Shown: positions 1-64,000, counted from the first letter of the stretch. The stretch is 64,000 nucleotides of DNA from Catajapyx aquilonaris (GCA_000934665.2 KZ538542.1:1-64000); one strand, 5' to 3'. The notes: generated by a model from the letters alone, not told the origin. Made by a program: numbers and translations.

Positions 1-23
1 GCAGCAGCAGCACATCAGTCAAC

Positions 24-39
24 GGTCCTTTTCAGGACC
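24..39 (+). terminator. Histone mRNA 3' stem-loop (copy 1)
   Basis: aac-GGTCCT-TTTC-AGGACC-a: 6-bp stem with a TTTC loop, matching the replication-dependent histone stem-loop consensus GGYYCTTTTCAGRRCC. Any CDS would lie upstream, outside the window. Confidence 0.8.
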
Positions 40-51
40 AGCATTAGAAAC

Positions 52-67
52 GGCCCTTTTCAGGGCC
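52..67 (+). terminator. Histone mRNA 3' stem-loop (copy 2)
   Basis: aaac-GGCCCT-TTTC-AGGGCC-aac, a second perfect consensus match 12 nt after the first. A purine-rich taaaggg at ~82-88 could be the downstream U7-binding element. Confidence 0.8.
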
Positions 68-2289
68 AACACGAGATTCCGTAAAGGGTCACCAAATAAC
101 CATTCTTATCAAAGCAATCACTCGCATACGTTTCGAAACTGACGTCACACTTATTGCCATCTTTCATCAAGGTATGGAAGTGACATACAGGCAGCTCACA
201 CGAACAGCTTCCGCTGTACAGATGTAAATCTGCCACTATAATGCCTGCACACTATCCCACTTGCTATCCCATGCTAGTACAAGAAGTCGGAATGAGTGAA
301 GAAGAGGGGTGAAAAACGCGGAGGGTGGGGCGGAAAATGACATATCTCTACATAGTTTGGAGCCGACAAGCCTTTCTGGTGACACTTGTGTCGCTTTGCG
401 TGCGCGGTACTACAAGCGGGGCCGCTTTAGCAACCACACAATGTCCGCTAGTGGCAGATCACAGCTGCCACTTCCACTGACATGGCGGGTTTGAGCGAGA
501 GAAAAATTACGTGATTTATATGGTGACACGAGGAATGACACACATGATAAATGACTGCCTCATATTCGTGCACATTTGCAGCGCCCTTTTCCTAAAATCG
601 ATGTCTTTGTTTACAGAAATGAACATTTCTCCTCTCCAATGATTACGCCTTCGATATACGTATGTGCATGGCATAGCAGAGATTGCTCAGTTCATTTTTA
701 TTGCGCTCTGTCTTAGACAAACAAAATAGGAGAGAAAGGAGTTTGAGAAAACTGAAAGAACTCCAAACATTTGAAAAGAATTTGCTGATCGGGGTCAAAT
801 ATCCTGACTTGAAGAAGACAACACCATCCAGACAAACGAAACAAGAAATACGGGAGACAACCCCCCCTTACTTTTGGTAAACTCTAGAGTCTAGACTATA
901 CAATTCTAAATTTAATATCAGGCATTAATTAAACAGACACTTACACAAAATATTTAAGGCTCGTAGCAGCCATCGTAACAATTAAATAAGAAAAATTCCA
1001 AAATTGCGCATTTCCGCAATACTGGAATAGATATTATGACAAACCTTAGTTTCACTTTTCACCTTAAAAATACAGTATTACAGGAACCAATTCCACTAAA
1101 GTTCTGTCGTAAACCGTTACGGTTTACAACAGAACACATCATTTTACCACTATCACTACATAACTGACAGGTTTTACGTACTGTACAGTAATTCCTTTTC
1201 AAAGCATATTTTGGAGGGTGGTCTAGATTAAATAAGTCGACTTGAACCAACCCCCTAGCTCGAATAAAGGTGCATTCACAAAGAGTAAAAAACTCACTAC
1301 ATAGCGCAATTGACAAAGGCCCGATCGCTAGTTTATAAGCCTAGCTGGGGGCCATTTCAAAAGGTGTTCAGTCGAGCACCAGAAGAGAGTAAGCTGGAAC
1401 AAACTCACAGCATGTCTTTTGGGCGGGCCGCAAACTGCTCAGTGCCGGTCAAAAAAGCCCCCCGCCTCTCCGCCCACTTTCCACTGGACATGGAGCAGTT
1501 AGGTAGTAATAGGGGTGGCTTTCCGCCAGGTCATTTCAGGCAATATGCAATGGAGACGAGTATGACAAACGAGGTGTGCCTTTGCATAAAAATCAGCGGG
1601 GCATCGAGGACAAGTTGGAACAAATGCTGCTAAATGGTATGATTATCCACACACTCATGCTAACTAGCAAATCCTCTTGGATCACTAGGCATATCAGTAT
1701 TATGCTTTTTAAATCCAATCGAGTTTCCTAAGTGACGACGAGATCAAAATTATATTTGAGGGTAAAACAGAAATGGTCAAAAGTCTGGGAACAGATTGAG
1801 TGATATCTGACACAGTGGGTTGTGTTTCAGACAAATACAGGAACGTTCCAGAAAATAATTTACTGCGTGCTGTTAGGCTTCCAGGCATATATTGTGGATA
1901 ATGATAACATAAGTTTGCAGGAAACTTTGACAGAGTTGCTTTACTTTGGCTTCTATTGTAATTACCAAAACCGTTCCCTTCTCAGAGATAGTAAAACCAG
2001 GACGTTTCGTTCGAAAATTGGCTTTGTTTAAATGCAAAAGGTAGACTATATGACAAAATGGCAATATAAGTTCTTTAGGATCGATTTCAGGATGACATGC
2101 TAAGGTTGTTCCTAATAATAGTGAGATGAAAAAGTGAAACTTCACAGTGTCGGATTGGTACTGTCCAGTTTGCCTATTGGAAAACAAAGCTTTACCGTTT
2201 AGATTGGTAATTTTAGCCTGTGTGAAAGACCCAGAATAACCCGCCGAAAGAGTGATGTTATGTATATTTTTTGTCCTTCGAAATCCACA

Positions 2290-2847
2290 CATTCCGGGGT
2301 TGCTTCCTCAATAATAGGCCACAGCCGATTCCTTCCTTTCCTATCCTTGTCCCGTCCATGAGGAGGTGCGATGTCGGTGGGGGATATCTGACCCGCACAT
2401 AGTGGGGGTGTCTTTCCGAAGCAGGTTGGCATAGTGGATAAGGCGTCCGACTGCTAATCGGGAGGTCCTGGGTTCGAATCCCGGGGCCGGAAACCTTGAC
2501 CGTGGTTTTCTGTGGTTTTCCACGGTCTTTCTAGGATAATTCCGGGGTCGCTTCCGTATAATAGGCCACAGCCGCTTCCTTCCTTCCCTATCCTTGGAGG
2601 TTGAATGGCAAATGCTGGGCCAACCTCCTTAAATATCAATTATAAAGTGGGGGTGTCTTGTAGCTTGGCCCCCGGGGGGGACTGCACACCACACTCAATT
2701 TGAGACATCGCACTTGCACCCGTATCCCCACTCACGAATCCTTATTCTGATCCCTGGACCGGAGAGAAAAAATGCGAAGAAATTTCGTAAGAAAAATTGT
2801 GGTATTCCACCGCCCCCCCTAAAAGGGCTCTGTTCCCTCTAATGGGG
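2290..2847 (+). mobile_element. 5'-truncated SINE interrupted by a second SINE
   Basis: Core (attccgggg...aggccacagccgattccttcc) at 2290-2350. The body resumes after 2659 with gacatcgcacttgcacc, as in the SINE at 52452, and ends in the CCCC...GGGG stem-loop at 2813-2847. Confidence 0.7.
2415..2645 (+). mobile_element. tRNA-derived SINE (family A) nested in a SINE
   Basis: A box tggcatagtgg, B box ggttcgaatcc and a core ggttttctgtggttt...aggccacagccgcttccttcc that resembles the central domain of insect Lm1-type SINEs. Flanked by the 14-bp TSD agtgggggtgtctt (2401-2414, 2646-2659). Confidence 0.85.
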
Positions 2848-3118
2848 AAAAGCTAAAAATATCACATTTAACGAGTTATATTCCATGCCTAAATTTACCA
2901 ATATTATCATGGTTACCTTAGTTCTTGCAACAGAATTTGCACCTTTCATTACAATGAAAATGTGTTGTTTTGAAACCATTTTTTACTATAGTGTGTAAAC
3001 ATTGAAATAAACTCGCTTATCTGAGCAAGTGCTCGACGTAGGCTTTGATGATACACCCATGCACAAGTCCAGCTTGTTGCCATCAGGCAGCCTAATTTCA
3101 TGGTGTCCAAGCAGAATA

Positions 3119-3505
3119 AATATTATTTATTTATTTATTTATTTTATTTATTTTATTTATTTTATTTAGTTTAGTTTACCCGTGATGCCCCTTACGGGTG
3201 CTATAGGGGGTGGCATACCACCATCAGTTTTCTGTATATATTTTCAGCTTCATTCTCCAGGGCAAGGAAACAGGGACAATGGGAAAGGATATGAATTTTT
3301 GGGGAGGGAACATGGGTGCAAGGTGCAATGTCGTAGCTGGGGTAATGTGCTGTTCCCCAGGAGGTTAGGTTGCCAGACACCTCCTTGGTGCAGGTCAGAG
3401 ACCCTCCTGACGCAGGTGAAAGGAAGTTCCCCAGGCGGGGATCGAACCTGGGGCCTTTCACTCAGCAAGCCGTGACGTTACCATCTCGCCCATCTACACC
3501 TCCCC
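3119..3505 (-). mobile_element. tRNA-derived SINE (family B) with (TAAA)n tail
   Basis: The reverse strand begins ggggaggtgtagatgggcgagatggt...ggttcgatcccc. Near-identical to the copies at 10248-10614 and 52452-52796. 3' stem-loop at 3177-3210. Confidence 0.85.
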
Positions 3506-3917
3506 AATAAAGATTTATTATTTCAATTAGAAGCCACCGGGAGCATGCTGTTTACTTTTCAGTGGCAACTAAACACATTTTGTTTCACAATAGATTTAAG
3601 ACTGAGAGGAAAGGTGTACATTCTCCACCACCCTGTAAATAGCAAGCCTATGATACATTACGTACTACAGAGTAGAGACCACATAGGATAATATATTATT
3701 ATTGTGTTCCTGAAGACAAATCAATTCGAGATAATTGCCGAGGTGTAACTAATCTTGATCCATTGGGTTGGTGAGCAGAAACATTTATGCTATAAACTGA
3801 GAGTAAAATAACTTGATTCTCAAAATCAAAATTATGCTTCATACACATTTACCCTTAGATAGTGAAATGGCCAGGGCAACTGACCACCAAGGCCTCATTT
3901 GAGACTTTTTCGAAGAG

Positions 3918-3998
3918 AAAAGTCTTATAGAACAGCTCTGTCTGTCTGTCTGTCTGTGGACAGGTATGAGACAGACAGAGCCGTGCTATAAGACTTTT
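3918..3998. repeat. Short foldback palindrome (MITE-like)
   Basis: aaaagtcttatag...ctctgtctgtct / agacagacagag...ctataagactttt. Confidence 0.6.
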
Positions 3999-4638
3999 TC
4001 CAATTTTCGGGTTCCGGGTTCACTCTATCCGCCCCTTCCCCCTGGCTGCTCCTCCCCTACAGCCCTCCCCCTGACCGCCCATTCTCCCCAGACCGTCCAT
4101 TTCCCCCAGATCATCCTTTCCCTCCTCCCAGTCCCGTGACTGACGTTAGAGACAATAGCAGTAAACATGAAAAAGTGTACTCTAATCACGCTCACGTGAT
4201 TTTCCAATCTTCTTTGCATTTAAAAGGCATTTAAAAGATTCCGATTTTCTCGGGAATTTTTCTAATTGTCAATCAAATATCCGGAACTATAGTATTTTTC
4301 GCTTATTTTAATCGCTGTTAGTGAAAGTGTAATAATAAAAAAACTAAGAAGCATCTGATAAAGTCAAGGGTGGGGGACGTGAGGAGACCTTTTCCCGGAT
4401 TATTACAATGTTGCCAAAATGGGCATTAGGACTGCTTTTTAAGGAATATGCAGCATGTTATTCTGGATTTTTTAACCACATAAAATTGGAGATATAATGT
4501 GACAGAGTGGAAAACGACATCTCTATAATGAAGTGTCGCATCAGATGGTATTATTTAAAAGGGATTATCGTAGAATGTAAGGCTAGAAATAAATAAAACC
4601 TCAACTGGATGGCGCTTGACCACCACCTCACTACTGAA

Positions 4639-5194
4639 AGGGACACTCCACTCAAAATACAAGTTGGGCTTTAAAATTCTGGCTAGAAATCCTGATTCCG
4701 AGGGTATCAGCAGTTTTTCTGAGAGACGAACGGTAAGGCCAGGACGAGAGGTCAGATTCATAAAATAATAGTCTCCCGCGCAGTGAGTGATGGCGACCAA
4801 ACCCCTCCAGCGGCCAGACGGCGAACCACACGGATGGACGGGACTGTTCGGGACCGAATATCATGGAAAAAAGAGAGTGCACGATCTGATACGGATGCTA
4901 ACGAGGCAGTCAGAAACCCCAACGGTGCGGAGAAGGCATCACTTAGCTCGGACGGGGGAAAAGCACATTAAGCACCTTTAATTCGCGCCATCCCCTGGTC
5001 CAGTTCCGCCCGGTTCCGCTGCTCTGGTGGCGTCGCCACCTGCGCTGTGCCGCGCGCTGTTTTCGAATGACACACTTCAAGCTTTTTACCCTGGCCTTAC
5101 CTTTCGTCTCTCAGAAAAACTGCTTATACCCTCGGAATCAGGATTTATTGCCCGATTTTTAGAACCTAACTTGTATTTTGAGTGGAGTGTCCCT
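4639..5194. mobile_element. MITE with ~105-bp TIRs, Kolobok-like (AGGG...CCCT, TTAA site)
   Basis: agggacactccactcaaaatacaagtt...gtaaggccagg (4639-4743) is the inverse of cctggccttac...gagtggagtgtccct (5090-5194). Right flank is TTAA, left flank is tgaa. Confidence 0.75.
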
Positions 5195-8100
5195 TTAAGG
5201 GAATTTTTCCACCGCACTACCTAAGGGTTAATTAGAGAAAATATTATACGAACGGCTTCCATGTATTTGTGCCCAGAATATTGCATTAGTCAAAATATCG
5301 GGAATGATCACTCTTCAAGTAATGCAATGTTTTCGTTTATTTTGGCTGACCAACCCAAGGTAGCCTGGCACCAATTCCAACAAGCCCACTTTGCCCCTCC
5401 TTCGCATTTCCTGTACCCCACACTCAAACCTGAAAAAAGAGTGTGAAGAGCAGAGGGGAGGACTGAAAAAACATCCTCGAGGGGTCTGCAACACTCCACT
5501 TGGTTCACCTTCTTTTTTTCCCTTTCGCTGCTTCCTTATTGACATAGGGTGAGAGAGTTCACACTGTCCCATCTCCCCACGGAAATGGAAGAAGTCTCTT
5601 GACCAATTCAATTTTAACCTAGGTGTGTAGCATGCTCCCTCTCTTCATTTCACCCACCCACACCCACACACACACCCACCCACCCACCCAAATACTCCAG
5701 GCTACATTACAACAACAGTATAATTATCCAACCAGCACCCTCCCAGCTCAACGTACGAGGTATCGCTGCTCGAGGGAGCGGAACATGTCTAATGAATCCG
5801 GGCTAATTAGCCCCCGTTATCTCCTCCTTGTCCAAATTGCGGACAATTCCGGATTTCCGAAACACCGGAATTTTCGCATCCTAAAGCACTGTTTGAATTA
5901 ACCAATATTCCCACTTGGCCAGATTGAGTTGAACACTACTAAGCTGTTCTTCAATCATTATTCATATCAAGAGTAGGCCTACTTTATACTCGACTGTAGT
6001 TCAGTACCTCCATTTTGATTGGTTTGTTTTTTTTTCTGGGACAGCACAGGCAGATAAAGCATGAAGAGTAGTACAACCTGAGGTGGAATCCATGAATATT
6101 TGTGCCCTTGTCTCCGTCAACCCACATTCCTCCCCATACATAACTACTACTCCCCGCCGTGCCGCGCGCCGGTCTGACACAGACGCCGATTTTTGTCACC
6201 AAGTAGGCCACCTAAGTTACGTGCAAAAGGGTCAAACGATTCCAACTTCAAGTTTAAGTAGATGTCGCCTTATCAGAGTGAATGTGCCATCAGTGTTGCG
6301 ATTTGTGAACAACCAAAATCACTGACGTATGTCACTATTAGGACTACCTCTATAGAAATTACTAGAAAATGATGTCATTTCAAGAGTTGTATACTGTATA
6401 TATCCTACGGCAATCTCATTCTTTCTTTGCAAAACGCTGCAATTTTCCTCCGAATGTTATATAATTATGTCTTATACGCAGTAGAGTACTTCAGTCGGTC
6501 GTGCCTCAGGCACTATGAAAATGTTTCCACTGCATTTATAGCTAGTGTTCAATCTCCACTTGCTAATCACACTCTATTGTAGCAACTTCTTTTCCTCGTG
6601 TTCTTCCAATTATCAAATAATTCTTTTTCGTGGATTTTGTGAGTTCACGCCCGCCAAGGTAATCACTCCTGACCCCAACAAGTCACCTCAGAATCGTGGT
6701 CAATAATACACGGGTTGATAAAAACCTGATTATTAGAACCAGTCTCTACCGAGGCTCTCTCACGACTAAATCACAATTCATAAAGTGATAAACCCTCCTT
6801 CCAGGTCACCATTCGACCCCCCCCCCCCTGCCCCCGTATCCCGCCATATCTTAACTTTAGCAAAACCACCAAGTCGCACAACCACCTCCACCTACTGGAT
6901 GCGGGGATGTCACAATTTGAAGGTTGAAAGTTCAGTGTACGTAGCAACGTACGATTAACTTAACATGCACTGTCATGTAACTTAAATAACAATGCGATTT
7001 TTTATTCTCTTTTCAATTTTATACAATACGCCACAATAACTTACATAAACCGTATATCCCTAAAAATGCACCTTTGAGCTTTTTGTGTAAGACATGTCAG
7101 GCTGCATGAAGGCATGTAACAGTGGAGGACAGTAACATGGGGAGTGTAGTACCCAATCAATCCGGTACATCACGCTCTCAAATACATAAATAAAGGGGTT
7201 TTTGGTCTATGCACGCTAAGAACTACATATCGATTTGTTTGCGATCAATAACGACACGTTTTTGAACAGTGAAAAGATTGGTTATTTGGTTTAACTTGAT
7301 CCTAAAGGTGCCACGAACTCATAGCCAACGATATGACATTTTGCTGGGGTCGGCTGTAAGATAATATCAAAATCAGCGTCCTTGTAATGCGAATCGGATT
7401 GCAGACATCAAAAGAGAGAAACATTGAGTATTCTCGCCCCGTTTAGCACCGGACAGTATGCTGGCTATAGGCTAGATGCAATCTGCTGGACCATACAACT
7501 AGCATTGCTTAGGCATGTGCTAGACAAGGCTGCTTGTGTGTAACCTACACCGAATGACTAGCTGTATATAGAAAGTCCCCATTGTGCAAAGCAGAGTTTT
7601 TTGTCACCAAGGCACATTGGGAAACAAATTGTGAATCTCCCCGGTTCCTACTTGTAGGTATAAATATCTGGAGTCTCCCCGTCTGCGAGCCGCTCTTTCA
7701 AGTCTTAAACGCCGGCACAGCCCAGATTATTCCAGGCGGACATAAATCTCTCCCCAGTAGACTTGTCTCAGCCAAGAGTGGGACTCGAAAAGCCCCCATA
7801 GAAAGAGACGCACTTGTCACTAAACAGCCACGTTTCAAATCCACATTTTATCCCGGAATAAAAACCCGCCAGCTCAATCCCACATTATTTTTGTTGCTTT
7901 ACTAGATAATTATATTATTCCACTGAAATATGATCGTATATAGAGTCATTTTAACTTGATAAAGAGAGGATCAGCCGATGCACCCAATTTATACCCAAAT
8001 CTGACATTTTCAGCGCAAAATCAAATTGGTTTAATATGAAATGAATGCTGCATATACGAATCGTAAGTAGCTGAAAAAATCGATTCCCACAAAAACGCCA

Positions 8101-10247
8101 CTTGGGCGTACTTTTGACTTTTTCCCGCAGTACGACCTGGATCAAGTGCATGGTGTGTATGATACGTTTGCATATTCTGCTACGCTGTATACACTGTAGA
8201 CATTTCCCAATAGACACTTGTTTTTCTAAACCTTTTGTAATACTGTATAATGGTCACTTTTTAATGTTTTACTCGATTTTAATTTCAATAATTTAAGCAT
8301 AGCAACATGGACAATAAATATGCATAACAGATGCATGATCTTTTCTGGACACACACTTTTTCTCCAGTATTAGTTCCCGCCGGTTACCGCTAACGGGCCC
8401 TGATGGCAGTCCCAAAATATGCCAACATACTGTTGTATAATTATATCATGTGGCAATAACTATTCACTCGATAAATATAAAACTTACATCACTTGACAGA
8501 AGAACGGCCCATACATAAGGAAGGTAAAACACAATTCGATTAGTTTGAAAAGAATTATTGTACTTAAAATGAGCACAGACATTAGGAATGAGCAAATGAG
8601 ACATTCTACACACGTGTAGGTGTGAATGCTACGTGTGCTCCAATTGGTAAAGGACGAGAGCAAAAAGTCAGAGACAGTGGTACATAAATCTGAATCGTGG
8701 GCGTTAGACCTAATCTGATTTGATTTTGATTCGGACTGTACCCAACGCAAAATAACTCATCACCCTTATCTGGCACAGCTTTCCAGGTACGTCACCGGCA
8801 TTGGGAAGTAGGTGGCTTTGATTTGCTCTAATGACGGGGAACATGGAAACGGGCTCTACGGCGATCACAGGCCTTCGATTGGCTCACTGCCGTTTTCCGT
8901 GATCAGGCAATGTTATTGGATATAGTTTGGGAGGGCACAAGTCCGAGCTAACCTGCAATCTCACACCCTAATTATTCCTTAGGCCTGTGTAATTATTCTT
9001 TGATTCGATGTTCTCTGAGACCAGTAGCTGAAAATCGTCTCCCAAGCCAAGAAAAATTTGCAATATTTTTAGGTGGAGATTTCTTGGGCACATGATTGTA
9101 GGTACTGTAGGGTGACGAAGGTCAGAACTGCAGTAATTATACCACATACAGAACATTCCTTTACACCGGTTTTAAGCAACAAAGTAATACGAAGTTCTGC
9201 CCTCTACAGTATACCTATTAGGTATCCATAGAAAGTGACTGGCCTTGATTTATGTCAATCCTTTCTCTAAGAAAACAATCAATAATTCAACAAAATGAGC
9301 AAACCTTTGTGGAAAACGTGACACAGGAAAGGAGAAAAGGTTTTTAAATGAAATTACATGGCCCACTATAAAATTCCTTTAAGTAAAACGGTGATATAAA
9401 GTATGCGAGCACAATATGACGTCATAAAATTTTAACGTGACTGTTTGGAGGAAATATTTCTTATAGCTTTAGTTCGTATTAGTAGTTATTTAATAAGTGT
9501 AGTTGACTGCAAAAGTGCGGTTCCAATAATAAAAACATGCATAATTCACCAGTAGACCTACTGTTTTGAGAAATAACATTTGGACTGTAAGAGGGAATAA
9601 GTTACACCAACTTCGATGAATGTTGGTACCGTACTTCAATAGGAAGCCACTGTGCAGTATCGCTTTGCAACATCTGCGACCATATGCCCCACACCGTCTT
9701 AGCAGCCTCGGCTCTTCAATAAATCAAACTAAATTGCAAGCCGCTGTCCGAATCTTTTTGCTCGTGCATAGCACATGTGAACATCAAATTCATTGCAATT
9801 AAAATTGTTATAAAAATTATAACTACGACCCCTTAGGTAAATGTAACATTTGTACAGTATACATTTGTAACAGTTGCTTACAATATTAGTGTCCCCACAT
9901 GATTATGGTAGGAAGGGAACTGTTTCCCGGTTCCACCAACCTCGCTCTCAGTCGGTTAATTTGTTTGTTACTCGTGGTTTAACTCCTCAGTTAGATAAAA
10001 TGCGTGCCACCAACTTGGGGTAATTCCATTTGCACCTATGGAAACAGTCTCTAGAAATTCAAGGGGAACGTCTTTGAACATAATCAATACGGTACAGATC
10101 ACTTGTTTCACCACCTGCAGAACCAGTAGCGTGACCAAATGACGACATAGCTGTACAAAATCTAGTAGGCCAACTACGGTATAGTTTGAATAAAGTTTAG
10201 ATCACCTTGGGGTTTCTGGGTGATGATAGCTGTAGCCCAGATATATA

Positions 10248-10614
10248 TATATATATATATATATTTTATTTTTTTTACGTTACCCCGTGCTAGGGCCATG
10301 GGCCCTTATAGGGGGGAGGAATACCACCATTTTACCTTCAATTTTCTAATTTTTCTTCTTACTCCGGTGCAAGGATGAAAGGACATGAGGTAAGGATAAA
10401 GGGATTTTTGGGGAGGGAACATAGGTGCAAGTGCAATGTCTCACAAATGGGTCATGTGCTGTTCCCCAGAAAGTTAGGTTGCCAGACACCTCCTTGGTGC
10501 AGGTCAGAGACCCTCCTGACGCAGGTGAAAGGAAAGTTCCCCAGGCGGGGATCGAACCTGGGGCCTTTCACTCAGCAAGCCGAGACGTTACCATCACGGC
10601 CACCACACCTCCCC
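10248..10614 (-). mobile_element. tRNA-derived SINE (family B)
   Basis: Same head and body as 3119-3505. The TSD tgtagcccagatatata starts at 10231 and at 10615. Confidence 0.9.
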
Positions 10615-10919
10615 TGTAGCCCAGATATATAATAATAATTAAGTGGCTATGTTCAATTTTGTGGGGAATTATTTATAAAATGTTTAGATCCAAACTGTAT
10701 TATATTTGGAAATCATGCCCCAATGCATGAAGAATAATTAGAGAAGGTGTTAAAACTTCCGTGGGAACTCCTTGAAGCCAGCCAGGTTTATCAGAATGTA
10801 TTCTTACCCTAATATTAATAGTTTTAAAAAAATAATTGGGTGTAGTGTCATACCTCATCAGAGGTTTGGGCACGGACCTTTATTTTTGCCAAGATGGATT
10901 CGTTTTGGACAACGAAGAA

Positions 10920-11168
10920 GGGCCCTTGGTCCAAGGGCAGGGTGACTGGGAGGGGATGTGCAATGTGCAAGTGCAATGTCAGTGCTGTGGACATTTTGTG
11001 AGCTCCCCCGGGTGGTTCGTCTATCAGAAATCCCACCTTAGATGAAGCCGGAGATGCCACAGAACTCCGCACGAGATGAAAGGGGGGGAATGCCCGGGCT
11101 TGGTATCGAACCCGGGACCCTTCCATCCGTGGGCGCGTGTGTTACCGCAGCGCCACTTCGCCTTCCCC
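10920..11168 (-). mobile_element. tRNA-derived SINE (different head, body shared with family B)
   Basis: Reverse strand ggggaaggcgaagtggcgctgcggt...gggttcgatacc. The body contains gtgcaagtgcaatgtc, shared with family B. Confidence 0.65.
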
Positions 11169-11988
11169 TTTCTTAGCCAAATATTAGTCTACCGAAAACA
11201 CTCGTTATTACATATTATACGTCCTGCGAGTGCCATCTGTGCCACACACCTCCTTTGTAGCAAAGGAAGAATCGGGAAGAATGTATCACATGATTTAGGC
11301 TTATAGCCTACCAAAGAACCAGTGCAGAGACAGAAATAATACTTTCCCGATAGTAGGCTACACATCTGGAAAAACCTAGGCGCACTTAGGTAGTGAATAA
11401 TTTATAAATGGCTGAATTTAGCTTCTCCTGCACTTCCGTGTGACCTAATAGGTTCCTGTTGTAAGTACAGGGAAGTGTATTTCCTTTTTCATACAAATTT
11501 GCTCCAATTTCTGCATTCCAGCAGCATATGGCTATACTTGGCACCTATATCCCTTTCAACCAACCCAGTAGTGTAACGCTCAAGAAGCAGCAGCACTGCA
11601 TGCCCAGTTATTAGACTTGGTTAAAATGACACCGTAAATATTGCGCTTATCGCCATTGGGGAAACCGCACAGAAACAAAAGTTCAGTCATGCAAAGGGCA
11701 ATATAAGCTTTGCAGCATGGTTCATTCAGTTTATTACATACCTAGTGCAAGCGAGGGAGACCAATATCCAAAGTGCAAGCAGACGAAATCATGGTTATAC
11801 ATTCCTCTGATCTGATCACCGAATATTAAACTGCTGGGATCCTACCAGACAATGCAATGGCAGAAATTCATTCCCTGGGTCAACTTCATACTTGAAAAAT
11901 GTAGCTCTGCGGTTTCCATTGGATTGTCCGCATATTCCAATAATACTCATATAATATAATATAATAACTCATAATAATATACTGGGTA

Positions 11989-12354
11989 CAGTAAAACCCC
12001 GATATAATGCTCCCGCATGTACAGCTTTCCCGCTTTTAACGCATTTCCCCCCGGTCCCTTGATCATTTCCATCAGCCCCCGTACACTTATACTGCATTCT
12101 GATCTTATCGCCTGCAGGGGGTGATCACCTGAGAGCTCCATGAGACATTCCAGTCCTCTGAAATGTCACATGGCGCTCTCAGGTGAGGAACCCCTGCAAA
12201 ACGCCCCGGCAGAGGGTGGGTGAGAGTGACCAGACCTGAGTATTCTAAGATCATGATTTCCATAAGGTAAATATTTTTCCACGTACAACGCTATCCCGCT
12301 TATAACGCTTCTTTTGGCCGGTCTCTTGAAGAGCATTATATCGAGGTTTTACTG
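11989..12354. mobile_element. Tc1/mariner-pogo (Tigger-like) MITE
   Basis: TA-flanked 24-bp TIR cagtaaaacc(c/t)cgatataatgctc. Carries the 12073-12255 insertion. Confidence 0.85.
12073..12255 (+). mobile_element. Palindrome-core element, centre-deleted copy
   Basis: Same unique left end (cagccccc..acacttatact) and right end (ggcag.gggtgggtg.gagtgaccagacctgagt) as 13900 and 54288. 8-bp TSD atttccat (12065-12072, 12256-12263). Confidence 0.8.
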
Positions 12355-13799
12355 TAGAATACTGTATTTCTATCTGCTATCTGTTTCTATATTTCCCTAT
12401 TTCCCTCCTCCCCCCCCCTCTGAGTGCATTCTCTGCAATTTTGCTTTTATTACTAGAAGCTTACCTGATGTTATCCTCTCGCTAGGCAAATGGGAAGTGG
12501 GCGCTTAATGACTTTATTGCCTTTTATTTCCATCTTTGCATGTGCAACTGGGCAACGTTAATCATCAGCATAAAGGGCCTCGGGAACGGGGAGGGTGGGG
12601 AGAGAATTAGGAATTATTCGTGTAATCATTTCATAAAACTTTATAAAACGGATGATATCACAAGTATATGATTAGGAATATTTCAGGGAGTACTTCGAGT
12701 GCATTCATTTCGTGCAATGCCTCTCAAATCGTGCCAATTTGGTTTTTAGTGCAGGTCAATAACACTTTATGCCAAGCCCTCCGTAGGTGTAGTGCTGGAT
12801 TCATGATAGGTGTGGCCTATTGCATAACTACAGGTATTGCTGCAACAAAAAGAGCCCACATGCCAATAACGCACTTTTGACGCAGTAATGCCACCAAAGT
12901 TATCGCCTACATTTGTAAAAACCTATTCGCTTTCATATAAGGACAGTTGCATAACATAAGTATAACAAGGTGTCGAGATATCAGATGCTTTTACACCAGA
13001 GAGCCACACGAGTTCGAGACGTGGTTGAGATGACATGCACGCTCTCGACTCGGCTATAATGAATAATAAGCCAGAGTCGTGCCTATAGTCATCGTGACCG
13101 TGTCTCGACAGCGTCTGGCGCTCTAATGTAGCTGTATATATTGTTCAAATACTGACCATATTTTTCAGTTACCCTGCAGCTATTACAGGCAGTATTTTTA
13201 TGACGAGCCATTGCATTCATTGACCGCATAGTTCAGAAACACAGTCATATTTATATGTATATGAGGCACAGGTCCGTAGTTGGTAACACCGCTGGGCATA
13301 CTCCCATTCTCCACTTCCAGCTTTAAATAATTAAACGCATTGAATCCAACTTCCATGGCGGGGATTCCCTGCAGCTTTGCACCTTTCTAACTGTGCGGCT
13401 GCAGGCCTATCCTTTGCAACATACTACTAACCATTTAATGAACAGGTTGGGTCGGAAAACCCTCTCCGGAATGGAAACTCAGACAGTAATATTTGCGCTG
13501 AAACAATAATGCTTTTGCAAGGTTCTCGTGACTTATTATGTATTACCTGCGAGAGAATAAGCCTATCTGAATGGAGCCATTTTTTTCTAATGTCATTTCA
13601 GCAGTAAGCAAACAGTAAAGGCTTATGAAATCTCCGTTACGACATATCGCAGAGTGCCATAATTACCTATAAAAAAACTCTGACACTATATAGAGTAAGT
13701 TGGGGTAAGTGCGACCGGATTTTGATTAGGTGCAGTTTAAAGGCATGCTACTTCCTCAGTAATATATTAGCAAGTGATAAAAAGTAACGGACAATAATA

Positions 13800-14384
13800 C
13801 AGGGTGTTCCAAGTATCCGGGTCACTTTTGGATAACTGTTATCGCCCGACAACTGTAATTTTTTGTAGCTTGTTGTGCCCCGATTCAGTTGCCCCATTCC
13901 AGCCCCCGGACACTGATACTACGCTCTGGCGTTATCACCTGCCGAGGAATTTTGCAGCGGGTGCTCACCTGAGAGCGCCATGAGACATTTCGGAGGCCAG
14001 GATAAGTGGCGACCCTACCGGACTAGGCTGAATTTTATAGGTACGAAAGGGGAGGACTACATGCTGGCCCAACATGGCCGCCGGAGGCCATGTTGGGCCC
14101 CCCAATGTAGCCCTCCCCTTTCGTACCTATAAAGTTCAGCCTAGTCCGGTAGGGTCGCCACTTATCCTGGCCTCCGAAATGTCTCATGGCGCTCTCAGGT
14201 GAGCAACTTCTGCAAAACACGTCGGCAGGGGGTGGGTGGGAGTGACCAGACCTTACTTATATGACCGTGCCCCATTCTATAACTTCTGCTACATTCGACC
14301 CACTGGGGGGTCGAATATAGCAGGTGTTATAGAATGGGGCGATAATAGTTATCCAAAAGTGACCAGGATACTTGGAACACCCTG
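13800..14384. mobile_element. Tc1/mariner-type MITE (TA-CAGGGTG termini)
   Basis: ~48-bp TIR cagggtgttccaagtatcc.ggtcacttttggataact.ttatcgccc with TA TSD. A related end occurs at 63936. Confidence 0.85.
13900..14269 (+). mobile_element. Palindrome-core element, full copy ('flip' centre)
   Basis: 8-bp TSD ccccattc (13892-13899, 14270-14277), CA...TG ends, and an internal hairpin at 13938-14229 with a 69-bp perfectly paired stretch. Confidence 0.85.
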
Positions 14385-15243
14385 TATACCTTACCTTATT
14401 GGCTTTCAAAGTGGCCTATTGCGTAACATTCATCTATGTGGGTGCTCCGAAAAGTAAATTAAATATGCACGTGGTGCACAGTGCCGCACTAGCCCCGCGA
14501 TATGGGGTAAGTGCGATAGTGGAATTCTCTCACAGTAATAAACATTGTTCGGGTTGCATATGACTAGTGCCAAAAAGAGACAAACATCCTCTGTCAGTCT
14601 CTATATTCCGAATTTAAAAAGTCAAAGAAGTTCTTACAGGGCAAACTTTTACTCACTGCTCCGTAGCAGGTTGGCTAACAGTACTGACATTTATCTGAGT
14701 AAAATGCATTATGTCGAAGTGTTTTCACACCAATGTTCGAAAATTATTAGCCTGTCGCCAGTCGCGGAATATCCATTGGTGACCACATAAAGATGACTTG
14801 TCGCGTCTTTTGGCGACGCTAGCTTTATTCCTCCAATATTGCATTTATACGTATTAATTGTAATTGGGTACGGACTTGCCCCTGATCATGCCTAGTCAGG
14901 GGCAAGTGCGGCCCCCTTTTTAAAAATCATCCTAATTATTCCACCAAAACGGAACAATAACATCGTGATATTTCTACTTAACCTCTTACATACAGTGCCG
15001 GAACGGTTATGCAGCAGATGATTCAAGACTCCGTCAGAAATTCTGCAAAATATACTTACATACTCGCCGGAAAAGATAAAACGCCCCCTTGAGCTTGGCG
15101 GCCATTTTTGTCTACTATGTTACTAAAGGAAGATTATCGTGCTACTTTTAGCAGTGTTGGCAAAGGTCGTCGTGAACGTTTACGGGATTTTCGATAGCTA
15201 TACTGCCACCTTGTGCTATAATACTGTATATTAGAAGCAATTC

Positions 15244-15533
15244 ACCGAAGCAGTAGTGGTGTAGTGGTATGGTGTCCGACTGCTAATCGGGAGGTCCTGG
15301 GTTCGAATCCCGGAGGCCGGCGACCCTGATCATGGTTTTCTGTGGTTTCCCATGGTCATCGCAGGATAATTCCGGGGTCGTTACCGTAATTATAGGCCAC
15401 ATCCGCTTCCTTCCTTACCTATCCTTGCCTCAATTCCGATGAAAAAGTATAGTAAAGATGGAAAGAGTTCCAGACAAAAAAATTGGGAGAAATCCCCCCC
15501 TAATAAAGCCTAAAGGGCTGATAATGGGGTATC

Positions 15534-15584
<51 letters not shown>
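15244..15584 (+). mobile_element. tRNA-derived SINE (family A) with (ATT)n tail
   Basis: Head and core as at 2415, 3' stem-loop at 15494-15531, TSD tattagaagcaattc (15229-15243, 15585-15599). Confidence 0.9.
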
Positions 15585-15589
<5 letters not shown>

Positions 15590-16214
15590 GAAGCAATTCC
15601 GCACTTGCCCCATTGTCGCACCTACCACAACTTACCCTACATTACGTATATTGTATGATACAGAAATACTTGCAGATTAATCTTTCTAGGTTATGAAAAA
15701 GTCAAGCTGTCAGGCTGTTTTAGCCAAGATACTGTATGCTTCAGTAGGATTCTAGCTTCTGTCTGGAATGTCTTATAGTCACAGCATCGCCACCTGTAAG
15801 CAGAGTTGTCTTACCAGACAACGTGATAATATGTAAGGCGCCGATTAGAATGCAGAAAGTGACACTATTGATCGGGCGATAATGAGGATTCAAATAAACA
15901 TTGCCATACCTACAGCCCTTATTCATGGCTGACGTCATCTCGATGCAATTAAAATGGCGCCTAGTTTTTGCGAGCCAAAAAATCATTTTCTACCTTGTCT
16001 CACATCGAACTTTCTTTCTGAGTAGAAATTTTGCATAGGGCAGAGCTGATTTTTGCGGGAGTTTTCAAAATGTCGTATTCAACCATTAAAATGTATCACT
16101 GATACATTTTAATGTTCCAGAATGTAATCAAGATCTCTGCTAAGATTGGCTGAATTTCCTTTTAGTTCATACAACAAGAATGTGGCAGAATCGTTTATAA
16201 TATAGATCTATGTC

Positions 16215-16363
16215 CAAGGGGGTAACCACTCGACTGAAAAGTGTACACTGGAGTACCAAAATTCAAGGAGTACCAAGGAGTACCAAAGAGTAAAGTACCT
16301 AAGGAGTACCTGGGAGTACCACTAGCAGGTGTACACCGGAGTACCGAAGTGATTACCCCCTTG
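16215..16363. mobile_element. 149-bp MITE with 8-bp TSD (hAT- or P-like)
   Basis: TIR caagggggtaa.cact, internal gagtacc repeats, TSD tctatgtc (16207-16214, 16364-16371). Second copy at 37763. Confidence 0.9.
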
Positions 16364-16483
16364 TCTATGTCGCAGGTAGAGTGAGTCCTAAGTCAAAGGA
16401 AAGATTATGTTAAAATGTATCATTTGCTTAACACAGTGCTGAGTTAAGTAAGCAAATGACGGAATCTTTATACCTTTTAATGT

Positions 16484-16993
16484 CAGTAAAACTTCCCTAA
16501 CTCGAATTTCTATAACTCGAAGTTCTCCATAACTCGAAGTGCAGGCAGGGCCTTACGATGGGATATCAATGCATTTTCAGTCTCCCGAAGTCCAAGTTCA
16601 TGTTGGCGAGTACGGAAAATTTTCCCATTTCCCAGCCGAAGGGTCGAGAGTAGGCCACATGTACAGAAAGGCTCAATTTCCTGATCTCCGTCTACCAGAC
16701 GTACCGAAAGAAGTGTTTGACTCGATTGTGACAATTGAATCTTTGAATCTAAGAGTAGGCAAATGTCCATAACGGAATTTATTTATACAACAAAACTACG
16801 AGGAACATTGTACGTGTGATAGTGACAGTATTTTCCAGTTTTGAACACCTTTCGTCGCTGGATATAAAGGTAGGCTTCCTTATAGAGTGATGTGTTTTAA
16901 AAAATCCAAACCTCTCTAATTCGAATCTTCTATAACTCGAAGTTTTTTCCCGGTCCCATGGGATTCGCCTTATATAGTCTACCCGTTTTACTG
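16484..16993. mobile_element. Degenerate Tigger/pogo-like MITE
   Basis: cagtaaaac...gttttactg termini with repeated tataactcgaa subterminal motifs. Confidence 0.55.
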
Positions 16994-19900
16994 TACCTCT
17001 TGAAGACTGCTCAGTACAATGGAATCCTCCCATACTGTAAGCACATCGGAAATAAGCAAGCTTGCGCTTGGTGTTGCTGGACCCTTCATCAGTATTTCCA
17101 GCAACGCCAAGCGCAAGTATTACATTATTTTACTTATTTCTCATGGCCTCGCCCCCCCCCCCCCCATGAAATCCTCTCATGCCCCCCAGGTTGGGAACCA
17201 CTGCTCTAGATAATGATATTGGTGAAGTAGACTTTCTAAAATGCACCCAAGGTATTCCATCTCTGATACTGTAATATTCTAAGTTTAAAAAAATAGCAAA
17301 ATCGCAACATTCCAGTTTAGATTTGTCAGTTTCACTTTCTCGTATAATATTATAAGGAACCATGACACTAACTGTAAGACCGATCCTACAACAGATCTTT
17401 TATGTAAGTAGCTTTTCAAAATGATTCCAGATGTTGGGAAGAAATTATTGAATAGGAACGATGTTGAAAAGAGAGATGAATGTAACTATTGAAAACGAAT
17501 GTACTAATTATGTTCATAACGGAGTAGAGTCATCGTTTAGTACTCGACAGTTCTAGAAACAGGTCAATGATTGTGTAAATATGTCTTGTACTCCCGCCAG
17601 CGAAAATAAGCTAATTGGATAACGTTGTAACCTACCATAACACCTCTGAAAACGATGGCTCAGCAGCCTTCATACTGTAGAAGCAGTTATCAGGTATCCT
17701 CCCTAAACAGAGCCTTGACTTTGGAAGTGATCCCACTAGTATTACCTAGAACCTAATAACAAGTTGTAGTCGGCTACTAATGACATGTAGGCTACGTGCC
17801 TAAGAAAGGATCCCGAAACGAGGGGGCAATATTGATGGCGTATGAAAAAAGAATGGGGGAGGAAAGAGGTGCTAATTAATTAATTATTATCAGTGAGGGT
17901 TATTGAGGTTCAGACCCATGTCAATTAGGACGGCAGTGAGGATAATAACTTGGCATATCATATTATTCCCTCTGAAGGGGGATATGGAAATAGAATTTTC
18001 GCTGCGATCCATTCTTCGCCATTCGCTAAGCTTTAGTGCTTGTAACCCTCTTTATGGTGCTCTAAAATAAGATCGACCCAAAGCGAGGTAATTCTCAGTA
18101 TCAACACTCGTGATTTCCCAGAAGAGTGAAATGGCACAGCTGTTCTTACTAGCAGGGTAGGCCTATGCATTTCTCACGAAGGGTTAGGTGACATTGTAAC
18201 TTGATTGTGGTCAAGTTACGTGGCCATTGTTACTGGTGTTGGCGTGCAAAAATCCTTCCTCATTTCTGATATTAGCTCATTCACTAAGGGCTCGTTGTAG
18301 GAAGGCATTTTGCATATCGTGGGAAAACAAGAGAAATTCACAAAAAAAACAGTTGCGAGATAATATAAGGATATGACCTTACACGTGCTATGATGACACA
18401 ATCAGATGAAATCAGAGATTATCTCCTTAATTTGCGTTCATGCAACAGGCCCTAAGGTCCTATTTTTATTATGGTCATACTTTGATCTTACATCTTTGAT
18501 AGCACGAATAATCTATTCGCACCAAGTTTCTGTCAGTGTAGCCCTCCAAAGAGATAACTCTACTGTTCCTCGATGAATTTTTGAATTACGAGTAATTACC
18601 TTGCATAATTGAGAAAAACCTGCATCAGGAATATTCTCCTAAAAATCACCGATAATTTTAACAATCCTGAAACCATTTATTGCGTGTATAAGTTCGTTGA
18701 ACCAGTGCCCTGTAATCATGAGCCTTCCTAATAGTTTAATTTGTAAAGAAAACTGGATGATGTCGCAACGCTGCAGGAGGCACAGAGGGTGACACTGGCG
18801 GTTTTTACCCCCTGAGCAGAAAACACTTTAGGACCATGAAATAGCTTTTTGCAGTTATGTTTTTAATGATAACAAGTTAGTTGTACTCGCTAAAGGCTAC
18901 TACGAGCACCGAAGCCACACCGAAACTTTACAAAGTTATTTATTGCCTCATAAAGTTCGTTGTTAGATGGGAAACTGACGACACCGTTTATTACATCTAG
19001 CCCTAAAAATACGGTTAAGTTCCTCCCCTACCTACGGCATAATCACGTCTCTATTCCGATGTGCCACAGGGAGATTAGAAATTTTACAGACGATGGGGGG
19101 ATGGGGAAGAGAGGGATAGATTAGGAGGTGGGGAGAGGATGCAGAATGAGCTCAATCTTTTTGCACCATGAATCACAATAAAGGAGTGGAAGGTGCTGTC
19201 AAATACCAAACAAATGATTCTGAGAAAAGTCTGGCAAAAAATCTGGCGAGCCGGAATATCTATTTGAAGCTCAGTAGACGCTCTAAAATTACCCTTTGAT
19301 TGCACACTTAAAGGAAGGAGTATTTTCTTTTAAAAAATGGAATTAGCCTGCCACCATAAAAAATTAAACCCCTTCGTGATGTCTGCAAAGTTGCGCACGA
19401 TCCTCCCAGAATGTGATGAAAAATGACTCTCCGCCACCCGCCTACCTCCCCCCGGACCTTCCAAACCCATCCACACTTACCATGGCAGAAATGAATTTAA
19501 AATTATCTGCAAAGAAATGGGACTATAAAAGGATAATTGTTCCTGAATTTAAAGGGCCACTAAATAAAATATGAAAGTTCAATATTTCAACTTTTCATTT
19601 TTGCAGTTTAAAAAGACACGAGCATTGAAGTCGCTCGAAGCTGGCTGCGAGGTTTTGTGTTGAATAGAATAGGAGGTAGGAATTTTTCACAATTTATTTG
19701 CAGGCTCGACTCAGGTGAAATGGTGATGACGTCATCGGCGAGAGACCTTCAGCAAAGTTCTTGTTGCCGTAGCGTTACCTGCATGGTTATTATTATTATT
19801 TCCCTTGAACCGTCGTGAGAACTCGAGTCCATTTAAATCATGGCCTATAAAAGGTGTATTGCAACTTGGCCAAAACATGGCTAAAATGTAACACCAAACA

Positions 19901-21683
19901 GTAACGACCTGTGATGAGATTTTGGGTAGCTCTGAGAGAGGAGCGGCCACCCACCGTAGCTTTTTAATGGAGAGTTCGGCAAGCATCCACTACACTAATC
20001 AGCACTACATCCAATAGAAAGACTCAAATGGTACAATGTTGCGGGCTTGCTATATGGTTCTATTGATTCCCCTTGCAGTACTTCCCTAAATACAGTATTC
20101 CACTGGGTAATCGGGCAATTCTTTTATAATCGCTCTGCATTTGGGCTGAGATTGCAAACGCTCTTTAATAGACTACAGACTGCCGGCCATCACATAATCT
20201 TTCCACAGCGCATCCATTTTCCCGCCAACCCTGAGCTCCATTTCAATGATTCGACACAAACAACTTGGCAAAATCCGGATAACTTTGTTTCTCTCTTTAC
20301 ACTTAACAGAAAAGGGAATCATCGACCGAAGTATCCGCAAGTCTCGACACAATTTTCTGCTCTAGGAAACCACGAAGGAAGAATTCCAAATTGAACTCCT
20401 TTTATCCCGGCTGCAGTTAGGCTCTTACTAGGTTATTTGCTGTGTTTTTAAATCCCCACAACTGGGGGCTTGTTGAAACTTTTGACTCCCTGCACACTCT
20501 ATATGTTATATGTTCAAATGAATTCATGCGTAGGAGATGATAATACTATGATGGTAAAGGGGTGAGGAAAGGGGTGGGGGTCCAGAACAAAAAGTGTTAA
20601 GGCCGTGAAATGAAGTACCACGGTCATAAAGCTGTGGTGGAGGTGATAAGCAACACGCAAAACCCCGGGACCCCGCTGAAAAATTTGCCAAGAAAACAGC
20701 TATGCCATCGTGTGGAGTAGGAGAACAATTTTTAAACCCTCGCATATATAAGCCAGGTTTATGTAGTTGGGTGGAGGTGGGTAAATGGTGTTTGGGAGGG
20801 TTTGGGGGGCATGCGAAGCGGGGGCAGAGGCATGTGGTGACCAAGCCATGCGTGCTGGGGGCTCCTTTTTCCGTGATGTCGACTGCGTTTCTTCACGTGC
20901 CTCGCATTCATTCTTTATCGCAATTTCTCATGATGCAGTCAACAAACCCGGCAACGGCGCCCCTCTGATCGATATTTCACCACAGGCCATTTAATTCCAT
21001 TACGTAAGTTGCAAAGGAAACATTGGGATTGTTTTCTGCTCCTTCTTTGGATTTTGCGTCTTCTTTTTTCTTTCCTCAGATTTTAGGAGGAACATAATCT
21101 GCGCCAATTCATCTTCAATCATTTTTGACCGGAATTCTAAGATCAGTAAGTGGACAAATTAGGACGTCGTATTTCATGCTGTATAACTGGCTTGTGGCCA
21201 TGTTTTGCAACACTCTCTACTTGTTTCGACAGTTGCGTTCTCTTTTTGACATACGCGTGGATATTTGGAAAATATGGTAATAGCGTCACACCACAAGTGT
21301 AGGACACCATTATTGGAGTCTAAAGGTCTTTTGACATTTTGTAAAAATGATGGCCGAGGAGCTGCAGCCGTGCGATGTTCTAATAGAGATTTTGGTAAGC
21401 GGTGGCACTTCTCAGTTCTTAGCTATAATATTGTGGACAAATTACCGCTTACCAAAATTGCCCTTTAAAGGCTTTTTTTGCCTAAACTTCGCCTCAGTAG
21501 TAGTTTTTGCGGAAAATGTCCTTTCGCTTATAATGGGAGACCTCTGTGGTGTCTCACTTTTATTTTATTTTCCACATGTCCTGAACGGCAAGTCTCAATT
21601 TTCAGGGGAAAAATAACAATAAAATACATTTTTTTGGTGAATGAATGTCACAAAATTATTAAGATAAGAAATAGGCAATACTT

Positions 21684-21722
21684 CCCCCTAAGAGGGCTCC
21701 GCCCTATAATGGGGTAAGTAAA

Positions 21723-21748
<26 letters not shown>
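21684..21748 (+). mobile_element. Minimal retroposed fragment: 3' stem-loop plus (AAAT)n tail
   Basis: ccccctaagagggctccgccctataatggggtaag plus tail, between the perfect 15-bp TSD aaataggcaatactt (21669-21683, 21749-21763). Confidence 0.85.
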
Positions 21749-21753
<5 letters not shown>

Positions 21754-24090
21754 GGCAATACTTTATTAGGAAAAGAATAAGAGTATATAAATTTAGGCAA
21801 AATATATCATCTTGGGCTGCAAAAGTACAGTAAACGAGATTTTTTTTACAAGTAAGGACAGCATGGTCCTTATTTTCCTATTATGGAGTTAGACGTATAC
21901 TGCACTACCGTGTCACAGAGTTACATTAATAATAAATTAACCGTTAATAAATAGAGAAAATATTATACCTAATAGGTCAATCTAATATCCTAATGTCATA
22001 TTATTGCGAGTTGGAAGCATTTTGAAGCTTGGCTCATTCCACTTGGAAGACGTTGTTGCGTCCGAGAGACCTTGGGCTTTGTTCGGACAACATGCTGTGG
22101 CGGACAGTGAGTTTACCGTAGTCCTGAATAATAATACGAGCACAATATGGGAATTATATTGCTTTCATGGCAAGTTTGAACAACTTCTAATCTTCTCCGC
22201 GTTAATTAATAATATGAAGGGCACGTGCTCACGGGCGTTGGTCACGAATGTTTCACGATGGACCGATGACTACTTGCGTCGTTGAAGGCTTGTGTGTGCA
22301 TGAAAATCGAAACCAGCGGCACGCGGGTTACTGGACTAAAGTGACACGGTAGCAATTTTGACCCATTTTGACAAAATTTACATTCATCAATAAGTTGGCA
22401 GGTGTCATACGCAGTATATGACAACGCTGCATAATTAATCTCCGGGCTATTATGACCACCAATGAAACCTGGTGTACCCGCAATTTTTGTTTCACAGTCT
22501 GGCTAAAGTGTAGTTGGAAATACGCACAATTAGAGCATATCAATTATTGACCCCCGTCGGCTTCTCTCGTTCAAACTGAAGTGCAAACTTTTTACCAGCA
22601 CTTGGGGTCCCTCCACCAATATGATTACAGTGGAAAAAAAGTGAAGTGGCACGTCAACACCCAACTTTTCAACCGGAACGATTTATAAGCCCCGGAGAAA
22701 ACATCCGGGGGCGACAACTGGTGACATCCGCAGAGAAACTGTCTCATTGACGATAGTTCGACTCCGGTTGACAGCTGAAAGCGTTCTTTCGTACGTGGAA
22801 CATTTAATGGCGTTGGGGACCCCTGGCACTGATAGATACAGAGTGGGGATGGTGGGTGGAGGGGTTCACCAATGTCCGGGAAGGCTTCTGGGAGATTAAT
22901 CTTTGGGGCGGACAACCCGGAGCGAAAGGTCGTTCTATCTGCATGAGTGCGCCAAACTTTTATGCCCGCCTCCCCTTGTCCATCACCCATAAGAGACTCA
23001 CAAGTACTAATTAGAAGCAATTTCTGTCTTGCCAACATTGCACTCCACCATATTTTCCTATGTAATGCCTACAATTCTGCAGCACGAGTATATGGCCAAC
23101 ATTTAACATGCATGTAGGGAGGGAATAATAGGTAGGTGGTTATAGTATTTGGCTCTATGTACAGTTGTTGACAGGCTAAAGGTAATGAAGTTATTTACAT
23201 TTAAGCTGCATCACGCTTGCACTCAAAGCTGCTTGTCAAGGACAAAAGTCGCATTATTTGTCTCTGAGCCATCATGCGACTACATGTTGTTTTTTTGGTT
23301 AAGATTTTGAAACACATTTTATTGCTTAACAAAACTTGGGGTTTGAAACGAGGTAATATAGCGTATTCTCTGTGAATATCTGACATATTTCGCATGTAGA
23401 GTGGAGTGGATGCATAGTGGAGACTGGATATGGATGCGAAATGTTCATCAATCTGGATCTGATGACACTCCAACTAGTAAGGTGAATCCAATTTGTGNNN
23501 NCCCCCCCCCCCCCGTTTTTCTCGCCCAATTTATGACAGCCTATGGAAGAAGTCAAATAACACGAATTCAAAACATGTTGCATATAGTAATTAGCAACTT
23601 TGGAAGCACTTCCTGTCTTTATTTAACAACCTGTAGTGAGGTGAAGGTCAGTGGTGAGTTGGTTTTCCAAGAAATAAATTAGATGTCAAGTGCTTCACAG
23701 CCACAGTGTAATATGGGGTGAAAAGTGCCAATTCCGTTACAGGTTTAAATTAAAATGGGGAAACAGTTTCAAGGTTACAATTAGTGATTGAAGTTGTCCT
23801 TTTCCTCTTGTGAATGTTTGTTCTAACCGTTGTACCGATGCATTTAAAGAGTTGTTAGTGTGGGTGTCAGAAATTGGGGGCTGAAATCTGTCATTTGGCA
23901 ATTAATGACGCCCTTAGAAAGAGTGTTTATTTGCATTCGAATTGTTACATTATTTTACAATCGTATTGTAATAGTTTTATGATTATGAAAGGGATCTAAA
24001 AGTAACATTCGATGAATATAGTCTTTTAAGTCGTTTACGATGATAGGATCCAATGTATTAATGACACCCTCTGTCATGAATAAGATGTTA

Positions 24091-24240
24091 AGGCCATTTC
24101 ACAAAAAAAATGTCGCGCGGCGAACGGCGCGACTTGCGGCAAATTTTTATTTATATTTATTGTTGCCAATTGTTGGCAACAATAAAATTTGCCGCAAGTC
24201 GCGCCGTTTGCCGCGCGACATTTTTTTTGCGAAATGGCCT
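24091..24240. mobile_element. PIF/Harbinger (Tourist-like) foldback MITE
   Basis: Near-perfect 150-bp hairpin aggccatttc...gaaatggcct with TTA TSD (24088-24090, 24241-24243). Confidence 0.85.
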
Positions 24241-24539
24241 TTAGGCTGTCAGCATTTGGTAGTTCATGCGTTTTCGAGACATATTGCAGTTTTTGGAATT
24301 TTATTTCTAACCGAACTTTTTGCCGATGCACGCATAATCCGCAACACGTGCATACTCTTCAGAAAGAGGCATAAAATCATCGGTGATAGAGTGCGCCAGA
24401 GTCGGACAAAATCCAGAACCGCCATCATACCGGAAAAACTGGTTTTAACAAAATAAAAATAAAAATTAAAACATTCAGAAAGAAAAATGGGTGTCATAAA
24501 ATGGACAAAAACAGGTGTCACAAATTGGGTTGAAGGTGT

Positions 24540-24776
24540 TGTCACCCGTAGGGACATAGGAATGAACTAACGGACCCGGCGAGTAAGATACGAAGGGGTT
24601 TTATTCAGCAGTGGACAAGTGTAACAAGTACAGTCCTGAGCCCAACTGCCCGGAGGCAGAGGCGTCAACTTCCTTATATACCCCATGGTCGGTGCCGGTT
24701 CCCATCAGGCAATGGGGCACCGACCATGGGGCGTACAGATTAAACCAAAAAAGAAGTCATATGCCCCTCGTTCACA
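24540..24776 (-). mobile_element. Solo LTR (237 bp), Ty3/gypsy-like
   Basis: TGT...ACA termini and 4-bp TSD gtgt (24536-24539, 24777-24780). On the minus strand TATATAAG (~24680-24673) precedes AATAAA (~24605-24600). Inserted between two ~45-bp direct repeats. Confidence 0.75.
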
Positions 24777-25852
24777 GTGTCATAAAATTGGCAAAAACAG
24801 GTGTCACAAATTGGGTTGAGGGTGTCACAAAAGGGTCGTGATGCAGCATGATAGCAAAATTCACTTTGTACGGTAATCAGTACACACTAAGGAAAGTAAA
24901 ACACCCAGTTCTGTTCTCAATTATTAGCTGTGGGGACGTGAAAATTCCACTTTTCGAAGCTAGTGTAAACTGTCCCCACAGCTATAGTAAAATAAAAAAA
25001 ACACAAACTTCCGTCCCCTGAGCTAATTGAAGACCTGTACACAGATTCAGGTAGAGCACGAAATGGACTATCCAGACATGTCTGTAACAGTTTTTTTTCT
25101 TTTGGGTGTTACGTGCAGAACTCAAAATGCGTATTTTTTTCCATAAGATGGTATATAAATTGGTATAGGTTTACCTTATACATTATCGAAGTCTAGGTAG
25201 CTTTTGGAGAGCTGTTAAGAGCTTTCTGGCATGTTCCACAGGTGGCGGAAAGATCCCACGATAAGACCAGAATAAACTGAAAAAAGATACTCCCCGGTCA
25301 TGAAGTGTATGAGTCGCGTTAATTATCCAAAGTGCTCCTCAGTCTTTATGATGGCCTCATTACTCATTAGATACCTACGTGATATGAAAGCTGTTCACAA
25401 TCCTTTTCCACCAATATGCATTTAGGTGCCGTATAATAAGGGGTGAGTGAGGGTGTGTGCGATTTGACTAATTTTTGGTGTTCTTTTTGAAGTAAGAGGA
25501 GAGACAGTACAGTGCCCACACACACATGCAAGGCACACCAAACCCAATATGGCACACCCACACCTCAACTCAAAGCAGAGATACACATGCCCAAAGTGAT
25601 GAAGCACATTTTCCCCAGAGCTGACACTACATGGTGGTCGTACAGTAGTTATTATCCGAGCAGGGTTCTGCGCGCAGCAAACAAGCTCCACACCGTTGCG
25701 TTGCTAATTGCGCCACCTGCCCTCACCGCCCCTGTCCCCACCTCTGCGACACATGATTCCCTTTTGCTCCCCTCCCCCGCCTCAAGTAGGGAATTGACTT
25801 GCTCAACACCAGACTGGAGTCACGAATTATTTCGACCCATAAGGACAGCGTA

Positions 25853-26140
25853 AAGGGTGATTCAGAACTTCAGGACAATCTCTCGCCAGGGTACTGGGTG
25901 GCCCAATACAGGTATAACATGTAGAGGAGAAAACTGTCGCACATCCAATCGTTAACGACGTTAATGCACATTTGGGTGCCCCTTAGAACAAACTCTTCGC
26001 ATCTTACCCTGAAAGGTATATGCACAGGTTAGTCCTTAAGCACGAGTTTCGGGCATCGTCCTCTACGTTGTTAATGCTGGCGTTTTTCACATATCGGACT
26101 CCTATACTGTACATTTTAGACACGTATCTGAATCACCCTG
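25853..26140. mobile_element. Tc1/mariner-type MITE
   Basis: agggtgattcaga ... tctgaatcaccctg, TA-flanked. Confidence 0.6.
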
Positions 26141-26340
26141 TAGCATGGTTTGTGCCTGAACCAAACTCAACCCAATATAAGCAGGTAAGACTTTTTGACA
26201 ACCTTAAATGTAAATACTTAATCAATTCGATTCATTAATAAATCATTAACTCATACGAATTATTAAATTGGAGCTCATTACGTTCATTATTTATGGTGTT
26301 CAAGACTATGAGGCTATGGCGCCCCTTTTTATTCCGTATA

Positions 26341-26888
26341 CAGGGTATTTATTGTAACCCTGCAAAGACTTACAGGGGTAATAGAGGGGACCAAGACAAG
26401 TATATTTTACATAGGAACCCTTGTCCGGAAACGCCATCTAGAGGGGGTTCATAGACGAGGAACGGGTGCGCTCAGACGCGTCACGCGAGAGGCGCTAGGC
26501 GAGCGGACTGTTTTGTTCATAGATGGCGCGCAGTTGTTGCCAGGTTAAGGCGTATCGCGTCGTTGTAAGCAAACAACAACGCGATACGCCATAACCTGGC
26601 AACAACAGAACCGCTGTTGACTATCCGCGCGTCTCCTAGGAGGCGGACTTTAGTTGCTAGATGGCTCTGCTGTTGCCACGTTATGGCACATCGAATCGTC
26701 GGTTACTATCGGAGCGCCATCTATCAACAAAACAGTCCGCTCGCCTAGAGCCTCTCGCGTGACCTGAGCGCACCCGTTCCTCGTCTATGAGATGGCGTTT
26801 CCGGACACGGTTTCCTATGTCAAAAATACTTGTCTTGGTCCCCTCTATTACCCCTGAAAGTCTTTGCAGAGTTACAATAAACACCCTG
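26341..26888. mobile_element. Tc1/mariner-type foldback MITE with branched internal palindromes
   Basis: TA-cagggt...accctg-TA. The arms pair over ~180 bp, with an additional inner hairpin at 26533-26606. Confidence 0.85.
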
Positions 26889-29800
26889 TATTGGGATGAC
26901 TAGAGGAATTTACAAATGTTTCACGAGCTAATAATTATGACCTAATGATGCGAGCATATATCTGAAAGTCTTGTCTTATAGCTATATGTAAATTTTATGT
27001 TACAAAAATGACACTTAATAATCCATATCTGGCTATGGCAGCTCGCAAACTACACGCTGTACTCGGTAATGAAGATGGATTCGCTCGTCGGAATCAGATA
27101 GGTCGAAGCACATCTCAGTAAACTAACCAACATTGCAATAATAAGTGTTTAAATATATGCTCTTTGCCTACCCAGTTGATAATGTCCCCACATCAGAGAA
27201 CTCTTCCTCAGTGCAATAAATTCAAGCCTCTAAGCGGGTGTACGCAGGAAACGTGTTTCAACCAGTTCATAAATGGTTTGGTCGCATGATATTATAACCA
27301 TACATCAACATTGACGCAAACACACAGTGTACATCCTGCCAATAATTTCGTGCGCCTCCTATGCGAATGTGAGGGAATATCCTGCTAGGTAGACTACTAT
27401 GAGGACCTAGGCAGTCGTGGCAGTATAACGTTGGTCTCCAGTTGCATATATGTAGGTGGGTTGTTCCGCATGGCTTTGAGCAGAGCCCACCAGGACATAC
27501 CTCCATTCCCGCCATTTCAAGCCAGCTCAGCCACTGTTTTTTTGTCGCGGTTCCAAAAGTGAACGTTTCAGTTTCCATGGCTCTGAGCTGGCCGCAAAAT
27601 TTCCACGCGATCATCAAAGTTGAGATGCGGTGGGGATGGGGGTGGAAAATATACGCGCAAAATGGTTTCGTTTCTGTCAGTTAATCTCCCCTTTCCGTTG
27701 CAATTTAAACACCGCGTTAAGGTCCTAACCATTTTCGCCTACAAAAGGCAGCCATTGTGAAATATCCTCTGCTCTGAAAGACCATCAACAGCCCCATTCA
27801 GAATGATCAACTCATTGCGCTATATGCCTATATTACACAGCAAATTTTTATCATTATTGCATCTTTGCTGAGGAACTCCACTTAGCACGGCCATTAGCCA
27901 GGTACATGCAGTCTTTCCAATAGGCCATGATCATGTATCTAGCTAATTCAAAAAGTGGTAGAAAATTTAGGGCCGGTCTCGTTGCACACTCTTTTCGGAT
28001 CATTGTCCTGGGAATAAATGAACTACTATGTCATTTGACTGCAGCATATAGAATCTCTATTCTAAGCTAAAGCCACTTTTGAAATGAAACGATCTGTAGT
28101 CCACTTCTACAGATTGATCGTGCTTCAAGATTAAATCAAGGCAGAATATGCGGTCTCAGAACACAGGAGTCAATATTGATAGTCTGTTCTTTTTCTGGAT
28201 ATAAAACAGTCCGACCTCTTTTCCCCTAGAGGTGCCATAAATTATTGAGTCGGACTGGCTTACTTTTGCTACTTGCCCCTATAACAACTATTGAACTGCA
28301 AGCCCCTCCCTTTCAAAAAAGATCGCCGTGCTGGAGGTTCTGGCAAACATTGTTACCTCATCCATAAGCATCTGGAAGCAAACATAGGTCTGTTACAGGA
28401 TGAACAGCTATTCATTTTCCACGACAGCCACATCACAAACCCTTCAGTGTGTCGAGAAGCCTCTGAAACATCCTTATATCAGATATGTTTTTCGGCATAA
28501 AACTTGCTCTTGAATAATGTACACACAAATAATATTAATATTATACTGTAGACATGATTGTATACAATGTGTTCAGTAAATCCCGCATATTGGGAAGATA
28601 CGTCTCCGCATCATTACCTCGTTACAGGCTTGCAAAAGTATGCTGCACCCTACACGTTTTTGTTGACATCACCACGTTAATGATATAGGGTGTATCCTGG
28701 CGGTCAGGCTTCCCAAATCACAGTGGTAGCCTGGTGGAATGTTTGTGTGACGGTTTCCACTGTTGTAAATATAATACATACATGTAGGTTTGTTCGGCAA
28801 CATAAAAGATCACATTTTCCGGGAATACTGCACACTCTAATTAAATGGTGTGTATGCAAAATGTTATACGTAAATAAACTGATAACATATTAGCGCAAAT
28901 TGAACTAAAACGTACACAACCGGGCTTACTAAAATGCGCGAATCCTAGCAAACAAAACACAATGCAACTCTGACGTATAGCTTTCAACCTGCCACACAAT
29001 AGAGCGAGACAATTCATGTACTATCACCGTTTGACCTAGGTGAACAAAAAAAACTATAGGTATGCAATACGGTGCGTAATATGATCATAATATAATGTGA
29101 TGAACGGTACTGGAATTGCAGCAAACAAAAGGGCAAAAGGAAATCTGATGCAATTATGGGGGGTTACCCCCGCAGACTATAATTAGAGTCCTATTTTATA
29201 ACGCTGTAAATAATTCCTGCCGAATGCTTATCAGAGGCTGGCCATAGAATGTTTCTCGGCCACATGGAGCAGCAGAGACCAGGACCCAAAAACTACTAAT
29301 AGTTGATTTCAGTTCTCGTATTGTTGGCTGACGCAAGTATGGGGAATTGCAATTTTTTCTCAGTCTCGCAGCTACTTCGTGTTAATACAGCATTAGTGTA
29401 ATTACTGGATCGTAACTTCCTAGACGCAGGTGTCCTAAGATAATTATGGGATAAGGCTGTAATATAAGACAGGCGTAAAATACCAGGGAACCGCGGTTCA
29501 ATAATGTATTTGCGCCATGTTACCTCGAGAAGGACAAGTGTGCTGCCAATACCGGTACAATGCACTGAAATGTAAATGTTCCTCCTCCGGTCTGCAGTTT
29601 TCTAAACCTTTTCCCTGTGACACGCGCTACAAAATGCTAATCCGGTAGAATTATGCAGATTGCACGGTCCATTGCATTTAGTAAAAGCAGTTTGCTCATG
29701 CAGCCACTTTGAATCTGGTACAAAGGGAGGTAGGATGAGAGTTTGAAAAAAAAACCTCGCCCTGACCGAGTAGGCAGCATTTTTATAAAGTCAAACTACT

Positions 29801-30234
29801 GACTGCTATGCTGCAATAATATCTAGTAAGAGCGATTATGATCTAGCTTGGATGCCTGGTGAGCCCTCTCCCCCAACACTTAATTTCCGGGGACGTGAGG
29901 TCCGTAACTGCTGGACACTTGGGTGCAGAGAGCCATCAAACGCGTTCCGGGGGGTCAGTTGAAGAGCTGACCCCTGGCCGAGCCCTACGGTATAGATACC
30001 ACAACTCACACTGGCTACCATATGGACTAACGGCTTACAACTGTCGGTGCCATGAACCTCCCGCTAGGTAATAACTTGCAGGAAACATCTGCAGGACAAA
30101 TAGGGACCAATAAAACCGAAATATTGTCCGTGATTGCATCTAACTTTGCTCCAATGTGACAGCAGGCGGAGATACGACGGGGCCCATTCCAGGAGTGGGG
30201 GAGTGGGGGAGAGAGGGGAATGAGGGGGGGGGGG

Positions 30235-30448
30235 NNNNNNNNNNNNNNNNNNNNNNNNNNNNNNNNNNNNNNNNNNNNNNNNNNNNNNNNNNNNNNNNNN
30301 NNNNNNNNNNNNNNNNNNNNNNNNNNNNNNNNNNNNNNNNNNNNNNNNNNNNNNNNNNNNNNNNNNNNNNNNNNNNNNNNNNNNNNNNNNNNNNNNNNNN
30401 NNNNNNNNNNNNNNNNNNNNNNNNNNNNNNNNNNNNNNNNNNNNNNNN
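30235..30448. other. Assembly gap (N) within a G/GGA-rich tract
   Basis: Run of N. Other gaps at 23498-23501, 58523-58635 and a single N near 62427. Confidence 0.99.
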
Positions 30449-32439
30449 GGAGGAGGAGGAGGAGGAGGAGTAGGAGGAGGAGGAAGGGTAGTGCTTCTGT
30501 GCCAAAACCTAGGCCTAACCCTTGGACCGGATCCAGTTTCCTTTCGCTGCTGCAATATTGTGTTTTCTTACCCTCTAAGGACATATTTCCAACTTGGCTG
30601 AGCAAAGGACCAGCTATAACTCGATGCGGCAAAGAACAACTATAGGGCCCGTTTCATACTCATGTCTGGAAATACGCCACTTCTTTCCAATCTTGCTCCG
30701 GTCTATGTCCCTATATGCCTAATACCTTTTATATTGTCAGCCGGATCAATATCGTGCGATTATTGGACCCAGACAAAGCTGCTGTTAATGCAATCATAAA
30801 AAAGACACGACGAGTTTAAGGCCCGACCACCAGATCGACCAAATGACGAGTATGTGCCTATAGGTACACCTATTTACCGCTGTGGTACACACATCCCAGG
30901 GTCATAAATTAGTCATTAACAATGAACACGGAAACAAAAGCCTTCAGAAAATGAATGACAAATATTTCTGGCCTTATGCGAGATTATTTATCATCATTAG
31001 GAACAGTACACAATGGAAGCGGATGTTAATGGAGGAAGACGGGGTCCCAGGCTTGAAGAGAAAGGAAAAATATGGACAGCAAAGGTGACGCTCTCTACAT
31101 TTCAGCTAGGGCAACTCCCTCAACTTACTAGGCGGTGTACAGATTGAGGTTTGTTACTAACTTGAGAGGATAGAAAAATCAGGCTGGTACAGTACCGTAT
31201 TGTTCACAAGATCTCGACAATATGAGGTTCCAAGTAATCCCCGAATAATATGTCACTTTCCGACAACGTGACTTGGTCAGCAGCAACCCACAAGCGCCTT
31301 CAAGGACTCACCTCCACTCATCTTGAATGGAGATACCAAAGAGGACTGGCTCTTTTCTTCCATTCCTTTACCTCATGGCAGATGAGACCACGTAAAAGGA
31401 ATCAGTTATAGCCCGAGTCCAAATTTCTGATAGCAATTAATATTAATGTGATCGGCTGTGCCATTGCTATGGTAAGAAATAACATGTTTTAAACTAAAAT
31501 ATTATAAACCTACATTATACAATTTCTTTACAAAATAAATTGTTACACCAGTACCACAACATTTGAGATACCAGTGATGGGCCTAGACCTGCGGCAACCT
31601 GTTTTCTCGCGTAAGTGTGGTACATGTTCAGCCAATCCCATTCGTAACTGCCAAGGGCTCCTGGAGACAAGTTTATCCATCACAGTTTCCCCCAGGTTCT
31701 CATGTCAGTGCACAAAAATGTTGAAAGTAGCAGGTCACTATACTTACCAGCCTTGAGACAGGTGTAACTAGTGGATGAAGCCCAAACACGAATGAGTGCC
31801 CATGAGTGTCAGCAAGATTTGGAAAAAGTCAGCGGCAGTGAGGAGGCGACAAAGAACCAGTTCCAGAATATTGGTTTGTTACATGAAAAAGTGAAGCGCA
31901 GTTTTTTTCTGCCTGATATTATTTCCTGAGTTGTGACAATACTGCTTCAGAGTAGCGAATTTGCTGTTCTTTAAAAAGTTCAAATGGATTGATTTTGCCG
32001 TGGCTCAAAATAGTCATTCTTAGTTACTACCGTGCAAAAGTAAAAGTCAGTTTAATTGCAAACTTTCTTTCTACTTTTACCCGCCATATTTGAAGTTGAT
32101 GATGCTCCAGCAATTTGTGACAATTAGTTATGACTGACCCTCTAATGGTAACTAACCTGATTTTCTGCCGGCATATCTTGGCACTATGCCCCATTCTGCT
32201 GCCTCGATTTTTATCCACAGGTGTTGTGTAAGCATGGCTTTAAATCGGCGATAGTGATCCGATAACCCGAAGATTTTTGCAGACTGGCATTCTAAAGTCA
32301 AGCTTAGAGAAATTGTGATGGATTGGTTCGTGTCAAAGTGCAGTTGCCAGCTATGTGATTCGCGAACTTGTGCCATATTTACGTCGAAAAAGCAATGTTA
32401 CCAGGCTGCAGCCTTTTTTCCACCTTTCAGGTGGAAGCT

Positions 32440-32529
32440 GTCCACATGAAGAAAGTCCTGTGTCTGTCCCGGGGATCGAACTCGGGTCTCAGAGGTGGAA
32501 GGTTGTGATATTTGTCACTATACACCCCC
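32440..32529 (-). mobile_element. SINE head fragment (same family as 47391-47756)
   Basis: cccggggatcgaactcgggtctcagaggtggaagg matches 47704-47740. Confidence 0.6.
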
Positions 32530-35500
32530 AATAAAAATATTTTTTTCCTAAGCTGCTTGTTATAAGCACTTGCACTGGTCATAATTTTTGAAGTAGCATA
32601 CATATATTAATTATTGATTACAATTATGCCTAATGCTCGGTCCTGGTGTGTGATACACTGTATAGTTCTAGCAACGAAAACATCTAGTCGTTGCTCGTTT
32701 AACTTCCAGCGAGTCCAATGCCGATTATCGACCTAATACTTTGTATAGTCCCATGCAGTCTGTCATGTTGTAAGAACAGCATGCCCCAAGTCGCAATCAG
32801 TGTCACAGAAAATAACAGTGGAGGACAAAAACAATGTCGAGTCAAGTTGAGCATGACAGGCAAAATAGTCCATAATGTGCCAGGCGCCATGTATGAGATA
32901 AAACTCTCGTGTAGAGTTACATTTTTTACCTGGTGCAGGAAAGTTGCACAGTATGCAGGCCGTTTGAGTCCGGGGGAAAAAATGTCAAAAAAAATATCCG
33001 GAAAGCGAGTTTCCCGTTGGCGGGAAAAATAACACTCCGGGACAAGGAAATTTCAAACTTATTCATCAATCTTCATTTGAATGGCGTCCATTATTTGACT
33101 TTTTTCTGTAGCCTGGAGTCAACGCATAGAGGCCGGCGCCCTTTGAAACCCGAGCCGGATCAGTGCAAAAGCTCGGTGAATATAAAATAGCACCTGCGAT
33201 CGGATTTAATCGGCACATCTACGACACCGAAAAAATCATAAATCATTGCGATTACGAGACACGGGTGTTAGATATGAAAGATGTTCCCACATGCAGTGCA
33301 ATTTTCACTCTAAATGCCCTCAAGGATGGAATCATCACAACATGGATGCCTGAGCTCCTATTTTTCATCCATAATAATACACGTAGGGGTCCTTGGAGTT
33401 ATAATGAAACAAGCTTGCAGCATCAGCACTGCAGTGAGGAAAATATTCACGACTTTTCCGGGTTGGGGATGAAACGTGCTTACAAACTTTTCGGGTCAAT
33501 TTCGCGCCAATGACAATGCGAACGCCAGATTAGTGAAAGTTCATTTTGCTGGTACTTTCGTACTTTCGGTGGTACATTCTGGATTTTCCTCCTTTTTAAA
33601 ATGGGGAGAAAGAATGTCAGATTAGGCTAGGGAGCAGTGTTCCTAATACCGGCCTTTATGTTCCACGATTAACATCATTGCTTTACACACGAGCACTTCA
33701 GGCCAAGATGAATTAAATGAGAAGTGGGCTCCAGATAAAAAGGGAAGGGTTATTTTCCAGCCAATACTATATTTTAATATTTTCATACTTCTAATGTAGG
33801 AAAACTTACGCAGGCGAGTCACAGAAATTGCGTTAAATTATTTATGGAATTTTTAAAAATTTAACTAGCGCGAGTGTCCGCGACATTTTTACCTATATGC
33901 GGATGTGAGCTAAATTTTGCAACGCACTATGTTACAACAACATTTGCGAGGCATGCAGAAAAAGTCGCGCAAATTTTGTGTTGGAAGGATTCAATCTCAA
34001 TTACACTTTTCCTCAGTCAATATCCCATTTCTCGCCTTTACACTTTTTCAACTCCTAAGGATATAAATAGGGCACAAAAGTTGCGTGGTCGGATCATTAT
34101 TATCCTGATCGTGGTTTTATATTGTTGTCAATAATTGTTGACTAAACAATAATAATTGTACGTTTTGTACATATTCAAGTGCATCTGCAATACCCAAATC
34201 GTGTAAACCTCTTCAAATATTTTGCTCAGCCCTACTTCTAAGGTTTCTTGTTTCACTTTTCCGCAGTAGAGAAAAGATGGAACATTGGTTGCCCTAACTT
34301 TTTGAAAAGTTTTCATCCTCACATGGCAATCCCCTTTTTAGGATGGTCGCGGAGAGAAAACATGGATTGTGTCACAGAAGCTGTTTTTTTACCAGTTCGA
34401 AATGCCAAGTTTCACAGCCAAGTAGATTCGATTCACATTCGGAATATCCGATATATTCCATCAACTACCAGTTTTTTTCTGGATACTGATATTATTTGAG
34501 ACCTTTTCCGGTTTACGCCAAGTCTCAAAGGGGACTGGGCGTGTTCGGAAGCCACAAATCTTTTTTCCTTTCATGAGAACATTCTGGCTACCACAACAAA
34601 GCTATTATTAAATGCGATTGTGATGATGCCAGACAAAAAAACTCCAACAAGGAGGAGTAATCCGAATTGAAGTGAATCGCAAATTTGACACTTTTTACAG
34701 CCTCGATTCACAATCATTATTTGCTTTTGAAAAGTACTAGTACTAATTGAATGTACAAAGCTGCTTTAAATAGTATAGTATATTATGTTTTATTACCATG
34801 TTTCCCTTTTTTAATCAAGCTAATTGAATATTCATGCGATCAGTAAATTTTGTGCCATTGCATGCGCAAGTGCGCCATTTGCTACATTATGCCCCTGGTT
34901 TAGAAGCAATTATGTATAGTTATCAAGTTTTACACTTTGCAATTAATTTTGGCAATGATGATTGTGTGGCACGATGTAGGTAAAATGTTACAGTTTGAAG
35001 CCTGTAGATAAAATAAGTACTCCAAAAGTTTCTATGACTGCCATGTCTTGTTCATATGCCTGACATCCAGTAGACCTGTTAACAACTATAGTAGTAACAG
35101 ATTATTACCTCCATCACTATAACTGTATCTATAGTAAAATAATATGATCCAACTTGAAACCTAATGCAGCTTTCGATCTGACAGAAACAATGTTTGAACT
35201 TGTTGGAAAAATAGCAATTAAAATAATAGTTATGATACGTGATTGTATGAACGCCTTTCCATACTACTCGTAATCTATTTTTAACCGGAAACATTATGAA
35301 ATTAATTCATTACATTCTGTGGATGTATAGATAATTGAAATTGTTTATGCATTAACAGGAGTGTCAATGAGAGTTTTCAATTTTGTTTATCCCTATACGC
35401 TTTACAGAATTGAACATAATATTACTGAGAACTACATGACGTATTGTAGTACATGACCAAAGTCTAAAAAACTTTAATTATTACAAAACAACTGATTTCA

Positions 35501-35623
35501 TAAAGCTGCCATTGCATTGATAGTATACTATTGGCTTACAAGTGTTTATCCGTGCACTTGTAATGTCTCTTACTTGTGCAATAGCAAATTCATAATCCTA
35601 TACAACATATTTACCTATTTAAC

Positions 35624-35785
35624 CGGGGCAACACAGTGCGGAGGTGTAATGTTACCCACCTCTGAGGTCCCACGTTCAAATCCCGGGTTGGACGGAGGAT
35701 AATCTCATGTGGAAAGAATTTCGAAATGTTCTCTCCGTGCTCAATTGGGTTTACACTCTCGAAGTTGTTCTGTTTCCTCCAACAA
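35624..35785 (+). mobile_element. Decayed V-domain-like SINE
   Basis: gttcaaatcccggg...gttctctccgtg...tttcctcc, homologous to the reverse of 47610-47750. Confidence 0.55.
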
Positions 35786-35896
35786 CGATATTTTCCTATA
35801 CTTTTTATAATGCTACTTGTACACTGTACAGTATATTGGAGAAACGATTATTACCCTAGTGCAGCTCACTTCTATCCCAGCCCAATACAAAAAACT

Positions 35897-36184
35897 GTGC
35901 CGTTATCTCTTTCCACATTGGCGCTAGTGTATCTTCACATATCCTCCCTATTCTTGCGCCTGGGACCATCTTGGTATAGCACTATCGGCAATAATCGACA
36001 GGGGAATCGTCCCGAGCATATCCTGACCTCGTTATCCTAACCACGGGACGATTCCCCAGCCAATTACTGCCGATATCTCTATACCAAGATGGCCGCCGGA
36101 TCGAGTGAGTAGTAAGGTAATATGTTCCACAGCGTGATTCCATTGCACATGTACTAGCGCCAATGTGGGAAGGGATAACGGCAC
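35897..36184. repeat. Foldback (nested inverted repeat) element
   Basis: Outer arms gtgccgttatc...cacattggcgctagt / actagcgccaatgtgg...gataacggcac. Inner arms ccatcttggtatag...ggggaatcgtcccg / cgggacgattcccc...ctataccaagatgg. Confidence 0.7.
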
Positions 36185-37762
36185 GCAAGATGGCGGCGAG
36201 TGTCCCGACCTATACTTCTAAGACCGTGCCCTAGTGAGAAGACCGGGGAAGACTAACTTCAGACATACTTCTTGGATTCATGCAACGATGGAACTGCCAT
36301 CTACCGGCCACAAACAAAACATTATATTGCTCTCAGTTTGTTATGATAGAATGGTCATCAATCGCATAGTAATTGATTTTCACAAATACAAAATCTGTTT
36401 CTTAAACTTCTTGTGACCAACACTCTAGACCTACTAATTTTCTTCCATAATCTATTTTAGACGTTCACTTTGCTGAACTTCTAGTGTTCAGCAACTGAAG
36501 GTTTATGTTGCAATAAATTCCACACATTTCCATAGAAGTGTATATCCAATCATCTCTTACGTGTAAGTAAAATGTCCACAGAGCAGAAAAATTTAATTAC
36601 TGCGTGACACAATTATACAATGTATGGAGTGTTCCAATGTTTCTAAATTAATGAAACCTATTAGCATTATACAGTATTATTATACAGTACAAATAATTTT
36701 ATTGTTACAGGAATTATTTTCAGCCACACACACTCTTTCAGATTTCCTCGCTAAAATGATTGCATTGTAGCATTAATCGTAAAGCAGATGGAAAAATGTG
36801 ATGGAAGTCACATCATGGTTAAAAAGTGGGGAGCGAGTGGAAATTGGAGAGGGGTGGAGGGGACATTGTGTGAAAGTAAAAATAGGCGTATATGGCATCA
36901 ATCTGTCACTGAAATGGAGACGGATCAGCAGTTAAGCATGTAAGTTATAGTACAGAGTTACAGGATCGAGGCCACATCCGGCGACAAAGAGCCCATTTTC
37001 ACTCTTACCACAGTTATCTCCTTTGTTGGAGGGTTTATCTACTGGAATCTGTAAATGTTTTCAATGATGAATCTCGCTTGATCGTCCTTCCTAATGAAAA
37101 CAAAAATATGGTAATAAGCGAAGTTGAATTTTTGTATGGTCAAAATATTTCTCTTCATATTAAAATATTATTAGAAGTCGAATTTTTCAAAATATTTCGG
37201 AAACTTTAGGACACCCTGTACCTCCGGCCTACTCACTCTATGCTTTGGACAGGGAATGTGTAGGAAGGTTACTCGCAACGGACATTTCCGTCGATTTCTA
37301 AGTCCGAGAAAGTACGAAACCGTAGAAATTTACAAGCACCTGTACTTTGGTTTGTGTTGCTGTCATCGACAGAAGGAGACGGACCTACAGATAGTAGACA
37401 TTTCCATTAGTCATATCTTCAATAGCGACAAGCGCCAGGTGGATGGGAAAACATGACGTCAGAAAACAAGTCGAAAACTCTGAAGCGCAAAATGTCATTG
37501 TAATGAAACTAAAAGGTGGTTCTTATTCTTGGCTAGTATTATTCAAACAGTGTCACTTAAATTGCCAGAATGACAAAGATAAATTACTTACCTCTATACA
37601 GATTATTTTCAAAGGTATCTTTTGCATTTTCCGGGAAAGTCATCCGTCCACAATAGGCTATATTACAGAAGCAATTCACACCATCCTACTGTTGGTATGG
37701 TGATTTTTATCGAATTCCGGTAATTACAGATATAGGATGTATGTACGGAGGTTTCATTTGAC

Positions 37763-37906
37763 CAAGGGGTTAACCACTTCGGTACTCCGGTGTACACATG
37801 CAATGGTACAGTACTCCCAGGTACTCCTTAGGTATCTTACTCTTTGGTACTCCTTGAATTTGGTACTCCACCGTACACTTTACAGTCGAGTGTGGTTAAC
37901 CCCTTG
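37763..37906. mobile_element. Second copy (inverted) of the 16215 MITE
   Basis: caagggg...ccccttg with internal ggtactc repeats and TSD catttgac (37755-37762, 37907-37914). Confidence 0.9.
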
Positions 37907-39723
37907 CATTTGACAAAGCAGTCATCGAATAATGATAATGATAATGTGATTATGAGACACATAATCAAAGTTCATGTGGCATAGTGTCCCGGAAGATAAA
38001 TCATGTCTAATGAGGCGATGCAAGAGAAAAAAAGGTTGCATTCAACTACTGTTACAGGTCTATCGCTAAAGTGCTACGACATTATTTTGCAACATGTCAG
38101 ACGTCGGATGAGATTATTTCCAGTGACTGCACAAAAAGGCATAGGATTCCCCGTACTGTTGCCGACTTTGACTGTCAAAATGCAATAACCCATTGTATAT
38201 CCGTTTTGGCAGATCTTGCAAGTATGTGCCATCGTATTTCAGCCAAAGCTGTTAAGCAATTGTCGGAATTATAATAACCACATTTGTGTATACATACTTG
38301 TGCATATAGTCCACTTTAGTATTACGTGAAACATAATAGAGTTTTCCAATTGCATAATTATGACGCTTGCTATGCTTGACTGACCCTGCTATAATATTCA
38401 AGAGGGACTTACAGTACAAGAATCTGGGCTCAATCGATGATAGGCCAATTCGTAAGCAAAGGCTCTGTTTTGCGATTTGCACAGGAGTATTGCCAGGAGC
38501 AAAAAAAGAATGCCGTTCTTGCAAAATTATTAATCGATACTGACAGCAACGCTGACAAGAGCTACTTTTAGTATCGCACAAAAATGCCAGGGTTTTGGTG
38601 GCCCTTTTTCTTTAGTCCACCAACCGGTATTTAGGCGAGAGTGTGAGGCCTTGTTCTTGTTCGTCGGAATGAATAAAGCAGCTCGTCATGCTCAGGAATG
38701 AAAGATGAATTTCGGGAGTACAACCACATACTCCGCATGCATGCATGCCATATTGAACGCCAATGAAAGTGATCTTTCGGTTCTACTCTTGCAACCAATT
38801 ACAACACAGTTGGCTTTCATTTGAAAATACAGTAATCCCCGATTAGGAAATTAGAAAATGGGGCTTCAAAAATCCGTCACTTTTTTTTACAATTTGGGCC
38901 CGTATTTCAGCAAAATGGTAAACTTTTTTCTATCATAAAAGAGGACAACTTCATTATTCCCTAGTGTAAACTTTGTGTGGCGGGCAAAAAGGCGTTGAAG
39001 AAATCGATAAAAAAGATTGAATAAAAAGTCCACATAAGAGAGCTGCAGATCCCTTTCATGATTCCTTGCGCCAAAAGTAACTAATAGCCTACCTACATGC
39101 TTAGATGGCCATCAAATTAGCCTACTTTTTAGGCAAAGAAAACTTTGAATCCTGGCTAATATCGTGAGGAGTATTGCGATTTAATATCCGGAGATTTACC
39201 CAGTGCTGGAGAGAATGCTGTTTAAAACAACCCTCCTTGCCTTCCTCCACATTATTAAGAGTCTGAGGATGACAATTTGCATCTGGGGACTTTTGGTGCA
39301 CATTGGCCACAACCTCCCTCCCTCCACCAACCACCCGACTCCCACCCTCGTTATCTATCCCCCAGGGTTTAATTCCAATATCTCAGGGGCGGAATATAAG
39401 AAGAGGAGCTCGTTAATTAACCCACCGAGTGGCACACAAGGGACTATTACAATGAATCGGGTTAATGACGGAAAGCAACAAGAAGCTCCTTCCTTCTAGA
39501 ATGCTCGACACTTCCTCTCAAATCGAGCTCAGCTTTATGAGCAGTTTGGGGAAGGTCAAATTTAAACGACATGTACCCAGATATTATTATCTTCTTGTGT
39601 TCGCAGTAAATGATTCATATCTCAAATCAAGTTGGAACCCAAAATAAATCATAATCCCACACGACACCAGCAGGTTTTTTGCAGTGTAAACATGAGAAAT
39701 ATCGTCTACAAAACCAGGACGGA

Positions 39724-39756
<33 letters not shown>

Positions 39757-42700
39757 TTCATGTCGTTTTATTTATTTTTATTTTTATGGTTGTTCTAAAG
39801 CAAATGGTTCACAAAAGAGCTCTTGAAAGGGCTTAATAATTGCGTAACAAAGCCTTTTGTCACGTTATTTATAGCGGCGAATCACGACAACGTGGGCATC
39901 ATTCACTATACCAAGGCGACTATGCATTCAAGCAGTAGGGGGATTCAAGGTAATTTAGCCAATTATTCCACCTTAATTATCCTTTTTAACTAAGGGGAAA
40001 AGCAGCGTTTGATGGGGCTTCCGTGAAAGGTAGCCGTGAAGCCCTAAACACACGGGCGGTTGCGGTCAACTTGCCTGTCGGCATAACTAGATATTAATAT
40101 ACTGGTACTGTATTATGCTCCCCGCTTGTCCCTGCCCGCAAGATTTGCGTGGACTATAGTCCCTTTCGAGTGCAAAGGTCCACACCAGGCAGGTCGCGGG
40201 AGAGCAACCCAGGCTGCAGACTGTCTCGCCTGGGCCCATTGCGGGCATTTCCAATTTTACATTTAATTATTCCCCACCCCACCCCACCCCCTCAATGCTG
40301 TGCGTATATACGTACCCACCATTTGTGTTCACTGCTAGGCCATTACCAAAGAGAAACATGCGGATCGCTGCGGATCCCAACTGCCAACTGATTCCACAGA
40401 GACCCAACTTGTACTGGTCACTACATTACTCCTTGGGGGAAACTATCCAGAGGTTACTGCACCTGATGCTGTTCTAACTACTTTCATGTACTAATGAGGT
40501 GGGGAGGGAGAGAAATCCTGGCAGGATAGCCATTGCATTACATACACATATGCGAACTGGGGGAACTGCCCACATTTTGGGGACGTTATGGTTGTATGCG
40601 AAAGAAAGACGCAAGCCTACACTAACCATTCAAGGAACTCGTAACACAGTATACATAACAAATTATTTAACATGCGGGTACATGGCCAGTTTTTCAACAA
40701 CGCTAAAAAAATTTACACAATTCTGAAAATGCCCTCACACTCGAGGAAAACCCCGAGAGCATACAGTTCCTTGATATTGTCCTACATTACCAAGAACAAA
40801 CTCTGACAGGTGTTTATGAGGTCAACAGAGTCGTTTTCAAAGTTTTATACAGTATACATAATTACATAATTTCTTTATTTGCAATGTTATCCCTTTCAAC
40901 TTCGTGCGTGATCTTCACTGCATTTGAATTTTTAATTGAGATTGAGTGGTTCATCTCCGATGTTCTGCTTCACAGTCATATGGAATGCGACATTCTTACT
41001 ATATTATTACAAAAACATTAACTTACATCTATGTGATTCGCATATTATTATGCCAGGGATGGTACGGTACAAGGAAAACGGTGGAACCAAAAGCAGGGGT
41101 CAATTTATGAGCCACGAATGCGTATCCAAAACCGCACCTAGAGCAAAATTTGATGTTACTTTCTCCATACCTCTGCAGGCACTACTTTTGAGATGGCGTT
41201 GTAATTAGATAGCACTGATGAAGGGCGTAAGGTACAACGGACTGATGTCAGACCCTCAACATACCACATAAACCTACACTGTGACACCTCCATTCACCAA
41301 AAGGGATGGCAAATACAAAACTGTAGGTCATTGAACGCACAACCACCCACCGCAGCTAGCGACTCGATAGGGGATTCCGACATGATAGGCACATGACACA
41401 TTCATGTGCAGCAGTATCAGTACCAGATGTCTGAGAGAAAGCACTGCGATCAAGAGTAAGTATAGGGTCCTGCAGTTGTGCGTAGGGCTATATGTACGAC
41501 CACTTATGGATTGCAAGTCATAACTCGACGTGCCCCGCAGCTTCTTTTTCTTCCTTTCTCGTTCTATTGTGGCATCTGTCTCCGCCTTTGTAAGGTGGTG
41601 CATGACAGATATATCGTCGAGTCAGCGATATACACTTTACAAATTGGTTAATACTGACTGCAATAAAAATTGGAACGATTTCCTGTTTTTACAGATAACG
41701 TGCTGCAAGTTACGCATAACAATATTCATCTTAAAAACTTTTGTTTTCAACACATATTTTAACTATTCTCGGAAAGATTTTGTGAAAGTGTCGCGCAATT
41801 TTAAAATTTTAAATGTAGACCGATAGCTCCCAATTGACATGACATCTGCTACTGCGTTATCACCACGGCTGCTGGTAGAGAGAACAAGTCACTCCAAAAG
41901 GAACTGGAGACGGGGAGAAAGGGGAACGAGGAGGGAAAACTGGCGACAACTTTGACAATGAATCGTTCCATGATAATTCCGCGTGCGAGTGAAGAACAAG
42001 TATCGAATTTCTTGTTGCCGACTTTAATGAGACGTTCTGAAATTCAAAAACATAACTTGGGCGTTACTTTGACATGCCATTCTTGCGGTAATATTTCAAC
42101 TCTTTCGAGTAACGAAAGTATAGTCGGCCGATGCCTCCTCCACAAGATTGCAATATATTCGGGAGTGAGCCCTAGGCTTCAATATCGTGTTGCAAGTGTA
42201 GTAGTTAGTTACCGCACTGAATTTCTCTCCTCGGGCGTGAAATTGTGGCGGAGCGAGAGTAGGCAGGCGGCTTCTGAGCATCAATGGCCGCCCAGCACGT
42301 ATTGCCATCACCCGCCCAGCATCCACCCAGCACCGTACGTCCGCCGACACTTATACTTTGCCATTACCTACACACTCACTTGGCCCTGCAATGCAATCAC
42401 ATCATTCTAGACGCCCCCATTCAATGGCGACATAAAGATTGAATGATCAAGCTGTAAGCGGCATCCAAACCAATATTTCAAAATTAACAACAATAACCCG
42501 GCTTCTTGAATTGGACAAGGTTCGAAGAAATTGTATAGCCAATTGCAATTTATTCATACTTTTGTCATCATAAACTTTAGAGGTCGCATGCGAAAGGTGT
42601 TTAATGAAGTCGAGTGAAATGTCACTGAACACCTCGATGCATGCGAGCATTCCATTAAGGGTCGGGTATCATCAAACTTATATCGATAAAGAAACACTCA

Positions 42701-43687
42701 AATTAGCGGATCTTTCTATGGTCTCCATTTTTATTCGATGATTATTCTCCTCATCGTTATCATTAGAGTGTATAGAGCATGTGCCTGCAGGACTTTCGAA
42801 GATTATGAGTAGAGCACAATTTCAGCAGTATGCAGTGTTTTTCAAAAATCAAGTAGGGCATTCATTATGAGCGCAAATATTCCCGCCGTAGCGATCGGGT
42901 TCAGCTAATCGCATTTGAATCCGTTATGGGTTTCAGATGTGTGATTAGTGATGGTGAAAAGCATAATCCTAACCGTAGGCCAGGGTAAAACGCTCTAAAT
43001 AACTTTTCCCACCCACCTCCCTCCCCCCACTCACACACACCAACTACCACCAAAGTAATGTCTCTCATGCATCAAGTGTGGTGTTTACACTGCACGATTA
43101 CAACCTTGTATCCTTTCAAAATTTATCAGACGTATATGCATTGCCCTCCCCCAAAATGTCATCCAGCTGGTATAAAAATTGGCTGAGTCGACAAAGTTTG
43201 CATCAGGTTACGTCGCTAAATAATTTGCCGCTCATTAAAGATACACGGGGCAGTCAAGTTTTTTTCTGCCAAAAAATTGGCGCCGCATTAACTCGTGCAA
43301 CAGCGAACGGAGCCTTTCACACGTCACAGGTATACAGAGTCAATATAACCTGAGCGGGTGAGTCAATATATAGGCCCCCGTAGCCCTTTGCTCTCGTTGG
43401 AGAGAGAATTTGTGTACGTCAACCGCACGCGCACGATTTAAATTATTATCCATGATAATTGGGTCGTAGATAGATTATTGAATTTGGGAGCCCCGGCGGG
43501 TTGGAATATCGCAATGCAATTACGCCGTCAGGTCGTTTTCTGCCGGACTACGGTTGCCGCGAATGGTCAAACTTTCATGAAAACCGGAGGATGCCGAAAA
43601 ATTCATCAGATGTCATAGCCTGGAAAACCCCAGCCTATACTGCCGGACTATCTGATGCCTTTAGCTATTGATCTTAATAGTTCCGCT

Positions 43688-43691
43688 TCTC

Positions 43692-43729
<38 letters not shown>
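43688..43729. repeat. (CT)n microsatellite near the candidate first exon
   Basis: Direct reading of the sequence. Confidence 0.95.
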
Positions 43730-43732
<3 letters not shown>

Positions 43733-44060
43733 CGCTCGCATTTTGAGCCAAAGCAAATAGACACGCTGAAATGGCAAGAGATTTGCGCGTGTCACAGCCG
43801 CCGTCCGAGAAAGGAGACAGCGGGTGGACGTCGTCGAAAAGGAAGAGTTAAGATGCATGTATGCGTCGAGAAGGGTGGATGGCTGTTGCTGCGGCTGTCA
43901 CCAGAGTCCGAAGGTGGGAAAGGTGCACACCCGCTCTGCAACCTCATTTGACTGTTGCCGCAACAAACTGGGCTCATTTGACAAAGTGGCTGCTTTTAAT
44001 GCGCGAAAATGGCCGGGGGAGGCAAGGGGGACGGTTTCCACAAATGGGTCCGGTCCTTAC

Positions 44061-44145
44061 CTTGCTGGTGAGACAATTGGACCGCAGAGAGTAGCAAGCC
44101 AAGGACCAAAATCCAGTGAACACAACAATGGGAAGACTTAATCAT
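44061..44145 (-). CDS. Candidate first coding exon: signal peptide of a secreted or cell-surface protein
   Basis: AACC-ATG context. The 85 nt encode MIKSSHCCVHWILVLGLLLSAVQLSHQQ plus 1 nt and end at CAAG|GTAAGG (phase 1). Basic N-terminus, hydrophobic core and polar C-region. Too short to appear in the ORF track. Confidence 0.65.
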
Positions 44146-44900
44146 GGTTCCTACTCTTGCCGTCACAGGTCACACGTCTTCAGGTCAAAGTAAACATTGC
44201 ACTTTCTCATGCCTCCTCTTTCATCAGCAGTAGCTTATTCTTGTCACCAAAACACGCACCCACTATAGCACAACACGACAATCTTCCAGCACATAAGCAT
44301 CACGGTCCGCTCCAGCATCATCCTTGTCTGTTCACTTGCAGGCATTGTCACATCGGGGGGACCCCCCCTGGTGCCCGGCCACACGACCACCCCACACCGG
44401 ATTGTCCAGACTTGTGGGCAGGAGGAAGGGGGGAAGGGTGGGAGGAGGGAGGGAGGGAGGGAGGGGAGGGGGGTGACACAACCGGCCGGTCCTCCCCCAA
44501 CCCGATTGTTAACCCCCGAGCAGCAGGCGAGAATATCCCATTCGGATGGCAGATGGGAGTAGAATAGTGGCGCGTGGCTGCCACTACGGCGCGCACCTCG
44601 CGAATGAGACTCAGGCGGGGGCCGCCGACTCACTCGGCAGCCCCCAAATCCCCCACCTCTACAACCCCCGCAACCCGCCATGCTCCCCTCTACCCACTCT
44701 TCCCACCCATCCACCCACCTCCCTCTAGCCATTCCCAAACCCACTGCACACTCGCGCCTAGGCACTGCCGCACACTACTACTTCACCTTCATTTTGGCCC
44801 ACACTGCACCTGTGCATACGATACGACGATCCTGCTGCATCTCAAGTCTCGCCATTACGCGCCTCCTACTTCCTTTTAACCCATCACCCTATCACATGCA
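44146..44900 (-). promoter_or_regulatory. Putative 5' UTR / promoter region of the minus-strand gene
   Basis: GC/CpG-richer stretch with no recognisable transposon, directly upstream of the ATG, including a G-rich tract at 44420-44475. The TSS cannot be identified. Confidence 0.35.
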
Positions 44901-45832
44901 CTTTTACATCCACGAAGCAGGAAAAGTTCACACACCCTATCACTTTACTTACCAAATTCCATTCAAAAATCAGCAATTATTGGATATTCGCAGTTTGTGA
45001 ATATCCTCATACAGTGCTAGAACCTGACTAGTGCACTGTATCCTTAAATCAATTAAACCAATCAATACGAATGATATTTGATTTATTTATGCTATGTTTG
45101 GAATTCCACCGTGCTTAAAATAACACGGCAGATTTAAAAATAATATTACAGCCAACCCAGAGGTACTGCGGACAAATGCATATCCTGTGAGTGCGACTAC
45201 CTGAGGGACAGGCCCCACGTGGCAATTGCGTCATCCACAGGATGTACATAACATGTACGTTTCGCAATAAAATTGGATGTATTGCTGTAATATTGTCATT
45301 TTTTCACTGCTGGGAGGGTCTTCCGTTACAACACAATTGCAGTTCAGAAACCTGCCAGTTACAAGTAAGTAGAATGGGGGACATTACAACCCCCTCCCCA
45401 AATGTTAGCCTTTATTAGTAACTGGAGGGGGGAAGGGGGTCGAACCTCCCAAGCTCCCCATCAATTCGATGCCCGATTTGGCCGATAGTATCTATCAGAA
45501 CAGCAGGGCAGTGATGATCTGAAAAATAGGGTACAGTACATGCTCGAGCAAAATATCTTACACTTTACCCACGGGTGGTCATAGATTACCTTCAATGAAC
45601 GTAATGAGGAAGTGCTTCAGTTTCGCACCCAAGATTTACCGAGGCATGAACACATGGAAACAAGTTTGGCATCACAATCCTAATCAGTAATACGTATATG
45701 ACACCCTATAGAAGTGACCCAGCTAAAGGTGAATATATTATTAACGGAAAGCATTTTGAATGATGTGTGCCTTTGCCTATCAGTATGAGGCCAACCTGAC
45801 TGTTCACCATCCCACCAAGCACATATTGAGTG

Positions 45833-46013
45833 ACTCTGGCTGCCTGCAGCAAAAAGATTTTAATAATGTCCATCAATTTCGCAAATAACTGTTCTTTGCA
45901 CGACTTGTTCTGTGCACGACTGTTCCCTTTAAAATTTAAAGGAAACAAGTCGTGCAGTTAGTTGACAAATTGATAAACATTATTTAAATATTTTTGCTGC
46001 AAGCAGCCAGAGT
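45833..46013. mobile_element. Foldback MITE (possibly a TTAA/piggyBac-type target)
   Basis: actctggctgc.tgcagcaaaaa / tttttgctgcaagcagccagagt, with inner arms gcacgacttgtt / aacaagtcgtgc. Confidence 0.65.
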
Positions 46014-47388
46014 TAATATAAGTATTATTGGCAGATGTCTACTCTAATACATTTAGTCATGAATAGTAACAGCATTTTATTCACGCATTTTCGTATCGTC
46101 TCTTTAAAAAACCACAACTTTATTAAAATCACCTTATAATAATATAAAGTTTCGGTAATCATTCTATCTGTTGCCCGCCAACTTTGTCATCACTCTTCAC
46201 CAAAGTGATCATACCTTTGTCTTGCAAGGAATTGAAATCATAAAGGAAAACATTTGCCAGAGTTAGATGAATATGTCCCATTTTGTACTTTTCCCCCAAA
46301 TTCTTGCACCGTATCTATCGGTGACGAGAGCAAATTCGAATTGATCTCTTGCTGTTGTTCCTTGTTGTGTTGCATTGTTTAATTCCACTGCTGCGTTCTC
46401 TTTGATTAACATGTAGTGATGGGCCCTTCCCAACAATAGAGTGCTGTTTAGAGTAGGGAAGCAAAACGAAGGACACATTCAGAGGTTGTCATTCTGCAGC
46501 GCAAGTGTTGTATTCAGTGAATCAAGGAAACAAGCCTTGGCGTGGACAAATTAAAGGGGACAGGCTCTGTGTGGGAGTAATTCCGAGCAATTACTTCCCA
46601 AAGAACACTGAATTAATTACGACCAGAAATGTTTAATTACACCCACAAGCTCCGTATGCAACCTGTGCCAGTGAAGGCAGAACTTTTCGACGAACAATAC
46701 TAGAGCGGCGCCCCCCGATTCCCGCCCAGCAACACCGATTCCTCCATGTTCGCAGCACAGATTGTATGGATATCTTTAAGTTTCCTGGTCAGGATTGTGG
46801 TACGTTTAAAATTCCTGGCGTTAGCCGATGCCTGCTCGATAACCCTCTACCCCCTACACTACCTCCCTCGTTCCCCTCCCACCCGGCTTTTTTGTTCTAA
46901 ACAAACAGTGAAAGTTGAGCTTAGGGTTATCACTGTTGCACTCTATCACAACTAGCTATACATGGTCCGCGTTTTGTGAATCCTGCTCTTTTATATTCTA
47001 CTCTCACAGCAATATTTGCAGACGTTCAGGTAACAAGGCGGATTATCCGTGCATCGCCAAAATATAAAATTAAAATGAAAAGTCCGAAAAAATGTCAATA
47101 TGTCTCGCAAACAAAGAGATATAACAGACTTTTTCTAAACTAAAAATCTATGGCATGTTTTATTATTTTGATTAAACCTCATTTAAGGCAGCATTACTAT
47201 GTACAGCAGTACGAGTAGATTAAAAACCTGCGAATAGCTCATTTTTACGGTGTCTATGACCATTTTCAGATTATCCGGCGACACCCGTACAATCATTAGC
47301 CCGGATAATCTGGAGAATAGTGCACTTAAATCGTATTCTAAAACGGGTTTTTTCACATTTAGGTCTATATGAGAATTTGTAAACATAC

Positions 47389-47390
<2 letters not shown>

Positions 47391-47455
<65 letters not shown>

Positions 47456-47462
47456 TAATAAC

Positions 47463-47520
<58 letters not shown>

Positions 47521-47756
47521 GATACCCCGTGATAGGCCCCTTGGGCCTCTTAGGGGATCATCTTTTGAATAACCGACTTTAATAATTTGCCTGTAATGTG
47601 ATGGATTTTGATAGTGGGAGGAAACGGGAGAACCCCGAGAAAACCCACGCGAACACGGAGAGAACCCATCGAAACTCTATCCACATAAGTATCCTCCGTG
47701 CGACCCGGGGATCGAACTCGGGACCTTAGAGGTAGAAGGCTGTGGCGCTGTCGCCC
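47391..47756 (-). mobile_element. tRNA-derived SINE with V-domain-like core and long (ATT)n tail
   Basis: Reverse strand gagttcgatccc...gttctctccgtgttcgcgtgggttttctcggggttctcccgtttcctcccac (V-SINE core pattern). 3' stem-loop at 47522-47556. TSD ttgtaaacatacat (47377-47390, 47757-47770). Confidence 0.85.
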
Positions 47757-48642
47757 TTGTAAACATACATTATTATAATTATGCCTACTTACGTACGGTC
47801 GGTATCTTGTAAGATTTTGTTACCTATAGAACATAGAGGAAAATCTGTGTGACTATCATTCCTCTCAATATATTCTATACGCTCGCACCTTTGATATCTT
47901 GAAATTATGACACTATAACTCTAATCGTGCTTCATTTGCCTTCTTTTGCGTTTATAATGACTGATTCGATTATGTATAGACCTACCGTGAATTAGTGCAA
48001 TGAAAAAGCATAATATTTAAGCTAATAGTTTTTCACAGTTGTAGGTATATATACTGTATACGGTATCATACCTGGAATATATTGGGGGTGTGATTCGATG
48101 CTGTCTGACATGACCTTAAGTGCGGAACCTCAATCCACTCTTACCTTTTACTTTTCGAACTCAATCTCATTTATTGGATTCAAAGAAGCAAAGCAATGGA
48201 CAGGGAGAAATAGAGATTTGGTGCCCTTTCCCGCCTCCCGCCTCCTCCCCTCTCGCCTTTCCTCTTCCTCCTCCTATACTTGACTATTCGCTAACCCTTT
48301 AGTTGAAGTCGGGCCTCCAGCACTTGCAGCAGAGCAAATCGGCTTATTCCTTTCTGCCCGGTACAAAGTTGCCGAGTCCAGAGAGACTGCAGGCTTCAGC
48401 TGGTGCTCTGCTGGCCTTTGGGCCCCTCTCGCCACAAGGCTTCCCACTATCCAGCTTTGCGTGCCTGCCTACCTTACTCGGACTCACTGGCTGCCCACTC
48501 TTACTATAGACCTATTTCACTTTTCTATCCGCCTCTTCTACCACCATCCCAAACGCCAAGAGATAAAAGAGATTGGATAGTTATTTAACGGGTTCAGTCA
48601 TAATTGAGACAAATTGACAAACTACATAAGTTATATGATCAT

Positions 48643-48720
<78 letters not shown>
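48643..48720. repeat. (CTA)n microsatellite
   Basis: Direct reading of the sequence. Confidence 0.95.
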
Positions 48721-50019
48721 AGGATAGTACTGATTTCAGTATCTGTATGGAGCTTTTCCACTAACCTGATCATTTTAAGCATTGGATACACTTAGGAACA
48801 GAAACGTACAGAGATTATATAAAAAATCCCCTTCCTCTCGGTTGAGGTTCTTTGCAATGTTTTCGAGACAGAATAATAATTGCTCTGGTTAACTTTATCG
48901 ATTTCGTATTCATTACGGAAATAGATCTTGATAAGACATACCACATGACTGGTGGTGGGGGAAATGGAATAATCATCAGGATATTCATTGTCACTCATGT
49001 ATGCGCTAGTAAATGAAATCATTCAATTATCTCTGCTGTCGTAGAGTTACTGGCCAAACTCGACTAGATCAATTTTGTCTAACGAAATCGGAAGGGCCGT
49101 AAATCTGAGCTGACGGGCGCACTTTTCTGACCACTTCGTGTATATGTGGATATTGACTTATAGAGTGGGCCTTGTCTCAACTCCGACCTCCTCATTGCCC
49201 CTCTGATGGGCTATTGACTGCTCCAATACTGCCACAGGGAAAAAAAAGAATAATTCGGGTTTTTTCGCAGGCCCCAATTTTGGTCCGCGAACACAATGGA
49301 AAGTACTTTATATTTCCACAGAGACCAAATCAACCTCCAATCAATGTCACTATTTCTTTATTGGAGGGAGAGCCAGGTTTTCCTAAATAAATATCGCATA
49401 AACATATTACGAAGCTGAATCCATACATTCAGAAGCACTACAGTATTATACCTTGCAATGAATACGTAAGTTGCACCGTAGAGTCACCATGTCCTGATTA
49501 TCAAGAGGGGGATTTTTCGCAAGGTTAGTAGTCTACGAATTTTCCCTATTACTAAGTACAAGGTGCTCCAACAATAAACTACTTCTTTTGCTTATGGCAA
49601 CAAATAAAACTACATTATTTTATTCCTAATTAGTTAATTAACAAATCAAAGGTAGAGTCACATAGAGTCATTGTTAACCTGAAACAGATTAGTACATGTT
49701 CAGACTGCTATGGGCGTCAGTAAATAATAAAGTGGTTCTCTATTAGGTTGAACGTTTATAGAGTGTGGTGACGCCATTTTTAGCTCGCTTATTCCTTGCG
49801 AATACCTCAATTATTAGCCTTTGCCCTTATCACCAGGGAATATTTGTAACCATCACTGTGCCATTATTATTATTTCTAAATGTCGGAAACGCACACTTTT
49901 GTCGAGGTCTGGTCATTTGCATTCGGAGTCAAAGTCCCACGAGCGTCTTGGCGAAACCATGCTACATGCAGATCTCTTTTTAGTGCGTCGCAGCAATATG
50001 AAACATTCAGTAGGCGTCA

Positions 50020-50457
50020 AGGCGTGTTTACGCCCTCACGAAGTGAGCCAAGTTCGCGGGAGAAGACGCTTTGCGAACGAGAAGAGGAGGTTGCCCTAGG
50101 TTTTCTTGTATACGAGCTCCAGCATAATTATGCGACTGTATATCTATTCCAAGTAGGTTCTTCCATAAGGAGAGACCGAACTCGTAACCTCTGCTTCTCC
50201 TCCAGCCCCCATCTACCCACTCCCTCTTACTATATTGGTCTGGTCACCCTGCTGAGTATTTTAAATATGACCAATCAGGGTCCGGGTGGAGCCTCCCCCC
50301 TTGCAACTGTCCTCTTCATCTGGCCACGCCACACTCCGGCACTCCATCTGGCATGGTGCGAGTTCGCAATGGCGTAAACGGATGGTACTATTCGTGTGTC
50401 CCGCAGAAAATTTGTTCGCTCGAACTTCGCTGACTTCGTGAGGGCGTACACACGCCT
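50020..50457. mobile_element. PIF/Harbinger-like MITE
   Basis: TIR aggcgtgt.tacgccctcacgaagt.agc.aagttcg with 3-bp TSD tca. Confidence 0.75.
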
Positions 50458-51201
50458 TCACTGTGAAGTAGAGGTTAGAGCCTTCCACACCTGAGGTATT
50501 AGATCTCTTGACCGAACAGAGAAACGGCCCCAGACTGATGACTCAAAATGAGTCATGAGAAATCAAATCGACGACATATAGCACAAACATTGTGGGTCGC
50601 AGCAACATACAGGTCCCCTATAGGACATTTCTGCATACTACTGTACTTGCTTTGTATAATTATTATGCTGGTCGTGGTGACATCATTTCTGTGCGTTATA
50701 TCCCTTGTGTTCAGCGCGCGAAATACCGTCAAACGGGGTTACCTAAGCCGGGTGGGTAACTTAAGCAATTTTGCTGAGTAAATTTCGGACACTGATTTTG
50801 GCAACACTGTTTTGAGTTGAAATGTTATTTTTCATGACATAAGTTCCATATTTAAGTGCAGTTTTGGACTGCATATTTGAATATTGTGTTTCTGTCAAAG
50901 GTAACTTTGTAAAATCTTAATTGTGTTTAGGATAATTGCATCATACATTTATACCCTACGTAACTTTCATCGCCAACATCTTCTGTTTGAATTTAATTCG
51001 CTATAAAGATGATGAAACATAACCTGAAACAGTCCTTTTAAGGTAGTTATACTGCATAGCTTAAATTTCCATTTTGGTGTCAATATACACTTAAAAATTA
51101 ATTGTTGCGTCATGTACGGGGTAACATAGGCCGCACTGCTTGTTCCAAGCCAGGCAAGAAGTGCGGGGATTAGCTTCTGGGGGTCAGGAGAGTATAGTTG
51201 C

Positions 51202-51410
51202 TAGGGCTGTGCGATATTTCGATACATCGACTGTCGATACGATATTTTCCTAATATCGAAGTTGCGATATCCGACGCTTGGCATGTGCGATGTATCGAAG
51301 ATCGCGGTGTCGGTTTGCGATATTTTGCGATGTCGGTTTTCGATGTCGGTTTTTCTATTTTCGATATATCGACTTCGATTCGATATTTTTTCGGATATCG
51401 CACAGCCCTA
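51202..51410. mobile_element. hAT-type MITE with TCGAT subterminal repeats
   Basis: TIR tagggctgtgcgatat / atatcgcacagcccta, with 8-bp TSD atagttgc / gtagttgc (7/8 match). Confidence 0.85.
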
Positions 51411-51655
51411 GTAGTTGCCTAGTTGGGAGCATTGTTGATGATGAAATGTACGTTCACATATCAGAAATATTGTTTGTTCTCTACAGCCGGTGAGCATAAA
51501 GAGAGACCGCCATACTTTCCGTTACAGGAACTGAAATTTTTAACAATAAATTTCTGGAGCAATATGCAAATGTTTATTTTCGCCCTGTGAACGGACTTTG
51601 TTACCGTGTCATCGTCAAACATAAGCGAAACACTGAATTCTTCCTGCTGGCTTAA

Positions 51656-51792
51656 CCCTGTAATGCCCACTGGGTCATATCTGGCACACCATTTAGTGCA
51701 ATTTTTGCAATTTTTGCAATTTTTTATATTTCCTGTAAGTGCCAAATTGCACTAAATTGTGTGCCAGATATGACCCAAGGAGCATTACAGGG
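51656..51792. mobile_element. piggyBac-type MITE
   Basis: TTAA-ccctgtaatgc...gcattacaggg-TTTA; the arms pair over ~50 bp. Confidence 0.8.
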
Positions 51793-52451
51793 TTTACCCC
51801 ATATCGGGGGGTAACTTAAGCCACCCCCTCTTCTCTTTTTTTTGTTTTTATCATACATGTTGTAGGAAACTTTCATCCATGTATACGTCGACCGTCACTG
51901 TATACCCATGTTTTACAACAATAAGTTAATCTCTAAAGTCAATGCTCTTGAATTGGCAGATGTCTGAAATTGAAAAGTGGCTTAAGTAACCCCGAGTGAC
52001 TGTACCTACATTGTTGTAAAAATTTAATCCTACCTTCATACAGTATTATCACATCGACACATGACTATAATTATGCAAATGAAATATATATAGGCCTATA
52101 TAATAAATTATGGAATTGCGGGCCACCCTGTAACGGTCCCTCAGCAGTGTCATCCCCATGTCCATAAAAGGCCATGCTGTGTCTGGGAGATTCAATCAGA
52201 CAGGAAAATACGACAACATGTTAATAGTGTGCAAAAGAAACTACTGCCACAGACGAGTCACACAAGTCCACAAGAGGGGTAGTACTTGGTTGGGTAGAAG
52301 GAGCATTATTGCTAACGAGGATTAGTAGAAATTATTTTAATTTTTAATATGATTACGAAACTTGCCGCTGTTTTTTTAACCCAACGACCATTATTGGAAC
52401 TGCATGACAGGTGGAATTTGCTTCCTTCATCATGTAAACCAAAGTCATATC

Positions 52452-52796
52452 GGGGAGGTGTAGATGGCCGAGATGGTAAAGTCTCGGCTTGCTGAGTGAA
52501 AGGCCCCAGGTTCGATCCCCGCCTGGGGAACTTTCCTTTCACCTGCGTCAGGAGGGTCTCTGACCTGCACCAAGGAGGTGTCTGGCAACCTAACCTCCTG
52601 GGGAACAGCACATGACCCCTTTACCGACATTGCACTTGCACCACATGTTCCCTCCTCAAAAATCCCTATCCCTACCCATGTCCTTGTCTCCTTGCACCGG
52701 AGTCAGAAGAAAAATAGTACACAGTTACTAGAAAACTGATGGTGGTGTGCCAACCCCCTAAAAAGGCTCCGCCTTATCACGGGGTAACGTAAAAAA
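52452..52796 (+). mobile_element. tRNA-derived SINE (family B)
   Basis: ggggaggtgtagatggccgagatggt...ggttcgatcccc head, stem-loop at 52754-52786, A-rich tail. Confidence 0.9.
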
Positions 52797-53525
52797 AACC
52801 TAAATCATATTTATTTAAAAAATATATTTCCCTAGCACCCTGGGCTTTATTTTCCAGTTCCTCTGTGTTTATATTGCCTGACCATGTCACCTAAAAAATC
52901 TTTGGTGCATCATATAGGCCCTACAGTGTAGTCTTACATCGAACAGTCTAACGACGTACTGAATTGCAAACCATTCCAAACTACCTTATGAAAAACCTAA
53001 CCGTGAGAGGGATTCCTAGGAGAATCCGACCCAAACGTATATTTCCTGTAATTCATTGCGACAATGTGCAAATATCTTCGCCCTCCTTCCAACAAGAGTG
53101 GTACAACACAATATCCTTTTTTCTTCACCTGGTTTTTTCGCCTTATTTTTTCTCCTCTGCCTCACTGAGAATCGGGGAGGCATCCCAAAAGTACACTTGG
53201 GAGGCTTTGCCACTTTATCATTTGGCAGAGGACCCATGATCGGGCAGCCTTTGCTGGCTTTCCCAAGAGTCTCGCTCATATTGGCACTGCATGTTCACTC
53301 TACAGGCTGTAAGTCGCGGCCCGTGTTCATCGTGCTGCTCCTTCCAAAAAATAATATGTTATAATTCCGGGCCATTTGTAGTTTGCTCATATCAAAGCTC
53401 ATTGTTAGACCCAGTAAAATACAGTGTCTCCTTCGGATACCTTTCTCAGTATACACACGACACTTGATCCGAATATCCTACATTTTGTGACGCGTCTTAT
53501 CGTGCAAAACTTCTAAAATGAAGTA

Positions 53526-53755
53526 GGACAAAGTTGGGGCAAATGCGTATTTACTTCAATATATAGCACAAGGTGGCAGGAGCTATCGAAGATCACGTAA
53601 ACGTTCACGACGACCTTTTCCCACTCTGATAAAAGTAGAACAATCTTCACTCTTTCGTCACATTGGTAAAAATGGCCGCCGAGCTCAAGGGTAGTGTTTT
53701 ACCTTCTCAAGCGAGTATGTAAGTATCTTCTGCAAAACTTATGACGAGTCTTGTA
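53526..53755. mobile_element. End fragment of the 13693-15637 pogo-like family
   Basis: aagttggggcaaatgcg terminus, with inverse homology to 15030-15220. Confidence 0.6.
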
Positions 53756-54287
53756 TCCCACATTGCGCAACCACATCAGCACTGTAAGAGGTTAAGGCAG
53801 TGGTTCTCAATCGGTGGGGCGCGAAGAGGTGGCAGGGGGGCGCGTCGAAAAGGACCTCAGAGTGGCTATCAGCAACATTCTGCCCCGAAACAAAAAATGA
53901 TGTGACTCGAAACAGGCCCAAAAGTTGCACTGATTTAGTAAGTAGGCTCTACAGTATGTACAGTACTTCTGTACATTCCTAAACTACTTTACTGGACTAC
54001 TTACTAGTAGTGAAGTAGTAATAGTGCTGTCGTAGTGCCTAGATTGGTGGGGGATGGAAAGGGGGGGGGGGGATCTTGAACGATCTGTTCAAAGTTATCC
54101 TGACTAAGAGAGGCAACCCGCATGGCACAATGATTCGTGTCTTTAGAGTGGTGTTATCACGGAAACTTGGCAACGTAGGAGAGTTGGATCAAAATTGCCG
54201 CTGTCCAGCCACTCTAATATATTGTCATTCAATGGAAGAATGCCGCTAACAGCTGACCTTCAACGCCTTCCCCAGTAATGTTTGGAC

Positions 54288-54659
54288 CAGCCCACGGACA
54301 CTTATACTTACGTTCTGGCGTTATCAGCTGCCGAGGGATTACGTACCGGGTGGCCACTTGAGATCGCTACGAGACATTTCCCAAGGCTATCATGTGGCGA
54401 CCCTACCGGACTAAGGCTGAACTTTACAGGTACGAAAGGGGGGGCTACATTGGGGGGCCCAACATGGCCACCGGCGGCCATGTTGGGCCAGCATGTAGCC
54501 CTCCCCTTCGTACGTATAAAGTTCAGCCTTAGTCCGGTAGGGTCGCCACATGATAGCCTTGGGAAATGTCTCGTAGCGATCTCAAGTGGCCACCCGGTGC
54601 GTAATCCTTCGGCAGGGGGTGGGTGGGGAGTGACCTAACCTGAGTCTTCTACAGCCGTG
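54288..54659 (+). mobile_element. Palindrome-core element, full copy ('flop' centre)
   Basis: 8-bp TSD gtttggac (54280-54287, 54660-54667), CA...TG ends, and a hairpin at 54328-54615 with an 82-bp perfectly paired stretch. Confidence 0.85.
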
Positions 54660-54748
54660 GTTTGGACCAAGGGTTTGGCTTGCTTTGTCAACGAACATCA
54701 TCTTGAATGCATCTCTCTCTCTCTCCCTCCCTCCCTCCAGGGATACCC

Positions 54749-54751
<3 letters not shown>

Positions 54752-54815
<64 letters not shown>
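54752..54815. repeat. (AG)n microsatellite
   Basis: Direct reading. A further (TC)n tract at 58473-58522 abuts a gap. Confidence 0.95.
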
Positions 54816-54818
<3 letters not shown>

Positions 54819-54882
54819 CGCAATAGGGCAAACGCGAGATATTATCTCGCTGAGGGTTTTCATTTCGCATGTGGGAGTCTAA

Positions 54883-55825
54883 AGGGACTTTCAGACGTGG
54901 CAATTGGTTGCTCGCAACCGGTTGAGGAACTAGTTGCCTGCATCCTGAAATACAATGAGAGAGTAGGAAGTTGCGCGCAACCAAAAAAATCCTGCAACTT
55001 GCGCCGCAACCGGGGCGGGGGCTGCGCCCAGGTTGCTGCAACCAGAAAGCTCCAGAGAGTTTTCTGATTGTAGCATAAGGGCAGTCATAAGGGCAAGATA
55101 GCGGAAAATGAGTGGAGGCGTGTTTTTGAGTGCAGACATGAGCAGATATTAATTTGACAGAGCTACTGTAACTACTTTCTAGGAAAATATGTAACAATGT
55201 AAAAAAATATGAACACAAAAGAATGAGTCCTGTCGTCATGTTATAAACTCGCTGCATATTTGATAGTAATGTTGTGACTTCATTAGTTGGGGAAGGGTGG
55301 CCAGAATCCTCGCAATAATTTATTGAGGTTTTAAATAAATGTCAGCTGTCATTTATCCAGTGCAGGATGAGTTGTGGCATTATGACAAGCTGTGGGTCGC
55401 GAACATAATATTTGGGGTCGTCAGGGAGGGTCACAAACTATATATTTTAATAAAATCATTATAGCTCTCCGGGAAAATATGCCTGTAAACGAGAAATTGT
55501 ATTAATTTATCCACGATTGCCATTGACAATGGGGGGATGGAATTGGAATTACGGGTCGAGAATTTTATGAGAGGATTTTCTGGGGTCGCCAACGAAAAAT
55601 ATTGGGAAGCCCTGCATTTAAGAAGTTTTCAGAAAGCTTCCAACCCACGTAGTCTATACCCCTTAGGTACCATCACGTCTTGTAATAGGTGCTTATAGCA
55701 GCTGATATGCAGCGTGCTCTTCAAGAGACACCGCCTTGGAAGTTGCGAGCTGGTTGCATGTGATGCAAGATGTGATGATCACGCGATGGGTTGCAGGCAA
55801 CCAGTTGCCACGTCTGAACGCCCCT
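54883..55825. mobile_element. Harbinger-like TIR element, probably interrupted
   Basis: agggactttcagacgtggcaattggttgc..gcaacc / ggttgc..gcaaccagttgccacgtctgaacgcccct, with gttgc/gcaac repeats. Confidence 0.55.
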
Positions 55826-58469
55826 TATTGAGGCAGCATTTGTCCCAAGCGAATATTCTTACAACATTTTTACGGTGTGAAAAAAGCCTGAATTTTCGTA
55901 CATCTCAATCTACTAATCAAATAGTGTACGGTACCATGTGGCAACATTTTTTGAATACTACTAGGGCCGCTAGGTAGCGACACCTACCACATCAAAGATA
56001 CAATACGTGGCGAACACTAGGTGCATAGAATATACACTACGCCTAAAAAGATAAGCCTAATATTTGTCGTTTGGGGCACGCTACTCATGTTAACCTTGTA
56101 CACTGTACAGGTCCTTTTCGAAATCAGTGGGGTCTAATAATATATCAGTCTAAAAAGGCTTGGTTTAAACTTGTTTCCCATTCTGCTTCCAACACCAATG
56201 ATGTGAGAGTTGGGGCCCAAATCGCAAAACCGCACAAATGGTATATTCTTGGGGGACGTATATTAAAACTTATATTAAAGCGATGGGCCGTTTTTCGTCA
56301 CAATGATCTCACAACTCAAGGGTCGAAGGCCTATGTTGTTTTCATATCGTCTCTCTTAACTAATCCTCAGCATGGTAGTTGATAGTAACAATCACGTACG
56401 GTATCAATACTCATATTACTTAATATGATAGTTGACCAAATTTTGAATAAATGCAATGAGCCTTTTGTTGTATCTGATATTTTTCGGAATGCAATGCCTC
56501 AGAGTAATTTTTACGACAAAACACCGCAGGTTTCTTTCGATTCAGAACGGTGTCTTGTAGCTGCAGATTCACGCTGATATACTGTAATACGGCATATTTT
56601 TAAAACACCTATAGCCTACTGTATAATTATTCATTTGAGCAAGATTATAGACCATGGAGTGTTAGGAGCTCCGTTAGGTCACTGGGCGACCTGTGGAATG
56701 GAAGTGAATTGGGTACCTGAGGCAAAGGGTGATCTTGCACAAGAGTGCACGTTACAGTTTCACATAGATTGAGTTACGGCCTAGTCGAGCCTCGAGCACC
56801 ACATTCTGTCAAGTGGGCATAGGCCCTATACCCTTCTGAGCTGTAACGATAGAGTTATGAAGGGAATTCTAAACGATTTACACTGAAGAGGAACAGCAAT
56901 AAATTTGATATTTGGGCTTTCCTGGTGATCTGAATGAGATGATCACTTGACAATATATTATTGTTTGTGTTAATTTCCGATCAGTTTCAATATTATTTTA
57001 TTAAGTTACACCATGTTAATAAAACTGGAACCTGCATCTGTGAATATTCTACCCAGTAGTTCGTATAGGCCTAATACGTACAATAAGCAACTTATAGAGG
57101 CAACATTATTTGTGATGGGATAAATTCCGTTGGCACAATCTGTCTACCAAAAAATGAATGCTGCCGCGTCAGCCTGCCGATGTCCCGTATACTTTAAAAT
57201 ATAATCGATCGTTATTGCATATGAGTTTATTAATCATAGGATATATGCCTTTTCATTTGACCCAGTGAATGAGGTAATACCCATCAATATGCAACTTCTG
57301 TCTTCCTTTTTAATCAAGTTTGAAATCGGAGTCATTTGAATGTCGATGCCCCTGAGAATATTCCCTGGAAGGGTCATAAGAAAAGTAATAAGGTAGTGGT
57401 CCGCATCAATATCCCTCTCCACGCGACCTTCTTCCCCATCACTTCTACTTCGTTTCCATGATCAAGAGACACTGATAAAAGAGGCACTGTTTCGACTAGT
57501 AGTGTTTCACCCATCAGTCGGAACCGCTATAACGAGTTAGGCTAATAATAAAGCTTCTAAATTGGCTTCGTCACTATAATGCAATGGTTATTAGGGCTAC
57601 ACTTGCTAAATGTAAAAGGTCATAGTCCTTTAAAAAGGCATTTGGTCCCTCTGATCCCATTCTTTTCACGGTTCTCATTGTCATTATCTGACAAAATTGC
57701 CAGAATAAGAAATAAAAAATCGAGTAATGCTCTAATCTTAATTGTTACTAGACAGTGGACTAACGTCACCCACGTCAAATACGGGACAATGTGTCGCATT
57801 TCAAGCCAAATGACACTTACTCGTAAAAAAGAAGTTATTCGCTATTTTCAGTTTTCTTAATATAATGTTTATTTGGTGATGGTGTGACTTTTACTTGTAG
57901 AGGATGACACGCTGTGGTAGTCCCTGAAAGTCTGTCTGGCTAGCAGTACGATTACATTTCTGTGCTCCAAACAGTTATGTTGGCCAGCTATTTCAACTGG
58001 GTGCCAAATTATGTTATGTAAACTACAGTATAAACTTACATTTGAAACTGAATTATAAGTATTTTAACTATTCAAGGAACGTAATGCAATACAGCGCGAA
58101 TTATAACTCACAAAATAAACAAAATTCATTTGGTATAGCATTGTCCGCCTAGTATACTGTTTTCTTTGTGCTCAATTAGCAGTGACATGCCAACGTTTGT
58201 AAACTGAGCTTCCAGTAATGTTGTGGGGGAGTGAAGGGTAGAGGGGAAAGGCTCAGATTATGCTGTGTTCCAGTGTTGATGTAGGGTCAGGACAAGAATC
58301 ACTCTCATCAATATATTCTGTATTGGTGGAATTTTCCGAATGCTGGTGTGGCCGTTGCAACCTGACCGGCACATGCAGTGAGTCACTCACAAGAAGCCCA
58401 CAATACCGAAAAGTAAATAATACCAGGGATCTCTAACTGGGCAATGTTTATTCTAGCTCGACGGCTATA

Positions 58470-58522
<53 letters not shown>

Positions 58523-58696
58523 NNNNNNNNNNNNNNNNNNNNNNNNNNNNNNNNNNNNNNNNNNNNNNNNNNNNNNNNNNNNNNNNNNNNNNNNNNNNNN
58601 NNNNNNNNNNNNNNNNNNNNNNNNNNNNNNNNNNNCTCCCCCCCCTCTCTCTCTCTTCCACTCGACACAGCTTGCCGACTTACACAGGGTGAATGA

Positions 58697-59145
58697 CAGG
58701 GTGAAGGGAAACTTGCTCCCAATCGCCAGGTAGACTGATAGTACTCGCAAAATTAATATAGGGATGTGCAGTTACTTTTTGGCTCCGTTGCCTACTAGTA
58801 GTTAATGCGTACGGCGCCCTTAAAGTGTAGAGGACCGGATGGTGGCATATGAGGCAAAAACGACAAGGTGCATGGGTGTCGTACCCGGATTCTTACTCTG
58901 ACGGGATTTGATCGTCTATTGCACGTGGACGATGTGTTAGGGGACCGTGGCAAGGGGCCTGAGGCCCTCTAACTGACTTGTGCTTCTTAGAAGCTGGCGG
59001 AACGGATGTGACGTCACTAAATTGTGACGGCGCCGTACGTATTAACTACACAACGACGTCCAAAACTAATTGCACATCCCTATTATTAGTTTTACGAGTA
59101 CTATAAGTCTACCTGGCGATTGCGTGGGAGTTTCCCTTCTTCCTG
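58697..59145. mobile_element. MITE with ~90-bp TIRs (Tc1/mariner-like)
   Basis: gaagggaaact...caatcgccaggtagact.atagtactcg.aaaa.taata.agggatgtgca is inverted at 59050-59140. Confidence 0.7.
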
Positions 59146-60023
59146 TATAGAGGCAGCAGGCGCTAAGCCTGATGGGACATATCTACAAAAGGAATACATT
59201 TCAAAGAGACAAGAGACAAGTTCAATAAGAACAGCACATACTAAATGGGGTAATCAGGTGTGTCACATACCCCACGGCCCAGTCCCTTGACCGCCTGGTC
59301 AAGACCAACAAAAAATGGCAAAAACAACTTCAAAATCATAACAAAATATTCATCCAAGTCTGTTCAAGAAAAAATCATATATCGCACTAGGATTGGGCAA
59401 TAAAAAATTCCTCAAATCCAAAACAGCAGAATAACAGCATTCACAAGAAAAAAACACAAAATGTGCGCTTGAATCATCAACAACAAAAAAACACTGTTCG
59501 ACACTGTACTCAACGATTGCGTAATGCTGCTTAAAAGTTTCAGCCATATTGCGCAATACCATGATGAGGGGAAAAAAATCACAAAAATCTGGAAATGGCT
59601 GAAAATGACGCCTTTTTTGGATGGTTTTTTTCGGTTAGTGGAAGTGGTCAACACCCAATGAATATATATCAGAAGAAATAGTATAACACCAACAAAATGC
59701 TCCTATGGAATTAGTTTTCCTCTAACATGTAAAAATAAATTTTCATAGCATTTCATTAGTCACTTGCTCAGTCACATGCCCAAGAATTGTGACCTCAACA
59801 ATTACGATGTACTGTATTTGTGTTACATCAGACGTATTTGGTAACACTAGTTGTGACCGACATAAGGTCCCGTATGTTAAGTTTGAGGCCTGGGTCATGC
59901 AGGGTTTGCGAGAAAATAATAGATACGTTTTGCAGATATTGCAGATACGTTAATTTCACCGTTCTACAAAAAACCTTTTTGCTCTCTCTTAAGATGTGAA
60001 TGGCGATTCTTATAGTACTTTTC

Positions 60024-60266
60024 GCCTGGTGGCGCCTGGTGACGGGGACGGGATTTGAACCCCGGGAGGCCGGGGTTCAAATCCCGTCCCCGTCACCTCT
60101 GCTTGGCCGGGTCTTTTTCCGCTTTTCACCCGACATGCCGGGGCAGAATTGCACTCCCTACTCTGCCCAGGGCCAGGAGAAAATACCTGGTGTTTAAAGA
60201 ATGTCAGAAATGACTACCGCACAGCGCCCTCCCCTAAGAGGACCTCGGGCTCTGTCACGGGGTATC

Positions 60267-60353
<87 letters not shown>
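60024..60353 (+). mobile_element. tRNA-derived SINE with hairpin head and (AAT)n tail
   Basis: A-box-like tggcgcctggt, B box ggttcaaatcc, and the shared 3' stem-loop at 60231-60264. Confidence 0.75.
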
Positions 60354-60354
<1 letters not shown>

Positions 60355-61538
60355 TACTAGTTTGGTCTTGGTAGTGGAGTAATGATCATATGTAACTATG
60401 AACGGCCCCGAAAGTGGGATTTACAATGGAACCTTATGGGCCTTCGAAATTTAAAATTGTAATATCTCAGGAAACTGAGGTGGACTATGATAGTTCCCCC
60501 GGAGGTCTTCATTTCTTAGAAATAATGGAAAGTACTGTAGCAACCCCCCCGGTTGGGGACCAGTGTCATAAGAAGCACGCCTTTTTTTGTATGAGAAGCT
60601 CTTCTTTTTCTTTCACTGAGAAACCCGAATTGGGTCAATGTAATAGAGCATAAATAAAGTAAATTCACATTTTTGAACCCCCTTCCCCTCTCTGGATCTA
60701 TAGAATATAACACTAAAGAATAAGGTGCAGGGTGCAAAAATAGAGGACGGAGGAATAAAAAATGCAACCAATAACCTCCATTTCCTCGTGGGTCAATGAC
60801 ATCATAGGCAAGGGTGGGGGGTGAAGGGAAATCAGACATAGGAGTGGGAGGGAGGGGGGATCTCCCCTTAGAGATCAAATATTGGAATATGAGCCACATT
60901 CGGTATCCAGAATTCCCAACCCTCGATTAGTGTCTGTCCCAAGACTTAGAGGTAGGTATGTCTATTTCTTTTTTTCTGTAGGGGGCAGAGGAGGGATGGG
61001 GACCGAAGGAGGTGGGAGGGTGGGCTAGGAAGGGAGGGAAAGATTGATAAGGATACCAGAACTCCGAGGGACTGAGCTATTGATTTCATGTTACTACGAA
61101 TCCGCTCAAAACCACTACTGCCCGCCTCTCCTCTCTCCCACCCCTTTGCCAAACTCTAGTTTCTAGCACCGCACACCTATTCGGAGTCTTTGGTTAATTT
61201 TAAGTTAACGATTCGTTCGTGTAAATTATAGTCAAGGGAGAAGTTGGGATTGAGAATATTGATTCTCCATCTGTGCACTTGGAGATCCTGCAGGTTGATC
61301 AGAGGTCAAGTGTCACGTAAACTAACACCATGGAATGTATATTTTTACAAAATAATATCACCTAAAATAACTAAAATATGGAGCGTTGGTACCTGATTAT
61401 CCGTCATAACACGACAAAATGATACACTTGATTGTAACACTAGCTGCAGGATGTATCATTTCCCAAGCCAATAAAATAAGCGAATCCTTGCAAACTATAC
61501 TGAATAAAGGCACAATATTTTAATTATCGTCATCGGAC

Positions 61539-61849
61539 TGACTTTAGTGACTTTACTGACTTTAGTGGGGGCTTAACGTCGCCCTATTTCTGCCGCTAAG
61601 GCTCAACACCGAAGCCAGGGGGTGGTCCTCCTCCTGGAAATTTGGCCACTCTGGAGACCTTTAACGTGCACTCGCGCAATGTCAGAAGCACACGGGACCG
61701 ACGCGACGGCTTTACTTCCTCTCCGAAGAATGGCGCACTCTCACTTTTCTACCACCCGGAGAAAAGTCACCGACCTCGGCCGTGTGCGAACCCACAACTT
61801 TGGGACCAGAGGCGAGTGCTGCGCTAACCACTAGTCCACCGGCGCCGGC
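61539..61849 (-). mobile_element. tRNA-derived SINE with Meta-domain-like core
   Basis: Reverse-strand head ccggcgccggtggactagtggttagcgc...gggttcgcacac, core tttaacgtgcac...gcacacgggac...ggctttacttcctctccgaag, (ctaaagtca)-like tail. TSD tat(c/a)gtcatcggac (61525-61538, 61850-61863). Confidence 0.8.
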
Positions 61850-61985
61850 TATAGTCATCGGACCGCAACACCGTCGGGGTGCAGGGGGCTGAGGACGGCA
61901 ACAAAACCTCCAGGCTCCTGTTTGGAACGCCTTCTACTTGCCTACTGGACAGGCTGAGATGAGCTGATGACTTCGGCGGTGTCCC

Positions 61986-62176
61986 TGGAGACATCCACCA
62001 ACAAAGGACGGGCGAGGCAGGGATGCCATCTCATTTCTGAGTTGTTGGTACCACCAGATCGCATCCCGTCGCATTGCATGGGACAAAGGAGGTGGTCTGG
62101 TGGTCTGGTTGTGCCAACAACTCAGCAATGAGATGGCACTCCTGCCTCGCCGGTCCTTTGTTGGTGGACGTCTCCA
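61986..62176. repeat. ~190-bp foldback hairpin
   Basis: tggagac.tccaccaacaaaggac.ggcgaggcagg...tgccatctcatt.ctgagttgttgg and its inverse. Confidence 0.8.
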
Positions 62177-62204
62177 TGCATCTGAGCTTGCTTCAGAGCC
62201 ATGC

Positions 62205-63800
62205 TTCTGAGCATATCTAGACGTGGGGCTACGATGGCTGATCACGCCGGAGGTCACTTTCGCAGGGTTGCCATATTTACCAGGTACAACATCCTTTAGG
62301 ACCGTGTATTCTGTGACGAAAACATGAAACTCACCCAATAGGTCTTTGAACGTCTGAACATGACTGTCAGGAAGTGGGTCCACTATGGATGGCTCCGCTG
62401 TGGGTCACTCTGGGGGGGGGGGGGGGNCCCCCGAATGACATAGAGATGTAGACTAGGTGAATTGGGTGATAAAGACGTGAAACTCGGTACACCAGTTCTT
62501 TGGACACTGCTGACAGTGAGCATATCTGGACGTTAGGCCACGATGGCCGACCCTGACTGACGCCGCTGGAAGCCATTACCGCGGGGTTGCCATATCTAAC
62601 AGACGATGCAGCATGCATGAGCGATTTCCCAAAACAAGTTCAGTCCATTTGCAACATTTTTCAGGAGAGAGAAAAAACTGTCTAGTTCAAAACCTAGTAG
62701 GTTTTAGCATTTCATCTTTGATAATTATGTTCTGAGTCTAATATGACACTTTTTCATGATATTGTGTGAGAAAATCATAGTATTGAAGGGACAGAAATAG
62801 GGTCATTTAAATTTAAAAATCTCTCCAAAAACAAGTTCAGTCCATGGACTGAACTTGTTTTCAGAGAAACTTAATGTGAAGTGATGGGGCTTGAAATAGC
62901 ATTCAATTTAAGTTTCTCAAGTACAAGCTACTGTTCCATTAATTTCTTGCTTCATTACCCCATCTGAAAGGCTAGGCAGAAGTACCAATACAACCAGAAT
63001 GATTGATTTCACTGCAACAAATTATCTTATTCCAAATAATATTTCCTGCACACTGGGAACTCAGCATAATCCTCCCACTGCATTAGGCTTCCAAAAATAT
63101 ACCATTTTAACTCCATTAATGATCAAGCATGACACCTATTACCCAAACTGTGAGCGGCCGCCATGTTGAAAGGCACAGCTGATTAGCCGCTCTCGCGACT
63201 ACGCATGCGCAGATGGATTGAACTCGTTGAGACAGGTCGGAAATATGAACTTGTTCTGGGAAAGATCGCAAACTTTATAGAGCCCAGTTCCGAGCAAACG
63301 GACCGGGTTTTCGGAGTGCCTGTTCGACACCTAACCTATAGATCTGGGTATGGGCTACAAGGCTGTGGGCATCACTCATTTTCGGCAAATGTGGACTGAA
63401 CTTGTTTTGGGAAATCGCTCTTCATTTATATTTGAATAGTCAATAGAGAGCTTGAATTTGGTGACAAAAACATGAAACTCGGCACATTAGTTCTTTGGAC
63501 ACATCTGAACATATCATTCTGGACGTGGGGCCACGATAGGTGACCCCGTTGGCTGTTAGATGTGGCAACCCCGCGATAGTGACCTCAGCGGGGTCGTTCC
63601 ATGTCGGTCATGGTGGCCCCACATCCACATATACTCTGAAGTGTCCAATGAGCGAATGTTAGATATGGCAACCCCACGATAATGGCTTCCAGCGGCCTCG
63701 CGTCAGTCCGGATCGGCCTTCGTGGTCTCAGATATGCTCAGCCGTGTCCAAAGAACTGGTGTACCGAGTATCATACTTTTGTCACAAAATGCAAAGTTCA
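62205..63800. repeat. Array of two diverged subunits in direct and inverted orientation (foldback-type element)
   Basis: Unit A gcatatctggacgt...gggttgccatatctaac (62210, 62518; inverted at 63554, 63657). Unit B gtgacaaaaacatgaaactcgg...ttctttggacac (62312, 62466, 63460; inverted at 63744). Confidence 0.65.
62619..63420. mobile_element. DNA transposon derivative with 29-bp perfect TIR (GAG...CTC, Sola-like termini)
   Basis: gagcgatttcccaaaacaagttcagtcca / tggactgaacttgttttgggaaatcgctc. No clear TSD. Confidence 0.75.
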
Positions 63801-63935
63801 AACCCTTAGCACCCGGACTAATATCAACAACTCAGCTCAGCCTGTCCAGTCGGCACTTTGTTGTATTCCCCCACTTTCTCCCCCCAATTTCTGCGAGTAC
63901 CTGACCAGGCTCCAGAATTTTTAAATATAATAATA

Positions 63936-64000
63936 CAGGGTATTACGGATTCGTGGATCACTTTTTGATAACTGATATCGCCCGATAGCAGTTTTTTTGT
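63936..64000. mobile_element. Left end of a MITE related to 13800-14384 (runs off the window)
   Basis: ta-cagggt...tcacttt.tgataactg.tatcgcccga. Confidence 0.6.

What the first reader, a model, noticed from the sequence alone, without database searches (positions are those of the whole stretch)
13900..54659. Mobile element with an internal palindrome in flip and flop isomers, 8-bp TSDs and no proper TIRs (13900-14269, 54288-54659, 12073-12255)
Seen: three copies share unique, non-complementary left and right ends in the same orientation. Each has CA...TG termini and its own 8-bp TSD (ccccattc, gtttggac, atttccat). The asymmetric hairpin tip of copy 1 (ctacatgct-ggcccaacatggcc-gccgga-ggccatgttgggcc-ccccaatgtag) appears in copy 2 as its reverse complement, with one mismatch (ctacattgggg-ggcccaacatggcc-accggc-ggccatgttgggcc-agcatgtag), while the flanks are not inverted. 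Known: 8-bp TSDs are made by hAT, P and Zisupton transposases, and flip/flop isomers are a hallmark of parvoviral hairpin resolution but also arise by recombination or template switching between inverted arms. Inference: a non-autonomous family with only a weak, ~5-nt offset TIR remnant, whose palindromic core is repeatedly inverted, possibly via a hairpin or single-stranded intermediate.
Basis: partly seen in the sequence, partly recalled or inferred. Interest (0 to 1): 0.8.

Follow-up and report, generated by a model that had tools for sequence, protein, structure and literature searches.

The report
P-type foldback MITE with flipping centre
A small, very abundant jumping element in an animal genome is built as a long DNA hairpin whose centre has been turned back-to-front many times, most likely by ordinary copying or repair slips between its two mirror-image arms, and it seems to be moved by a P-element-type enzyme although its ends are barely alike.

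Summary
The three copies, their 8-bp TSDs and the inverted tip are real, and the family has hundreds of copies (right-end pattern 371). Anchored on the left end, 78 copies carry one tip and 98 the other; a tip-free tree of 102 copies needs 25 flips. Switch points vary along the arms, inner loops flip too, and sister families with unrelated centres also flip (11:11). This fits template switching or recombination between inverted arms, not parvovirus-like hairpin resolution. The 14-bp target motif resembles the P element (r 0.88) more than hobo (0.59), so a P-superfamily transposase is the likely mover; none with these ends was found. The ends share CA..TG and a 7-nt motif 8 versus 22-24 nt inside, and left-right, right-right and left-left elements all carry TSDs. 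Assembly scrambling is unlikely to be the whole story but is not excluded without long reads. The scan noted similar flipped cores in other genomes and the 8/24 end layout elsewhere in this one. New variant of a known kind (cf. BuT5, Galileo).

The parts
13900..14269 (+). Copy 1, full-length 370-bp foldback MITE (subfamily S1), tip isomer A
13892..13899 (+). Left TSD of copy 1 (repeated at 14270-14277)
13900..13937 (+). Unique left (L) end of copy 1; CA terminus; motif GGACACT at 13908-13914, 8 nt inside
13938..14062 (+). Left inverted arm of copy 1 (about 124 bp)
   Evidence: (I4)
14058..14109 (+). Asymmetric tip, isomer A, with inner 14-bp stem 14066-14079/14086-14099 and 6-nt loop
14105..14229 (-). 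Right inverted arm of copy 1
   Evidence: I4
14230..14269 (+). Unique right (R) end of copy 1; inverted motif at 14241-14247, 22 nt inside; TG terminus
54288..54659 (+). Copy 2, full-length 372 bp (subfamily S2), tip isomer B; TSD 54280-54287 and 54660-54667; arms 54328-54450 and 54493-54615; end motifs 54296-54302 and 54629-54635 (24 nt inside)
54446..54497 (-). Tip of copy 2, reverse complement of the tip of copy 1 (1 mismatch in 52)
12073..12255 (+). Copy 3, 183 bp, older subfamily, tip and inner arms lost by a central deletion; TSD 12065-12072 and 12256-12263
35862..36228 (+).
13798..14386 (.). Unrelated TA-flanked MITE into which copy 1 inserted (context, not part of the element)

Best explanation
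It is a non-autonomous foldback MITE moved by a cut-and-paste DDE transposase, most likely of the P superfamily. The enzyme needs only CA..TG termini and a short motif set 8 nt inside one end and 22-24 nt inside the other, and makes an 8-bp staggered insertion into a P-like 14-bp target (TSD and target motif shown; enzyme inferred). The interior is a pair of about 124-bp inverted arms around a small asymmetric tip. During replication or break repair a nascent strand in one arm can continue on the identical sequence of the other arm; two such switches invert everything between them, and a tract copied across makes the arms alike. So the centre flips passively at about 20-30 times the per-site substitution rate, the arms evolve in concert, and the hairpin is sometimes deleted (flips, concerted evolution and deletions shown; the strand-switch mechanism inferred from the products). 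The flip is a by-product of the foldback shape, not a step of transposition.
For: Both isomers common: 78 and 98. Tip-free tree: 25 changes in 102 copies, 13 forced by well-supported branches. Variable switch points: an arm marker 7 nt outside the tip changes side with the tip (left-only 16 A:1 B, right-only 1 A:12 B, p 2e-6), outer markers stay on the right arm in both isomers (column 8: 30 of 31 one-sided cases; column 11: 31 of 31; column 20: 8 of 8), and a gap at column 108 goes either way (L051 versus L044). Inner loop flipped alone in L041; mixed tips in 4 of 136 copies, two of them (L057, L058) with different TSDs. Concerted arms: 4.7% between the arms of a copy against 13.7% between copies; 5 of 80 private substitutions mirrored, 0.04 expected. 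Unrelated centres flip too: F6 11:11, F4 3 versus 2 by eye. A branch-length clock fits better than a per-branch chance or 50:50 (lnL -42.9, -46.2, -46.4 on 67 unbiased copies). Four half-copies with the same flank and junction show 2 A and 2 B, so the state changed without the MITE moving. Target: A/T at -3 in 95% and +3 in 93% of 112 sites; matrix r 0.88 with P, 0.59 with hobo; P scores higher at 86 of 112 sites (matrices from File S6 of PMC3276498). P-type transposases abound (87 matches). BuT5 shows that P-family MITEs can have 3-bp TIRs. Template switching is known to yield such inversions (PMC10710096).
Against: No autonomous element with these ends was found in 41 loci around P-type hits, so the enzyme rests on the target motif, compared with only two Drosophila matrices. 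The left terminus CAG and the left-left families look hAT-like (recalled trait). In the unbiased 67 copies parsimony does not separate the tip from a shuffled label (20 versus 21.9 changes, 125 of 500 as low), which random assembly would also give. The clock's advantage is modest (3.3 lnL; 1.4 on all 102). The minority isomer tends, not significantly, to longer perfect arms (median 64 versus 53.5, p 0.11). 75 of 80 private substitutions are not mirrored, so conversion after insertion is slow. The half-copy case is one event and could be ectopic conversion.
Confidence: 0.55

Rival explanations
1. Flips are tied to transposition: after excision the gap is refilled from the sister chromatid, and the nascent strand re-invades the wrong arm, so each round has a sizeable chance of inverting the centre and homogenising the arms. 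Same chemistry as the best explanation, but triggered by the transposase.
For: P excision leaves a break repaired by homologous recombination or end joining (PMC7776569). Shared arm variants are mostly mirrored while private ones are mostly not, as if homogenisation happened in lineages that were transposing. Short 7-11-nt duplications cluster at the base of the tip. Hybrid forms exist (L093, L130: left end-arm-tip-arm-left end plus part of a right end).
Against: A per-branch flip chance fits worse than a clock. A constant rate near 20 times the substitution rate already explains both flips and mirrored mutations (inference). The half-copies changed state with unchanged flanks, though repair at a donor site would also do that.
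Confidence: 0.2
2. Most of the mixing is an assembly artefact: short reads cannot orient a small loop between long near-identical arms, so the assembler picks a side.
For: The assembly breaks at the tip: 15 of the 176 pattern hits lie within 70 nt of a contig start (read) and 6 of 80 fetched stretches end at the tip. Unbiased tree not clustered by parsimony. F6, with about 235-bp arms, is exactly 11:11. No Logan contig spans the arms of copy 1.
Against: Subfamilies differ (9:4, 2:12, 10:10, 6:12; p 0.024), with the youngest, most perfect one the most skewed. Both isomers occur in S1, S2 and S4 among copies whose longest perfect arm stretch is 45 nt or less, which ordinary reads can phase. Half-copies without a second arm show both states. 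Flanks are paired correctly across the hairpin in 128 of 136 copies. An independent contig links copy 1's private arm variants to tip A.
Confidence: 0.12
3. The flips are passive as above, but the mover is a hAT (or KDZ/Zisupton) transposase, not P.
For: 8-bp TSD; T at position 2 in 59% and A at position 7 in 62% of 112 sites; hAT domains abundant (134 matches); Hermes needs asymmetric ends; Kyakuja has CA..TG and no TIRs, Zisupton and Dileera make 8-bp TSDs.
Against: Target matrix much closer to P than to hobo, above all at the flanking positions (96 of 112 sites); the Tol2 consensus is AT-rich. No clan end in 30 hAT loci. KDZ and CxC2 searches found nothing, though the tool warns that this does not show absence. 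Right terminus is CAT/CAC, not CAG.
Confidence: 0.1
4. The element travels through a single-stranded hairpin intermediate resolved by an HUH/Rep-like nickase, as parvoviral termini are, and flip/flop is a step of its replication.
For: Overall ratio near 1:1 (78:98, binomial p 0.15); very stable hairpin (about -178 kcal/mol).
Against: Exact 8-bp TSDs with a DDE-type palindromic target motif; the hairpin is internal; switch points vary and are nested; subfamily ratios are not 1:1; unrelated tips flip; symmetric-tip copies have transposed (L057, L058).
Confidence: 0.03

Closest known systems
BuT5 MITE and the repleta-group P element (PMC3698922; abstract and passages)
   Same: Non-coding, size-homogeneous MITE; vestigial TIRs (3 bp) with an imperfect inverted motif further in; 8-bp (or 9-bp) TSD; tied to a P-type transposase.
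   Different: BuT5 is about 1 kb, its sub-TIRs lie almost symmetrically (ending 32 and 30 bp in), it has a known autonomous partner and the passages read report no foldback interior or isomers. Here the motif is offset by 14-16 nt between ends, the interior is a hairpin and no partner was found.
Galileo, P superfamily, foldback-like (PMC3573991 and PMC3688188; passages)
   Same: P-family element with long inverted repeats that are remodelled by recombination and copying from one repeat to the other; chimeric copies.
   Different: Galileo's long repeats are terminal (0.3-1.2 kb) and its TSD is 7 bp; here the arms start about 38 bp inside unlike ends and the TSD is 8 bp.
Drosophila melanogaster P element (PMC7776569 passages and section 6; PMC2577343 passages; PMC3276498 passages and File S6)
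   Same: [quoted passage not shown]
   Different: P has perfect 31-bp TIRs; this family has only CA..TG in common, and elements with two ends of the same type carry TSDs.
Template-switch mutations at inverted repeats (PMC10710096; passages)
   Same: One-step inversion of a spacer and perfection of a quasi-palindrome; no dedicated enzyme.
   Different: Described for short hairpins in primate genomes; here 124-bp arms in hundreds of dispersed copies give a rate estimate.
Parvoviral flip/flop termini (recalled, no paper read)
   Same: Two reverse-complement isomers of an asymmetric hairpin.
   Different: Terminal hairpin, fixed nick, Rep protein, no TSD; none of these seen here.

Membership tests
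P superfamily (non-autonomous) | 8-bp (or 7-bp) TSD | tested here: met
   114 of 136 perfect 8-bp, 128 of 136 at least 7/8
P superfamily (non-autonomous) | P-like 14-bp palindromic target motif | tested here: met
   r 0.88 with P versus 0.59 with hobo; 86 of 112 sites favour P; only two matrices compared
P superfamily (non-autonomous) | TIRs (about 30 bp in canonical P, 3 bp plus sub-TIR in BuT5) | tested here: inconclusive
   Canonical TIR absent (about 5 of 20 matches at offset 0); CA..TG plus an inset 7-nt inverted motif is BuT5-like but offset by 14-16 nt
P superfamily (non-autonomous) | Ends shared with an element encoding a THAP/RNase H/GBD transposase | tested here: inconclusive
   None in 41 loci around P-type hits; more than half of the 87 hits were not examined and the assembly is fragmented
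P superfamily (non-autonomous) | THAP-binding site near each end | tested here: inconclusive
   7-of-8 match to a D. melanogaster site (table) at the left end of 78 of 136 copies; short motif, no chance control, position differs from P
P superfamily (non-autonomous) | 17-nt staggered cleavage and GTP dependence | not testable with these tools
   needs the enzyme
hAT | 8-bp TSD | tested here: met
hAT | Short matching TIRs at both ends | tested here: not met
   Left CAGCC versus right CACGG/CATGG/CATGA; only the left-left sister families have such TIRs
hAT | hobo-like target motif | tested here: not met
   fits worse than P, flanking positions below background
hAT | Ends shared with a hAT transposase gene | tested here: inconclusive
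   none in 30 of 134 hit loci, 1.5 kb each side
KDZ (Zisupton, Dileera, Kyakuja) | 8-bp or 7-bp TSD, CA..TG termini with or without TIRs | tested here: met
KDZ (Zisupton, Dileera, Kyakuja) | KDZ transposase in the genome | tested here: inconclusive
   PF18758 and PF18803 gave no match, with no positive control
Parvovirus-like or HUH rolling-hairpin element | Terminal hairpin with a fixed resolution site | tested here: not met
   internal hairpin, variable and nested switch points
Parvovirus-like or HUH rolling-hairpin element | No staggered-cut TSD | tested here: not met
   8-bp TSDs throughout
Parvovirus-like or HUH rolling-hairpin element | Rep/HUH gene between the same ends | not tested
   no HUH family search was run; no long copy of this family with coding sequence of its own was seen
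MITE | Short, non-coding, size-homogeneous, high copy | tested here: met
   median 372 bp; 371 exact right ends without S1; no Rfam match in 3 loci

The most novel reading that the evidence does not exclude
The genome holds an undescribed P-type transposase lineage that has given up terminal inverted repeats altogether: it reads a 7-nt motif and cuts either 8 or 22-24 nt outside it, pairs the two end types in any combination (left-right, right-right, left-left), and has spawned at least six foldback MITE families whose arms are homogenised and whose centres are flipped as part of the transposition and gap-repair cycle. That would be a natural test case of the P/RAG-like asymmetric-end rule without obligate asymmetry, and a built-in recorder of template switching in an animal germline.
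Probability: 0.2. Interest if true: 0.7.

Novelty: new variant of a known kind. Interest (0 to 1): 0.42.

Why it matters
The flips themselves are expected of long inverted repeats, but hundreds of datable copies give a rare rate for spacer inversion and arm conversion in an animal germline (about 20-30 times the per-site substitution rate). The end layout matters more to transposon specialists: it extends the BuT5 case of P-family elements with almost no TIR to ends with unequal motif spacing that are also used in like pairs, and shows that TIR-based MITE finders and terminus-based classification would miss or misfile such families. The copies are also frequent assembly break points.

Tried and rejected
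Single ancestral inversion: rejected. Separate palindromic insertion with its own TSD: none seen; arms and ends co-vary by subfamily. 5-nt offset TIR: not conserved. Autonomous partner: KDZ and CxC2 searches empty and uninformative; 30 hAT loci and 41 P-type loci without these ends; 40 stretches beside unpaired ends gave only short copies, truncations and nested repeats (part of the output was cut and only partly reprinted); six longer left-left elements appeared, from their ORFs and inner inverted repeats, to hold other inserted repeats, not a transposase of their own (no family scan of these). HUH/Rep genes were not searched. Reads: only contigs of four 2014 runs of one sample exist; they confirm both junctions of copy 1 but none spans the arms, so they are no independent phasing. 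Rfam: nothing. Look-up of earlier findings by sequence: nothing. The original Zisupton paper is not held; Repbase and Dfam could not be consulted, so the family may be deposited there. Literature searches for isomeric MITE centres or TIR-less 8-bp-TSD elements returned no such description in the open library. Rows dropped: 34 of 170 loci not parsed; the tree used 102 copies with a clear tip, TSD at least 7/8 and 350-396 bp, one duplicate flank removed; the 60 loci are biased to the query's tip, hence the unbiased subset of 67. A by-eye count of 4 A to 23 B for S2 (p 0.0003) is not relied on; the scripted 2:12 is.
Full report
Observation. The window is the first 64 kb of a contig of a 286-Mb eukaryotic draft assembly in 20,583 contigs; earlier notes of the scan call it an arthropod, which I did not test. 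The three copies, their TSDs, the CA..TG termini and the inverted 52-nt tip (1 mismatch) are as reported. Copy 3 is a central deletion and has no tip. Each full copy reads: about 38 bp unique left end, about 124 bp arm, asymmetric tip with a 14-bp inner stem, inverted arm, about 40 bp unique right end.

Family. DNA searches with the three copies gave 1414, 1285 and 1009 first-look candidates, of which 40 each were scored (not copy numbers). An exact right-end pattern that excludes copy 1's subfamily finds 371 places. Of 170 loci fetched, 136 were parsed as complete; 114 have a perfect 8-bp TSD and 128 at least 7 of 8. Median length is 372 bp. Short copies such as copy 3 are separate deletions of different size.

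Are the flips repeated? Patterns tying the left end to either tip find 78 A and 98 B, controls 0. On a tree of 102 copies built without the tip the state needs 25 changes, 13 forced by well-supported branches, against 34 for shuffled labels; that set is biased by the queries. In an unbiased subset of 67 (all pattern hits up to contig 5257 that were complete) it needs 20 changes against 21.9 shuffled, so parsimony shows no clustering, yet subfamilies differ (9:4, 2:12, 10:10, 6:12; p 0.024) and a two-state clock fits better (lnL -42.9, rate 31 per substitution per site; 20 on the full set) than a fixed chance per branch (-46.2) or 50:50 (-46.4). Orientation is therefore inherited but lost quickly.

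Where does the switch happen? Arm variants that differ between the two arms act as markers. A marker 7 nt outside the tip changes side with the tip (16 A:1 B left-only, 1 A:12 B right-only). An 8-nt insertion near the tip lies on the right in four B copies and on the left in their A relative (L153, L163, L161, L136 versus L102). Markers in the outer 23 nt stay on the right arm in both isomers. A gap at column 108 travelled with the tip in L051 but not in L044. The inner 6-nt loop is flipped alone in L041, and 4 of 136 copies have mixed tips, two of which have different TSDs and so have transposed in that form. The switch point is thus variable and nested, which argues for homology-driven strand switching and against a fixed nick. 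The arms evolve in concert (4.7% within a copy, 13.7% between copies; 5 of 80 private substitutions mirrored, 0.04 expected), although private substitutions arise at the same rate in arms and ends (0.005-0.007), so conversion is occasional. Four half-copies inside a mariner-like sequence share flank and deletion junction but show 2 A and 2 B: the state changed while the MITE stayed put (one event; ectopic conversion is possible).

Artefact? The assembly is short-read and often breaks at the tip (15 of 176 pattern hits within 70 nt of a contig start, read; 6 of 80 fetched stretches). Only contigs of four runs of one sample are public; they confirm both junctions of copy 1 and link its private arm variants to tip A, but none spans the arms. 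Against a pure artefact: the subfamily skew, both isomers in S1, S2 and S4 among copies whose longest perfect arm stretch is 45 nt or less, no significant excess of long perfect arms in the minority isomer (p 0.11, trend in the artefact's direction), the half-copies, and correctly paired TSDs. Some individual orientations may still be wrong.

The ends. The tips of the two ends are not complementary (about 5 of 20 matches). What is inverted is a motif GG(A/T)CACT, 8 nt inside the left end (fixed by my search pattern, so not independent) and 22, 23 or 24 nt inside the right end (37, 5 and 84 of 128). The layout recurs in families with other interiors: F2 (other tip), F4 (a copy at 35862-36228 of this window), and families with two ends of one type. 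Right-right elements carry TSDs (4 of the 9 loci at 7/8 or better, 1 at 6/8, 1 without, 2 partial, 1 an ordinary left-right copy; one more at 8/8; two without TSD), and so do left-left elements. All are foldbacks. F6 (580 bp, about 235-bp arms) has its centre 11 times one way and 11 the other; F4 shows both too (3 and 2, by eye). Flipping thus follows the shape, not the tip sequence.

The mover. 112 distinct targets give a 14-bp palindrome: A/T at -3 (95%) and +3 (93%), core G56 T59 C45 T38 A38 G54 A62 C55. The P element's motif is ATRGTCCGGACWAT with most information at the outer positions (PMC2577343, passages). Against the published matrices (PMC3276498, File S6) the correlation is 0.88 with P and 0.59 with hobo, and 86 of 112 sites score higher under P. 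P ends differ in the spacing of their inner binding site (9 and 21 bp; PMC7776569, passages and section 6), and BuT5 with its P partner has only 3-bp TIRs with imperfect sub-TIRs (PMC3698922, abstract and passages). P-type transposases are plentiful here (87 matches), but none of 41 loci examined carries these ends; nor do 30 hAT loci; KDZ searches were empty without a positive control. The P assignment is therefore an inference from the target motif.

Mechanism. Shown: DDE-type insertion signature, repeated inversion with variable boundaries, concerted arms, central deletions. Inferred: strand switching between the arms during replication or break repair (template switching is known to give such inversions; PMC10710096, passages; copying between inverted repeats is proposed for Galileo, PMC3573991, passages). 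Whether excision-gap repair drives part of it is open (rival 1). A parvovirus-like route is unlikely; parvoviral features are recalled, not read.

Novelty. Spacer inversion between inverted repeats is known, and the scan has filed several such cases in other genomes under template switching. P-family MITEs with vestigial TIRs and P-family foldbacks are known. Not found in the searches run (open library only, Repbase and Dfam not seen): a clan with unequal motif spacing whose two end types pair in all three combinations, and a copy-level rate of centre inversion. Other papers consulted: PMC12730594, PMC9297572, PMC4455052, PMC2753552, PMC3688188, 10.1101/2022.09.16.508221 and 10.1101/2024.03.22.586318 (passages only), PMC2872659 (abstract only). 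Figures with terminal sequences (BuT5 Fig. 2, Kyakuja Fig. 1) and preprint supplements were not visible and may bear on the end comparison. Verdict: new variant of a known kind, interest 0.42.

Noticed in passing
window 35862-36228: Fourth clan member (family F4) with TSD CCCTAGTG, same end layout, unrelated foldback interior; 215 first-look candidates genome-wide.
   Followed up: partly
window 13798-14386 and L019: Copy 1 sits in a TA-flanked MITE; L019, from another branch, is inserted at the same site of a related MITE copy with a TSD differing by one base: independent insertions at a hotspot.
   Followed up: partly
L014, L147, L238: Three copies of different subfamilies at the same site (TSD GTTGCTAA) of another repeat; L014 is A and L147 is B.
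   Followed up: partly
window 11989-12354: Copy 3 lies inside another TA-flanked MITE with CAGTAAAACC-type inverted ends (read).
   Followed up: no
L108, L115, L139, L291: Half-copies inside a mariner-like transposase remnant, same flank and deletion junction, two with tip A and two with tip B.
   Followed up: partly
L093, L130, L246, L259, L222: Clan members insert into each other's right ends and tips; L093 and L130 are hybrids with two left ends plus part of a right end.
   Followed up: no
L080 1509-2221: A left-left family copy and a copy of this family stand in tandem with three copies of the same 8-bp TSD.
   Followed up: no
L248: A right-type end appears shortened by about 16 nt between two GGTCT repeats, which brings the motif to 8 nt from the tip, as in a left end; TSD 7/8 (by eye). 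The right end may be two left-like units in tandem.
   Followed up: no
arm columns 110-117 in many copies: Recurrent 7-11-nt duplications at the base of the tip, a local slippage or repair hotspot.
   Followed up: no
L209 2154-5952: A P-type element with an 879-aa frame, long TIRs beginning CAAAG and an 8-bp TSD, itself inside another TIR element; its ends do not match this family.
   Followed up: partly
window 4634-5199, 26333-26896, 61986-62176: Other inverted-repeat elements (arms of 110, 107 and 73 nt).
   Followed up: no
window 2439-2596, 15268-15427, 3340-3509, 10445-10602, 52448-52679: Dispersed repeats with tRNA-like heads, probably SINEs.
   Followed up: no
clan families F1, F2, F4, F5: Full-length copies with different interiors cluster at about 320-375 bp and tip-less copies seem not to have amplified, hinting at a preferred distance between the ends.
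   Followed up: no
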